The notes beneath the pieces are model-generated. The model was not told the DNA's origin, searched no databases, and worked only from the letters and a program-made list of their open reading frames with translations. A stretch of 64,000 nucleotides of DNA from Vermamoeba vermiformis (Eukaryota), in the NCBI GenBank assembly GCA_045837725.1, contig JBEWZL010000073.1, positions 1-64,000 of the forward strand. The letters are read 5' to 3'. Below, in pieces: positions 1 to 64,000 of this stretch (position 1 is the stretch's first letter; each line of letters starts with the position of its first letter). The translations under genes were made by a program, and so were the position numbers.

Positions 1-183
1 ATGTTGAACTTGCTCATTGACTTTGTCTTCAAAGTCTGCCAGAGATTGTTGAGCTTGACCATTGACTTCAGGAATAGCAGCTTTTCAAACATTTGAAATA
101 CAATGGACCTGGCATTCTCCACTGGAATTTATTTATTTTCAAAAAATTATTTAATAGTAATTTAATAAATACTGGAATTCAAC

Positions 184-776
184 TTATAATTCCAATCTAT
201 GGAGAACATAGTAATTATTTGGCAATAGCTCTTTAGCCAAAGCACCATTGTGTGTTAAATAGTAAGTAGTGTTCTGCCTATGAGTTTCCTTATCAAGGCT
301 GAAATACTGCAAAATTGTTTTCCATGATGCAGTCCTTGAAACTATTCTCTGAAAGCCCTTGTTTTTAATTCCACAGCCCTGCATGCAAAGATTAATGAAT
401 TAGAACAGTAAAATTTGCATGTTTAACTTACATTGTTAACCCAATAAAGGCAATGATAGCAACCAACTAATGAAGTCAAGCGATAATGATGCTTTGCATC
501 TTCTCCATAAAAACGGGCTGCAAGTGCTTCCACTGAGCAAAAAAAATGTTGAAAAAAGCTAACCCCATCAAACTGGTAAATTGAGTGCAAAATCGCAACA
601 CATAATTGTCCCATTGAATATCGCTGCAAATTATCCAAGTCCCAATGTGCCAAAATGAGCTCTACATAATTATCATAAAATTCAGCAATTTGGCCTGAAA
701 TGTCTATTTCAAGAATTTCCGATGCACCACTTCGAATTGCTTCTTTCAGGTAAGAAACTGCTTTGTGGTCTGCCAT
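184..776 (-). CDS. Small orphan helical protein (2 exons), paralog of 2180-2659
   Basis: ORF 423-806 (ATG 776) splices GT..AG into ORF 184-384. It shares 'YSMGQLCVAILHSI' with 'YSVGQYCASILKVI' in the neighbouring ORF. Confidence 0.6.
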
Positions 777-1328
777 TGTGTTTGAAGAAAAAAGTAGTTG
801 CAACAAAAAATCACTAAACGTTTCTCACAAACAAATTCATAGGAGATGCATAAAGGATTGACCCTATAGGCTGAACATGTTACACTACTCTACTTTTATT
901 TTTATGGGGTCAATTGGTTGCATTGACTTCTTTTTACACAAGGTGTAAGTCTTGCAGGGCTGCAGCTCTTCAACAGGCCCAACTCCATTTTCCATCAAAC
1001 AATATTTGGGCGCATCGGATGGCTTTTTGTTGAACCATGGCAGAATTTCCACTACCAAATGTAAAACCGCAAATCACACCCGTGATTTTTGTCCCAAATC
1101 ACGGAGTATCTCGTGTGATGTAAATTTATCACGCAAGATTCTACTCACGGCGTGAGGCAGCAGCTTTTGATACATACAATAGCACATATGTATCATTTCA
1201 ATATCAACACACGAAGTTTAAATTAAATTGTATCTTTATTTTTGTTAGCACATTAACAATGAGATTATTAAGTATATGACATACGGTTGGACTTCAACAT
1301 CGCATTTATTGCAGCAGAAATTTCATTC

Positions 1329-1363
1329 CAGTTAAGTCCGCTGCGTTGAATCAGGCTTAACTG
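1329..1363. repeat. Hairpin element copy 1 (CAGTTAAG...CTTAACTG)
   Basis: Perfect 8-bp inverted arms; an inverted relative lies at 1884-1918. Confidence 0.55.
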
Positions 1364-1883
1364 CCAAGAGATTTCACTTCTGACCTAACACGTTGCTTGT
1401 TGCCTAAGAAAAATGTATCAAATTAATTTATTGACGTGGATTATAGAAGATTTTACCTTGAAGGTCAAATCCATTTCGCAGATTAACACATCCAGTTCGC
1501 TGCCTAGAACAAAAATTTAAAAAAAGATAATTGTAATTGCAAACTTACCTTTAGTAGTAAGATATCATCGCCAAAATATTTTGAGACATTTCTTAACAAA
1601 TAAAATTAAATTAATGTTTGTAGTTTATTAATATTAAAATTGATCTGGTCCGTAATTACTTACATTTGGTATCGCTGACACTCATAGAATAAAATATCTT
1701 ACGTTCATTTGATATTGTCTGCATCGCAGATGCGAGAAGCAATTAGATGAGTTTTTAAATTCGAAATTAATTACATACCACCGTTCATTTGCACTAATTA
1801 ATAGTGAATTAAAGGTAATATTGCTAACATGCAGCTCTTTGTGGTGAAGTGTTGTTTAGTTTAATGTAATTTTTTCTTTGCTG

Positions 1884-1918
1884 CAGTTAAGCCCGCTACA
1901 GCGCAGCTGACTTAACGG
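1884..1918. repeat. Hairpin element copy 2, inverted relative to copy 1
   Basis: cagttaagcccgctacagcgcagctgacttaacgg aligns with the reverse complement of copy 1 (cagttaagcctgattcaacgcagcggacttaactg). Confidence 0.55.
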
Positions 1919-2179
1919 GAAATTTCATCAGTCTCAATATCCTGCGGTTTGGTGGCTTTCAACAAATAAATTGCATTCGTATAATATAAACAAATACTAT
2001 TAATATTAAGTGCTAGAATTGTCCTTACTTATTACGCTGTTGCCAGCACTGCACAGCTATGCATCATTTATCGCAGTGCTTGGTGCCACGGTGTGGAAAT
2101 AAATCACTAGAGATCACGTGCCGAGATCACTGAGAGAATATAATCTCAGTGAGTTTCTGGGTTGCTACTTTTGGTAGTG

Positions 2180-2659
2180 TCAGACATTAGTGAAGTTGTT
2201 AAAATTTCTCTGAACGTCAGCCATCCATTGGTCACGATGCAGCCCTACAACAACTGATTTAGTCTCAAGCAGCAACAATTTTAACACTCTTACCATATTG
2301 TTCTTAAATGTACCATAGTCGTAACAAATTTCACCATAAAGAACTTTATCTATCGTGGCTGATCTGCCAAATCGCTGCTGTGCAAACAAAACTGCTGTCG
2401 GGATGAAACTCAAGCGAAAGATAAATCCTTCATCACGCTCTTCTATTACTTTTAGAATAGAAGCACAATATTGACCAACAGAATATTTCATTAATTTTCT
2501 GGCTTCGCGTTGAGACCAGATGTAATCCAATAATTCCTCGTAAGGTCTTGCAACCGCTCCACCAACTTCAGTCCGAAGCTCTTTGGACAACCAGGCATTA
2601 ACTGCTTCTTTTATTAATTTTAATTCGTCGTTTGTTGAGGGCGATACGTTGTTTTCCAT
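2180..2659 (-). CDS. Small orphan helical protein, paralog of 184-776
   Basis: Intronless ORF from ATG 2659 (MENNVSP...) carrying the shared YS.GQ.C..IL motif. Confidence 0.65.
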   Translation of the reverse strand: MENNVSPSTNDELKLIKEAVNAWLSKELRTEVGGAVARPYEELLDYIWSQREARKLMKYSVGQYCASILKVIEERDEGFIFRLSFIPTAVLFAQQRFGRSATIDKVLYGEICYDYGTFKNNMVRVLKLLLLETKSVVVGLHRDQWMADVQRNFNNFTNV

Positions 2660-2866
2660 TTGAATGAGAAAAAACAAATAAAAACGATTCTAATTAACTT
2701 AAAAATTCGTTAGTTTAACACCGTGCACTGGAAAATTAGGTACTAGAGTAATTAAATACAAACGTAATTGTACGAAAGTGATCTGCGTGCTCGAAAAATG
2801 CAAACGGAATTTGGTTTGTTTTATTTATTTGAGCAAACTGTAAACAACTTAACAATTAAATTTGTT

Positions 2867-4038
2867 ATGAAGCGTCAATGTAGAGACTCAGAATTAAATC
2901 AACGAAACCCAAAGAAAATCAAGAGAACTCACGAACGGATCGAGAGTGCAAATAACTTTCGGTACGTTTATTAGTTATAAATACGGTAATTATAATTAAC
3001 TAAAATAATTAAGCAGCAACAAACCGCCGGTCAAAGACTTTACCGCAGCTTTATTAGTACGTAATTAATTAACGGGTTAGGACAACGAATTAATTTCTCA
3101 TTTTATTGTTTAAAGAGCTCACAAATAGCGAAAATAAAAATAAATGGCGCGGGCTACGGCTCTGGTTTCCTTTTTGCAGACGATCTGCTCGTTACACCTC
3201 GCGCTACGTTTCCTGCAGATGCCACTACAGCTGAGCTCTCCTTTTTAGCCTGTCCACGCACTCCTTTTAGTGCCACTGTGCTTTGTTCGGCCAATCGCTG
3301 CACTACTCTCCAACTAACGGCAACACCAACAACGAGCGACCTGCGAAACGGAGATCAAGACCTTCAAACAGCCCAACCACTTCATTCCATGCGCGTACGC
3401 TACGACGCTGAAATTTCAGAGGGTAATGACGTCAAATTAGTAGCATTAGATGAAAAAGAAGGATTGAAATGGATCGAGGCCAAACTTGGACGTCCTTGCA
3501 GTAGCTTCTTTACAGTTGATACTACCTGCACAACAATTCCATCAGGAACGCCAATATTTAACAAAGAGTATGAAGTGGTTGGTATCGTTATCAGAACTTC
3601 ACCAGTTGGTATGTTTCGTAGCGGATCAAATCCACCTAGAAATTTATCGAACTAATTGCTATTGCAGACGGAGTTACTGCTGGCTATCTTAACGAGCTCG
3701 ATCTCAAAGTTAAAAGAGAGAAGCAGATCATCGTGCGGCCCGTTTGGATGCTATCAACATCAGCCTGCGAGGCGGTAGTGCAGGATCTGGTCAAACAACC
3801 GGACAGCTGGCGAAAGATTGCTGCAGAATTATATATCGATCCACAGAATATTGTTAATCAGGCAGGCGACGATGAACTCGCGCGATGTCGGATGCTGCTT
3901 GAAAGATTGGACAGCGAGCCAGTGTTAAAGCTGAAGAGTGCCCTCAATGAAATTGGTCTGCATCAAGCCGCGCAACAATTAGGGTCGACTGAGTTCACGC
4001 ACGATCCTTTCAGGAGCCGCTTAAAGCTCAATCCGTAA
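2867..4038 (+). CDS. Trypsin-like (probably inactive) peptidase fold plus C-terminal death-like domain, copy 1
   Basis: Exons encode GYGSGFLF..LLVT and SGTPIFNKEYEVVGI (trypsin_2-like). The last exon reads 'PDSWRKIAAELYID...CRMLLERL...LKSALNEIGLHQAAQQLG', a death-fold pattern. 5' exons are approximate. Confidence 0.65.
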
Positions 4039-5192
4039 AGCCATCTGGTCTCTCTCGCATTTTATAAGAGCTTAGAACTGTATAGTGTATTATATATTAA
4101 TGACATTAAGTATATAAATGATAGTTATATCGTATATTGCGTAAATATCAACCTTGGTAAGAATAATCAAATTCAATTATAATTTAATTTTAAATAATAG
4201 TCTCAGTCCTGATGCTTCGTTTTATCGCTATAATGTAATACCTACGTATAATTCATCCTGTACAAAATTCAAATTAATTTTAGAGTGGCTCCAACGACGA
4301 CGAAAGTGCAACGGTAACTTGATGCGACTTTGACGAACCAACGCGGCTTCTTGAAAGTCTCTCGTAGCGTGTTATACAAACTATGGTTCGTGCGAAATAC
4401 AATGTATACAATTGTGGTGTTCAAATTGTTGGTCTAATTGCAAGGCAACACCAAAGTTTAGCGATCTAAAAAATTTTCAGGTTCGTTGTTATTAACGCTT
4501 TGTCTGATGCACCACAACAAATATTATTGTATTTGTTTATACATATCAGTAGTACGTCATTTGTGGACCTAAGAAATGAAATGAGGAACTTTAACTAGTT
4601 AAAGCAGAGCAAATCTGGGTCGTGGGTATGTTCCGACAAATTAATGTTATTATTATTTTAATAATCGCGCATAATATTATGATAATTATTACACAGCTCT
4701 TAAAATTATTTCTAACAATTATTGGTTGATCAATTTTAATTCTGATTTTTTATCATCCACGAGCATTATTGTTAGCCCGATTCAATAATATTATTTCCTA
4801 CTGTAATCTTGATTGTTCTTCCCAATGAAAAATGCAAATTGATTCTGTTATATTTTTCATATTGCACTATGGCTGCAACGGTTATGCGCCGTTGTGGGGC
4901 GTGATCCAAAAAACACGCTCAACTTGCAGATTATTAACGTAGTTGAACAATGTCGTTGATGAAATACTAATATCATTGCAAATGTTGATTAAATAATACT
5001 ATTGCGTCGCTCTAAACAAACGCCCGTTTAAATAGAGAGTTCTATCATAAATTTCAACATCCGCTCGAAAAATAAGCGAAATTTTTAGAGTCGTGCTTCT
5101 TCATGCCACACTCGAGTTGCTAATTATTTGTTAAGCGATATTGTCGAACACAATAACACTTCAGCGAAGTTATATTCAAAACAGACTTCGAG

Positions 5193-7607
5193 ATGCGAAG
5201 CAAAACAAAAATTCTGTTGTTTTTCATACTGCTATGCACGCCTTACTTGGCATATACAGCGCGAATATCTATGCATCCTGCTTGCCATCCACAAAAGCGA
5301 GGGCTGTTAAATCAAATGACGTAAGCAGATGCACCGTCAACACTACATCCACGTACTAACTGTTGCTTTGAACAATAGTTGTGCCACAGAAAATGATATA
5401 GAACACTCTAGAAAAATAGGCACGCAATTTATGCACACTAAAATCATGCAAACAGAACATAAAAGGTCGAGTTCAGTCAAGCTGGATCCGATCATATTGG
5501 TGCCAGGTAACTATCCGCTTTCTTGATATAAATATCGTCATAATATAATATTATTAATATAGGTTTGAGCGGTACCGCGTTAGAGGCAAAATTAGAAGGA
5601 GTTCAAGGACCGCACTGGATTTGTCGTTCAAATTCTGACTGGTACCGAGCTTGGATCAGCTTTTCGGAGCTAGTGCCCGAAGTAGTGGTAAGAAATCAAT
5701 AATACTATATGAAAATATTAACCCCGAGCTCTTGTGCTCCAACAAAATAGGCCGAAAAGTTTTTCTTCAAACTTGTTTTCATTTCGATTTTTCTAATTCT
5801 TTGAAGCGACGAGATATTGCTAGTATTTTTTGCAATATCATTCCTAATTTGGTTATTTAGGACTGTTGGTTCCATACTTTGGATGTTTTGTACAACGAAA
5901 AGAACAACACGTACTCGAACAACAACGGCGTGTCAATGAGACCGATGGATTGGGGCGGTGTCAAGGTACGTTTATTGAGCGCGATACTGCGTTTGACACG
6001 TGTCAAACAACTGCTTTAAGGGACCCTTAAACTGGTCGATTAGATTCGTCCGAGACAACAAATTCGGATCAGATCTGGTTTATTACTCTTGGCAGTTGAA
6101 ATGTTAAAATTAATGTACCGTATCATGATCTAATCCCTCATTTCTTTATCAGGGCGTCGACTACTTGGATCGCATCTTCGGTTACCCGGTCTGGTTCTCA
6201 GCCTATTTTGCACCGTTGATTGCCGCTCTCGAAGGCGCTGGTTACGTCACTGGCAAAAACTTGCGCGCAGCTCCGGTAAGTGCCCAAATATAGCACTATC
6301 TGCGTCACTGACAGTCATTAACGGTGTTGTTGTTAGTACGACTGGCGCTTGCCCAATCATCACGACGACTTCGTGCCCAAATTGAAAGCACTGATTGAAG
6401 AGACTTATTATAGCAATGGCAATGCCGCCGTGCACTTGTTGTGCCATTCAATGGGCAACTTGCGCTTGTTGGACTTTTTGGATGCACAAGACAAGGAATG
6501 GAAGGTACGACTTGTCGAAAAATATTTTTCCGCGAGATCTTATTCAATAAGCCACGTGCTCGAGTGAATTTACGTCGGGATATTTAGCGAACGTAGTCTA
6601 ATTGACTCGTATTTTAGGACAAATTCGTCGCGTCTTGGATCGCAGTATCAGCGCCGTGGTCAGGCAGTCCAAAAGCCATTAGAACTATTGTAAGTTCGAT
6701 GAATCAAATTATAATCCTAAATCCAGTCCATACTTACTAATATTTTTAATAGATCTCAGGAGATAATTACGACTTCAAGTTTGGCTCGGTGCCCATTATC
6801 AATCAGATCAAGATCCGAGATCTAGCTCGTACATCAGGGTCAGTATTTAATGCTCCGATTAATGATTTTTAGCGAAATGCAATGACTAACCTGTCAGTCT
6901 ACAGAGGTATAATTAGTCTCGTGCCATCCGAACTGTACTACGAGAACACGACCATTGTTTATACAGACAAGCGCAAGTATACAGTTGGCGACTTTGAAGA
7001 GCTGTTTAGTGACATTGGTTCTAATGTAAGCAACGATAATTAATCATTGGCATTTAAATTCGATTTTAAAAATTTCATTGCTGACGAAATCTTTTTTTGC
7101 ACCAGATCACAACGAGTATTTACGAACAAGTCAGACCTTCAAAGTACTTGGTCGACAAAGCACCCGAAGTGACCGTTCATTGTTTGTTTGGTACGTCTAA
7201 TCTAATTCTGTATATTTCCGTAAAAGGTCTCGGAGGGTTTTGACCGTGTGCATCCAGGAACGAATTATCCAACCGAATTTATGTACTATTACAAGAACGG
7301 TTGGGACAAGGACCCGGAGATTTTTTACACCGAGGACGGCGATGGAACGGTACGTGCACGCATTAATTGGTGATTTCGCAATGTTTGGTTGCAACAACAT
7401 TAAAACCTTCGGAGATTTTTCAGTGAACGGCTGGCTGATTCATTAAAACTTTAGGTACCAGCCAGTAGCTTGACTAAGTGCAAGCGGTTCCGTGAAGGCC
7501 AATCAGAGCCCGTCTACATTGAGACTTTCAATTTGGCCGAACACACGAATATTTTGACCGACGAAGATATTTTCACTTATGTATTAAACGTGACAACGCA
7601 CTATTAA
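5193..7607 (+). CDS. LCAT / group XV lysosomal phospholipase A2-like, with signal peptide
   Basis: Multi-exon gene with PIILVPGLSGTALEA, CHSMG nucleophile, DGDGTVP and a late His (AEHTNIL). Hydrophobic N-terminus MRSKTKILLFFILL. Confidence 0.9.
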
Positions 7608-8846
7608 ATGTAAATAGTTTAAATTCACATACTACTTATGACGTGGCACAGTGCAATATTAAAAGTTGCAAAAACTTCAATGATTTTTGAATGAAAGTTG
7701 ATCGGCTTTGTCGCTGTGTTAGCTAGATCTAGCTTCTTAGCTTGTGTATGACGTGCTAATGAGCATTAGTAATTGCATCAATTTCCTAAATAGCTCGTTG
7801 TTACATTACTAGCGAGACAAGCCGCATTAGGATCGCACAATTTCAGATTCGGAAACCGCCCGCGATTTAAAATTTAAAATAATGCTACGTTGTATAATAA
7901 ATCAGCCACGCGTATTCGAGATGCAAAGAGGAAGGAACGCGTGATTGTGCAAGCCCACAAATTAAAATTCCAACGGCAACGTTACTAATTATTCGATTGT
8001 AAGATTAGATTACGCTATAATACCACAATAAACGCTTAGTAATACGTCATACCTTAGATTGTGACGTCAGTATCATCAAATATCGCGAAAACTGGCAATT
8101 CAAAGAGATCTAATTGAAAATAGGCGGATGTAAATTGTCGATCTGCTTCCAAAAAGTTTCGGGAATAGCAAGAATGAGACTAGCAGATATGTATTTCTTA
8201 ATGCATATGATTACGGCGACTAAATCTACGTAAACGCACAATGCATGTTTCCCCCGAAGTTTCTATAATTCGACCAATCAGAAACATCGTTCAGTGAAAA
8301 GGTCCTATCGGAATGAAAGTCCACGTGCAGATGATTCCAAATCAAGCGTAGATTTCATTGTGTGTGATGTGTTGGACCAATCACATCGCTTCAATCGCGA
8401 ATCACGCACCAATTACGGCAACGCGTTGTTCATTTCCTTTATTTTTGTATTTTTTCCTTCTCTTCCTGTTTTTTTTTCAACATCTGCTAAGCACATCCGT
8501 GCAACACTTCATATTTATTTTTTAGTATTCTTTCAAACTGAGTGCTAATAATACATCAAGCCGTGGTGGTGACTCGACGAGTAAGTTAATTAGGGCTCCA
8601 TCCTTGCTCCTACGAGTTTATAAACCTTCCTCGGACAATTACATCATCTCAATCATCTTATAATTACTTAAATAACCGAGTACACTCATAATAATATTAA
8701 ACTAAGCCTATTAAATTGGTGAATAGATTACATCTCGCTTTCGAATTTCATGAATCTAATTATTTTATATCGATGGAGGATAATCTATTGTAATAATTAT
8801 GATATAATATAGCAATAATACGTATTAACACTATCAAATTATAGAA

Positions 8847-11800
8847 ATGGTAACTAATGCCCCTATTCTCGTAGATTTAACCAAGTCCCGGGGTTCGTCT
8901 TCCCCGTTAATGGACAAGGACGAAATAGTCAAGGAGTTTTATACACTTAAGGATGTGTATAACAAAGGTTGGATTGACGATACCGAATTTCAGCAGCGAA
9001 AAAGGCAATTAGTCGATCGAGTCACCCATACCCCTTATGGCGAGATCTGGAACGGACCAGGCTCGCCCTCTAGAAACAGTACTTCAATAGCAAATATTAA
9101 TCCAACCAATGCTAAGGCGAATTTATTAAACAAAGACAACAACGGACGAAAAAGTTTTTCAGAAGAGTCGCACGACCTCTTGCTCAGAGAAAACGGTCAA
9201 AATAATGGCGCCAATAGCAAAGAAAATGGCCGAAACGGCAGTTTAGATTCAAGTAATAGCAAGTCTGACTCCGGCAAGCGAGCTAGTCCCGATTCTAATG
9301 GAAAAGATCCCGGATTCGAATCGAGTAATCCGATCAACGTTTCTCCACCAAATGGACCGGAGACCTCAAGTGACGATAGAAATAATATTGACAATTATCA
9401 CGACAATGGCGACAACCGGAAAAAAGTTGCCTCAATCGATGCTCTGATCAACAAAAATAGCCCACCGAGCACAGCTCAGCCGACAATTGTGTATCCTGTG
9501 GTAAGTCAAACTATATTCCGGGATATTGGGTAACAGTTCATCGGTGTTTAATCTTCAAATCTATGCACATTTATGGCAAATTTAAAAATTCTCCGATCTC
9601 AAAACTCCGGTGAGAAAAAAACCCAAACTATACGCGTGCAAGCGTCTTTTGTTCTCGGTTTTATCTTTTGGATACTGCCATTCATCATATAACTGATGTT
9701 TAATCACCCAGGCTTCGCCGGGACTGATGATGGACGGCATAATGCCTATGAATAGGATGCGACGCACCGCGCCTTCGGAGCCCAGTAATGACGGTAAAGG
9801 AGATGACCGAGTTCTGTCTCAGCTTTTATCTGACGATGTTAACATTAATAATCGATATTCTATTGGTACGACTTTCCTGGCTTTCGAAATTACATCTAGA
9901 TCTATCTGACCACCCAAAAACTAAATCATTTTTGAAATCGTATTTAACAATTCTTTACCACATTTTTTTCTTCAAATTGTAATATTTCTACGATAGCCAA
10001 AACGTTACTGAAATTCAATAATTAATTTCGCAAATCTACGATCGCCAACGGCATCCACATTGCTCCGTAGCCAAACACAATGATATCAATTAGCGTACCA
10101 ACCCTTTGTGCCGATGGTGCATAATCTTGATTTATTAATTCAGTTGCTGAAATCTCCTTTTTATTCTAGATCTGCCCGAGGCTCCAGTTGCAAGGCCGCG
10201 AGAAATTGTCACAAACGAAACTAACACACACAAACGCAATTACGAGGCTGCATTGGGTGCATTGACATCAATGAGCACTCATATACAGCAAGATGAATAT
10301 GAAAGACAGAAAAAACGTCAGCGGTTAGATCCAGATTCAGAAGTCATTGTCGTGCCTGCTACTATGTCAAATACCAGAGACATGCATAGCGGCACCATGC
10401 CGGTATTTATTGGTCAAGCTCTTAATATAGGCACATTAAACGAGAAAGATCTCGTGATTAAAAGTTTAAGGTAAATCCGACCCTAAATCCTAAAAACTTT
10501 AATTATCGAGCCTTGCGCAAGTACCACAATATCATTTTTTAAATATTTTTACCGCTGCTGCATCATATATTAATCATTTAATACAGCGAGGAGTTGCGAA
10601 AAACACAAACTAAATTGCGTGACTACGAGCACTTAGAACGAGAGCGAGAAATGAAGCGACAAGAAGAAGAGAGGTGGTATGTAATAGAGCTCTATTACAT
10701 TGGAATGTTTTTCGTAACTAATTAATCCGAAACAATTGCGCAAAGTGACCCTTTTGTGTTGTGGATGTGGCGGGTAAATTAACTTTAGTCTTTAGGATTA
10801 ATATGGTCGTTGATTACCCGCGACCAAGCATGCCAATATACCAACAAAGCGCTCCTAGCGCGGCCTACATCCAATCTCTACCTACAGTTCCGAGTCTCGG
10901 CAATACTGTCCCGAGCTTGTCTTCCATAGGTAAGTCCCCGCGCTCGTCGTGGAATAATAATCAAGATCTACTGTAATCTCCAATTAAAAATTATTAAGTG
11001 AATCTTGCAAATCTATCAAACAAAAGATCGTGAATAACACGAAATCTCCGGATGAAAAAATATTGACATATACTTATTAGGCAATCAATCAGGATCATCA
11101 AATACAGGCCTTAATCCTTCTGGCATGCCCCGTGAGCCCACAAGCAACGGGCCAGCGCCTCCCACAGTCACAATTCCCGCGCCACCGAATCCACCACCTT
11201 CAGTCGTCAATGGCCAAACCAACCCAATCGTGATGATGAGCACCATCGCTCCCAATGTGCCCGGTCACAAGTCCCCGCCACCTACTAGCGGCACTGTGTC
11301 GCCAGTCCCCGGGCAAGTCGCCGTCATTCCTCCCATGAAAATGAACGGAGCGTAAGTACTAAAGTTACGGATGACCAAATAAGGCAATAATGAGCTCACG
11401 TGCGACTTTCTAGACCATCTTTCCAACTACACGTGGCTAGCCAACCCCCAGCACGTGTCGTGTACCAACGGATCTTGAAGCCATTCCCGCAAGTGCAAGT
11501 GTTAGGTCCGCACCAACAATATCAGAATTTATACATCGAGGCCACGCTGCTACGGCGAGACACGCACGAGGAGGTCCCGCACTTGGACGGCAACACTTTG
11601 GTGCGTGTCTGGAACGGCTTTGCGACTTTCAGAAAGCTCAAAGTCACCTCGACCTCGCAGCAGTCCGGCACCCTGTTTCAACTCAGGTTCTCGCTCAAAC
11701 AATATGACTCCGCCAATTTTAAGGTAAGCCTCTCGACTATATACTCCAGCGCTTATTACATACTCGGTTACTAACGGTTCTATTTTTAGCCCATGGCGTG

Positions 11801-11861
11801 CAACACAGTCATCTCCGAACCCATCGAAGTATTTTCGCATTCACAGTACCTGAAGCAATAA
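8847..11861 (+). CDS. CudA-like (STAT-related DNA-binding domain) transcription factor with N-terminal SHOCT-like motif
   Basis: C-terminal 'QPPARVVYQRILKPFP...FATFRKLKVTSTSQQSGTLFQLRFSL...ISEPIEVFSHSQYL' is typical of amoebozoan CudA-family domains. The middle is N/S/P-rich. Confidence 0.8.
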
Positions 11862-12758
11862 GTGAATATGTTGAAGTCGGAACAATGTGCTAGATAAGAA
11901 GCAATTGTTTAAAGCTCTTTGGGGACTTCGTCGTTGAACAGCCGAATCTGAATCCAGTCTCAAACAAGGGGACATTTTGTATAAATTACTGATAAGGCTT
12001 TGTAATTAGCATTATTATTGTTGTAATATAAACATTTTTACGACCCAGCTAAACACAGTACTGTGGCAGAATCATTACGCGAGATACAACCGCTGCTAAA
12101 AATGCAAATGAACTGAACGTTGCCTAGGGAGTAAATAACGATATTGACTCAATAATCATGCAAACTAGGCTAGTCATTGTGCTTGTAGAGTAGAGATTTT
12201 GGCTCTTGAGATTATTGTCAATATTACACTGTATTTCGGCGCATAAAATTATTAATTTATCTCAACAAATGGTTATTGGATTATTTGCTGAAGTTACTCC
12301 CGCGAAGAAGGAAGATTCAACGAAGATCTTTTTTTGTGCCTTCCAAAATCAATGACGAAATAAATAGTCCGCCATTTAGTCATTTTAAAGCATTTATAAC
12401 AATTATAAAAATATAGCAGCGCATTAACTTACCGTTATTGCCAAATAAAGTGCTACCATGACTTGATCGAGTTATTTTTTGGCTTGATAAGCCTATTACG
12501 ATCATTCATCGTAGGTAATATAAAATATGACTCTTGCGAAGTATAGACTATACAATTGTGGTCGTTAATTTGATGTTGTAACAGAAAACTAGCTTCAAAC
12601 TTTCCAGACCAAAATTGGCGGCAAACCGAAAATTCAACTCTAAAAGTATGGGTAATTGTAAATATATTCTTAATAATTATACAAGATTAGGTAGCACCCG
12701 GTCTTTCGAGCCATTTTTGCTGCTTTGTGTGTCAATTTCGCTGGGTTGATCTACTACT

Positions 12759-13934
12759 TTACGGATTGAGCTTCAAACGGCTCCTGAACGGATCGAAGAT
12801 GAATTCTGTAGCGCCCAATGCCTCAGCAGTATGGTGCAGGCCCAGTTCGTTGATGAGTGCCTTCTTCAGATTCAACACTGACTCAGAATCCAAGTTTGCA
12901 AGCAGTAGGCGACATCGCGCGAGTTCATCGTCGCCTGCCTTATGAACGATATTCCGTTGATTAATATAGAATTTCGAAGCCAGTTTGCGCCAGCTGTCGG
13001 GTTGTTTGACGAGATCTTGCGCTACTGCCTCGAGTTCTGATTGTGTTAGCGTACAAACTCGCAGTATTGTCGGTGTGATATCTTTCTTAATGGTTAGTTG
13101 TGGCTCATTAAGAAAGCAGGCTGCTATTTCGTCTTCAAAATTGATTAGTAACGGATGTACATAAATTGCTTCGGATCAAGACCGCGTACCTCGCTCAGAT
13201 CTTTTAACGATGGCGATGACTTCGTTCTGTTTGTCTAAGACCGGTGTTCCTGCTTCTACTGCCGAGCTTGCCTCGATCCCGAATATTGTCGAGCCTTTGC
13301 CCTCACGAACTTTTCCATCGATCCACTTGAGACCTTCTTTGTCATCTAAAGCCAGTAATTTAACTTCGTCGCCTTCCGAAACTTTGGCGTCGTAACGTAT
13401 GGGCATTGGAGCGTACTTGAGTGTTGCAGCTTCTAGCATCGGATCGGAGTTCAGGCGGAGCGTAGTGCAGTGGTATGCTGAGCAGAGGACGGTGGCGTGG
13501 AATACAGTGTTCGGATCGGACAAAAAGGAGAGCTCAGCGGTAGTGGCGTCCAAAGGAAAGGTAGACCGAACTGTGACCAGCAGATCTTCTTGAAAAAGAA
13601 AACCAAGACCGTAACTCGTGCCATTTATCGTTATATTTGCTATTCTCGAGCACTATGAATAAATAATTAAAATAAATAAATAATGCAAATGAATAAAATT
13701 GTATTTTAACGTACAAACGAAGATGCTTCTACTTCTTTACAAGGTAGCGCGCTACTTAATTAATTAATAAATATTTAATGGCTAATTATAATGCATTTTA
13801 AACCTGGAAAAGTAATAAGGTTCTGTTGCAAAGAATGCATTTTGGCGTGCTCTGCTCTTCTCAAGTAGCTGCTGTATCTTGAGTCTTTTTGGGCTTGGTT
13901 GTGCTAATTCTGGTTCATCAAGTAGGCGCTTCAT
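12759..13934 (-). CDS. Trypsin-like fold plus death-like domain, copy 2 (inverted paralog of 2867-4038)
   Basis: DATTAELSFL, RYDA..SEG..VKL.ALD.KEGLKWI, VAQDLVKQPDSWRKLA and the identical C-terminus DPFRSRLKLNP*. Both copies begin MKR. Confidence 0.7.
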
Positions 13935-14431
13935 GATTAGGTGTTGCATTTGTTCTTGCAAATAAAAATAATGAAACCGCTTTTTGGGTTAGTGGACTGA
14001 AGGGAATTAGTGAGACTGCAGCCACATCCAGATTGTGTTCTTCTTCAGAGAAGCTCTTCTCCATTTGTTTCAATCTCAAGAGAGTATCACAGTAATGCTG
14101 CTCCAACAGCTATCTTAGTCTGCTGTTCAGTCATGAGGAGAAAGTCTTCCTGATGTGGATGCCCAATGAGAACCTGTGACCATGTGAGGAAAAATATAAC
14201 TAGGCACTTCAGCCCATATGGTCCATCTGCTATTAGCATTTGAATTCTTCAGGCCTGCCCACTCCACAGTACAGGAGGAGAGGGAGGGGGGGGGGGGGGC
14301 CTAGCTCGCCCGAAATTACTGCATGCACCACAACTTATAACACTTATGTATTTACAGCAAGGAAGCACATGCTTTTATTTTATTCTTATGTCTTAGACAG
14401 TAACAATTCACAGTTCTTATTTGTAGCAGAC

Positions 14432-15330
14432 TTATGGTTCTGTAGCTTCAAAGAGTTGAGCCATTTGCTCAATTGTTGGATTTGTTTGGTTGTTTAAGAC
14501 TGTCTCTAACTGAATATTTAATTAGTAGTGTTCCATAAATCTTAATGATCTAGTACCATTCTTGCATAGTAAGGACTTTGAGGACCAATGTGCTTGACTT
14601 GACGCAGTATTCCATAAGCTAGAGTGCTAGCATGGCTTTCATATCTCTTGGCTCTGCCAAAATAAGCAAACAAGTTGACATAACATTGACAAGCTTCTTC
14701 ATTGAAGTCAGTCAGATAGAGCAGGTCTAATAGGTAGCCTAATGCTTCTTGAGCTACATCTCCTTCACTCCACAACACTGCTCTTTGAAGCATCTTGATG
14801 CAAGCATTACGTGAGGATGAAACTCTGAGACCAAGCAAGCCAATGTATTGTACTGCTGAGGAAGAGAGTCCATTGTGATCACATGCTTCAGGATGAGTGA
14901 TGTTCGCAAGCCTAGTAGCACACAATTCCAAGTCACAATTCTTCAGGGCAAAACTGAGAGCTTCAAGTTGGTGCTCTGTCTGCATCAAGTTGACAGCAGC
15001 ACCAGCATGCAATACAGCAAACAAGGCTTCTCTAATTGTGCCGTCTCCTTCTTTAGCCAATGTCTCTATTAAATGTTGAGGTAGATGTGGATGTAGAGTT
15101 GGAGGGAGATTTGAGTAAAGAGAAGCAGATAAAAAAAAAAAATTTTTTTGGGGATTTGTTTTTTTTAAAAAAGGTCACAGATTGCACCCCTGAATGAGTT
15201 AATAAATGACATTGACTACTTGTTTTGGCTTACAATGCAAAGGAGGCAGTAAGTCTGCCACTTGATCTGCTCTTGACTCATATGAATGCTCAAGGCAAAG
15301 AACTAAAGTTGCAAGCTTGGTTTGGTACAT
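14432..15330 (-). CDS. Unknown helical protein (possible frameshift at homopolymers ~15130-15170)
   Basis: Main exon is ORF 14542-15060, open up to ~15130, with plausible GT/AG-bounded first and last exons. No recognised domain. Confidence 0.45.
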
Positions 15331-15460
15331 GTAGTGTTTGTTAGGTAATGTGGAGTTAATTTCACTTGGACAGGACGAAAAAAAATTGTACCTAATATTT
15401 GTTATTAAATTAATTAGAATAAAAAGTGTATTTGTGGTAAAAAGCCAACATAAAAAAGAA

Positions 15461-15531
15461 TGCACTCACCGGGAATCGAACCCGGGTCGCCCGCGTGGCA
15501 GGCGGACATCATGCCCCTAGACCATGAGTGC
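15461..15531 (-). tRNA. tRNA-Gly(GCC), copy 1
   Basis: Acceptor GCACTCA/TGAGTGC, anticodon loop CT-GCC-AC, T arm GGTTCGATTCC, downstream T-run terminator. Confidence 0.95.
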
Positions 15532-15652
15532 CTTGTTGAAATTTTCAGATCAGAATCTAACGGGGTCTTTTGTAAAAAGTTGATACAAAGTTTACTAACA
15601 AGTAAATTGTTTGGGCAAAGAGAGGCAAACCATAAATTGCTATTCTAGTTGC

Positions 15653-17270
15653 TTAATTTGCTTGTTCTCCATGCTTAGCAGTGTACTCTTCATACTTGTC
15701 CAGCTCTTCCACAGGTACTGAGGGATGGACTTTGCCAAATGTTTGCAAAATGTCTGCCTAGTCAATTCTATTACTCAACAGTTACTTTCAATTGAATGCA
15801 TACTTTGTTCAGAGGTCTGATAAGCACTTTAAACATCTGATTATCAATGTCTAATAAAGACATCATCAATGCTCCTGCATCATTCTCTTTGCATGGAAGT
15901 AATACCCTTCAATGTTTTAATTATTCATTTTGTATAGCTTTTCAGAAAGTTATACCTTTTCCCAGAATACTGTCTTGAAGGAACTTCTCTGAAGTACTTG
16001 GACAGTACTAATTCTCTTACTGATAATCCAGTCAGAACAAGTGTACTTTGTGCTGAGCACTTACTAGGAGCTTGCAATGCTTCATGGCAGGCCAGTGATA
16101 TATCAGAGCCAGAGAAGCCTTCGGTCATGCATACTAATGTTTTAAGACTGTCTTCATCCAAGTCACATTTTTCAGCAAAATTGATCCTAACAATAGTATT
16201 AGATATGCATATGAATGTGTTATGTTGTGTCACATACTTCAGAAGTTCTCTTCTTCCTAGTTCATTTGGCAGTGGAATGTGAAGTTTCTTCTGGAATCTA
16301 CATGCAACTTTTTTTAATCATTTTGATGTTACGTCAATTGTTTACCTTCTAAGTACTGCCGGATCTAGATCCCAAGGTCTATTGGTGCAGGCTACAATTG
16401 TTGCTTCAAGGCAGGCTGTCCACATTAATACCATATTTTTCTGTAGTGTTTGGCTTACAGTCCATTTGAAGCAGAAATTCATTCTTAATTCTTCTAGTGT
16501 TCTCATCTTCATTATCTGTTCTTTTCATGAGCAAGCTGTCAATCTCATCCACAAATAAAATTGCATTTTTTTCTCTGGCTTGTTGAAATGTCTGCTTGAT
16601 CAACCTTTCACTGGCACCAAACCATTTGGATAGTAGATCAGCTGAAGTAACACTTAGCACTGGCAATTTGGCTTCTGCAGCAATGGCCTGGACCAACTTA
16701 GTTTTTCCAGTTCCTGGTGGCTGCAATGAAATTAGAATGGTTTGTAATGAATATTTGGCACTTACTCCATATAGCAGAATCTTGTTCCATGGCTTCAAGG
16801 TGGAGTACAAGTAGGGGAATTTTCTTGGAAGGATAATAGCTTCAAGTAAGATTTGCTTTGCTTTTTCCAGACCTGCAATATGCTTCAGCTGAAGAAGTTC
16901 TGGATTCACACTCGTAGCTTCTGCCTCTGTAACCTCCATTATGTCTTCATGTGCTTCATCTTCTTTGGGAAGTTGCTTTGGTGCAACGGATGTTGGCATG
17001 GGACTGCTCAAGTCTTGAATTCTAAGTTGGTAAGTTGAAATTAAAATAGCAATTGAGTGTTGAACAGAGTCTGAGCTGAAGAGATTTGCTTTTGAGAGTG
17101 AAGCAGCAGCTTTGCCAAACATTCCCACTGCATTTTGAAACTGGCCAGAATTGTCTAGTGCAAGGGCAGACTGAGCACTAAAAAGAACTTAGCATGTTAA
17201 ATAGGTATGGCTCTTACCATGAGATAGCCTCATTTAGATGTAGTAGCAAAATGCTGCTTTTATTTGACAT
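15653..17270 (-). CDS. Divergent VPS4-like AAA+ ATPase (MIT-like N-terminus, AAA, Vps4-type C-terminus)
   Basis: PWNKILLYGPPGTGKT (Walker A split by an intron), ILFVDEIDSL, RRIKNEFLLQMD, TEGFSGSDI, beta-domain-like LPCKENDAGA, and C-terminal 'PSVPVEELDKYEEY'. Confidence 0.85.
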
Positions 17271-17351
17271 TGTTTTCAAATGATTACACTAAAATCCAAA
17301 AAAAGTACAAAAAAAAAAATATAATATTTGGTTTTAACTCAAAAAAAAGAA

Positions 17352-17422
17352 TGCACTCACCGGGAATCGAACCCGGGTCGCCCGCGTGGCAGGCGGACAT
17401 CATGCCCCTAGACCATGAGTGC
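17352..17422 (-). tRNA. tRNA-Gly(GCC), copy 2
   Basis: Identical 71-nt body to copy 1. Confidence 0.95.
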
Positions 17423-17485
17423 CTTGTTGAAATTTTCAGATCAGAATCTAACGGGGTCTTTTGTAAAAAGTTGATACAAAGTTTA

Positions 17486-19841
17486 CTAACTAGTAAAAGG
17501 CTTGGGCAGTTGAGCTAAAGGGGCAACTGTAGGCCTGCCATGAGCACATGCAAAAGGGTTCTTACATTGCTTCAATTCATTCACCAAACTCATGCATTCT
17601 TCCCTTGAAAGTTTATCTCCAAACATTATTGCACCTATTTCAAAAGTTAATTTTAAGTTGATAATTTTGGATTTTTTAGCTCTTACCTCTACAAGCTTTG
17701 CTGGCTAAGACCCTAGAGACAGCTTTGGGTCTGGTAATCTTCAATCCTCCATTGCTTTCCAATTGCTCTGCATACTCCAACAAATCTTGAACTTCCAATG
17801 AAACTCCCAGCACTACACCCACTTGTGTTAAATGCAATGTGTACTCCCTATAATGGCCATATTAGTCATTTAATATTAATAATAATATATAATAATTAAT
17901 TGCCTACCCATTAGCACTATATAACTTATAGTCCCACATGTAACGGCCAATCAAGTTCTTGTACTGCTCCAGCCAAGTGAATTCATGCAATGCAATGGCT
18001 TGGTGAATATCAACTTGTCTAGTTTGGATATTAACTTCTTGCCCATTGATTCCATAGACCTGTTGTTGCAATCTTTCCAGCAATACTCTTTCGTGGGCAG
18101 CATGTTGATCGATTGCAAAAATGAGATAGTTCACCTTGGTAACTAACATGAATTAATACTGTTAAATGCTTGTAAGCTGCTTACTAATGAATTTGCAATC
18201 AACTTGGCCAATCACTTCCATGTTTTCCAATGTTTGTTTGTCAACTTTAAGTTCTGATTGCACAGTGACCGGTGTTTGAGGCAAAATAGAGGCCCTAGTT
18301 ACTGCAGAGTGCTTCTTCCAGCCCTATGTCAATAAGTAGATAAAAAAAATCACAACCTATTTCCAACGTACTTTGATTAATTGATCAACTTCAAGGGGCT
18401 TGCCAAGAACTTCTGATTTTTGAACTCTACTATTTCTTGCAGCAATTGTAGGAATTTCAATGTCTTCTTCATTATTTTCTGGCTTGGCATGAAATTGTAT
18501 TTCTTCTGGGAATACATCTTTCAAAAGCAATGCAACTGCCTCCCAATCTTTGATATCTACTTCAAAGTGGTTTTCAGAGGGAATAAAGTCCACTGTGAGA
18601 GGATGCAGCCATATATTCAAGATGTATCCTGGCTCCAATTTTTCTTTTCTGTGTTTTCTGAATTCATCTGCAATCAGTTTGCTCAGCTTCAAGCTCTTTA
18701 CAAATCTTCTATTGATGAATAGATATTGGTGCACCTAACAAGGTTAAGACATTGAAGTTATATGTTAATTACCTTTGAATTGAATCCTTTTCTGCCTATC
18801 ACTCCAGAAATTCTGGGCAAGTTGACCATGTCAAATTCTTCGTCTCCAATCATCTGTTTAAAAGCATTGCTCAAAGAATTCCTTCTAGGAATTTCCAATA
18901 CTTTGCTGTTCATATCCTTCAGAACAAATACCACGTCTGATGAAATGTTTAGTACTGATTTTTTTGTCGATATGTAGTACTTTGATGCATTAAAGATATT
19001 CTTTCCAATTTCTTTTTAATGCAAGCAATATCTCTTTGATTGCTAATGTTTGTAGTCCTGACTGGATAGTTTTTCAAGAAATTGAAAACCATCACAGTTG
19101 TTCCTAGCAACATTCAGATTAACATTAAAGACTCATTCCTTTACTTACCATTGAGGGCTGTGCATGGTTGAATTAATGTAGCTGCACCATTCTTCAGTTT
19201 AACATTAGTTATTTACATAATCCTAATTATCATTACCTCTAGAACTTTAAAGTAAGATTGACTGCTTTGATGGTGCCTAGAACGAATTTCAATCCTGCTG
19301 ATTAGAGAAAGGCAGGCTGGTTTCATTAGTTCAATTATTGTAAGAATTTGATAATTACCTAGAAATTGTCCATGATAGCCATAAGTCGTTAGGGAATTCA
19401 AATCATTTTCTGAAGTGAGTTTGGAGGTGACTTCAGGCAAAAAATAAGTCCATGTTAATAGGAATGGGACTCACCATATGAATTTCCCAGCTCCTTGATA
19501 TCTTCATAGCAAATGCCAGCTCCATTATCTAACTCTTATTATTATCAGTTTTTTTATTTAACTTACTTACCCTTGACTTCAAAATACAGCTGCTCTGGAT
19601 TTGCTCTTATTCTGGGTTATTATGATTTTTAAAATTCAAAGCTTACATTACTTGAATCATAGTAGCACCGGCATCAAGACCTAAATATATCCAGTTAAAT
19701 TTCTATTATAATGCCTTTTGAATTATAATTGAAAAGGGTTAACTTACTGTTGAAAACTAGTTCTTCAATTGCCTGGGGAATTGAGGATAAGTGATAGCTA
19801 GCATGAACTTGGCTAGCAAGTTGATGAGATAGAGGCTTCAT
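17486..19841 (-). CDS. MLH3: MutL-gamma endonuclease subunit MLH3
   Basis: GHKL N-terminus (AIEELVFNSLDAGA, TYGYHGQFL), endonuclease motif DQHAAHERVLLE, KACRGAIMFGD and PFACAHGRPT. Confidence 0.9.
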
Positions 19842-19903
19842 TTTCTTTTTAGAAAAATAAAAAAATAAAACAATTAAAAACATTTTTTTTGCCAAACACA
19901 ACA
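19842..19903. promoter_or_regulatory. 62-bp head-to-head intergenic, putative bidirectional promoter (MLH3 / orphan)
   Basis: Divergent ATGs at 19841 (-) and 19904 (+) separated by AT-rich DNA. Confidence 0.5.
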
Positions 19904-21344
19904 ATGACCAACCCAGCGTCAAAGATTGCTAGGTTCAAAAGAAAGCTAGAAGGTGCTGAAGAAAAACCAAGCAAGAAGCAAAAAGTAGAAGATAAGAAGG
20001 AGAAGACTCAGTCAAAAGAAATTTCAGAAACTAAAAAGAAGACTGCCAACAATAAGAAAGTCATTACACTGGAAGAAGACACTACAAATAAGCTGAATTT
20101 TGTATTGCCAGAAGATGATGACTTTGTGGAGCCAGTCAAGCCAGCTCCCAAAAATTCCAAGGCCAATCTTCCAAAGCCAGTCAGAACTTACTCCAGATCT
20201 GAACGAGCTAAGAGCAGAAAGAGGCCTGAAGATGAAGAGAAGGAGAGATTGCAGGTGTTGAGCAAATTCAAGAAGAATGCAGCGCCTACCAGCCAGGCCC
20301 AGACTCCTCTCCAGACTCAAACTGCTGAAACTACTGATGGTGTTGAAAAATTTACAACTGAGGTTCCAAAGCTATTAACAGTAAGTCTCCATATTTAATA
20401 TCCCTGGAAAAATAATTTTAATAATTATGTTAGGATGAGAAGCCAGTGACTTCCAAGGCAAAACCTTCTCCCTCCAACAAAGGAATTTTTGCGAATGCTA
20501 AGTACTCAAAATTAATTCAAAAGAAGGGCTCAGTCAAAGGTACTTCATATAATAGCAATTTAAATACAACTTGTTTGGCTGATTTTGGATCTGCAGATCC
20601 TGGTCACAAGGAAGAAAACTTCATTGACTCAACAGAGCAATACAATCCTTACAACTTGGCAACTACTGCTCCTAATAACAACAACTTGGAGAAAGAGATG
20701 AAGACTGATTCAGTTGAAGAAAAGCCTGCAGATGAGAAAAAACAGCCCAAGAAAATCAAATCAAAACAGACTTTGGAATGTAAGTTTACCAATGTTGAAT
20801 TTATATTTTTTGAGCTGATAGTTGCATCAGATGTTCGTAAAACACGCTCTGAGTTGCAGGAGAAGATGGCAGGCTCCCAAACTAAATTGTAAGTGCATCA
20901 TCATTAAAATTAATTCTAAGTAATAATTCCAGGAAAAAAGACATTATGAGATTGATCAATGCCATTAATCCAAATATTTTGTCTGAGTCAGCTGAAGTTG
21001 AACTAAGAGCCACTCAATCATGTGTTGAAGCTTCAAGCAGAGTGTTGCAGGTAAAATTTTTCTTAAAATCTACAGAATCCTGATGTTGTTCACAGTCGCT
21101 TAGCATCCTCACTGATTCTTTGGCCATGGCTCAACCAATTGACATTCCATCAGATCATGACATGTTCCATGGCTCAGTGTTTGCTTACAGCCAGGCTCTA
21201 GCTCCCATCCAGTCCAGATCTGCTCCCAATCTACCCTTCAATGAAAGTTGGTCTAATCAGTTTTTGCCCATGGACTCAATCCAGCTTGAGACTCCCAAAA
21301 AAGATGATGATGAAGTGTTTGATCCTTCTGTTTTCTTTAACTAA
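19904..21344 (+). CDS. Lys/Glu-rich orphan protein, probably nuclear
   Basis: Consecutive spliced ORFs 19889-20398, 20446-20892 and 21120-21344, with NLS-like KRK and PSKKQK. Confidence 0.7.
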
Positions 21345-21470
21345 GCAGTGTCCAAAGAGACTCTGACAACATAGAAATAAACCTGCTACTCTATTTCATT
21401 TCAATACAACATTATTAGACATTGGGTTTAACTTTGCAAAAAAAATTGGATAAATCAAAATAAAAAAGAA

Positions 21471-21541
21471 TGCACTCACCGGGAATCGAACCCGGGTCGC
21501 CCGCGTGGCAGGCGGACATCATGCCCCTAGACCATGAGTGC
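21471..21541 (-). tRNA. tRNA-Gly(GCC), copy 3
   Basis: Identical body; the upstream flank is slightly diverged. Confidence 0.95.
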
Positions 21542-21635
21542 CTTGTTGAAATTTGCAGAGCAGAATCTAATGGGGTCTTTTGTAAAAAGTTGGTACAAAG
21601 TTTACTAACATAATAATAAAATGGTGATTCTATGC

Positions 21636-21717
21636 TTGGGCAAAGAAGGGCAAATCCTCAATCATTCATTGCTATTCTTGTTTGCTTGTTCTCCATGCTT
21701 AGCAGTGTTCTCTTCAT
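21636..21717 (-). pseudogene. Duplicated fragment of the VPS4-like 3' end
   Basis: tttgcttgttctccatgcttagcagtgttctcttcat matches 15657-15693 with one mismatch; the similarity extends back toward the tRNA flank. Confidence 0.75.
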
Positions 21718-21791
21718 GCTTCCACTGAGGTGATGTTGAAGTTTTATTTGGGAATTACAACGATACAACATGCAAGTTGCAACGGTAGGTT

Positions 21792-24484
21792 CTATTTGCC
21801 AGCCTTTGAGTGTAGATTTACAGCACGCTTTCTCTTTCTTGTCTATTTTGAGTTTAAAGTTAGATTAGGTTGCAAGTTGTGGATAGATAGTTTAACTTAC
21901 TGGAGCAACTGCTGGGCTGACATGGAATTTGAGTGGAATACCCTCCAATGCGTACACAAACACTTGCAAAGGAGTTAGCTCTGAATAGATGAGTTAATTA
22001 GTCTTTAACTTTGAATGAAGTGTACATACCTTCAGGGTTGAAAATGTCAATGTGCTCCAAGGTGTCTTCTTGTGCCAAAATATTTTCAACTGTGGCTGCA
22101 TAGTCCTCTTCTACCCTTTCTGGCACTTGATGATATTCAGCTCTTGACTCTTCATGCGACTGGCTAATGGGCATAATGAGAGGAGCAACATGTTCTTCTT
22201 CACCTGGAATATCCACCTTCTCACAGATGAAGTTCTCTCCAGACATGGAGAATGTAGGAACAATGGAGGGCTCTGGTTCAATGGCCTCAACGGCTGATTG
22301 CAGCTCATGTCCTGGCTCATTGTGCGCTGATGATGCATGTTGGGGGACTTGAGGGTGCTCCAACTCTGCAGAATTGCATTGTAGCGGTATATTCTCTGGG
22401 TCTGCCTGATCATGAGCTGATGATGCATCTTGGACTAGTACTTGGGAGATTTGAAGATGCTCCAATTCTTCAGTATTCCATTGTTGCAGTAGTTTCGCTT
22501 GGCCTGCCTTATCGTGAGCCTCCACCATAGTCTCCCCTGGTTTCACTTCAGGTTCATCAGAGGTCTCCTTCACATCAGCAGCTGTCCCAAGAGGCTCCAA
22601 TGTAAGTTCGACCAGTTGTTCTGGCAACTCTTTGGTTGTAATCTCTGGTTGATTGGAGTTGCTTGGCACCATTTCGATTTGATCTGTCAAAAGGATGCTA
22701 TCTGCGGTACTGCAGGAGGTAGAACATTGTATGGTAAGTGCCTCCCCTTTAAAAATAGTTAGAGTTTGTTGTTTGACTAAAGTTGAATTGTCTTACCTAG
22801 ACATTCCTTGTACTCTGCAGGCAGTTCTGTTGCTTGTTCATGTTTCCGTTCACCAAGTGTGCCACTTTCCTCCATCTCCTCATCTTGATGACGTAATGTT
22901 GAAGGTTCTGCAGAGCATTGATGTTCATGCAGAATAGTGACTTCACTGGTGTCTGTTGTGGGCTCTAGAACAGGAGTACCTGCAGCATCACGTTGGTTCT
23001 CTGGAAGTGCTGATTGTTCAAAGTTGCCTTGAAGGCTGCTTGTGCCAGGCTCTTTCTCTAGCAATTTCACGTTGCCATCATCTGCTTTTTCTACAATACA
23101 TGCATGTTCTTGGGTATCAATGTTGCTCATGACAATATCGGAGTGGGGAGTTGTAACTGCAGTGTCCAACACTTCTGTGGGGAAATTGATCTCCTCCAAA
23201 GGCACTGGTTGAATGAATGGCTTCAAGTTGACATCAGTAGCTTGTTGAGGCACAACTAAGTCATGATGAATTTCTGTATTCACAAGGGTTGTTGCCATTG
23301 ATTGTTCTTCGCAAGAAGTAGATGGACTAACGGTTTGTTGAGGCATTACTACAGCATGTAGATCTGCTTCATTCACAGGAGGTTGGGCTGCCATTGATTG
23401 CTCTTCAGATGAAGTAGATGGAGCAACATTCTGTTGAGGCATGACTACGGCTTGAGGAATTTCTTCGTCCATTGGTTGGATTACTGCTGTTGTTAGCTCT
23501 TCAGATGAGGTTGATGGAGCAACAAACTCTATTGCTGAATCTAACGATTGAGCAACAGATTCCATGCTAGGCAAAGTAGGCATTTGAACTTCCAGCAATC
23601 CCGTGTTCAGATCTTCTTCAGAGGCAATAGTGGCAGTGGAGATAGTAGAGTCCTCCACATCTTTGTCAGTTTTCAATGTGATTGCCAGTTCAATAGGTTG
23701 GCTGGGTTCTTCTGCTGGGATCGTTGGAGGAGCTTGCTGCACAGAGACAACTTCCATGCCAGTAGTTTCATTGGCTTCCAGAACAGCTGTTTGCTCAGTA
23801 GAAGGGTGGTTGGCATCAGCAGTGCAATCAGTTTCCATAGGCACGTTGGCTTCAGCAGAAATCTCAGTACTTGAAGTTGTTGGGGCAATCTCTTCAGCAT
23901 TTGTTTCGATAACATTTGCATTGTTTCCTGGTATATCGTGAACAGCACTAATACTTTAAAGTGATTAGTTTATGCTGTACAACTGTATTTTGTAACTACC
24001 TAGTGTCCACGACAGGAGGAGGCAATAGAGATGGTGCTTCATGATGTTCTACCAGTGCTGGTTGAGGTCTCTTAAATGGGTTACTTGGTACTGAAGCAGG
24101 GACATTGAAGTAAAAAGTTGGCCTGGCAGTGAGTTGATCCGGTTCTTTGAAGTTGTTACTAGAGGGTCCTTCCTCCAAAACCTTGGGTGACTCTGCCTCT
24201 TGGACATAGTTTGAATGAATAGGAAGATCTAAACTAGCAGTGCGCTCCAAAGATGTAGAAGTAGAGTTTGGTCCAGAGTAGAAATGCAGAAAAGTTGCAG
24301 CTATTTTGGGTTTTGCAGCACTTGGAGCAGTAGAGTAATTGGCTGGTGCAGAGAGGATAGGTCTTGGCAACACTGGACTTGGGGTAGTTGCTGGAATTGA
24401 AGTCTGGCTAGGAGTTTGGAACTTGCGCATGATATTCTGAATCAAGGACTGCATATGGTTGGAGGAAGGAGGATTAGAGCTCAT
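21792..24484 (-). CDS. Large acidic, low-complexity orphan protein with internal repeats
   Basis: ORFs 23996-24484, 22777-23844 and 21998-22690 joined by short introns. Last exons LTPLQVFVYALEGIPLKFHV and TRKRKR (NLS-like). Confidence 0.7.
23240..23525 (-). repeat. About three tandem ~32-codon repeats (V.PSTS.EE...VVMPQQ)
   Basis: VAPSTSSEEL / VAPSTSSEEQSMA / VSPSTSCEEQSMA in ORF 22777-23844. Confidence 0.8.
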
Positions 24485-24551
24485 TTTCTGGCAGTTGTTG
24501 TAATGTGACCAAAAAAATTATTAAATAAGTTATAAGAAAATGTTTTTTACA

Positions 24552-26055
24552 TTAATTAAATAATTGAGTTACAGGAAATTCAATTTCTTTTCCATTAATA
24601 GCCATGATCACTGAGGCAAATAATATGCTTCTTGGGGCCTCCCCTTCCAATTCTTTTATCAGATCTGGCAAATTTTCCACGTCTAATTTTTCAGAGATTG
24701 TTGTTGCTAGCAAAAGTATTAACAAAATTTTCTTTACTATTGTTTTCTTACCCATTGCCTCTATGCTGATATTTTCTGGAACTCTAGTTGCAGGGCTGAT
24801 TTTTCGTCGTTTACTTGACTCAGTATTGTCTTCAACAGCAATCCAATCATTTTCTTCCATTGAATTATTTATTTCCTCTGGAACGTTGGGGAATTGCTAG
24901 AATATCACAATTAGTGTTGATTATACATAAATTAGTTACCTCATCTTGAGGAGCCAGGAAGTTTTTGTAATGTGCAATGCTGCCATTAAACTGCTTGAAG
25001 AATCCATGCTTGCAGTCATTAAGACTCAAAAATCTGTCGAATGAGAAGGCTTCTTTCTGTTCCAACCACTTTTCCACAATGTTCTTAGGCTTTTCTTGTG
25101 GCTGAAATTGCAAGGCGAATTTTCGTTCCTTCTTCTTGTATTTAGGAGGTTTAAGGTCTTGATGTGCTGGCAGCTCCAAAATTGTTCTAAAGTCAAAGGT
25201 TTCTGCTTCTTTTCGGTTTTTCTTTTTCTTAGGAACTTCTTCCACCATTGGAGCTGCTGGAATTTCTTCTGTTTCTTCATTGACAGCCTCTTCCTCTTCT
25301 GTAATGGGATATTCTTCTGCTGCAGGTATTTCTTCAGGGTTAAAATCCTGCTCTTCAAGTGGCTGATTATGAGCAGCCACGGGCAGATCAGATGAGGATG
25401 GAATAAGAGCAGGCAGGTTTTCCAACTGGCTTGGATTGAAAGGCAGAACTTTCTCCATAAGATTTTGCACATTAATAACTTCATTGGAGACACTTTGTTT
25501 AGGGAAAAGAATATCATCCAATTCCAGAAATGTGCTAAAGTAAAGTTAATTAGTTTATAGCAAATCAGCACTGATTGCTTACCATGTAGCCTTTTTCTTA
25601 AACAGGACTCCCAAAGCTGAATTGTTTATTGGCTGTGGAGGCTCTGCCAGCTTGAGTGAAATGGTGTTGCAAAGATGTTTCAGATCTGAACCCTGGAGAA
25701 CTCTTGTTTGAAAATTATTGTACTTCTCAACAATGTTTGGGTCTTCTTGTACTTCAAACACCTCTTCATCTTTAGAGGCCACAGAATCTATTTTTGGAGC
25801 AGAATTGAATATTTTGATGGCTGCATTCGTTTGCTGTATCAAGGATTCTTGCTGTGCTTTTATGACAGCCAGCCTAAAATGTGGTTAGTAAGCATAGTAA
25901 AAGAGATGTATCAACCTTAATTCCAGGTCGGTTTCTGCATCTTTCAGCTGATCATGTTCAACACCAAATGGGCTTGTTACTGCAGATATGACTTCAGGGT
26001 TCCAAGGCTGCTTCTTTTGATGAAGATTGGTCAACAAGTTGTGTTTGGAAGTCAT
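24552..26055 (-). CDS. Orphan protein; candidate divergent condensin kleisin (CAP-H/barren-like)
   Basis: Spliced ORFs 25579-25842, 24865-25521 and 24552-24860. Weak kleisin-like motifs: DPNIVEKYNNF..QGSDLKHL, KKNRKEAETFDF, C-terminal LIKEL..APRSILFASVIMAIN. The gene is fairly secure; the family call is tentative. Confidence 0.4.
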
Positions 26056-26079
26056 GTTACCAATTAATGGATTATTTAT

Positions 26080-29000
26080 TTAATTTAGAGATAATAAAAA
26101 TGATTTTACATCCATTTTTTCAACATCGAAATCTTGCAATTTTTTGATAATGCCAGCTGTATCAATAACTGTGTCCAATTTGTTTATAGGCAGCAATGTT
26201 TCACCTTTTTGAAGTTTAGCTGCAATTAACTGTGCTCTGTCAATTAATTCCATTGGAATTCCTGTAAAATAAAAAATTACTAACATAGCTACAAGTTCCA
26301 TTCTTACCTGAGATGAAAGCACAGTATATTCCATATGAATAGGCAGCGTACCCTTTAATCAACCTATAATACTTTCAGCATCAAGTTTTCAATGTTTTTG
26401 ACTTACTTGTATAAGAAAACTAGTTCTGGTGTGTTTTCGTGCTCCTTAATCAGGATGTCCATAGTCAAGAAGTCTAAATTGTCCTGGCTATCAAAGAAGT
26501 GGTTTTCAAAGATCTCTGTGAAGTGAGTGCAAACCAGCACCTATCTTGGAGTTAGATGTTTTTTCATTAATTTTTTTTTACCTTGGGACACTCCCTTTGA
26601 AGTTTCAAGAAATGATCAATGGTTGCTGTCAGCAGAGCAACACCATCTAGCGGTATTAGTATGATAAAGGAGAGTTCTTATTATACATACCGTTATGAGC
26701 AGTGCCTTTACCAAACTCATCAATAATGAGCAATGATCTTCCAGTGGCATTGTTCAACATGATCATCACTTGCTGCAAGTCAATCATGAAACTGCTGAGG
26801 CCAGTTGATATGCTCTCACGACTGTAGATTCTAGTGTAGATCTTATCTGTGATGCCAATCAGAGCTGCTGAGGCTGGAACAAAGCAGCCAATATGGGCCA
26901 TGAAGGTGATTAGGGCGACTTGTTTTAGGTAGACACTTTTCCCTGAAAAATTTGGGCCAGTGATTAACTTCACAGTGCCTTCTCTTCCTGCAAGTTAAGT
27001 TGATTAACTTTTGCATTTGCAAACGTTGGTTAACATACCATAAGCTACAGCAGTATCGTTGGGGATAAATGAACTTTCCACACAGAGTTCTTGCAATGGA
27101 TGTCTGCCATTGGAGATATACAGAACATTGTCTTCAGTGATTGAAGGGCAAGTGTAGTTATATTCCAAAGCCACAGTAGCAAAAGCCAGAAAACTATGAG
27201 AAAAATAAGTTAATCATCTGGAATTTACTAATTGCAATTCTTACCAATCTAATTCTGCTAGAATATCAGAGACATAGGCTAAGTTGTTTTGGAATGAAAA
27301 AACAACTCTTATAAGCTTCTGAACCACAGCAACTTCCAGTTCCGTAATTTTGGTATGAATGTCACCTAAGCTGAGGTCAGAAATCTATTTACAGTAAACA
27401 GAAAAGTACAACTCCTTACCAAAGTGATTATCCAACTCAGTTGTAGTATCATTCTTGTAATAAGCGTATGATTCTGATTGGAACTAAAAATTGTCTTAGC
27501 TAAATAAATAAGAAAAGTATGTTTTACCTGGAAATTAAAGCCAGGCAGAACTATTTTGTCTTGCACTGGAATTGCCAGCTGGAAACCAATTTGAGGGAAA
27601 TACATAATTCTGAGAGAAGATATGTTGGCGAATCTCTTCAACTCTTCTTTGCCAATGGCATCCAACAGCTCATCAAATCCAGCATAATGACCACGCAATT
27701 CATCCAGCTCAGCACTGACAGCAGATCTAACAGAGAGTTTGTTGCTTTCCTTACTGGAAGGCAAGTCTAATGTGCTGTTGATGATGTTGATCAGCTTCAC
27801 CAAGCTATCTGATATGCTATTGATGACCTATCAAAAATTGGTAGTGACAATGGAAAATTAAATCCAATGGTGATTACCTTTTGTTTAATTGGAATATCTC
27901 CTTCAGAGTTTGCCAACAGCGCTTTAATTTGAATGGCACTTGCAATGGTCTGAAAAGATTTTTAAAATTGTAAGGGTATTAAAATATTTGCTTACATTAT
28001 AAAGGTTAATCCAATCATTGACAGATCCTTGCTTCACTTGAAATCGGTGAAGTATTGCCATAATATCTTTTGCCTTCTTTAGAAATTCTTTGCACTTTCC
28101 AGCAATAGATACTTGATCTGGCTTAATGAAGAAAGAAACAGTGTTCAATCTCTCATTCAGCAGATTAATATCACACGATGGATTCAAGCATCCAGAATCT
28201 GGTATTGAATTAGCAGTAATTAGAGATTTCCTTGAGTTACCTTAACATATGTTTTCCAATGGAAGAAACACACTTATTAAGAATGCCATATAATGAGAGA
28301 CCTTCTTTTGCCTTGCCTACTCCAAGAGCACTAGGATGGTCTTCGTGCTTGAATATTTGTAAGGACTCATACGTAGCAGGGTCCAGAAGCATAATTTCTT
28401 CACTAAACCACTGTTATTACCAAGCAATACTGTAGCTAACTTAAACTTACGTTCTAAACTGTTTGATGGCAGCCAGCTCTAATTTATCCTCATCTTCTTT
28501 AGAATTCAGGGACTTCGTTTTGATTACATAGTCAATTAAGCCTCCAAGTGCTCGCACCTTTCATAAATTAAAATGCATAATTCTATGCAAAATTATACAT
28601 ACCATGCAAGTGAGGTCCAAATTAATGTAAGCAGATAGAAAGACCAATTTTTCTTTGGCAGAGCTAAAATCAGGCATGCCTGGCAAATTGATCCTCAATA
28701 AGCTATTCCTGGCATTGTCTGCATTGAAATCCTTCTGCTTCCCAACATCCAGCATGGCTAATGAATCAGTTAAAATGATACTTAACAACATAGTGTACCT
28801 TTATCCTTCAGTAGGTTCAAAAATCCTTCGTTGTTGTTGGATGGTGTTATTATAATTGATGGATTTGCTTGATACAGGACTGGAATAAGTTAATTAGAGA
28901 AGCAATAATTATTTTCTACATACAATGCTGCAAGATTGGAAAGTCACTTGTGTTGTGCTCGTTCAGCTCACAAGCCTCCAATACACTTGACTCCGCTCTG

Positions 29001-29162
29001 TAAATTGCCAAGCCAATCCTAGAACAGGTTAGCAATATTTTACTTTGTACTTATAATCCGTACTTTGGTTTGGAGAACACCAAACTGGCATAAACCTAAA
29101 TGTTGGTTAGCATAAATTTAGAATTTTTGCTTTCCTACCTTTTCACTGTCTTGATCCGTCAT
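26080..29162 (-). CDS. MSH5: MutS-gamma subunit MSH5
   Basis: [12 protein letters not shown]...[60 protein letters not shown] and IIDEFGKGT. Confidence 0.95.
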
Positions 29163-29198
29163 TTTGAGTTCAAATGAGAAAATAAATCCAAAAGAAAT

Positions 29199-30342
29199 TT
29201 ATTTTTGTTTAATAAATTCAAAAATTACCAAAATATTTTGGGCCAAAAATTCTTCCCAAAAAGCAAAATTCTCCATGATTTTCAACTCGTGCAGGAATTG
29301 GAGGTAGTTGTCCTTGTTTAAACTCTTCAACACTGAACTGCCAGTTATTGTAACATGAATATTAAAATTAAGGTTTAACTTACATAAGGATTGAGCCAAA
29401 GTTTTAACTTCAGAGTTTTTATCGTGGACACCCTTCTTGATAATTGCAATGAGACTTTTAGTGGGCAGACTATTGAATTCCATCAGTTTCCAAGCACAAA
29501 GTCGAACTTCTTCAGAAACATCTTGAGACATATCCACCAGAAGTTGAAATATGATATCTATTTAATTAGTAAGAATGAATGATCGAAGAATCATACCAGG
29601 TGCAGCAAAATTTGATAAAGCTTCCAGTGCCAATACTTGAGTTTTTCTGTAGGGTAAATTAATAATAGATTAATTTTGAACCGATATATGAGATACACAC
29701 ATGTTGGAGGAATCCCTGGCCAACTTGATCAAAATTTCTTCTAAATCCGCCTTCTCATCTAATTCAATTTCATTGTCTTTCAACCCTACAGTGTATATCA
29801 GCATTCCTTAACATAAGGCTTACATACATTTCAGGCACTGTTTCTGAACAGCATATGATCCATCCTTTTTCAGTAGAGAAGTCACAAGCTCGGCGCAATC
29901 AGAAGTTGTGAATTTCAAATACAATCCCAGAATTATTTGCCTGCCTGAAAATATCATCTATTAGATCGTCACCTACAATGGGCTTATGAACCTTTGGGGC
30001 TAATGGCACCATTGAACACAATCCCAGATACACATTGTTGCAAAACAGATTCAGGAAAGATCTCCAGCAATGAATTCAAACTTTTTCCCATTTTTTTTGA
30101 AGCCAGAGTTAAAAGAAGAGAATTGCACATTGAAACAAGCATGTTCTAAATCTAGTTAATAAAACACATTTATGTGGAATTGTTACCTGGTAAGCCTCCG
30201 GAAGAGTAATAACCAATTCTTTAATCTCATGGTAGAACTTGAGATATTTTGGCTTTTGAATAATATTGAGTACATCTGCTAGCTCTTCTTTCTTGGGAGC
30301 ACTCTGAGCCAGCTCCAAAATTTTTTGTCGCACTTCTTCCAT
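29199..30342 (-). CDS. Short HEAT-repeat protein resembling the N-terminal third of condensin CAP-G
   Basis: YAVQKQCL..., KLARDSSN..QVLALEALSNFAAP, DVSEEVRLCAWKLM...IIKKGVHDKNSEVK and DNYLQFLHEL follow the order of CAP-G N-terminal HEAT motifs as recalled from memory. Confidence 0.55.
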
Positions 30343-30418
30343 TTAAAACAAATAATTCAAAAATTCAAAAATTGGACATTTTTCATTTTTGGTAAAAAGA
30401 TTAATCACAACAACAAAA
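30343..30418. promoter_or_regulatory. 76-bp divergent intergenic at the strand switch of the island
   Basis: ATGs at 30342 (-) and 30419 (+). Genes to the left are mostly minus and genes to the right mostly plus. Confidence 0.5.
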
Positions 30419-30842
30419 ATGGCATCTGATATGGAAATTGAGCAGCATCCCCAAGTAGATGAAACATTGATAGTGTTCCAAGGCAAGGCAGAAAACTTGC
30501 TTCAAAAAAGGCAGAAGTTTATTGATGGTAAGTTTAAGCACCTTAACAAATCCACCCAGACTTCTGATCCTTTGAAAGACCTTTCCTCTAATTTGGAGAA
30601 GATATTCCATGGCTACTTGGAAACCTTTGCCTCCAATTTCCAAACCAGATCTGATCAACTCTCCCATTTGCTATCTGCTTACAATGAGGAAGCTGTGTAA
30701 GTTAAAATTCGAATGAAGCCCCAAAGCAATGCTAAATAGATATAATAGGAAATGTGACATGTTAAAGGCCAATCTGCAAGCTGTCCAAGAAAAGACAGAA
30801 GACCTCTACACTGAGCTGCACAGGGCTCTCTCTGCTCAATAG
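30419..30842 (+). CDS. Small coiled-coil protein, candidate SYCE2-like
   Basis: Two exons: MASDMEIE...YNEEAV|KCDMLKANLQAVQEKTEDLYTELHRALSAQ*. The gene is secure; the family call is tentative. Confidence 0.5.
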
Positions 30843-30930
30843 CTCGTTTAATATTGCTGGATTTTTATCCACAATTTATTTTGTAGAAAAAATTGTTAAT
30901 TTTTCTCAATCATTATTTTAATTGTAATAA

Positions 30931-31553
30931 ATGAACATGGAAAAACAAATCAGTTCTCTGCAACGACAGCTTTTTGAGAAAGATCTTCTCATCCAAAACC
31001 TTAGGAATCAACTCCAGCAGCTGCAAGAATTTAAAAATCAGGTCAGCATTGCATTGCAGAGGTTACCTCAAGAAGATGGCCCGGCAACAATTCAAACTTG
31101 TCATGAAGCAATTGAACCAACCCCAGCAGTGGAATGCGGAATCTGCTTACTAGAAGTTCAAGGTATGGAAGTCTTTTTTTCAAAACACAAGTACCTAACA
31201 CATAGATAATAGAGGATGACATTATGTTTGCCTTAGATTGCAAGCATGAATTTCATCTTGGTTGTTTATTCAAGTGTCTGGGTATGCTCAAACATGTCAA
31301 TCAAAACAATACGAAAATTAATCCCTCTACAGAAAGCAGGTTCATAGTCAATCAATGTCCTTTGTGCACCTCAAGAATAACTCCCGAAATATGCAGAGAA
31401 ATTTCAAGCCAGTAAGTAAATTGCATATTAAATGGTAAAAAACACATTTTAACTTCATTAAATAGGTGGAAAGAGATACTCAATGAAGAAAAAAAGCTAT
31501 CTAAAATCTTGTTGGAAGAATTGAAGAGTGAAAATTCGTCTGATTTGTGTTAA
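30931..31553 (+). CDS. Coiled-coil plus RING-H2 E3 ligase-like protein
   Basis: CGIC...CKHEFHLGC...CPLC across exons, preceded by a Q/L-rich coiled coil. Confidence 0.8.
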
Positions 31554-32517
31554 ACTCATTTGTAAAATTTATTGTAAATATTTTTGAACAACGAAAATGA
31601 CAACAGAATCAGTTCTTATATGAGAATACATAGTAACATATACATGTGATAAATGTACTGTTGGCTAGGTCAGCAACTTCAGCCACCAAGAAAAAACCGC
31701 AGAAAACTCAAAAAAAATAGGGTCAATTATCAGGATTCAACCTTGACAAAGGGGTAAGAGATTTATCTATTTGAGCAATGCACACTTATCACCTAGTCTT
31801 CAGGTTTGATACATCAAATATGGCTCTTGCAAGTGTTCATGGCTGGATCCAGGATGTCAAACCTGGATCTCTCCCTTTTTTTTCTTAGAAAGTGCTTATT
31901 CAATCAATTGTAAGTTTAATCAGTGATATTATGCCATATTAACAGCTGGCAATATTGCTAGGAGCCTAAATAAGGCCAGCTAAGAATCGCCTGTTATTTT
32001 GTAGCTACAAACAATTTTGCCCAAATTTATTCATGGATCAGCATAGCTGGCAGTTTCACGTGTGATAGTCCAAGGCATATGACATAAAATACAGAAATTG
32101 CAACAGCAATCAATTGCCAGGATGTAAAGTTATAAATTTATTAAAAAAATGAAATATTTCAACTTGGAGTTTTTTGTCTTACCCTGATTTTTCCTATTGA
32201 TTTGATACATCAATATCATTTAAACATCAATAATATCATTTACTGTAACTAATGAACTTGGGAGCTACGTTTATCTAAGTAAGACTTCAACCAATTGCTA
32301 TAAAGTTACCAATATTAATAATACAATTATATTCACCTACTAAAATCCGTTTTATCACCATACTAATTTTCTAACAATGTAAGTCTGCTATGTTTGGGGT
32401 ACAATTTTTGGCTTAATAAATCGTAGTTAAAAATGAAATGCAAACGTGAGCAGAATTATATTTCAAGTAAAAACACAACACAAGTTAGACACATCCTATA
32501 ATTTTGTGTAAGACTAA

Positions 32518-33831
32518 ATGATGGAGCACGATATTGAGGATGTAGAAAGTGTTTCAGGGTCCCAAAGCTCATCATCAGGTTCCTACAAAGATGAGTATGG
32601 TGAATTGTTTGAGCTTGATGAGCCTATGTCTTTAAGTGCATACATGAAGGCTTGGTGAGTACACAAATAATAATTATAATTTAATTTTAATTTACTTATT
32701 TAATTAATTATTATTATTTAATTATAATAATTCTAATAATTATTAGGAATTTCTTTTCTTAATTTAGTTAATAGTAACTCCATACCCTTTAATAAAATAT
32801 GTAATAATTTAATAATTATTTATTAGTTATTCAATTGATGTTCCTCAAGATTCAGAAATTTTCTGCAAATTGCAGCAGTACCAAGTTGTACAAGCTTGTG
32901 ATGGACATGCTAATCTTTTTGGAGTAAAAACCAATCAAAAACGATATTTTGCAAAGTATGCCTCAAAAGAACAGTATGAGGCAGAGAAACGAAGTCATGA
33001 AGTGTTGGATCCGCTCAATTGTCCTTCCATTATCAAACTGGTGGATGCAATTCCAATAGGTGCAGGAGGCATTATTATAACACCTATGTATGATCGATAC
33101 AGCCATGGTACATTTTACTATCATCCCAAAAGAGTCATGACATGCTTGTTGCAGGTAAATCTGGATTAGATTTGGCTCAAAATCTTCTGACTGTAACCCT
33201 TGTAGGCTCTTAAAGTCTGCCATGATAATGGTATAGCACACAGAGATATCAAGCCACATAATATTGTTTGGTACTTTGCTGATAGGCGGTGCAGAACCCT
33301 TGATTTCTTTCTCACTGACTTTGGCATTGCCTGCTTTGATTTTAAAGAATATGAAAATAAGACTATACAGAACATGCCTGGCACATTAAGATATTATTCC
33401 CCAGAGAGGCTGCGGGGAGAAATTCCACCTGATCCACGTGTATGTGACATGTTTGCTGCTGGAGTAGTTTTCCTTGAATGCGTAAGTCATTATTAGAAAA
33501 ATGAACTCAAAACAAGCTCATTTATTCAATACAGGTGATGCAAACAAGCAAACATGCCTTTAAAAATGGCACATTGGACGAAATTTATCATGTGCTGAAC
33601 AACTTTGATGAAGTAGTAGGTTGTCTATTGTTGCCCCATGCAGCTGATTTATTGAAGAAGATGCTGGAAGTTGATTACAAGAAAAGAATTACTGTCACTG
33701 AGGCATTGGAACACAGATTCTTTAGTGAGCCCCACTGCACTCGCATTGAATACTCCAGAGCACACCCCACTAGAATGCCAGACTATTTGATTTTCACTCC
33801 AGCCTTTCTGATTGAACATAACCTTAAATAA
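32518..33831 (+). CDS. Divergent Ser/Thr protein kinase
   Basis: FAK...E, HRDIKPHN, TDFG, GTLRYYSPE, DMFAAG and KRITVTEALEHRFF. Confidence 0.88.
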
Positions 33832-33871
33832 ACTAATCCTTACAAATGTGCTCAGAAAATAATTCCTTGGT

Positions 33872-33957
33872 AGAAAGCGGGTTCAAGTCAATCAATGTAC
33901 ATTGTGCATCTCAAAATTAACTCCAGACATTTGAAGAGAAATTTCAACCCAGTAAGT
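33872..33957 (+). pseudogene. Decayed duplicate of the third RING exon
   Basis: Aligns with 31331-31417, including the donor gtaagt, but carries an indel and substitutions. Confidence 0.75.
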
Positions 33958-34030
33958 GATCCTTAAAAATAATTTTAAAAACATTTTAATTATTTTTAAA
34001 TATTTTGTTCTTATTTGAACAACTCTGAAA

Positions 34031-37000
34031 ATGACCACAGAACCACGATTCAATTCAGAGCTTGATATCCAGTTAGAAGGGGGCCGTACTGCAACTCAGA
34101 ACAGAACCTCTACAACTGCCAATGAGGCCATTTATATTATAGCCCTGAATGAAAACAGAGCTAAAGAGGTATACTTGTTATTAACGATATTCTGCCTTAC
34201 ATATATTTCAGGTTGGATTTGCTGCTATCAATCTGAAAAATCCCGTAGTACACCTCAACCAGTACTGTGACAGCCATGCATACATTAATACGCTGACTTC
34301 CTTGGTAATTTACCAACCTGTTGAGGTAAGTCTAAAAATTCTAGCTACTGTAGCCCTCATCTCAAATTATTTTTAGATTATTCTGCCAAACACTGCTGAA
34401 AATACAGAACTTTATCATACAATTAAGGCTCAGTTCCCCAATGTCTCTATTGTTACAGTGGCAAGAAAGTACTTTTCTGAAACAACAGGTATATTAAAAC
34501 ATCATGTAATTTCCTGGGTTAATTTAATATTTTAAGGGTCTCTTCTTATGCAACGACTGTCTCTGAAAGATAATGTGATTGATTCAGCCCTGTCCCTTAA
34601 GTATCTGGCTTTGGGATCCTTCTCAGCATTGATAAAATATGTTGAGTTTGTGCAACATTCAACCTTTGCCTCTCACACTCTTAAGGCAAGTTTACATTGG
34701 AATCATAATTAACAATTAACACTATATTTTTAGATTATTCTTAGAGGCTGTGAAGGCATCATGTTTATTGATGCCAATTCAATCAGAGACTTGGAAGTGC
34801 TATTTAACAAACGTACTGGCAAATCAGAGGAGTCTTTATTTGGAATATTGAACCACACTAAGACAGTGCAAGGAGGTATGTTATTCCTTTATTATTGCTC
34901 TTTGTAGTGTATTAATTATCCACAGCTCGTCTTCTTAAAACCAACTTGCTGCAGCCCCTCACTGACTTGACCACAATAAGAGTCAGACAACAATGTGTTT
35001 CTGAACTGTTGAACAATGAATCAATGTTCTTTGGATTAAGCAAAGCATTGGAAAAGTTCATTGATTTGGACCACTTAAGTGAGTAGACTTTATTATTCTA
35101 TAATGAAAAATACTAATTAGTTGCAGTTTCTCAGCTTGTTTTCATTCCAAAGAAAAGTTCTGAGAAGACAGCTCAAAATGCCATTCAAAGCGCCATTGTC
35201 TTGAAGTACAATTTAGAGCTGGTGCCTGGCCTAGTTCAAAGCATTCAAGACAGCCAGCATGAATTGTTTGGAACTATTCTCAAAAACCTGCAACATGAAG
35301 ACATCAAAGAGATGTACGACAAAATTACTGAAGTCATAGATGACTCTGCTACTCATGAGAAGGGTGCTCAGAAACAAGCAATGCAGGTACACAGGCTGAA
35401 AAAAAAATGATTTTCAATTTTTCTGAGAAATATTGTTTTGCAGCACTCATTTGCAGTGAAGCCAGGCATCAATGGTCTATTGGATGCAGCACGACAAGTC
35501 TACACTGAAACTATTGAAGATATTTATGCCCTGGCCAACAGCTACAGAGACCAACATAATTTGATGAGCCTTAAAGTGCAATACAACACTAAACGAGGAT
35601 ATTTCTTCACTGTGCCTGGCTCTGTCAAACACATTCCTGCCTTATTTGGGCATGCTTCAATGCAAGGCAAGAAGTGGATTCTATCTACAGACCAGCTGGA
35701 AACTCTCAACATTAGGAGCAAAGAATCGCTGCAAGACATTTACTTGATGACTGAACGAGTCATTGAGGGATTGATGGCTGAGATTAGGTACATGACAAGG
35801 TTGTAGTTTTCATTCACTAATTGATGATTAGAAAGAGACTTTCCACCATTTACAAAATCTCCGAGTCAGTTGCATTTTTGGATATGATATCAAGGTAAAT
35901 CAAATCCACAGTGACTTTTTCAATTAATTCTATACTAACTTCAATCACTATATAGTCTGGCCACCTATGTTACTCTGAGCGATGCATGTGGTAAGTGAAT
36001 ATTACTTATACTATTTTCTAATATTAAACTTTATCAAGTGGTTCCTGAGTTTACAGAGGATGGACCATTGGCTATTAGACATGGAGTAAGTTCTAAAATA
36101 ACTGTAGCTATTGTTATTAAAATAGTATTCAGCGCCATCCTATCCTTGAAAAGTTAGGCATTGATGTTATTCCCAATGACACATATGCTTCTGACCTAGG
36201 CCAAACATTTCATGTGATCACTGGTCCAAATATGAGTGGCAAATCAACTTATTTGAGCCAGCTTTGTTTGCTCACCATAATGGCTCACATTGGTAAGAAA
36301 ATAACACATAACATTACAGATACTAATTTATACTTTAGGAGCACATGTTCCAGCTCGTTATGCATCGTTTAGAATATTCAGAAGCATATTTACAAGTGAG
36401 TGCTCACATATTCATGCATTATTAAACTAACAGTGGAATTATAGGAATAGGAACGGAGGACTCTATTGAAGCAAACTCCAGCAGTTTTATGAAGGAGATG
36501 AAAGACATTGCATTTGTTATAAAAACTGCTTCTCATAAGAGTTTGATTGTGATTGGTAAGTCAATCAGCTTTTCTCCTCGTTTTTACTTACAACATCATT
36601 TGTTAGATGAACTAGGCAGAAGCACTTCGAACAAAGATGCCCTGCCAATCTGTTATTCTATCAGTGAGTACTTGATCTCATTGAAAGCCTACACCTTCTT
36701 TGTGACTCACTACCATGAATTGGCAACAAATCTGGCCCAGCTTTACGCTAAGGTCAAGACTCAGCATTTCTCTGTAAGTAACGTGCAATGTGCAAGAATT
36801 AATAATCTACTGCAATGTAACAAATAGGTTGATAAGAGAGAATCCAAAATCAAGTTTTTGTATCAGCTTGAAGATGGAGTTTGCAATGAAAATCTGTATG
36901 GTCTTGCCATTGCTGAGACTGCTGGATTTCCAAAGGCTCTGTTGGAGAAGGCTCACAAAGTCGCCATTGAGCTGGCTAATCAACAAAAGAAGAAAGAAGT

Positions 37001-37154
37001 GCAGAACACAACTGGTGCCAAAGCTAAGCAAGCCATCATTGAGAGGTTGTTGCTGCTGCAGAACTCCACACTGGATGAAGTTAGTCTTAAAGCCTATGTT
37101 GCCGATTTGAAGAAAAAGTTAGCAGACTGCATTGCTTGTGAAGCAGAAGAGTAA
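34031..37154 (+). CDS. MSH4: MutS-gamma subunit MSH4
   Basis: IIALNENRAKEVGFAAINLK, SLFGILNHTKT, FAVKPGINGLLDAARQ, ITGPNMSGKSTYL, SSFMKEMKD, DELGRST and FVTHY. Confidence 0.95.
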
Positions 37155-37474
37155 ATAATGTGTAGCTTTAATAAACTCCCATCTTACATTCTTAAGCTAG
37201 CCCAAGGCTGAATTCTTTAGAATCTCTAACCTTAAGATAAAGAAATATCCTAGCTATTGAACTCTAATTTTAGATAGGATACTATACTATGAAAGATGTT
37301 TGGCTTTGGATTAATAGAATTAACTAAGATGGATAAGGATCATCTCAAACAAGAGAATATAATATCTGAGTAAATGTATTACCATTAAACTTCATACAAT
37401 TTGCTACTTAGTAAACTTTGTATCAACTTTTTACAAAAGACCCCGTTAGATTCTGATCACAAAATTTCAACAAG

Positions 37475-37545
37475 GCACTCATGGTCTAGGGGCATGATGT
37501 CCGCCTGCCACGCGGGCGACCCGGGTTCGATTCCCGGTGAGTGCA
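37475..37545 (+). tRNA. tRNA-Gly(GCC), copy 4
   Basis: Identical body on the plus strand, followed by TTCTTTTTTT. Confidence 0.95.
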
Positions 37546-37666
37546 TTCTTTTTTTGGGGGTTTTCATTTTATTGTAATTTATTTTCAATTTTTTTCTTCC
37601 TGTTTATTGAAATTAACCACATTACCTAACAACACTAAAGCCAAAAGTAGTTCATCATTAATACTT

Positions 37667-37810
37667 TATCTAAATTCAGCTTCCCAAATAAGACATGCAG
37701 CTCCAAATCCCATCAACTGTAGCATTAAATTAACCTCACCTTATGAAAGAAAACTTACAATCAGTTGGTCAGTGTTGTCCCAGAGAATGTTTGAAGGAGC
37801 CACATTGCAA
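37667..37810 (-). pseudogene. Duplicated fragment of the adjacent kinase-like gene
   Basis: NVAPSNILWDNTDQLI|intron|LMGFGAA mirrors DVAPSNILWNKEDELI|LVGFGAS at ~38230-38345, then stops. Confidence 0.65.
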
Positions 37811-37920
37811 AATTAATTTTATTCATTTTTGGGAAAACAAAATAGCACTTGAACGCTTAGTCAGAAGTATAACCACAGTGCAAAACACAATCATCACCTT
37901 AAACTCATTGGAATTGAATT

Positions 37921-39807
37921 CTACCTGAAGGAACTTGCCATCAACCACTCAAGTTTCTTCTTCACTTTATCAAGAGAAACCCTTTCAAAAGGCCTTTGTT
38001 TTGTCTAGTAAAATACATTACTAATAGGATGAAAAAAGCAGCTTGGTTACCATAGCTTCAATCAGCACAAGTAAGTCTACAGATAATTGCCCCCAATGCA
38101 AGGCAAAATATTCAATTACTTTGCCTGCACTGTACACATCTGATGCAATAGTAGGGTTATATTCTGGAGGTGAGAAGGGCTCATCTCCTGGAAGCAAATT
38201 GACCCCAGGATGGTGATTAATGAGGCCTGATGCACCAAATCCAACCAACTGAATAAACATTAGCAATAATCAATAGAATAGTTGAAAAACTTACAATAAG
38301 TTCATCCTCCTTATTCCACAGAATGTTTGAAGGAGCCACATCACCATGACGGAGCCCTAATGAATGCATAGTTTGAATAGCAGAGATCAACTGCAGAGCT
38401 GTAGATATGATGTCTTTCTTCTGTGGCTCCTTGTTGTATACAGGCCAAGCCATAGCCACTGCTGCTCTATTCATAACAGACATTGAGTCTGCATACAGAA
38501 ACATTGTGAAGTCAAGCAACAATGGGAAGTGAGGCTTGCCATTCAGCAACTGGGCAATGAAGAACTCAAACCAGAGGAGCATGGGACCCAATGATTTCCA
38601 AGGCTCCTGCATCTCTCCACCCACCAACAGCTTGCCAAACACTGGCTGTCCTTCAAAGTCACCATAGCCAATGAACTTTGATGGTGAAGATGCAGCCCAA
38701 ACTAGGTTGTGGGCCTTACAAAATGACACTGGCAAATCCATTGCAGGCTTGCCAAGTAAATGCTCATGTACATAGCAATCTAAATGGTAGCCCAATTCAG
38801 CATCTCGGTGGCAGCTCAGAAGTGCACTAATAACTTGTGAAAATGCTGCAGGCACAAGTGTTTGTGATTACCTGAAGTCAAAACACAAAACAGGAGCTTC
38901 AATGCAAACAGCAGAGGGATCTTTTAAATACATAAATGCTGTCTTAGCTGAGACTCTCATGCCAGGGTCCTTATTGCACTAGAGAAGCATTAGAATCAGA
39001 GTTGAAAGTGGATTTTAAGTTAGTACCAAGACATCAATGAGCTTGTCAACAACAGGATCAGCTCCACAGAGTTTAGACCATTCCTTCAAGACCAATCCTG
39101 CACACAGCATATCATGGGCTGGCTCATACATTTCTTTGTGGGGCCATGACCCCCACATGGGCAAATCTCCGTGAAATCGGCAGGCACTCCAGTCAACAAG
39201 CTGATTGATATGTTACTTATGTTTAATAAACGAAGGACTTACTTTAATTTGATCACGCTTGCCAATGAATATTTGGCGCTCTTAGAGACCCATGCATTAC
39301 TCCTGCCTCATGAAACCCAGCTAATGCTCTGAAAAGCTGCGAAGCCAACTCAAGAATTGGCATGTTGGGTGGCAGCTTGCGTGAGTAGTGTCTGACTTGG
39401 TAAATCCATGTTGAGTCATAGGTAGGGCGATAGCCAAGAATTTCAGTGACCCCAAAGCATCCATACATTTCCAGCAGAAAGAACATTTCCTTAGATCGCC
39501 TATCTATTAATTTCATAATTAATGTAGTCTCAAAGCTAATGTTTTTAGTGCTTGGAATTTCATGCACATTAAACTCACCTGAACGGAATATGGCACGGTC
39601 TTGATCTGCTTTGCCCATACAATCACTTGAGTGGTAAGGAAGCTCTGCAACATCTTCTTCTTTTAATTCTGGCATTTTGAATTGTGCGTACGCTCCTTCT
39701 TTAAAAGCTTGATCTAAGTAGTAGTGAGCAAGGCCCTCAACTTTGCCATAGAACTTTGCAGACGACGGAAGGTACGAAAATAATAATCCTTTCGCTCGTG
39801 AATTCAT
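37921..39807 (-). CDS. Tandem two-domain kinase-like (likely pseudokinase) protein
   Basis: Domain 1 has MHGSLRAPN and VDWS; domain 2 has RHGDVAPSN and VGFG. They join in frame through a 45-nt intron near 38825-38870. Confidence 0.7.
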
Positions 39808-39916
39808 TTGAATAAATCCAAGAAGATATCTTGTTATGAAGGCAATTGTGTACCTTTGATGGTTGAATTCGCAATAATAAACAGCGGCACAAAACGCATT
39901 TTTGCAAAAATAAGTT

Positions 39917-42900
39917 TTATTTCTGCGCAGAAAAAGAAACAACGCTTGTATCTTTGGTCGGTACCATGGGGAAGTAGAGCCACAGCGCGGAACGGAATCG
40001 TTTTTTGTATTGCTTGGGTGAGATGATCGTTGGTACTTTGTTGCCTTCGCCTAAGAAACCAGTTCGCTTGACCCAAGTTTCGAGCTGCTTGTCCCATGTA
40101 TAACGCCGCATATAATCTATTTGTATGTTTAATCAGTCTCAAAGTGAGTATTAAAGTTAATATTTGTCGCGTACCAATGATGCCAACAACGAGTTCATTC
40201 TTCTCTTCGTCAACACCAACGAGAAGCGAATAATCCATAACGTTCAAAGAAGAAAGAAACAGTGTATCATTCCATATAGTCATGCCTAGTGTCGCCTTGG
40301 ACTCTTCACGGACGCAGATCGGATTTGAGTAAATGGCTAAAAAGTTGTTAATCGCTGTCGAATGGAGTCAACAATACGTACTTTCAAGCAGATTCTCGTC
40401 CAATAATACCACCGGCCCTTCAGCCTTCTCTTCCTCAACATTGACGTAGCGACTTCGAAGCGATCCTTTCAGATCGTAAATCTGGAAGCAAAATGAATAC
40501 AATTCGATGACTTGCTAACAATGTTCATACCTTAGATATATTGCGCTTATAGAAAAGATTTTCCATCACCAAAAAGTCTTGTTTGAGAGATTTGTTGCCG
40601 CGCTTGTAGATCACCGAGTAGACACCAACAATCTTCGCCAGAGCAGTCGGTACTTGTTGGAAATATACCTTTGATAGGTAATCAAAGTATTGAGGCGCAA
40701 ATTGAAGGAATGACTCGAGTTCCACCGCTGCAATTCCCTTCAAGATCCAGCGATCGTCCAGCGTTTTTGAGAACCATGAACGCGATTTGCCTCCCTTAGC
40801 GTCCCATATCTTGCTACGCGACATGGAATTGATGAACTGACTCTCATCGATGCCAATCAGACGTCGCAGCCATTCAAAATGTTGCGCAAAGTAGACCGTT
40901 GTTTGTAACTTGACTTTGATAGTCTGGCCTGCTCGGTAATCTTGCTTGAAATCTAAACACGGACGTTATATAAATTGTCACTGATACGGAAAATAATACG
41001 TACTGCAGTCAACAGTTGAATTAAACGAGGTCGTCAGTCCCTTCAAGATCTCCTCGCGTTCTTTGTTCGGATCTTCAGGTACTGCTGTTGCGCCTTCCTT
41101 TCCAGTATTCAGCTTGGTGGTATCATTAGCAGCACTCGCAGCGTCCTTTGAAGCACCATTCTCGCTGCTCGGATCGACATTATTGACATTGGTATTGTTA
41201 GAACTCGTGGGCAGATGTCCAGAAGCAGCACCGCTAGGCTCTTTGTTGAGCTCTTTAGCTGTGAGATCACTCACTGATTGGCGGTACTGAGGGGACATCA
41301 ATGTGTACGCGATGAATGAACTGATCTCTGTCTCATAGATTGGCAGCACAATGTTGTCAATGCACGGAGGCAAGAAGTAATGTACTGTCACGTCTTCAAG
41401 CACCGTGCTGGAGAATTGAGTTAATTCAATGCTAATAATACTAAACAGCGGTACTTACAAGGTCTTTTTGTCCGCAGCAAAAATATTCGAAATTGTGTCC
41501 AGGAATCGTTTGCCGACAGGACCTTTTTCATCGGCTTTGGTTATCGAATTATTGGACAGTGCTAGCTGCGCTGTATTGGCATCAGTGGTCGGTGAGTTTT
41601 GAGCAAGAGCGGAATTTCCCAAAGCAGATCCGACAGTAGCCAATGTGGCAGCATTGCTGTTAGGTGTTGCGGTGTCTGTTGGCTGCTCGAGTGTCACTGC
41701 TGGAACAGGCACTGGCTCGCTGTTGACATGTGCACTGACTGGCTGAGCAGTTGGCGGTGAGCCTTCGATCTCTTCTTGAATGACATTGGTGCTCGACTTG
41801 AAGTGAATCAGATCACGCACTATGCCACCAGGCATCGATGTGCTGCGACGATGATGTTTGCGTGAAGGGAGGTGCAATTGTCTGTCAAAGTTCAAGTCGT
41901 GAACTTCCTTCGAGACCGGTGCTTGAGAGAGCTGTTGACTGACGGCCAATGAAGGCTCGTGCGTGGATTTGTCGCTCTTGATCGTGTCACTGGTGCTCAG
42001 CGAATGATGCAAGCCACTCAAGGGCGGTGTGACTGCTTCTTTGGGTGCTGGCTGTGGACTGGTCTGGCCCGCTTCTTTCTTCACCGCTGGCTTCATGAGT
42101 GGTCGCATTAACTTGCGCTGAATTTTGCCCTCCATCTCCGTCAACGTGGATTGCCAAGTGACAGTGTGACTCAACAATACCCTGGCAATAAAAAGTTAGT
42201 ATTTTATCCTACACTAACGAATGTATTTAGCTCTTACTTCTTGCAGGCATTGACATCGTACAGATCACGTGCATTGCTCTTGTTACTCAGCTCGTCAATT
42301 CGTTCAGCAAACATGCCACTCTCGCGCGCACTCATCTCCCACAATTGATCGATTTCTTCAGCTGCTTCGTGTTGGTCTGCTGGCTCGATCAACTTGCTCG
42401 CTGACTCCTTTAATTGCGCTAACTTGATACCAATTTCTTCGTATGTCTAAAGCAGAATTAGCATCGTATTATTAACTTTGACATTGACTTACAATCATGA
42501 TCTCGCGCTGTACACTGGCTATTTCTTTAGTTCTGAGTGAAGCCAAGCACTCGTCAGCACAGGCCATTGGCTTGAGTGACGGAACAACAACATCCATCAA
42601 CGTGATGGACTCGTACTCGAATATGACCATAATGTCGTTGTAATAGAAGTACTTCATGTAGTCGCGCCAAACTGAGCTCTTGCAAGCGGCACATTTCGGC
42701 GATTCTCCGTAAAAGGTATTTTCGAGGTATTTTCCGAACGAATAACGCCAACTGTCCTCTGCTAGTGGCACCACTTGATGCGAGCTCAATTTGCACACTT
42801 TGCACTGTTGCCACACGTAGATCTGATCGTTCAACATGTTGATGTCGCGCAGTGGTGATTTGTCGAGCACGCGCCAATTCTTGACTGAAATGTTCAATCG

Positions 42901-45900
42901 GCCTTTGTAATGGAAGAAACTTCGTTCGTGATCGAGCATATCTCTGTTGCAATCTCGCGCTCGACACGTCAACTTGGTGTTGAAACAGTAGTACTCTAAG
43001 AACTGGCCTAAGGTCAAGTCGTTCTATTAAAGATGTTTAGTAGATATTTCCTAATTAGGATATAACAGGGCTTACCGATGAATAGTAATCGATGTAATGC
43101 AGCTCTTGCGGAATGCAGTTGGACGAAGTCTTGTGACAGAAGAGCGAGTGCAAGTACAAGATGTATTGCGTCGAGTCAATGCGCCGTTCACTCAACGGAG
43201 GCAAGTTGTACTGCTGTTCAATTGCAGCCAGCACGCATCGATAGTTGAACTCAATGCCAAACGGATTTCTTCTTGAAATGGTGCGCACTTCGCTCGTTGC
43301 AACAGGCGCGGCAGTACTTGCAGCATCAGCACGCGGGGTCTTGGTCTTGTTCTTGTCGCTCGTGCTGTTGTAATAGTCGCGATAAGAAGTGTCGGTCAGG
43401 GACTCGTCGTCTTTGGTGTAAATTGGCTCGTACGACGTGTACGAACTGTTGTAGTCATTGCTGAGCATAATGTTGTTGATAATGTTGTTAATGAGATGTG
43501 ATTGCGAGCACGTGTACAGATTGGGCTCGGTAGGTCTGCGTCGTAAAATCGGATAGACAGCTGGCACGGCAGGACCAGTGGCATTGGGGTCTTTGGCTTG
43601 TTTCGGTACTTGATGCACAAACTTGACATTTGGCGACGTTGAGAGACATCTGTCTTCAATGTATTTGACTTCGGGCGTTGTTTTCTTCTCGCCCTGGTCA
43701 GTAGCAGAACTTTCAGTCGAAGGACTGGTCTCGTCAATGTACGTGTCTGCGATGAGTTTGAGCTCCAAGTTCATGTCGTAGACCGCGTAACAAACAAAGT
43801 GCAACACTTTTTTGACCTTGGACAAAATCTCGTTGCGATCTCCGCGCAGTACTAAAGTGCAGAACAAATCACGTGGACAAGATTCGATGTATGTGCAGGG
43901 CTTGATAGTGCCATCGGGCAATTTGTAAGCTTCAATATGAAATCTCCCACACGTGCCCATTTGAGCCATGCCAACATGTTCTGTAATCAGCCATTAGTTA
44001 TGCAAGTAAAGGTTTCGTGATTGTTACCTGTTGAGGCCAATAAATCTCCGCGGGTGATTCGAGCAATAATGTGCATCAAATTAGGCTTGAGATTGAGTTC
44101 CAAACAGACATTCTCTTCCAACATAAAATCTTGTGCTAAACGCGACACATTTTTGGCAACGAAAACAATGTCTGGACGAACACTCGCGACTTTGTGCACC
44201 AATATGCGCAGATATTCTTTCTCCTAGTAAAATAAAGGTAAATATTATCGTAAAGACGAATATTATCGCTCTTTTCACCTGTGCTAACAGCGAGTCAAAG
44301 GACGACAGCCGCGCATTTCTTTCGTACTCGAGGGCGCAATTGAGCAACAAGATCTTTGGTTCAGTGAACTCTGATTTCATTCGCTTGTTGGTCCTGTTTT
44401 TGGTGAACACCACGCCGTCAACTGACTGGCAATCGGACTGTTGGCCACCTTCAATCTTTTTAATCTGTTACATTGAATGTTAATGCCTCGTTTGTAAAAA
44501 ATAGGGAGTCTTTAATAACGTACTTTAATGTATCGTCTTATATCAATAGCGTCGCCATCTCTGACATGTGGCTTGACACTGCTGCATGCGGATCTGGCCA
44601 AGTGAATGATAACATCTAACAATTAAGTGAGTACGTCATTAGCAACTATAATATTATACGACTTACTTATCCACGATGAATCTAGCCCTTCACGCTCGAC
44701 GAGTTCTCTTGTCAGCCGCAACAAATGAAGGTCGAATTCTTTTTCTAATTTGTGATAGAACTTCTGTACAATGAGCTCTGGAAAAAATGTCATTTGTTAT
44801 TCGTCATGGTGCAATGAATATTTATAGTGACGTACTTTCGTGGTGCTCTTCAGTGGTATCGATGGTCCCCGCAGCAGATCCATCGCTCGGATTGAACATG
44901 GTTTTGAATGCTTGCACCATGTCATCGAGATCAATGCGCGCACGTGACATGCGATTGCGATACTTGATGGTCTTATCAATGCGTGGCGTGCTGGCCTTTT
45001 TTGATAAAAATTGATCAACAGTCCTGACATCGACGTGACCACCGAGCTGATGAAGGTACGGCACTTCACTCGGCGGTGATAACATCGAATCGAAGATCGG
45101 CGAGGACTTGTCAAAGTAATGGCCTGTCGATGCCCCTAATGATCCAAAGCCGCTCTCAGGCGAAGACATGTACAATCGATCCTCGCCCGTCAAATGATCG
45201 TGCATCATGCGCGGATCATTGCGCACATGCGTGAAGTTGACGTCATCAGGACTCGTGCCCAACGTCAAGTCATCGCGCACTGGAACGATGGGTGCTGGTG
45301 AGGCTGAAAAGAAGTGTCAAGATCTGCTTTTGAAAGAAAATAAGGACTTACATGGCACTGCGTCTTGATCGGGCAATAAATGATAGCCACTGAAAGCTAT
45401 TCTTGTGTAGGTACGAGACAAGAGTTCCTCCTCTATAAGCCACAATTAGCCTCAAATAATTGTACAATAATATCTGGACGTACCTTGTGGATCGGCCAAG
45501 TCATCGATCAACGCATTGTTATTATTAATATTATTGATATTTGTCGAGCCGTTATCTCTCGGTGAGTTCAACGGGTCATTAATTCGACGGAAATTATCGC
45601 CAGAACTAGCCATGCTTGGTGTGGTAGCCAGCGGAGTCTTCGGCTTGACTTCCTCGCACAGATTTGGATTTTGCAAGATGTTGAAACAGAAATTACACAC
45701 GCGCACTGCATTCTTATTGTAGCCCAATAACTCGCCAGGCACGTTGTTTTCAGTGCATTTGTGGCAAAAGATTTGTCCGCACAACTGGAACGAGATTAAT
45801 ATGGATTAATTAAACGAAATATTTCTAGTACTTACTCTGCAGTGATGTTTGCGAACTAATACGCCGAATGGCACTTGACAGTTGTAACAATTCGTCACAC

Positions 45901-46617
45901 TTTCATCGCGCATCCAAAATTCCTAAAAGAAACACGTGTCAATAAAAATATATCAATGAGTCGTCTTACTTTTTGGTTCTTATCATTGCGCCGCATTCTG
46001 AGCTTGTCCAACATTCCAATTTCACCGCTCGACAAACCACTCGGCTTATTCTGCACTCGTCTCTCAACACTCTTAATGTTTCGGTTGATGCGCGGCACTT
46101 GTGGAATTTCTTTGTTTGGAGTGTGTTGCACAGGTACTGTTGTCGAGCGTACTGGCTGAGGTGCATTGGCACTGCTATGATTAGCAGGTATATTTCGCGT
46201 CCTATTGTCATTTTGCGCTGTCAAAGTCGGGCCTACTAAGATTGCGTTGTTTGTCTTGGCTTGAGCTAGTGACCGCGGTGATATTGGTTCAGTAGGTGTT
46301 TGCGTAGTGTTTGGATTGGTATGAGCAGCAGTCGTATTTAACGGAGGACTAGTGGGCTTTGGGGCAGAATTGTTGGATGGCACGGGTTCTTCTTTGGTTC
46401 CAAATAATCTAAGAATATTTTTATTATAACTAATATGCCATGTATGTGATTGTAAATAATTATTAAATTAACTGCTTGTATTATTGAAATTCTGAAATAA
46501 TTTCGATTGAATTGAAATTTGAAAAGCTCAAGCCTTCAAAACGATAAGTTACCTCGCAAAAAATCCTTTCTTTTCTACAGCTGGTGAAGGAGGTTCAAAT
46601 TGCACAAAGTTATTCAT
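39917..46617 (-). CDS. PIKFYVE: 1-phosphatidylinositol-3-phosphate 5-kinase (FYVE, CCT-like, PIPK domains)
   Basis: FYVE motifs RKHHCR, CGQIFC and RVCNFC; CCT-like [26 protein letters not shown] and [12 protein letters not shown]. Confidence 0.95.
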
Positions 46618-47269
46618 TTTTAATTAATTTTCAGATCTGAAATAAATAAGCGATCTGTTTAACGTGTACGTTCTATTTACAAGTTGGTAGTGAATTATTA
46701 ATTCAATGTCATCCTTTGCTGTTAGCCGAGCTTGGCTGGTTGTTAAAATTGCACTCTGGAAAATTCAGCAGCATTTTTCTGATCGAGCACAATAAATTCA
46801 GCAGATCCAAAAGATTCTGTTACGTAAAGAAACCGAACTATCATATTTTACACATTAATGGATAACATATTCCCGATGTGACAGCTGCAGCCGCTCAAAC
46901 GAAAAGAAAACAATTGAATTTGGGATATCAAATTAAATTTAGAACAATCAGCGAGCGAAAATCCGAGTCATATTCGATAAGGATAGACTACCCACGAGTA
47001 ATTATAATTTATGGAACAGTGCTGATACCAAAGGTCATTAAACGCAAGGTAGAACGCTTGGATTTGGATTTGTCTCCTTTTCGACCAACGAACAGGGCTA
47101 CGTTGCAAAGAAGGCGATAGAAACTGTGGATAATATAAGGTGTTCAACGGCCATACTCTGAGGGTCTCTATTTGTATTTAACGAAATTAAATAATTCTTG
47201 TGAATTCTGGCAAACAACGAAAACCGAGTTCCCTTACGAAACGACAACGCGAAACAATAAATTTGAATG

Positions 47270-50200
47270 CATGACTGAAATGTCGGAAGTAGCACCACAA
47301 GAGTTCTTCGCTCTGGAAGACTCGCTCGCGGGGCATGAAGCCCTGCCGACATTATTTGACTCAGCGATCGCTGATGAGCCCAAAACAATTCAAGCGGATG
47401 CGCCTGAACCTGAACCAGCGGCAAGAATAGACGACGGATTGTCCGACGATGAAGATGAGCCACGTCTATTAACTAGAGCGCAGAAAAAATCGGGCAAAGC
47501 AAGGATTGCGAGAGCCGATTCGAGGGCCGATGAGAATTATTCACCGCGCGGCCCGTCCTCAAAAGGCGGCAAAAAAAAGAGCTTCGGCAAGAAAGGCTCG
47601 AAGAACCTGCCAAAGGTAATATAAAAGAGTTATTCAATTTGCAGATCTGATCTATTCCGTCTTTTTTCGTAATCAAGCGATTAAATTTTATTTAGGTAAA
47701 TTTGAATATGATTTAATTCGTGCGCTATATTTAATATGCTATTAAATTTAAATTTCATTATTTCTCTTTATCGAAATTGGATCCCAACTGACAGACAAGT
47801 CAGTATAATTTTATAAATATTACATTTGCGCGAAATGCAATAATAACGCTCCATATTCAACAGCCCGTTATAGTCCGCAAACCAGTTCCCACAATCATCC
47901 CGGTCAAAGAAGTTCCTTTTTTGTACGACAGAATTCTGGCAGCCTTGCCACAGGTCGATAAGGTTAGTTTTATTGCAAATTGATTTTACATTGTACTGAT
48001 ATGCTATCGTAGCTATATTACGACTCCTACGCTATTCAGAATTTAACGATCTGCTCCATCCTCGAAGTAGAAAAATACGCGCATGAAGGTACGAAATAGA
48101 CCACCAAAGACAACATTGTGAAATTCTATATTGTGTTCATAATCCTTTCCATCCACTAGTTCATTTTTCCTAAATAGGTGTAATTTAATTTAACTAACGA
48201 AAAAAATAGCTGATCCAGAAAAAGCGCTGTTCGAGGACCTCGTTAAGACGGTACTAGAGGACTCTTCTAATAAGTATAAGGTCCGTATTTAATATTTACA
48301 ACCGAAATCATGTGCACCTAGCAAAAAACTTAAATTTTCCTTATTTAGTTAACTGCCCGACAAAAGAACGGCCGCGTTGACGGTAAGCGACAATATACAT
48401 TATATATATCATCGATCATGTAGTAATACTCAATACAGCGAGCTGGACGAAAACGGATATTGGACGAGATCCCATGGAAGTACTGTCGCGCTACAATGAA
48501 CTAATGTCTGGCGATGAAGAAAAAGCCAAACGAAGTTATCGCGCGCATAATCCTGAGCGCAAAGACTGGACCGCTGCTGATCTTAAGAGGCAAGGCGATT
48601 GTTATTAGACACGTCTAAATGTTTAAAGGCTAACTGACTGCTCGTAGATTCCGCGAAGCTTTTCTCAAATACGGAGCAGGTCCGACGAGCAACAAAAAGA
48701 TCGCGCAATTCATGGGCATTCATCCTAATCAAATCGCGTATATTAAGCAACGAATCAGACGCCTAGCCCGCCAACGCGAAATTGAAACTGAATTTGATCG
48801 TGCAGCCTTTGAGATGGTGAAAGACATGAAAGTAAGTGTAGCTATCATTATTACAATATAAGCACTGTGTCTCAACCATCCATTGCAGAGTGTTCCTGAC
48901 AAAGTGCTGTTCAAACACTTGCGCGACAAGCTCATTCGCGAAGACGAAGAAGACAAGGCCAACAAAGCTGCAGCGCGCAAGGCAAAGAAGAATGCCATAT
49001 CCTCGCTGAACAATGAAGCAGAGGACCAACAAGATGAAGACGGGACTACCAACTTGGGTGCTGAGAGCGAAATTTCAGCGAGAGACAATGCTGAAGACCC
49101 TGCTGCTGCCTCGGCAGAGAATGAAACACCAGCGAACAATACCTCGCCAGAGCAGACTAACGGTCATGGTGCAGCTGAGGGGGCCAATGAGGAAGCACTG
49201 CAAGAGACGCCAACAAAACCTCTGGCCTCTCCTGAGCCAGCAGAGATCAGTCCGACCTCGAGGCAGCGCAAGAGAACCAAGCCGCAGTCGAGTGAAAAAC
49301 AACCCAAGCGAAGGAAGACAGAACACACGCCACCAAAGAGTGCCAGTGCACCGGCCACAGAAGTGTTCAACAGTCCAGTCGGCAATGCTGACACAACGCC
49401 CTCACCGCTGCCAAGCCCGACAATGGACGGTGCGAAAAACAAACCGTTGACTGAACGAGAACAGCGACTATTGAAACGAAAACAATCGTTGGGCAAAAAA
49501 GACGACGAGACTAATGGTAGTGAAGAACCCGCGCTGCTTCTGCCTGCACGCAAGAAGAGGAAGAGTGGCGGAGACACCGCCAAACTAGCAGAAAAGACTG
49601 CTGAAGTGTCAAAGTCCTCCAAGTCAGGCGACGAAGAGCCCATCATTGCGGACACAACGCTGTCTCAAGCACCTGAACCCATCAGCTCGACTGACACTAA
49701 TGGCCCGCGATCCCCAAGTGAACCAGCGACACCGAGGGAAGTCCCTGAGGTCAGGACTGTGCAAGCCAAGGAATCAACCAAACCACCGCGCGATTATTCC
49801 ACGACAGTTGTTCCCGCGCAGTACATGTCTGTGATGACTGTCCAACCGACACCAGCACGCGCTGCCTCACCTCCTCGCGCAGCACGAGCTCCACACAATG
49901 ACAACAACAATGAGGGTCCTGCGCTCATGTCGCGCTACGCAACACCACACCCACAGTCGACCAATTCGCTGAGCAGCAGCCCATCGTTGCCTTCAAGCAC
50001 GCCCTCGCCGTACGCAACACCGATGCTCCCGAGTCAATCTTCCATGCACTCAATACGCTCTACGAGTCCATTGCTCGAGAACATGGGCAGCATTCCGATG
50101 TTGTTGAGCGACACAGCTGCAAGCTCGATGAAAACTAACTCTCGGTGGATACCTGAACCAATGACTGCTAGTAATTCAATGCAGTTCAATTACAGCTCAA

Positions 50201-50763
50201 CACCAGTCTATCCACCACGCAGTGCTTCGAATGGCTATCCCACCACCACAACCCCGCAACTGTTGTCAATCCCACCACAAGCACCCCCGCGCTCTAACCC
50301 CACACCTGCCAATAGGAGCCTTCCAATTGTACCACAACGAAATGTGTCACCACAAAACATCCCTCTGGGCACACCTCTGACGTCATTCTCAATGAGCTCC
50401 TATACGAATTATCCTCAACCAACACCCAATTACTTGCCTTCAATGTCATTCACACCACAAAACACGCAAGTTAACTACAGCCAATACGGTGCTGTACCGA
50501 ACACCTATCCCTCGATGCAGCCAGCAAAACAATCGCAATACCCGATGATGGCCTCCCCGCGCGACTTTGAAGCTGCGTTCACGCCGTTTTTGATTAATTC
50601 TCCGGACTTCTCGGCGTTGAATGCCAGCCAAGCGTCGCAACAATTCACTGGACCCTACCCGATGTTAGGTTACAATCAGCAACCACAACAGCGCCAATAT
50701 GATGTATCAAAAGCCCCAAAACCCACCACGTTTGTGCCTTATGTAAATAACAATGCGAAATAA
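47270..50763 (+). CDS. Myb/SANT-domain protein with long P/S/Q-rich tail
   Basis: WTAADLKRFREAFLKYG...KIAQFMG, followed by a 626-aa low-complexity last exon. Confidence 0.75.
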
Positions 50764-50845
50764 TGTAATAATAAACAATATGAGATACTGCTATTACGTG
50801 CGTCCTTTATGAATCAAAGCTGTTGGACTAAGTTTCAATGTCGAC

Positions 50846-52785
50846 TTCAAAGTCTAAAAAGTTGTTTCAGTGAACAATGATCGACTTCATGAACGGCGAG
50901 CGTTATTGAGTTCCATTTCATGCGCTATCTTTGAATCAGTAGCTTTAGCCGTATGCTTGGAAAAGTCTTCGCCAGCGATCAGCTGGAGAACAGACGAACT
51001 TGCTAACCTTACAGTAAGACTTCAAATTGGCCTAATCGGTGAACGGCTGAAGAGCGCCAGATACCAAATGTACTAGAAACGGCAATACTGCAAGACTAAA
51101 GAGTTCCTAAATAGCTTTTTCCAAATCGAAGTAGCGCTCAAACTGCCGCGTAGTTCTCCTAAAACTCTAGGTACAATAGAAGCCAGCAGTTGGTCTTCTC
51201 ATGCGTTACTCTTTTTTACTGGCCTAAAAATTGCTCTTCAGTGAACGAAATTCGATTTCGTGAACCGTTGTCGCTACCAAACTGTAGAAACAGGGCAATT
51301 GTCAGCATTTGACCTCCTAGAAAAGACGGACAATGAGTGAGAATGAGCACATGAACGTGCCTTATATCATCGAGCATAACATTGCGCCGAAGGAGTCATT
51401 AGTAAAGTCAAAGCAGACCGTTACAAACCGGATCCAAAAATGTAGTACTTGAAAAGCGGCGTCATACTAATCTAGGACTTAAGAATGGGCTATTGAGGCG
51501 AATAATCGAGATTTTTATGCATTATAAAGATTGAAACACGATGTCTAGCACCTGCTCGTTATCTGGAGCGATTCCCAAGACTAAAAATAGTACTTCGTTA
51601 GAGAACGAGTTGGAGGATAGCTGCCCTGAAGGCTGCTTTCAACGCACCTTCATAAGACTGCGCCTTTGTTATCGTGGCCTGGTGTCCATCGGGCGGGCTC
51701 GTACAGGAGGCTGCAGTCTAGTCTTATGTTAGGCCGTGAGAGCGACGCAAGTCAAACCGAAGCTATATCTCAACCTACTAACTCTGATCGATGTATGGAC
51801 TCACATGCTGCCTCTAATAAGAGGCTACAATGCTCGAACCAGGTCGTTACAAACTGCGATCCGAAATTGAATTAATTTAAAAATGGCGTCATGGTTACCT
51901 AAAGAGCCAGTATAGCCACAATTAAGGTAAAGACTCGTCCAACAGTCATTTCTAGCCTATATTCCATCCATTAGTACGCATTTCAAAGACTAAAAATAGT
52001 TGCCTTTCACTGAACGCGTACTTGCTTCGTGAACGAGATAGCTTGGTACAGAGGTTGAAGTTTGCGATAGCTCGAGAAAATTGAGCGAAAAGGCGAACTA
52101 GTGACAACAGAAATAAACGATCGTTCATCTAGTGGTTACTTACTGCCGCTGTTAGCCCTCTGTCCTCGTCTCGAGCAGGTTTAATCAGACATGTAGGTCA
52201 ACGGCTGCATTACCACTGTCCATTCTGCTGCCTGTTAGCTGCGTTAATTTAAGTCTTGTTGTTGCGCAATGCACCGAGCGTCTATGCGGCCGATGAAACC
52301 AAGTACCTTGTACCGAGACTAAGCTAACTCCTAGCGAGGCACAACTACGGCTACACGCCCTCTTCTTCGGCAATGGTGTACTGGTGCAGGTTAGCATCAA
52401 CTAACTGCGCTCTCTCCATTAAGCGCGAACCTTCAAAGTTGCGCCGCTCTTCTAGAGCTCCTGCCGTGTAAAGACTAAAAACTACTTTTTCAGTGAACGG
52501 CAGCGATTTCGAAGAGTGTTTAGCTGCAGGACTTGAGGACCCTCATAGTTCATCAACTACTCGACTCTTAGAATAATTAAGCAATCAGTCTTCAATTAAC
52601 TATGACGCTTACTTCAGAAAGCTAGGACCAAACATCTAGCGAACGAATAATAAGACGACGCAGTAGTATCGTAAGCCTATCACAACTGCTTCGAGCCACC
52701 AATTAGTTTGTAGTCGTAATGCTAATACTGATTGGCTTGCTTCAAAGACTTAAAAAGTTGTTTTCACTGAACGGCAGCCTTCATT
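50846..52785. repeat. Periodic degenerate motif array, consensus about AAGACTAAAAA-N(5-10)-TTCA(G/C)TGAAC
   Basis: Copies near 50846, 51221, 51572, 51982, 52470 and 52741, separated by dissimilar sequence. Confidence 0.75.
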
Positions 52786-53816
52786 CTTCAAGTAATTAGA
52801 ACGGTATTGCCGAAGTAACGAGAAATGCGATAACTACCTTGTGTAGCCAAGAGGTCAGGCCAATACCATGCCAAAAGAGTGCCAACCAGTACTCATCCGT
52901 AGCTTGTTCGGTTGTTGAAGGTGTGCTAGCAAGTCAAATACGCTAGGCTATGTAACAAATGACTCTCTGCGCTCTATTGACAGCAGTCTTATTAGTAAGA
53001 GAGGCTAACGAAGCTCGGTACATACCGTTACAAACGAAAAACGCTTTCATGAACCGCAAGCATGATTGGTTTGTAATAAACAAAGCGCTTAGCAACCAAG
53101 AGACGTTCTATGTTGAGCAATGCCAAGTTACCATGCAATATGAATAAAAGACCGAGCCACAAGCGTCTGTTTTAACGCAGAGATGTCGTTACTCCAACAA
53201 TAGTAGTCCGTAGTCTGATCAACATCAGTAAGAAGGCAGTGAAGCCAAGAAGCTAGGAATAGTGTACACGTATCCTATTAAGTCTCAAGGGATGCACCCC
53301 ATTCGCAGGAATAGCTGGCAAAGTCCGCAGCAGCTCGTTACAAAACGACAGATCTCAAATTGAATCTTCAAGAAATAGTTTTAGAAGGGCTTAAGATCAA
53401 TAATAGCGTTACCTATAGATATTTTCGCTGTTTCTTCCTTCTTAGCCGATGCTTAGTGGTTAAAGTACGGTGCCGATAATCCACAACACCGCCAAAATTG
53501 GCTCGTTCATGAAAAACAGTGTTAGCGAGCTAATTCATGAATAAAATGCACTGTTTTGCCAAGAACAATGCCTGAGTGTAACTCTGCACCGGCCTGAAGT
53601 GCCTGAAGTGGGATGCGCGAAGACGTTCATGGATAACTGGTTGCTTCAACGTTGCCGGCATGAGAGTGTGCACGAAACCACGTGTATAAATTGTAGGATG
53701 TTCTAACATCCGCTTCGCGTAACAAGCAGCGATCTGGATTCTCCCGCCAAAATTGTTCAATTCAATTTTACGCCTACCTCGCAAGTAACTTTCGTTGCAT
53801 CGCTCAAGTGACAACC

Positions 53817-54574
53817 ATGTCATTCTTAAAAGGTTTGCCGTCGAGAACTGCCTTCTGCTCGAGCGGATACAGCGCCGTACGTTCCTCAAACTGAAACAAT
53901 CGATTAGTATCACGCTAATGCTTAAATTAGGTTAATCAATTTTATATTCAAACTTACCGATGCACGCACGACAAGACAGAACCAGAGGGTAAGCCACCTC
54001 TCGAGATTAGAAGTCACCAAAATAATCATTTCATACAGCGTCTCAAAAAATCAAAAATAATCCCCGACAATTGTTAATTAAATTACCTCGTTCGCCTGTT
54101 GCCGATAAAGAGGAAAATAATGCTCCTCTGCCGAACCCAGCTGAAAAATCGCCTTCTCAGAGCAACCCTAGCAAAAAGAGGTAAGAGCATTCTGTAGATA
54201 TTGTACGTTAGTGTTAACACTCTATTAGGCCATTGAATATGATTATAAATAAAGAGACAGAAGAACGAAAAGCAAAACGCATCAAATCCACAACCGAGCC
54301 AGAACCAGTGTTGGCGAGCGTTAAATACACTCCGAGGAAGAAAAACGATAAGAAGATCACAGTATCTCTTCGCTCTTCGAATAAGACATCTCAAACTGAC
54401 GCACGACAAAAAGAGAACAAGATCAACGCTGCCGAACCGCGCACACAGGCCAAATTGACCGAGAAGAAAGCACAAGCTATCAATACCATCGCAGAGAAGA
54501 ATCAGCTACGACATACTAAAGAACTATTAGGCTTACTCTTTGGCAAGTCTCGCAAAAAGAAGTCTACTAACTGA
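53817..54574 (+). CDS. DDA1-like protein (DET1- and DDB1-associated), 4 exons
   Basis: Spliced N-terminus MSFLKGLPSR...TYRCTHD...QKIKNNPRQLLIKL matches the DDA1 pattern and continues into ORF 54233-54574. Confidence 0.65.
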
Positions 54575-54663
54575 GGATCCTGTAACCACCCCCTTGTAAA
54601 TAAAGCCAGCGTTCGATTGAAGAAACAGATCGGGTCGTAATTTTTATATGTTTTATTGGGTGT

Positions 54664-55961
54664 TTACAATTCGAGCTCGGTGGCCTTCTTTTGACCTCCA
54701 CGGAGTCTACCAGTTCGTCTGGCGGCGATAAGACCGACCTTTTGACCGTGAGGAGCGTCACGGCGAACGGTAGAGGGGTGACCAATGTGTTGATGGTTAC
54801 CACCACCATGAGGATGTTCTACAGGGTTCATAGCAACACCACGCACTCTGGGCCAAGCATTGCGCTTAGCCTTGTACTTGTGGTGAGCACGGCCAGCCTT
54901 CAACATGGGCTTCTCCATACGACCACCACCAGCAACGAGACCGATCATGGCACGGCAGTCAGAGCTGATAGCCTTCTTCTTGTTAGAGGGCAACTTGACG
55001 AAGGTCTTGTTGTCGTCAGGGTTGTGGGCAACAACGGTGGCGAATCTGCCAGAAGTACGGGCCATAGCTCCGCGGTCACCAGTCTTCTCTTCAACGTTGC
55101 AAATGATGGTACCTTCGGGGAGGTTGCCGACGGGGACGACGTTACCAACGCTCAATTGAGCTGAGAAAAAAAGAGTTAGCAAATCTGCGACAACAACAAA
55201 AAAAATATTGCTGGAATAATCCGTCTTGTTATAATAATTTGCCGTAAATATTTTACTAATAGTAAGTCAAATCAGAGCCATAATTAAAGGATAAAAGATC
55301 GACAAATCTCACTTACCCTTTCGGCCAACATAGAGGAATTGACCAGTGTAAAGGCCTTCAGCGGCGATGAAAGTCTCAGTATCGATCTTGTACTTGTGAG
55401 GGTTTCTGAATTGAACCTTAGCAAGGGGAGCACCACGACCAGGATCGTGAATGATCTCCTTGACGAGACCCTTCAAGTAACCGTGTCTCTCGGCGAAATC
55501 GTAGACGCGGTGTCTAGCAGGTCCCTTTCTGTGTTTGTTGTGGCTCTATTATAAGAATTACAATTAATATCGGCGTCCCAGATGAGAAAATAGAATGAAC
55601 AAAATAATATCAGCGAGACGTTGAATATCGCCAACAATTGTTCGTATTCTTCCACAACTCGTATTATTTTACTAACCTTGAAGACGGAACCTCTACCCTT
55701 TCTTTGCGCTAAAATAATAAATGGATTAGAATAATGGAAATAATATAATTATTATATAAACTATTTTCGTAGCAGTAATAAATGTTTTCAATTAATTTGT
55801 AGAATAAATTAATTAATTAATTGTAGTTTAAATAATAACAATATTATTGTTTTGTAGGCTGAGCTAGCAACAAGCGGGATCAAATCAGTAAAGATCTCGT
55901 TTTGCCAACCAACGTATTGATTGCAGGGGTCAATATACATACATCTAATAACACGACCCAT
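54664..55961 (-). CDS. RPL8: 60S ribosomal protein L8 (uL2)
   Basis: [23 protein letters not shown] and [25 protein letters not shown]. Confidence 0.98.
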
Positions 55962-56302
55962 GTTGACTGAGGACTTGTATCACGTTTAGGCAAAGTGCAC
56001 GAATAAAAGACAGGAACAAGGAAGAGAGGCAAACAAACAGCGCCAAAAAATCTCGGCCAAACATTTTCCGAAGGATTTTTGGGCAAAACAAATATCAACC
56101 CGGATTTTCTTATGGCTGCTTATTATTGTTGAATCTCCACCTTATTGTATGAAACAAAGCGGGTTGACGAATTAAATTTGAATGTGCTGTGATCTCGATC
56201 TGATCTTGAATCTCGCTTAGAAATTGTGGACGTACGTACAAAATTTGGCCGTTAGCCTTTCTTTACATTTACATTCAATGTTACAAGTTTGGATTCGCAA
56301 GT

Positions 56303-59300
56303 TTAGACTTTCTTCATTAACTCGAGTTCCTAAAAGCGAAGTTAGAAATGTTGCTGATAATATTATAATTCATAATAATTACCTGCGACAGTTTGTTCTT
56401 AATCAACTGCGCCAAGTTTCGTTTAATGAGAGTGATCCACTCTTCTTGCTCTTCCTTGCTGGCTGCCGAGAACAAGTTTTGCGCATCCTTTGTCTTCAAG
56501 CTGAAGCCGAATGGCACTGCTTTGCTTTCCATAATTACACTGTCGAATGAGATGGCAATCTCTTTGATGAAGTAGAGTTTGTCGGCGTTGATCCTGTTGT
56601 TCACCAGCGTATGTTCCGAGCTATCCACAGGCACGTCCGTTTCGCTTGGTGGCGGTGCACTGCTCTTCTTTCGCTTCTTCTTGGTATTTAACTTAGTCTC
56701 GAGCACAAGGTCGTTAAATACAATGTAGTAGTGTCGCTTGCTGTTGCCTGCATCTGGAGCATCGACATTGCGGTACACGGTCAAATAGCCCTCTTTGATG
56801 TAACGTCGATGTGCCTCGCTCAAATTACGCGCCTTGAGTCCATTGTGCTCACTGCGCTTTTCTTTAAACCGTAGTCTGTCTTGCACTTGTAGTACCAGAT
56901 CCAAGTTCTCCGCATCTCGTTTCTTCTCATTGACGTACTGGCAGATCTGACCCATTTTCTCTGCGGCTAATTTAACATCTCGATAGTCTTTGTGTGATCG
57001 AGGTGTGGTTTGTAAGAGATCTTCCAACAGCATGACATAACGCGGGATGCGCTGCACAGGCATGATGAGGAAGTCGTTGATAGTTAAGTTGGAGCTCTCG
57101 GGGTTGTTGCGCACTTCTTGCAGCCAATCGCGGAACAACTTGTTCTGGCGGTACATGGAGAGTGTCTTGAGCGCGTCGTTGAAGTTCTTGACGTACTGCG
57201 TGTAGACCTTCATGAACTCTGTCATGCCCAAAAAGATGTCGCCGAGGCGCTGTTCTGCATTCCACTTTGACACGCGTTCAGTGAGCTGCATTTGCATCAT
57301 TTGGTTGTAGTTCAGAATGACGTCAATTTCACTGAAAATGACTTTGATGTCCGCAGAGTTGATCTGAATGGCACGACTCTTTTCACTGTTGTTCGCAGCG
57401 AATTGAGTGAGCGGTTGTTTGAAGAGTTTGATGATCTTCGTCAGACTGTCCACGTACGATGACTCGCTCTTCAGAATTTCACGGGCTATGACACTTCGTT
57501 TCACTGAGGAAAGAAAACACTTAGTACATGAGCTCGACTATTATTCGAACAAAGTACTTACGTAACAGTTCAAATCGCGTACGAGCAGCACGTGTCTTGA
57601 TCAAAGACTGCAACAGAGTCACTAGCTTGACATTCTTGGTGTAGTGCTCGACTAGTTCCGGTGACAAGTGGACGTTGTTGGCGAGAGTGTTGTGACTCGA
57701 CGAGGACTTGAGGAGTTGATTGGTGTTGTTCTGAATGTGCTCGTTGTACGCTCTGACTGCATCGGAATCGAGCAACACTGTGTTTTGCACGCCATTGAAG
57801 CGTGTTAGACCAAAGTCAAGAGGTCTGCGTCAATGTTAGCACAGTCGAGTGGATGATATGCACACGTACCGCTTAATGTCTTTCATGGGCTTGATGACTG
57901 GTCCTTTCTTGGCCGAGGCTGCAACGGGCGAGGAGCGCGACATGGCCGAGGCAGGCAGACTCTGATGACGCGCACGACCCTCGCCTTTGAGGTCTTCAGG
58001 GGCCACCGAGGTGCTGCGTGACCGTTGGGCGTCGTCTTTGGCGACTTGTACCTCGGGTGACGAGACGTTCAACAGCGAGCTCTTGGTTTTGTGAATGCGC
58101 TTCTTGGTCTTGGGCTCTTTCTCCAAGCTCATGCTGCGCGACTTTTCCTTGCGCGAGCTCGGCTTGAACAGGTCTACAAATGCTGCGAGGGGCGATCTCT
58201 TCTTTTCAGTCGTGGACACCTCGCGCATGCTCTTGGGACGAGTGGTTTCAGGTCGCTTTTTGTCTTCTTTGTCTTCCTCGTCGTGGTGACGTGTCACGTG
58301 CATGTCATCCATCGCTTGTTTGAACTTTTTTTTGATCTTGCCGAGGAACTTCTTGCTGGTTTTGGACGATGAAGAATTGAGTTCTTCTTCGTCGTGCGAG
58401 TCCTCGGTCATGGGTGGCAGCACTGGATCTGATTGACTTGCTGCTAGTCGTCGATCAGTAGTCGCTGTTGGTTCGATCGTTGCACTCGTTTGAGATGTGC
58501 GCAGACTTTCACGCCGTCTCTTGCCTTTTTTGTGCTTGTCTTTGTCGTTCGGGGAGGTTTCTTTGCTCGAGCCAGATCGACGGAGATTTGTGTCGTTCAG
58601 TGAATCACTCAACTTGGTGCCGCTGTGCTCGGTGGCCGTCTGTTCAGTGGCCTCGCTCGATCTCGTCTCGGAAGTCAAATTCTCCGAGTCAGTGGACAGG
58701 GGTGGGCCAGACACGTCAATTTCCTTATTTGGTGCGGAGTCAGCAGATCGCTCATCGTACGATGAGTGTGACTGTTGCGCGCTCTCTTCAGTTTCTGTGG
58801 TGCTGTCGCGACGCAGTTCTTGGTGAGTCAGATCCATTGGGGCCAGCAGTAGTTGTGACCCGGCAGCCGCAGCTGATTGGTCAGTTTCAACGGGCACGTG
58901 ATCTTCGGGTGCGGGAGGAGTGACTTCAACCACGGGCGAGACCTCCTCAGGTTGTGAGTGGTCACTCTGAGGCTCGAGCGCGGCCTCGCTGTGAGCAGTG
59001 CGCTCAGTGGGGACTGGTGGTGCGGCACTGACTTCTGACGCGCTTGTTGGCTCCTGTGGCTGCGACGGTTCTGATTGGTCCATTTTAGGCTCCTCCCGCG
59101 TTGGTGGTGCGGGCTCAGTGATTGGTTCGCTCGCAGCTGATTGGTCTATTTTAGGCTCATCAACTTGTTCTACTGTCACACTGATTGGGGCAGGTGGCGG
59201 GGGCGGAATTTCATTTTTCGGTTCGGGATGAAGTGAGGCACGAGGGGAGCTCGCGGGAGATATTTTTGCACCGGAGTTTTCACGCTTCATTTGCAGTCTT

Positions 59301-60546
59301 TTGTTTGACAGCACACGCACCATGCCTGAAGGCGACTGTTTGACACTCTCTGACACATTGGCAGCTGTACCATTGATAGTTGTTCCGCTGCCCACACGTG
59401 ACACACGACCTTGTTGCTGCAATTCGCGCAAAGATTGTTGCGGATATTTCTAAATATGGTCAATACCGCTGAATTATGTGAATATCGATTGGCATACCTC
59501 GTCGAGTTTGAGATACATTGCCAAATAAGTCAAAATTGACCGTTCATCAGGGGGCCAGTCAGACGAGACATCTACAAGGGCTACATCTAACAGTTGCGGC
59601 ACGTGCAATTCTTTTTCAGCGAGTTCAAACAGCTCGCGGAGTGCTTCAGCGCTTGTTTTCTGTTTCAGTGAAATTTAATCCAGTGACACACGTCAAATTG
59701 AGTTCTGCACGCACCTGTGAAATTTGACTTGCATCATAGAGACTCGCGCGGAATGAGTTGATGAGTGCTGCCCAGACATGTGGATCTTGAAAACTAATGC
59801 AAAGATTAACTTTCCATAAATGGCAATATCGGACAAACCGTCCTAAAAGAAGTCTAATTACCTGTTCGAGAAATTCTTGACCTCCACACTCGCATCAGTG
59901 CTGACTACGCGGTCACGTGCCCATTGGAGCAGGAGATTTCGCGTCAATTTTCTGTCGGTGATCTCGCGCTTTTGGATCAGCTCCCAAATGAGTCGCATGA
60001 TTGTCTTAGACTCGCCTTGGACTATAGCCTCGGGTGCGAGGGTGACAGTCATTTTGAGATGAGTACGCATGAATTTGAACACTGAGTGCACCGCGTCAAT
60101 GCGCAGATGTGAGCTGTCTTGCTGCGTCGTCAAATAACGGCGCCGTTGTTCGCTGTGCACTCCTTGCGTGTCGTAGAGCAGTTCCATGACGGATATTAAG
60201 AGCTTTCCATCGCTTAAATCCTTTTCTAGTATTTGGACTGATTGGTTGCGTGGCGCCAAGACCGCATTCAGCCAATTTTTGAATGTCTATGTAATTAACG
60301 TTATTTGGAGTTGTTTATGGAAAAAATGTCAAAATATCATTTTTAAAGTATTGTTCTGGCCTCAGAATGCGAATTGGAAAAAATTAAATATAAATAACCA
60401 GATGGAATAATTTACAATTAATTAAATCAATTAAATGTTGCACTTACATGTCGCTGCAGCCGCTCCCATTCACTAGGAGCGCCCATTAGTCGGGTAGTCC
60501 GCTGCTTTTTCTCCTCGACGAATTGTTGTAGATCAATCGTTGTCAT
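56303..60546 (-). CDS. RhoGEF with N-terminal calponin-homology domains and C-terminal DH-PH
   Basis: WERLQRHTFKNWLN...DLSDGKLL (CH); EILKSESSYV and FLIMPVQRIPRYVMLL (DH); EQEEWITLI (PH). Confidence 0.9.
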
Positions 60547-61014
60547 CTTGAGTTAGTTGTATTGAAAAATGCTTATATTAGTGCTCCATTTGGTCGGTGC
60601 GCGAGCAATTAATCAATATTTCCGAATTTAATTGTGATTAGTTGGAATCGTCATTGTACTCAAATAAATTAACAAAATCTCGCGCTGGAAGAACAAATTA
60701 AATCGAATGAATTTCGTTCTATTGAATACGACCACCGAATATAGGCTTGAATTAGCATAGAATGGAGAATGTGATCCTCAGTATAGTCAGTACTTTAGAA
60801 CAAGTCTTTACAGTGCGTCTTCAGAATTAATCCGCTGCCACTTCGGATCTGCAGAGTTTCGGTGATTGAAAAAAGACTTTCGGAGTGTTCTGGTGAAATG
60901 TGGTATTATCAAATCGTCCTCTAGCTCTATTTGCGGCGTTGTTGCCTGCTAGTGTGTGCGATCAGTCTGTTGATAAATTTCAGCGACTTTCTTTTCATTC
61001 CAATAGACTACACT

Positions 61015-62160
61015 ATGAGCAGTACACCGCAAGAGGGTCAAGGAGCAGTGTCGCCTAATGGGGCACCCGTCGGACCTGGTGGTATGCCATTCGATCCAGC
61101 GATGATTGAGAAGTTCAATGAGAATTGTTTTGTGCGAGGAGGATTTGCAGCAGTGATGGGTAATTATAATATTGATCTTTAAAGAATACGCAATTAGCAA
61201 ACAGAATGGTTAAAAAGTGCCAGATCCAAAATAATTAAAATTTATTTAGTAAATCAAGGAAAATGTTATTCATAATTTATAGTGCCATATCATATTGATT
61301 ACAATAATTAGTATTAAATTAAACGATAACAATTTTTTATCAAAATTACGGTGAGCTCATAGATCTCAGATCGCTAAAATCAGCGTTAGATCCGAGAAAA
61401 TTAGTGCTATATTAATACAAATCAACATCAAATATTAAATATATTGTTAGGTGTACCACTCGGTTTCTTCTTTGCGGCACTGGGCACTTCGAGCGCCAAT
61501 CTCGATCCAGACATGCCAACGCGCAAGGCAGTGATAGAAGGCTTCAAAGACATGGGCCGCACTGGTTATCGCAATGCTAAGACATTTGCGCTGATTGGTG
61601 GTCTGTGGTCCACGACTGAGTGCTTCATTGAAAAAGTACGTACTTAGCTGCATCTAGCTTGAGAAACAAGAGCGCTTCATTATAGTACTATCGATGATGA
61701 TATTATGTGCATTATAATAATCGGGTCTAGTTATTTGAACATTATTTCATTGGTACAAAATTAATTTGACATTGTGATGTACAAAATTACTTTTGTTCGG
61801 TAAAATTAATTCAAGGCCTTTATAATGCAGCATTTAATTTATTAATTAATATTACATATTTCTATCTATATATCTAATGCTATTATCGCAGTATCGAGCA
61901 AAGAATGACATGTGGAACGGCATTACAGGTGGTTGTTTGACAGGTGTCATGTTAGCCGCACGGAGTAAGTGTTTAGAATTGCTAAATATGGTGCTATACT
62001 ATAATAATAACTGCTCGGAAATGCCTCTTTCCAAATAAGGCAAGTTGTACTGACGGCGTTCGCAGCGGGGTCGCCACAAGCTATGGGAGCAGGGTGCGTG
62101 GGCATGGCAGCATTCGGCTTTGCGATGGACTGGCTGTTCAGAACTGCGCTGGGCATGTAA
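61015..62160 (+). CDS. TIM22: Mitochondrial inner-membrane translocase Tim22 (Tim17/22/23 family)
   Basis: ENC..., AKTFALIGGLWSTTECFIEKYRAKNDMWN, GGCLTG and GCVGMAAF. Confidence 0.85.
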
Positions 62161-62481
62161 TTTGTGAATAATAAATCAACTGCAGTACTACTAGTAGTCG
62201 TGTAGCATCGGTGATGTGATGGCTGTGTCGTCCAGCCCTAGCAATGTAAGAATGGCAACAGGTCACCGAGGACAAGCTGCGTTACCAAATAAGGAAATAA
62301 TGAAGATCACGTGATCATCGAACAGTGTCAAGCACTCACTGGCAGTGTACCTGAAGAGAGTACGTGTTGATATCCTCAATATTTTATATTACATTCTCTT
62401 ATTACTATTAACATCACCTATTCTCTTATTATCATACAAGTAGTATTATACCTCGCCTATGCAGCGCAGTTGCAGTGCATT

Positions 62482-63462
62482 CTAATTCGTCCATTTTTCG
62501 ACTGGTCTGTTCTTGCCCAGCACAAAGGGCTCGAATGGATAGGACTCGCGATTCAAGACCAGTCGCTGCTCTGTCAAGAACTGCGCCATGAGCCCCTTCT
62601 CCGAGCCCCAAAAATGAATGCAAAAGTCACCGCGCTGCCACTGCCCCACGCGACTGGACTTGTAGGGCTGCTGCAGCTGTTTCCAAGCGAGCATGTGGGC
62701 ACGAGGCACGTACTCCACTCGTTGCAGTAGCTGTTGCAGTGCTTGTTGATCGTCGAGGTGCGTCAGTGCATAGACTTGAGTCAGCAGCCGGCGCGTCCAA
62801 TGCGAGCTGTGCACGAACATAGCCCCTGCATTGAGACTCCATGAGGTGCCTGTGCGCGAGGGACCTGCCGCTAGGAACTCGTAGCGCGTGTCGATGAATG
62901 ACTCGAGGGGGATGGAGAAGTTTGTAAAGATAATGTCGCTGTCGAACCACGCCACGTACTCGCAGTAGTCCAAGTAGCGTTCAATGAGCCGGATCTTGAA
63001 TTTGAAATTCTCCAGGCGCTGCACATATTTATTGGAATGGTAGAAGAAGAATGGATAGCCCCAATGATTCGCGTATTCTAAGAAGTACGGCAGGGTCAAT
63101 TCAACCACATCCTTGTTGTGAAACGCGGTCAGCAGGCAGATCGGTGACTTTTTTCTTTGTAGCGTTGTATTGAGCGTTGTGGACTGCTCAAGGGGCGATT
63201 CGGCGCTATACGGTGCTATTGGGGATGTATTTGTGGTTTGTTGCGGAGAGTCGTTCGCTTTATCAATCGATTAATAGGCAAGTTATTGCTATTATAATAG
63301 TGCTCGAATATTACCGTTAATTTGTAGTGTTTCTATCTTGCGTGCTTGCTCCGCTAAAGCCGCGTTCAGTTGCGCAATCTCTTTGTAATAATATTGGATG
63401 GTGAAGAAGTAGACGAGTGTCCCAAGCACGATAATGGCTATATTGCTGCTGTGCGGTCTCAT
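62482..63462 (-). CDS. GT34 (GMA12/MNN10-like) glycosyltransferase, type II membrane
   Basis: N-terminal TM helix, YANHWGY, WFDSDIIFTN, LNAG, DQQAL and GDFCIHFWG. Confidence 0.85.
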
Positions 63463-64000
63463 CTTCGATTAAGTTGTGAGTGAATCATATCATACGAACT
63501 GATGTGTAGGCCGAGCCGAGGACGTCAGTTAAATTAACGAAGGATCATGTATTCTCTTGTGGTAGTTGAACGACAATTAGACTACATAATTGGCTATCGG
63601 GTAATTGTTTTGATTTGGTAAAGCTTGTACAACGGAATACTGGAGCACATTGAACTCGAAGTGGTTTAACTTTAGCATCGCATTGCAGTGGGCATTTAAA
63701 ACAGGTCTATGTAGTATAATAACATTATAATGAGCAAACTCGGCATCATATCGAACAAATTCTGATCTCTGTTGAAATTTACCTTGCGAGTGAAATCTCA
63801 TCAATGTCAGACTGTTCAATGCGCTACCACGAGTGTCAAATTTAAGTACTTACAGCTCAAATTGCATCACTAATTGTATGGAGGCAAATTACAGTCAACA
63901 ACTGCCGAGGGAGGTCAGAACATGAATCATTAGAAACTTAAATAATTAATTATTATTAATATTAGCTTTGGCAATTAATATGCAGTTACCTCACCAGACG

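Follow-up and report, generated by a model that had tools for sequence, protein, structure and literature searches.

What kind of chromosomal domain brings together the genes of a single meiotic pathway in a block of DNA that has lost most of its CpGs? MutS-gamma (MSH4-MSH5) and MutL-gamma (MLH1-MLH3) make up the class-I crossover pathway, and an earlier note on the 64-kb stretch of DNA analysed here (the window) had read a block holding MSH4, MSH5 and MLH3 as a co-regulated supergene, silenced in vegetative cells. The explanation that we prefer, to which we give about even chances, is that this block is a long-standing, repressively CpG-methylated domain whose crossover genes would be silent in growth and released together.

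Table 1. Features predicted in the window
Feature	Position	Strand	Description
Second CpG-depleted stretch	1..1000	none	7 CpGs, o/e 0.22; continues beyond window start
CpG-depleted domain (the block)	13930..39170	none	o/e 0.22; TpG/CpA excess; sharp edges
G1	14542..15174	-	Open frame, 210 aa; orphan, no family found
tRNA-Gly(GCC) copy 1	15461..15531	-	7 CpGs retained
G2	15925..17270	-	MIT-like + AAA + AAA-lid ATPase, VPS4/katanin/spastin/fidgetin group
tRNA-Gly(GCC) copy 2	17352..17422	-	In spacer between MLH3 stop and G2 start
MLH3 (MutL-gamma subunit)	17486..~19841	-	MutL_C and DNA_mis_repair domains; DQHAAHERVLLE and CAHGRP
G4	19904..21344	+	Lysine-rich, ~418 aa; no family found
tRNA-Gly(GCC) copy 3	21471..21541	-	
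G5	21998..26055	-	Acidic, low-complexity, ~1,186 aa, internal repeats; no family found
MSH5	26080..29162	-	MutS domains III, IV, V; Walker A GPNFSGKS; DEFGKGT; at least 16 exons; introns 41-55 nt
G7	29199..30342	-	HEAT-like, ~249 aa
G8a	30419..30842	+	Coiled-coil, ~123 aa; head to head with G7
G8b	30931..31553	+	Coiled coil, then RING-H2 finger (C-x2-C ... C-x-H-x2-H-x2-C ... C-x2-C) spanning one intron
G9	32518..33831	+	Divergent protein kinase; HRDIKPHN, DFG
MSH4	34031..37154	+	MutS domains III, IV, V; Walker A GPNMSGKS; DELGRSTS
tRNA-Gly(GCC) copy 4	37475..37545	+	
G11	38018..38867	-	Kinase-like; HGDVAPSNILW

Results

Between positions 13,951 and 39,170 there are 200 CpGs (7.9 per kb), with a CpG o/e of 0.22 against 1.24 (48.7 per kb) and 1.08 (53.5 per kb) in the two flanks; about four fifths of the CpGs are gone over ∼25 kb (25.2 kb), in line with the very few CpGs reported earlier. 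Every 2-kb window starting at 14,001-38,001 has an o/e of 0.14-0.34, as against 0.92-1.42 for those starting at 1,001-12,001 and 39,001-62,001, and the edges are sharp, lying within ∼13,750-13,980 and 39,170-39,260. Predicted coding DNA (0.19) and the remainder (0.26) are counted here as equally depleted. When tRNA genes are excluded, 84 of the 85 300-bp bins stay at an o/e of 0.5 or less (maximum 0.74), and no CpG peak at promoters is found in these bins of the block. The four tRNA-Gly genes retain their CpGs and contain 28 of the 200. Moreover, CpA and TpG are in excess in the block (1.34 and 1.30; flanks 1.06/1.13 and 1.04/1.18), which gives the CpG loss the signature of 5mC deamination. 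Because GpC is the same in block and flanks (1.28 vs. 1.29/1.27) and TpA shows no increase (0.67 vs. 0.85/0.72), a RIP-like process is not behind this loss.

The block is not unique. The first kilobase of the window is equally depleted, which makes the block one domain in a mosaic genome, and the two stretches amount to ∼41% of the 64-kb window (25.2 kb + 1 kb). Since the gene in that kilobase is an unrelated one (a minus-strand frame at 423-824, paralogous at 26% identity to a CpG-normal frame at 2,180-2,689), depletion is not restricted to genes of meiosis. The flank genes, comprising PIKfyve-type lipid kinase exons, the ribosomal protein uL2/L8, a CH-DH-PH RhoGEF and a GT34 glycosyltransferase, are all CpG-normal, and the earlier statement that the flanking housekeeping genes are so is borne out, for instance by uL2/L8.

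According to their named matches, two of the genes in the block are identified as MSH5 and MSH4, the latter also from a tree that places it with amoebozoan MSH4, and a third is, judged by its sequence, MLH3, its C-terminal exon matching the yeast Mlh3 C-terminal domain at 6e-14 (Pms1 at 3e-3). Together they cover 19.7 kb, each of them open and intron-rich, with 7 to at least 16 exons and GT..AG introns of 41-55 nt, a size also seen in the flank (PIKfyve has a 49-nt intron). The MSH4 model comprises 16 exons, its 738 aa being read without an internal stop, and metagenome fragments of one of its exons exist at 77-92% identity. In run X1, six of the seven variants inside modelled MSH5 exons are synonymous, as are all six in the MSH5 ATPase exon. 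From the synonymous variants, the open MSH4 frame and the metagenome fragments we conclude that the three genes are held intact by selection. The earlier report of three class-I crossover genes within ∼20 kb thus holds for identities, span and intactness. The host genome is intron-rich, very compact and probably amoebozoan, and this last point, already suggested as probable in the earlier note, agrees with the closest relatives of MSH4 and MSH5.

Other genes are indeed interleaved with these three, although we count nine of them instead of about ten divergent or orphan genes, and only four are orphans, the remaining five having a recognisable domain or repeat. G4 and MLH3 are arranged head to head, with start codons ∼62 nt apart, and the G7 stop codon lies upstream of MSH5, 37 nt from the MSH5 start. 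The nine neighbours gave no match to any known meiotic family, no promoter motif common to the block genes was found when their upstream regions were compared, and no transposon or viral content was seen in the block.

DNA depth in run X1 is even (362-636 in block bins, two tRNA bins excluded, and 422 in the flank) and continuous across both edges examined, and no loose ends of X1 or X3 are listed at the right edge. Two diverged forms occur within the block in this run, one example being a 76-nt part of the MSH5 ATPase exon with 6 differences, at ∼36% of depth. Even depth and two allelic forms indicate that in that sample the block is neither hemizygous nor limited to one haplotype, which answers in the negative, for X1, the earlier question of haplotype specificity. 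In the water metagenome X3, 28 of 30 bins to either side of the right edge are covered, no single listed contig being shown to bridge an edge. In RNA runs X10 and X12, which come from a diverged strain and reach only ∼1x in the flank, no whole read was found over ∼18 kb of the block (tRNA bins excluded). RNA depth at the flanking PIKfyve end is 0.4-1.8, with a spliced joint in 7 reads (X10, X12). As 15 of 21 reads in X10 and 19 of 23 in X12 are only 95-99% like the window, with three differences in 25 nt over PIKfyve, this is a weak test of expression.

Discussion

We infer methylation, silencing and joint release of the block genes. The domain would have been CpG-methylated over the long term in vegetative cells, that is, in the cells that hand on the genome, with methylation spanning promoters, gene bodies and spacers alike. 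Deamination of methyl-C would have turned CpG into TpG/CpA down to an o/e of ∼0.2, CpGs surviving only in a small number of constrained codons and in the four tRNA genes. Both MutS-gamma subunits and the MutL-gamma-specific MLH3 would be housed in one repressed domain, and intact crossover genes in a methylated domain of the silent type would therefore be expected to be off in growth and to be released together at the onset of a rare sexual cycle. If this is true, core meiotic genes lie in a methylated domain of a kind that in Acanthamoeba has been measured over transposons or viral DNA. Several observations count against this explanation. The depleted stretch at 1-1,000, with its unrelated gene, speaks against a domain type specific to meiosis, a common promoter motif is lacking, and the four tRNA genes inside the block are presumably active. 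Furthermore, the genes found methylated in published work belong mostly to transposons or viruses, neither of which is seen here, leaving the rule by which the block would be targeted unexplained. The supergene is partly supported: the gene identities, their intactness, the 5mC-deamination signature and the depletion of promoters all favour it, and against it in the strict sense stand a block that is not haplotype-limited in X1, depletion that is not meiosis-specific and neighbours for which no tie to meiosis was found.

It is possible, although we are doubtful, that the domain is methylated for a non-meiotic cause and that the crossover genes are there by accident, each separately regulated and among non-meiotic neighbours. 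Such domains may span much of the genome, as the depleted share of the window would suggest, and the unrelated gene in the first kilobase, the absence of meiotic families among the nine neighbours and the missing upstream motif all fit this account. However, two of the three genes encode an obligate heterodimer, and by rough estimate the odds of three named genes among ∼12 adjacent ones of ∼15,000 are ∼1e-6, or ∼1e-4 for any triple from about ten class-I genes, figures weakened as evidence by the very many windows scanned. The two diverged forms in X1 could instead indicate an old recombination-suppressed, mating-type-like segment with a different mutation or repair regime into which meiotic genes were recruited. 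We consider this unlikely, as DNA depth is even with both forms in one sample, no mating-type gene was recognised, and loss of GC-biased conversion would not strip CpG alone while GpC stays at 1.28.

Animal-type gene-body methylation, with block genes steadily transcribed and body-methylated and the flanks unmethylated and inducible, would fit a mosaic CpG o/e. Nevertheless, it is very improbable here, because spacers and promoters are as depleted as exons, the flanking ribosomal protein gene is CpG-normal, no RNA reads fall in the block (a weak argument) and, according to excerpts of PMC12344493, gene-body methylation is absent from the amoebozoan and other protist methylomes studied to date. 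We regard as equally improbable that the segment is foreign or artefactual, whether a giant-virus region that was endogenised or some other transfer, contamination or a chimeric join. In Acanthamoeba and Amoebidium, islands of methylation are often kinase-rich viral insertions (excerpts of PMC12344493 and PMC11244446), and the block does hold two kinase-type genes and several orphans. However, MSH4, MSH5 and MLH3 are multi-exon genes with introns like those of the flank, MSH4 groups with amoebozoan MSH4, and the AAA and kinase exons had no relative in two viral-contig scans, a weak result since exact 8-residue words were needed. Against a chimeric join, X1 depth is continuous at both edges examined and X3 coverage is present to either side of the right edge.

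Compared with the class-I pathway elsewhere, none of the three pathway-specific subunits is missing, MSH4 and MSH5 having ATPase motifs and MLH3 an endonuclease motif, but here their genes lie within 19.7 kb whereas, to our knowledge, they are unlinked in the familiar model eukaryotes. Among the matches listed, a full-text literature search gave no report of the three genes being linked. A mosaic CpG o/e is the classic mark of gene-body-methylated genomes, and in invertebrates such as Ciona this methylation is mosaic, with CpG-normal promoters and depleted housekeeping genes. CpG o/e along the chromosome is bimodal in both cases, but the pattern in the window is reversed, as promoters are depleted and the housekeeping flank gene is CpG-normal.

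The methylation of our preferred explanation would be of the kind described in amoebae and other protists, in which 5mC over promoters and gene bodies accompanies silent genes. In Acanthamoeba, Naegleria and Cyanophora it marks silent, heterochromatin-bound genes (excerpts of PMC12344493), and silent regions of N. gruberi and A. castellanii carry 5mC (excerpts of PMC12695648). The likeness to Acanthamoeba castellanii, Naegleria gruberi and Cyanophora paradoxa lies in a signal that extends over gene bodies as well as promoters in a unicellular and, for the block, probably amoebozoan genome, the other genes being spared (PMC12344493; PMC12695648, both in part). In those islands methylation was measured, mainly over young transposons and giant-virus genes (PMC12344493, in part), whereas the block offers a CpG-decay footprint only and contains core meiotic genes, all intact, along with tRNA genes. 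The hypermethylated insertions of giant viruses in Amoebidium and Acanthamoeba likewise form sharply bounded multi-gene 5mC domains (excerpts of PMC11244446 and PMC12210455), such as the block would be by its CpG decay; the block differs in that no viral gene was found in it and its genes have many introns and host ancestry. Finally, the fungal islands in which genes are methylated (Bewick et al. 2019, as cited in part of PMC12344493) belong to another lineage, but they resemble the block in being made of contiguous, non-viral host genes.

CpG depletion and domain edges

The depleted block carries 200 CpGs between positions 13,951 and 39,170 (7.9 per kb, o/e 0.22), compared with 48.7 and 53.5 CpGs per kb in the two flanks (o/e 1.24 and 1.08). 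The CpG o/e was 0.14-0.34 in every 2-kb window starting at 14,001-38,001 of the block, and 0.92-1.42 in the flank windows starting at 1,001-12,001 and 39,001-62,001. The loss is equal in predicted coding sequence (0.19) and in the remainder of the block (0.26). With the four tRNA genes excluded, which hold 28 of the 200 CpGs, 84 of the 85 bins of 300 bp have an o/e at or below 0.5, with a maximum of 0.74, and at this bin size no CpG peak is kept at promoters anywhere in the block. Both CpA and TpG are raised (CpA o/e 1.34 against 1.06 and 1.13 in the flanks, TpG 1.30 against 1.04 and 1.18), GpC is unchanged (1.28 against 1.29 and 1.27) and TpA is not elevated. This dinucleotide profile is compatible with deamination of methylated cytosine, and because TpA is not raised the process is not RIP-like. 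The decay to TpG and CpA is CpG-specific and covers promoters, gene bodies and spacers, which is the pattern expected of a repressive 5mC domain of the Acanthamoeba type.

The left edge, at about 13,750-13,980, coincides with the 5' end of a gene of normal CpG content, and the right edge, at about 39,170-39,260, with the 3' end of a kinase-like frame that is likewise CpG-normal. We do not claim a gene spanning the right edge, as the presumed C-terminal exon of this outer kinase-like gene could not be aligned with G11, the kinase-like gene inside the block. Positions 1-1,000 have 7 CpGs (o/e 0.22), a depletion equal to that of the block which ends near 1,000, and in total about 40% of the window is CpG-depleted. 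Since this second stretch is also depleted, the genome is a mosaic in which the block is one of the depleted domains. Counts of CpG-to-TpG changes between paralogues on opposite sides of an edge (423-824 with 2,180-2,689, and 38,217-38,867 with 39,253-40,050) were dropped because an identity of 26-34% is too low for them.

The three crossover genes

The window is eukaryotic, with many short GT..AG introns of 41-55 nt. Gene models were obtained with our own crude splice-aware finder and by reading by eye, and they were split by hand and by region, as the finder merges adjacent genes because the spacers are only 25-200 nt long. Exon counts are therefore approximate, and the models of the MLH3 N-terminus, the G2 C-terminus, G9 and G11 are partial. 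MSH4, MSH5 and MLH3, which the earlier note had placed within about 20 kb of each other, are indeed linked and together span 19.7 kb.

Genes and frames in the window, with the basis of their assignment
Feature	Position	Strand	Description or basis
Frame in the depleted stretch 1-1,000	423-824	minus	26%-identical paralogue of the CpG-normal frame 2,180-2,689, 1.5 kb away
tRNA-Gly(GCC)	15,461-15,531	minus	one of four identical genes
tRNA-Gly(GCC)	17,352-17,422	minus	one of four identical genes
MLH3	17,486 to ~19,841	minus	Pfam domains, motifs, PDB match
tRNA-Gly(GCC)	21,471-21,541	minus	one of four identical genes
MSH5	26,080-29,162	minus	Pfam domains, named relatives, tree
MSH4	34,031-37,154	plus	Pfam domains, named clusters, tree
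tRNA-Gly(GCC)	37,475-37,545	plus	one of four identical genes
G1			210-aa frame; no family
G2			ATPase with MIT-like and AAA domains and lid
G4			lysine-rich; head to head with MLH3
G5		minus	1,186 aa, acidic, repetitive
G7		minus	HEAT-like, 249 aa; stop codon 37 nt ahead of MSH5 start
G8a			coiled-coil protein
G8b			coiled coil and RING-H2 finger, the latter read through one intron
G9			divergent kinase
G11			kinase-like gene

In the case of MSH4, the 16-exon model encodes 738 aa with zero internal stops and matches the Pfam domains MutS_III (2e-9), MutS_IV (8e-10) and MutS_V (2e-21), with the Walker A and B motifs GPNMSGKS and DELGRSTS. An all-against-one HMMER search with its domain-IV exon gave 590 proteins at E values of 1e-3 or below. 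Among the 13 match clusters examined, four have a member named MSH4 or msh4 (P0133, P0273, P0280 and P0132), one is under the UniRef label 'MSH3' (P0153) and eight are generic or nameless, and in the protein atlas the exon matched MutS_IV clusters only, none bearing a paralogue name. The same exon had no match in the PDB at 1e-3, although the PDB includes MSH2, MSH3, MSH6 and MutS. Metagenome gene fragments with 77-92% identity to the exon were found, and near-identical MSH4 exons (P0124, P0125 and P0278) are located on metagenome contigs of 194-223 kb.

Our MSH4 and MSH5 models were placed in a FastTree phylogeny of 127 rows together with the matches of at least 600 aa, five shorter ones added by hand and the MSH5 matches of 780-1,100 aa; the remaining matches were not included. 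MSH4-type and MSH5-type rows are separated in this tree with a support of 100, and the window MSH5 lies within the 50-row MSH5 side (support 100). The window MSH4 groups with the amoebozoans Soliformovum and Planoprotostelium and a JGI 'MSH4' in a clade of 12 rows (support 93), and a clade of 41 rows (support 96) joins it with the chytrid proteins named msh4. The nearest relatives of both window proteins are amoebozoan. On this evidence, in which the tree holds no MSH1, MSH2, MSH3 or MSH6 rows, the gene appears to be orthologous to MSH4 and not to MSH2, MSH3 or MSH6.

The ATPase exon of MSH5 matches Pfam MutS_V at 8e-36, and the gene also matches MutS_IV at 1e-4 and MutS_III at 2.5e-7, the latter under Pfam's own cut-off; the Walker motifs GPNFSGKS and DEFGKGT are present. 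MutS_I gave no match in the MSH4 and MSH5 exons scanned, the N-terminal ones being short and scanned in part. In a homologue search of 5.8 billion proteins, all the paralogue-specific names among the 120 matches listed were MSH5 or 'mismatch repair protein 5', the only exception being P0061, labelled 'MutS protein homolog 3' in UniRef. P0001, at the head of the list, is a bacterial-type MutS carrying a duplicated stretch, and residues 89-779 of a 786-aa relative (P0003) are colinear with 28,752-26,095 of the gene. A metagenome scan with the ATPase exon found no close relative, but 19 loci, all of them MutS genes 48-59% identical to the exon, which we take to be probably bacterial.

MLH3 matches the Pfam domains DNA_mis_repair (1.4e-7) and MutL_C (1e-5). 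The frame at 17,904-18,152 reads DQHAAHERVLLE, in accordance with the endonuclease motif DQHA(X)2E(X)4E, which excludes an MLH1-type protein, and CAHGRP was also read in this gene. Against the PDB, the C-terminal exon scored 6.4e-14 with 6shx_B, the solved C-terminal domain of yeast MLH3, compared with 3e-3 for PMS1 and 3e-4 for bacterial MutL, which places the protein nearer to Mlh3 than to Pms1/PMS2 or to bacterial MutL. A word-based homologue search with another MLH3 exon scored none of 333 candidates. No Pfam match to the GHKL ATPase domain was obtained on the two N-terminal exons scanned, in which we read by eye ELVFNS and TSKL...TYGYHGQFL, presumably resembling GHKL motifs.

Neighbouring genes, tRNA genes and flanks

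Besides the crossover genes the block contains nine further protein genes, and no link was found between any of them and a known meiotic family. The best solved relatives of G2 are an archaeal VCP-like ATPase (7e-36) and VPS4 (1e-31), with fidgetin-like 1 at 3e-26. Pfam gave nothing at or near its cut-offs for G1, G4, G5, G7 and G8a, and the kinase exon of G9 had no PDB match at 1e-8. A protein-atlas assignment of G1 was rejected, as its best score was 0.85 with mixed bacterial families. G5 has tandem internal repeats at 23,242-23,524 and 22,312-22,519 (70-74% identical) with a serine/glutamate-rich motif. In addition, a 103-nt stretch of the G8b RING-H2 exon (31,315-31,417) is repeated with 82.5% identity at 33,856-33,957, inside the 200-nt spacer directly upstream of the MSH4 start codon.

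In the minus-strand series G7, MSH5 and G5 the stop-to-start gaps are about 37 nt (29,162-29,201) and about 25 nt (26,055-26,082), and a tRNA gene occupies the 216 nt that separate MLH3 from G2, an arrangement that prompts the question whether transcription reads through or is joint. The block contains four identical tRNA-Gly(GCC) genes, and the 38 kb of flanks contain none. Every copy retains 7 CpGs, and a stretch of about 65 nt is conserved upstream of all four. The first and the last lie 1.5-1.7 kb inward from the edges in opposite orientation, with 81% identity over 282 nt. The DNA run X1 reaches depths of 1,570 and 2,187 at two of these genes, compared with about 360-640 in other places, and the unit is therefore multi-copy in the genome.

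The flanks contain PIKfyve-type exons, uL2/L8, a CH-DH-PH RhoGEF, a GT34 transferase and lineage-specific genes. Taxonomy through uL2 was discarded, its best matches being assorted eukaryote ribosomes and thus uninformative, and the highest-ranked PDB chain (11he_L8) owes its score only to a stretch that it repeats. Two paralogues in inverted orientation, 3,089-4,040 (plus) and 12,757-13,677 (minus), enclose about 8.7 kb immediately to the left of the block. They share 66% identity over 967 nt, have a normal CpG content and match no Pfam family. A 'death domain' suspected in these paralogues (3,640-4,038 and 12,759-13,175) had no Pfam support and was rejected.

DNA reads and metagenomes

The depth of X1, which is possibly the source of the assembly, is even, with 362-636 in the block (two tRNA bins excluded) and 422 in the flank. 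This run contains a second form for parts of the block at about one third of the depth. Six of the seven listed variants in MSH5 exons are synonymous, including all six inside 76 nt of the ATPase exon, and two of the four in the orphan gene G5 change a residue. All or nearly all X1 contigs are 1 base short with respect to the window at 27,830, 28,185/28,188, 33,509, 34,333 and 39,257, and 8 bases short at 37,828; these small differences are probably assembly errors in the window. One difference falls at an MSH5 exon border, where the X1 reading of the exon matches the relatives better.

The region 26,001-36,000 is partly present in water and aquifer metagenome runs of two studies, the water run X3 covering 0.31 of the sampled words and five others 0.05-0.18. 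Contigs of X3 diverge into unlike sequence past 29,204, 37,000 and 39,777, and they may come from a related strain arranged differently or be chimeric contigs of low depth.

Expression and promoters

No RNA run was indexed as containing 26,001-36,000. Two of three RNA runs under the same species label (X10 and X12) were mapped to 21,001-41,000 and gave 21 and 23 reads in total, mostly partial matches at tRNA genes. No whole read fell in the block in either run, both of them from a diverged strain and with the flank itself at only about 1x, and beyond the tRNA bins the block depth was at most 0.06 in every bin. At the PIKfyve end the summed depth was 0.4 (X10) and 1.8 (X12), and 7 reads crossed the splice junction of a 49-nt intron. 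Most mapped reads are 95-99% identical to the window, and those over PIKfyve have three differences from it within 25 nt, which indicates that the RNA comes from another strain and that reads of faster-evolving genes may be lost. These two runs weakly hint at a low expression of the block genes. A shared promoter motif was also sought. The best 8-mer, AAACACAA, occurs in 4 of 10 upstream stretches and has 9 matches in the window, a number reached in 10 of 100 shuffles, and it was rejected.

Discussion

Because the footprint has the geometry of protist 5mC and MSH4 and MSH5 are amoebozoan-like, the most economical reading is that the block would be a long-methylated, normally silent domain. The novelty lies in its content: both subunits of MutS-gamma and the nuclease subunit of MutL-gamma, maintained intact by selection, with tRNA genes interspersed. 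For most amoebae, sex has been deduced from gene inventories alone (PMC6263441; PMC5381635). A block with a methylation footprint that contains MSH4, MSH5 and MLH3 offers a concrete locus to follow for catching a sexual stage, through methylation, chromatin state and transcripts during starvation, fusion and encystment.

We put forward, as a tentative idea that we consider rather unlikely, that the amoeba stores the core of its interference-sensitive (class-I) crossover machinery together, as a physical unit, in one facultatively silenced, methylated domain, that a single epigenetic switch would license crossing-over in a cryptic sexual cycle, and that the nine co-resident genes would include lineage-specific meiotic factors. 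If this were true, the role of protist 5mC would extend beyond transposon and viral silencing to reserving a conserved host programme, and the block would be a rare eukaryotic instance of clustered genes for one protein machine. The clustering could instead be accidental and not related to one switch for class-I crossing-over: very many windows were scanned, depletion affects roughly 40% of this one and none of the neighbours can be recognised as meiotic, but chance linkage of the three genes is improbable (about 1e-6 for one triple, by our own rough estimate). Even an accidental cluster would still be a clean case of CpG decay at the scale of a domain whose edges are defined to within a few hundred bases.

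Other explanations concern the nature of the block itself. The possibility, already raised in the earlier note, that it is limited to one haplotype or mating type, as a non-recombining mating-type-like region would be, is disfavoured by the even X1 depth and by the presence of the two allelic forms within one sample. A viral or foreign insert is also disfavoured; viral contig scans that require exact 8-residue words found no relatives of the AAA and kinase exons. As regards a chimeric join, no loose ends of X1 or X3 were listed at the right edge, and 28 of the 30 bins to its left and right are covered by X3; no single contig bridging a domain edge was demonstrated among those listed. Finally, the depletion could be attributed to animal-type gene-body methylation, from which promoter sparing and depletion of housekeeping genes are expected, and both are absent.

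The reading as a long-methylated, silent domain can be compared with known 5mC systems. In Acanthamoeba, Naegleria and Cyanophora, according to two reports (PMC12344493; PMC12695648), 5mC sits on young transposons and silent genes, spans promoter and gene body and coincides with H3K9me3 and H3K27me3, and active genes are presented there as free of gene-body methylation. Unlike an Acanthamoeba-type domain, the block shows no transposon or viral content: Pfam found no transposon domains in the block frames scanned, and self-comparison found no dispersed repeats besides the tRNA units. It also differs from animal-type gene-body methylation in its unspared promoters and in the class of genes depleted, which is not the housekeeping one. 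In its geometry, over promoter and gene body, the footprint is like that of an Acanthamoeba-type domain, here in the form of CpG decay only.

Follow-up and report, generated by a model that had tools for sequence, protein, structure and literature searches.

Methylated bulk DNA of vertebrates has a CpG o/e of about 0.2 and sharp borders to unmethylated, CpG-rich DNA at gene 5′ ends, CpG has decayed in the methylated fraction of the Ciona genome, and the RIP of fungi acts on duplicated DNA and raises TpA. To our knowledge, S. pombe has no DNA methylation. Facultative heterochromatin islands lie at meiotic genes of fission yeast, according to the part of PMC4536793 used here. In other protists, repressive 5mC over silent genes is documented, again in the parts of the reports that we draw on (PMC12344493; PMC11244446): CpG methylation represses silent genes and repeats in Acanthamoeba castellanii and Cyanophora, and Amoebidium appalachense carries hypermethylated islands. 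CpG deserts with sharp edges are not described in those parts of PMC12344493 or PMC11244446.

Here we analyse a 64-kb stretch of the Vermamoeba vermiformis genome (positions 1–64,000 of contig JBEWZL010000073.1, ‘the window’), in which a block of ~26 kb with very sharp edges lacks about 85% of its CG dinucleotides. The analysis establishes the CpG-specific loss, its extent and edges, its same-genome origin and the presence of intact host genes. Judging from the sequence, we think it probable that this is a positionally stable, blanket CpG-methylated block that has decayed by 5mC deamination and that is probably repressive.

Extent and edges of the CpG-depleted block

The edges were placed by maximum-likelihood change points on CpG counts, all within the one 64-kb window: the left change point lies at 13,750 (support 13,748–13,795) and the right one at 39,686 (support 39,562–39,765). 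The block holds 212 CpG in 25,936 bp (8.2/kb) and the flanks 1,941 in 37,055 bp (52.4/kb); at the flank rate 1,359 CpG would be expected in the block as compared to the 212 observed, a difference whose Poisson probability is too small for numerical representation. Per kb, there are 2–12 CpG throughout 14,001–39,000 (25 kb) and 31–79 in each kb of 1,001–13,000 (12 kb), in the one that begins at 13,001 and across 40,001–64,000 (24 kb). In 500-bp windows, CpG o/e is 0.23 inside the block (maximum 0.50, n = 50) and 1.15 outside (minimum 0.70, n = 73), and the two distributions do not overlap (Mann-Whitney U = 0, p = 6e-21, 50 vs 73 windows). The sharp depletion domain proposed in a preliminary description of this DNA is thus borne out by sliding-window CpG o/e (≤0.50 in all windows inside, ≥0.70 in all outside), and its spot counts are exact: 0 CpG and 21 GpC at 38,401–38,700 (GC 0.470), 23 CpG and 20 GpC at 42,601–42,900 (GC 0.467).

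The same description had the depletion fading inside genes at both ends. On the right this holds: CpG density is intermediate over the initial ~600 bp of the minus-strand gene that starts at 39,807, and the 3′ part of this gene is almost CpG-free; on either side of this graded edge the density is 0/kb (38,900–39,100) and 51/kb (39,700–40,400). On the left, the change point falls ~100 bp upstream of the end of the long ORF (13,652), and it lies inside the gene model 12,759–13,934 only if the model’s extra 5′ exon is real.

The window holds a second CpG-poor stretch (1 to about 1,010), absent from the preliminary description, which continues past the window’s left end.

Specificity of the loss

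While CG o/e is 0.22 inside the block vs 1.14 outside, GpC o/e is 1.28 vs 1.27. Every one of the 16 NCGN contexts is depleted, 15 to 0.06–0.25 of flank density; CCGG stands at 0.61 of flank density, with 8 of its 14 block copies sitting in the four tRNA genes. Background base composition is the same inside and outside at sites unable to be CpG: positions with CpG-excluding neighbours have A/C/G/T of.275/.221/.220/.284 inside and.287/.216/.219/.279 outside. In codon third positions in non-CpG contexts, C is 0.24 inside vs 0.36 outside; gene by gene, the block values (0.22–0.29) lie within the flank-gene spread (0.21–0.41). With GpC and non-CpG composition unchanged, the loss is indeed CpG-specific. 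GC content is 0.376 inside vs 0.429 outside, a deficit of 5.3 points that matches CpG decay, as conversion of the ~1,115 missing CpG to TpG/CpA would explain 4.4 of the 5.3 points.

The depletion reaches exons, introns and intergenic DNA alike, as had been claimed: codons, introns, spacers and promoters are all CpG-poor. NCG codons make up 1–3% of their codon families in 19 block ORFs vs 21–32% in 16 flank ORFs, and CpG per 1,000 codons at positions 1–2, 2–3 and 3–1 are 8.8, 5.0 and 10.0 inside vs 41, 72 and 71 outside. The loss extends to the amino-acid level: the CGN share of Arg codons is 29% in the block vs 75% in the flanks, and that of Arg among all codons 3.0% vs 5.5%. The 300-bp windows at five putative 5′ ends within the block contain 0, 1, 1, 2 and 4 CpG; those at the two edge promoters contain 13 and 12.

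TG+CA amounts to 155.3/kb inside vs 136.5/kb outside, a surplus that accounts for about 490 of about 1,150 missing CpG. The TpG/CpA excess expected from 5mC deamination is only weakly positive after the arithmetic effect of CpG loss is removed: the CA share of C-not-G steps is 0.430 inside vs 0.418 outside, and TG, conditioned likewise, is 0.430 vs 0.424. The same picture would arise from an old equilibrium brought about by selection, and the smallness of this specific surplus favours a cause other than methylation, be it counter-selection of CpG or a different mutational process acting on the region. We nevertheless regard such a cause as quite unlikely: introns, spacers and the three codon junctions are all affected to the same degree, the lowered Arg content is a cost with no benefit, and GpC and non-CpG composition are untouched. 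Moreover, no mechanism is known to us by which a eukaryote would select against CpG throughout a mixed 26-kb sequence and stop so sharply at its edges.

Genes, same-genome origin and residual CpG

The block carries intact genes for the crossover proteins MSH4 (MSH4-like), MSH5 and an MLH3-like protein (Table 1). The MSH5 gene is collinear with a 786-aa homologue and its introns are canonical GT..AG; its extension to 29,050 is suggested by an N-terminal-like ORF. No PMS or MLH1 structure matched the MutL-family gene below E 0.1, the nearest solved structures to the AAA ATPase are VCP-like, Vps4 and fidgetin-like 1, and a Pfam search with the all-helical ORF returned no match. No Pfam viral or transposon family matched among the 48 block ORFs scanned, no TE-like repeats were found in the block, and a search that detects close relatives only gave no viral relative for the acidic Ser/Thr/Pro-rich ORFs and no viral-contig relatives for three large ORFs (two from the flanks, one from the block). 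That the block contains intact, spliced host genes rather than transposons is therefore upheld.

Table 1. Features of the window. Strand is given where it applies.
Feature	Position	Strand	Remarks
Second CpG-poor stretch	1–1010		7 CpG in first kb; edge 1,010 (support 475–1,067)
CpG-rich flank gene, 5′ end adjoining left edge	12759–13652	-	paralogue of 3,065–4,038(+)
CpG-depleted block	13750–39686		change points and per-kb profile; CpG o/e about 0.22
All-helical ORF, exon of left-most block gene	14542–15174	-	AlphaFold2 model pLDDT 57
tRNA-Gly(GCC) copy 1	15461–15531	-	keeps 7 CpG
AAA ATPase gene	15925–17188	-	AAA and AAA_lid_3 domains
tRNA-Gly(GCC) copy 2	17352–17422	-	
MutL-family gene, MLH3-like	17489–19928	-	DNA_mis_repair and MutL_C domains; nuclease motif DQHAAHERVLLE
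Lys-rich ORFs, no family assigned	19853–20892	+	head-to-head with MutL gene
tRNA-Gly(GCC) copy 3	21471–21541	-	single CpG of upstream unit is CA here
Large acidic Ser/Thr/Pro-rich ORFs, no family assigned	21998–25884	-	
MSH5, intact	26095–29050	-	collinear with P0062 residues 89–779; 51–54-nt GT..AG introns
HEAT-like gene, no family assigned	29199–30342	-	weak HEAT match, E 0.005
Coiled-coil protein, C-terminal RING-like finger	30356–31412	+	weak zf-RING matches, E about 0.007
Protein kinase gene	32816–33831	+	Pkinase, E 6.5e-16
MSH4-like second MutS homologue	34019–37154	+	MutS_IV and MutS_V domains; collinear with P0180 residues 6–656
tRNA-Gly(GCC) copy 4	37475–37545	+	inverted relative to other three
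Kinase-like gene over right edge	37921–39807	-	limits from earlier gene model and start codon
Graded right edge	39100–39700		21.7 CpG/kb; over first ~600 bp of minus-strand kinase-like gene
3′ part of PIP5K-family (Fab1-like) gene, CpG-rich right flank	39834–40965	-	

Read-depth evidence covers 5,001–25,000, that is, the left edge. X1 DNA word depth is 258–680 in 28 of the 30 bins, the other two holding tRNA copies, and one X1 contig (13,018–13,925) spans the left change point; depth is thus even. The independent water metagenome X3 contains pieces from both sides of the left edge at a depth of 2.4–3.8; in these pieces, 18 of 1,316 flank bases and 16 of 1,670 block bases differ. Even depth at the left edge and the equal depth of both parts in X3 argue against contamination. 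An assembly chimera or contamination joining two organisms would account for the compositional step itself, and no X3 contig bridges the left edge among the matches listed; given the evenness of X1 depth outside the tRNA bins, the X1 contig across the edge, the same low depth of both sides in X3 and a right-edge gradient within a single ORF-bearing gene, we consider a join of this kind scarcely credible.

Within 13,900–39,300, 205 CpG remain, and away from the right edge they form clusters only at the four tRNA-Gly genes, with 7 CpG each; a fifth cluster (3 CpG, 39,231–39,277) lies inside the graded right edge. Copy 1 belongs to a repeat unit of ~160 nt, in which ~65 nt upstream of the gene are conserved, and block DNA is single-copy except for these 160-nt tRNA units. 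Inverted copies of the unit lie 1.7 and 2.2 kb inward of the two block ends, an arrangement that, like the sharp edges, is compatible with foreign or introgressed DNA keeping its donor’s composition (inserted by a virus, transferred horizontally or derived from a relative poor in CpG); hypermethylated islands of Amoebidium are viral or TE insertions, as described in the part of PMC11244446 used here. We hold a foreign origin to be very unlikely, as non-CpG composition is identical to that of the flanks, the genes are core eukaryotic ones with short canonical introns, the viral and transposon searches above were negative within their scope, depth equals that of the flanks, an independent environmental strain has the block at similar divergence, and the transition on the right is gradual, taking up 600 bp within a gene. 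The earlier view that the block is no paste-in of foreign DNA therefore stands: it belongs to the same genome as its flanks.

Probable long-term regional methylation and known systems

If long-term regional methylation is the cause, this part of the organism’s own chromosome would have carried CpG methylation from end to end, also in promoters and spacers, in the lineage of dividing cells, and both flanks would have stayed unmethylated throughout the same very long period. Spontaneous deamination of 5-methylcytosine would have turned CpG into TpG or CpA down to a low equilibrium (o/e about 0.2), with clusters persisting only where CpG is under strong purifying selection, namely in the four tRNA genes. 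Both edges lie at gene 5′ ends, and the left one is sharp to within roughly 50–100 bp, which suggests a methylation boundary that has not moved over evolutionary time. What we infer is the methylation as such, together with its repressive nature and its age.

Two RNA-seq runs yield no reads on block genes over 13.75–25 kb, where only poly-A-type artefacts and tRNA bins are covered, and cover the flank at 8.3–12.3 kb with a spliced junction; the strain behind these runs differs by ~5% (11 fixed differences in 11,453–11,686), their maximum depth is 17, and several bins of the flank are likewise empty. The lack of CpG-retaining promoters, together with that of RNA reads over ~10 kb of the block, is suggestive of a heterochromatic state.

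Gene-body (mosaic) methylation of expressed conserved genes, of the Ciona or invertebrate type, would produce the same CpG decay, and tight gene packing could make it look continuous. Many genes of the block are old and conserved (MutS, MutL, AAA ATPase, kinase), and mosaic genomes, in which some domains are methylated and others are not, have been well described (PMC3827831, in the part used here). In Ciona, however, methylation drops at the ends of genes and immediately upstream of the TSS (same part of PMC3827831), while five putative 5′ ends in the block have 0–4 CpG per 300 bp as compared to 12–13 at the edge promoters; the block interior has no CpG cluster besides the tRNA genes, the CpG-rich flank has conserved genes too (PIP5K/Fab1-like, RhoGEF-PH), and the missing RNA reads point, weakly, the same way. 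This makes gene-body methylation unlikely in our view. Repressive methylation of genes silent in growing cells would fit the blanket pattern better, and also fits the content of the block: the meiosis-specific MSH5, the MSH4-like gene and the MLH3-like MutL gene.

The block resembles vertebrate bulk DNA set against CpG islands in its o/e of about 0.2, its sharp 5′-end borders and its loss of Arg and NCG codons. Vertebrate CpG islands are ~1 kb, though, whereas here gene bodies and spacers amounting to at least 37 kb are CpG-rich, and the host, by its best protein matches, is a unicellular non-animal eukaryote. As in Ciona intestinalis, methylated and unmethylated domains would be tens of kb long; those of Ciona are stable between cell types, centre on single transcription units, dip upstream of the TSS and mark stably expressed genes (PMC3827831, in the part used here), whereas promoters in the block are as CpG-poor as gene bodies. 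A C-to-T hypermutation confined to one region, if deamination is the cause, recalls RIP, but the block is single-copy except for its tRNA units, its TpA o/e is lower inside (0.67 vs 0.77) and its genes are intact. The heterochromatin islands of fission yeast are small and dispersed and are not known to leave a CpG footprint, while the block is one cluster of MutS-gamma and MutL genes; what the two would share is the packaging of meiosis genes into repressive chromatin during vegetative growth (for fission yeast, PMC4536793, in part). Like the islands of other protists, as the parts of PMC12344493 and PMC11244446 used here describe them, the putatively methylated block is regional, takes in whole genes with their promoters, leaves other genes unmethylated and would be tied to transcriptional silence; its methylation is read from sequence decay, and while those islands are reported mainly as transposons, giant-virus genes or other laterally acquired genes, the Vermamoeba block holds conserved, intron-bearing core genes.

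Extent and composition of the CpG-depleted block

Counted per kb, CpG is scarce throughout the 25 kb from 14,001 to 39,000 (2–12 CpG in each), with 31–79 CpG in every other kb of the window except the first, which holds 7. Two-rate likelihood change points fall at 13,750 (support 13,748–13,795) and 39,686 (support 39,562–39,765), and the block between them contains 212 CpGs against 1,359 predicted from the rate in the CpG-rich flanks, which excludes chance and establishes as real the regional depletion that a preliminary description, made from the sequence alone, had placed at 13,900–39,300 (a stretch with 205 CpGs). Its two spot counts are likewise correct: there is no CpG in 38,401–38,700 (GC content 0.470, 21 GpC) and there are 23 in 42,601–42,900 (GC content 0.467, 20 GpC). 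The observed/expected (o/e) CpG frequency in 500-bp windows is bimodal, with a mean of 0.23 and a maximum of 0.50 inside the block (n=50), a mean of 1.15 and a minimum of 0.70 outside it (n=73), and no window between 0.5 and 0.7. A third change point at about 1,010 marks a second CpG-poor stretch at the start of the window, 1–1,010, which continues past its left end.

On the left, the change point falls in AT-rich spacer DNA about 100 bp upstream of the start of a CpG-rich gene, 12,759–13,652(−), and on the right the edge is at the 5′ end of a kinase-like gene whose start codon is at 39,807; both edges are therefore at gene 5′ ends. The start codon and promoter of the kinase-like gene, adjoining the 3′ end of a PIP5K-like gene, are CpG-rich; over ~600 bp from its start the gene has an intermediate density, and beyond that it is almost CpG-free. 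The right edge is preceded by an intermediate zone at 39,100–39,700 (21.7 CpG per kb, between 0 and 51). Away from this graded edge, the remaining CpGs form clusters only in the four tRNA-Gly(GCC) genes (7 CpG each), a fifth cluster (3 CpG) being found within the graded edge at 39,231–39,277. Elsewhere they are scattered over genes and spacers alike, with a mean spacing of ~140 bp. Within ±150 bp of five putative 5′ ends in the block, as placed from ORFs rather than transcripts, there are 0, 1, 1, 2 and 4 CpGs, compared with 13 and 12 at the starts of the two edge genes, and so none of these five ORF-based starts has a CpG-retaining dip at its putative promoter.

The loss is specific to CpG. 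While CG o/e is 0.22 inside versus 1.14 outside, GC o/e is 1.28 versus 1.27. All 16 NCGN contexts are reduced, 15 of them to 0.06–0.25 of their flank density; the apparent exception, CCGG (0.61 of flank density), has 8 of its 14 copies within the four tRNA genes. At sites unable to be CpG, base composition inside and outside is equal (A.275/.287, C.221/.216, G.220/.219, T.284/.279), and block and flanks therefore have one compositional background and differ at CpG only. GC content is 0.376 inside versus 0.429 outside, a deficit of which about four fifths would follow if the ~1,115 missing CpGs had become TpG/CpA. A codon-level comparison yields 5–14-fold CpG depletion at all three codon junctions of the block, and this, together with the scatter of residual CpGs, bears out the earlier statement that the depletion spans coding and non-coding DNA, as a mutational process would produce rather than selection at the level of codons. 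Codon bias as a proxy for expression is uninformative, since the block genes fall within the spread of the flank genes.

Codon-level comparison of 19 block ORFs with 16 flank ORFs
Measure	Block	Flank
CpG at codon positions 1-2, per 1,000 codons	8.8	41
CpG at codon positions 2-3, per 1,000 codons	5.0	72
CpG at codon positions 3-1, per 1,000 codons	10.0	71
NCG share within codon family	1-3%	21-32%
CGN share among Arg codons	29%	75%
Arg share of all codons	3.0%	5.5%

The excess of TpG and CpA, proposed earlier as a check on deamination, is clear by one measure and small by another. Conventional o/e values are raised inside the block (CA 1.34 versus 1.10, TG 1.30 versus 1.13), and TG+CA together are 18.8 per kb more frequent inside than outside; however, CC, GG, CT and AG rise by similar ratios, a parallel rise which is largely the arithmetic result of removing CG. 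Once conditioned, the shares barely move: CA makes up 0.430 of C-not-G steps inside versus 0.418 outside, and TG 0.430 of not-C-G steps versus 0.424, and the TG+CA surplus accounts for only ~43% of the missing CpGs. We read the small conditioned surplus as that of a block which is probably old and near compositional equilibrium, in which case the direction of change cannot be read from composition alone. The only inside/outside pair of paralogues, an ORF in the CpG-poor stretch at the window start and a CpG-normal ORF beyond it, is at 26% identity too distant to give that direction, and of 27 listed strain differences in the flank, to which this comparison is confined, 9 involve CpG in one strain. 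RIP, which acts on a duplicated target and leaves a TpA excess and a CpA deficit, was ruled out: TpA is lower inside (TA o/e 0.67 versus 0.77), CA is raised, and the genes are intact in DNA that is single-copy. A composition at equilibrium would also fit a selective purge of CpG, a less likely alternative that would need to have hit introns, spacers and codons to the same degree, with the loss of arginine codons as its price.

Gene content of the block and its flanks

Features of the block and flanks, mapped in the block by scanning single ORFs with Pfam, placing homologues and searching the PDB (gene models from ORFs and homology)
Feature	Position	Strand	Remarks
ORF in CpG-poor stretch at window start	426-824	(-)	distant paralogue of the next entry
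CpG-normal ORF	2,183-2,689	(-)
Left-flank paralogue	3,065-4,038	(+)	CpG-rich
Left-flank paralogue at left edge	12,759-13,652	(-)	CpG-rich
Helical ORF, unknown family	14,542-15,174	(-)	210 aa; AlphaFold2 pLDDT 57
tRNA-Gly	15,461		unit 15,449-15,617
AAA ATPase	15,925-17,188	(-)	nearest structures VCP-like, Vps4, fidgetin-like 1
tRNA-Gly	17,352		unit 17,340-17,508
MutL-family gene	17,489-19,928	(-)	Pfam
Lys-rich ORFs	19,853-20,892	(+)
tRNA-Gly	21,471		unit 21,459-21,627
Large acidic ORFs	21,998-25,884	(-)
MSH5	26,095 to about 29,050	(-)
HEAT-like gene	29,199-30,342	(-)
Coiled-coil and RING-like gene	30,356-31,412	(+)
Protein kinase	32,816-33,831	(+)
Second MutS gene (MSH4-like)	about 34,019-37,154	(+)
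tRNA-Gly	37,475		unit 37,393-37,554
Kinase-like gene across right edge	37,921-39,807	(-)
PIP5K-family gene (Fab1/PIKfyve-like)	39,834-46,000	(-)	large; CpG-rich right flank

The MSH5 gene is collinear with residues 89–779 of P0062, a 786-aa homologue. Every in-frame stop falls within a 51–54-nt insert bounded by GT..AG, the Walker motifs are intact and the product carries MutS_III, IV and V (Pfam); on its sequence, MSH5 is an intact, spliced gene. Most of the 120 matches listed bear no functional name; at least 18 are called MSH5 or 'mismatch repair protein 5', and one MutS homolog 3. Matches to the ATPase exon are 62–75% identical. The best named protein matches are from amoebozoans, early-diverging fungi and a EukProt entry with the label Opistho-2, at 38–47% identity; they point to a non-animal protist and include no close annotated relative. 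Metagenome contigs were searched for related DNA in which conservation of the CpG desert could be judged: the AAA ORF had no match in these contigs, and the MSH5 exon matched 19 loci (48–59% identity, CpG o/e 0.5–1.3), all of them uninterrupted prokaryote-type MutS genes and hence irrelevant.

The second MutS gene is collinear with residues 6–656 of P0180. A protein search gave two homologues, P0180 and P0181, both unnamed and both carrying MutS_III, IV and V only. In Atlas, P0181, the better of the two, lies nearest to the cluster 'mutS protein homolog 4' (score 0.98), an MSH5 cluster scoring 0.96, and Atlas describes the gene's own 131-aa exon only as 'hypothetical protein / MutS_IV'. The best PDB chains are bacterial MutS, MSH3 and MSH2, from a database that holds no MSH4. 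We provisionally call the gene MSH4-like, an assignment from sequence that is not proven. The MutL gene encodes DNA_mis_repair and MutL_C domains and the motif DQHAAHERVLLE, which conforms to DQHA(X)2E(X)4E and shares 9 of 12 residues with the MLH3 motif of mouse as it appears in an excerpt of PMC8053082. Among PDB chains, no PMS or MLH1 chain matched this gene below E 0.1. It is, again provisionally and short of proof, designated MLH3-like.

These three genes lie within 20 kb of each other. Elsewhere, MSH4 and MSH5 form MutS-gamma and MLH3 is part of MutL-gamma, which act in class I meiotic crossovers. It is very unlikely that three such genes would be so close by chance in a genome of thousands of genes, and their proximity points to a class I crossover machinery that is co-regulated or co-inherited. 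Among the titles and abstract openings listed by our literature search, none describes an MSH4/MSH5 gene cluster, which leaves its absence in print unproven.

The window's four tRNA genes, every one of them inside the block, are all tRNA-Gly(GCC). Each belongs to a unit of ~160 nt (91–97% alike) in which ~65 nt upstream of the tRNA are conserved; the copies yield a single CG>CA difference, too few to count. The right-most unit is inverted relative to the other three, so that the outermost copies form an inverted pair around ~22 kb, sitting 1.7 and 2.2 kb inside the block edges. Separately, 31,355–31,549, which overlaps the C-terminal exon of the plus-strand RING-like gene, and 33,895–34,095 are 40% identical in one minus-strand frame; judging by this similarity, the RING-like exon may have a degenerate duplicate in the latter stretch, immediately upstream of the MSH4-like gene.

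In the flanks we found RhoGEF-PH, PIP5K/Fab1-like and GT34 glycosyltransferase genes, along with several long ORFs without a Pfam match; conserved genes are therefore present in both compartments. The 3′ end of the PIP5K-family gene is at most ~100 bp from the start codon of the kinase-like gene that spans the right edge. The two left-flank paralogues are an inverted pair with 52–60% protein and 72–78% DNA identity; the one adjoining the left edge has a weak match to trypsin-like peptidase (E 0.009).

Read comparison and origin of the block

We compared reads over 5,001–25,000, and hence over the left edge. In X1, a DNA run with the same organism label, word depth is 258–680 in 28 of the 30 bins across this range, the two higher bins containing tRNA copies, and an X1 contig, 13,018–13,925, spans the left change point; X1 may be the source of the assembly, and so not independent of it. 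In X3, an independent water metagenome, four of the pieces listed are in the flank and four in the block, with depth 2.4–3.8 in both and similar divergence (18 differences over 1,316 flank bases versus 16 over 1,670 block bases); among the X3 contigs listed, none bridges the left edge. Just inside this edge, at 13,959–14,414, an alternative X1 contig (depth 331) differs by numerous small indels and substitutions, in a way that looks like allelic variation in indel-rich non-coding DNA.

Could the block be of foreign origin? None of the 48 block ORFs scanned, all of at least 60 aa, matched a transposon or viral family in Pfam, and its only repeats are the four ~160-nt tRNA units. The many 51–54-nt introns of MSH5 are contrary to what would be expected of a few-intron viral or transposable-element insertion. 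A search of viral contigs, which finds close relatives only, returned none for three large ORFs (two from the flank, one from the block). The earlier view that the depleted domain contains intact host genes rather than transposons is thus upheld by a spliced, intact MSH5 and the lack of transposon or viral families among the 48 ORFs scanned. A foreign origin is unlikely because non-CpG composition is identical on both sides, the introns are of host type, depth is equal and the block is present in an independent strain.

Expression was assessed with two RNA-seq runs bearing the same organism label. Within 11,453–11,686, the RNA has 11 fixed differences from the window (~5%), shared with a minor X3 variant, and therefore comes from a strain other than the window's. 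The reads, at depths of up to 17, cover 8.3–12.3 kb of the flank, where one GT..AG intron (10,468 to 10,585) is confirmed; 8,300–12,340 is the only clearly expressed region in the two runs. Over the 11 kb of block compared there were only poly-A-type partial matches and signal in the bins that hold tRNA genes. As several flank bins also lack reads, this absence is a weak sign that the block genes are silent. The A-rich tracts at 17,298–17,324 and 19,853–19,880 attract hundreds of partially matching poly-A RNA reads and false 'joints', a mapping artefact rather than transcription.

Probable methylation of the block and comparison with known systems

The most economical reading of these sequence features is that the block has carried blanket CpG methylation, kept in a dividing lineage for a very long time, and that deamination of 5mC would then have eroded CpG to an equilibrium o/e of ~0.2. 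The preliminary description had already proposed long-term 5mC deamination, an interpretation that is borne out in part: its sequence side is solid, and the epigenetic side we infer. If methylation is confirmed, a boundary fixed within ~100 bp would have persisted long enough to erase ~85% of CpGs, and the DNA alone would attest directly to very long-term epigenetic stability in a unicellular eukaryote. It would also place repressive 5mC on core host genes rather than on parasites, which would bear on the ancestral role of eukaryotic DNA methylation as that question is raised in excerpts of PMC12344493 and PMC12695648.

Gene-body methylation of the invertebrate type can be set apart from this reading. 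There, according to extracts of PMC3827831, methylated domains dip upstream of the TSS, unlike the block, whose five putative 5′ ends show no such CpG retention. On our reading, the block would more nearly resemble the repressive methylation that silent genes carry in Amoebidium, Acanthamoeba and Cyanophora (PMC11244446, PMC12344493 and PMC12695648, each as excerpted), although the islands in those organisms consist, in the same excerpts, mainly of transposons and viral or laterally acquired genes, whereas the block consists of core host genes.

One further proposal, which we consider unlikely, is that the block is an epigenetically gated 'crossover island', a 26-kb unit shut by heritable CpG methylation during vegetative growth. 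Such an island would gather MutS-gamma (MSH4 and MSH5) and an MLH3-type MutL-gamma subunit, would take in a kinase, an AAA ATPase and a RING protein as well, and would be opened as a unit for the sexual cycle; its boundaries would be held at the flanking promoters, perhaps aided by the inverted tRNA-Gly units that lie near each end. If true, meiotic recombination genes would here form a functional cluster of a kind rare in eukaryotes, and the block would be a case of DNA-methylation control of meiosis genes outside animals. A parallel would be fission yeast, in which, as excerpts of PMC4536793 describe, meiotic genes are held in small heterochromatin islands during growth; by this analogy the block might, at rather long odds, be a DNA-methylation version of the same arrangement, applied to a physical cluster.
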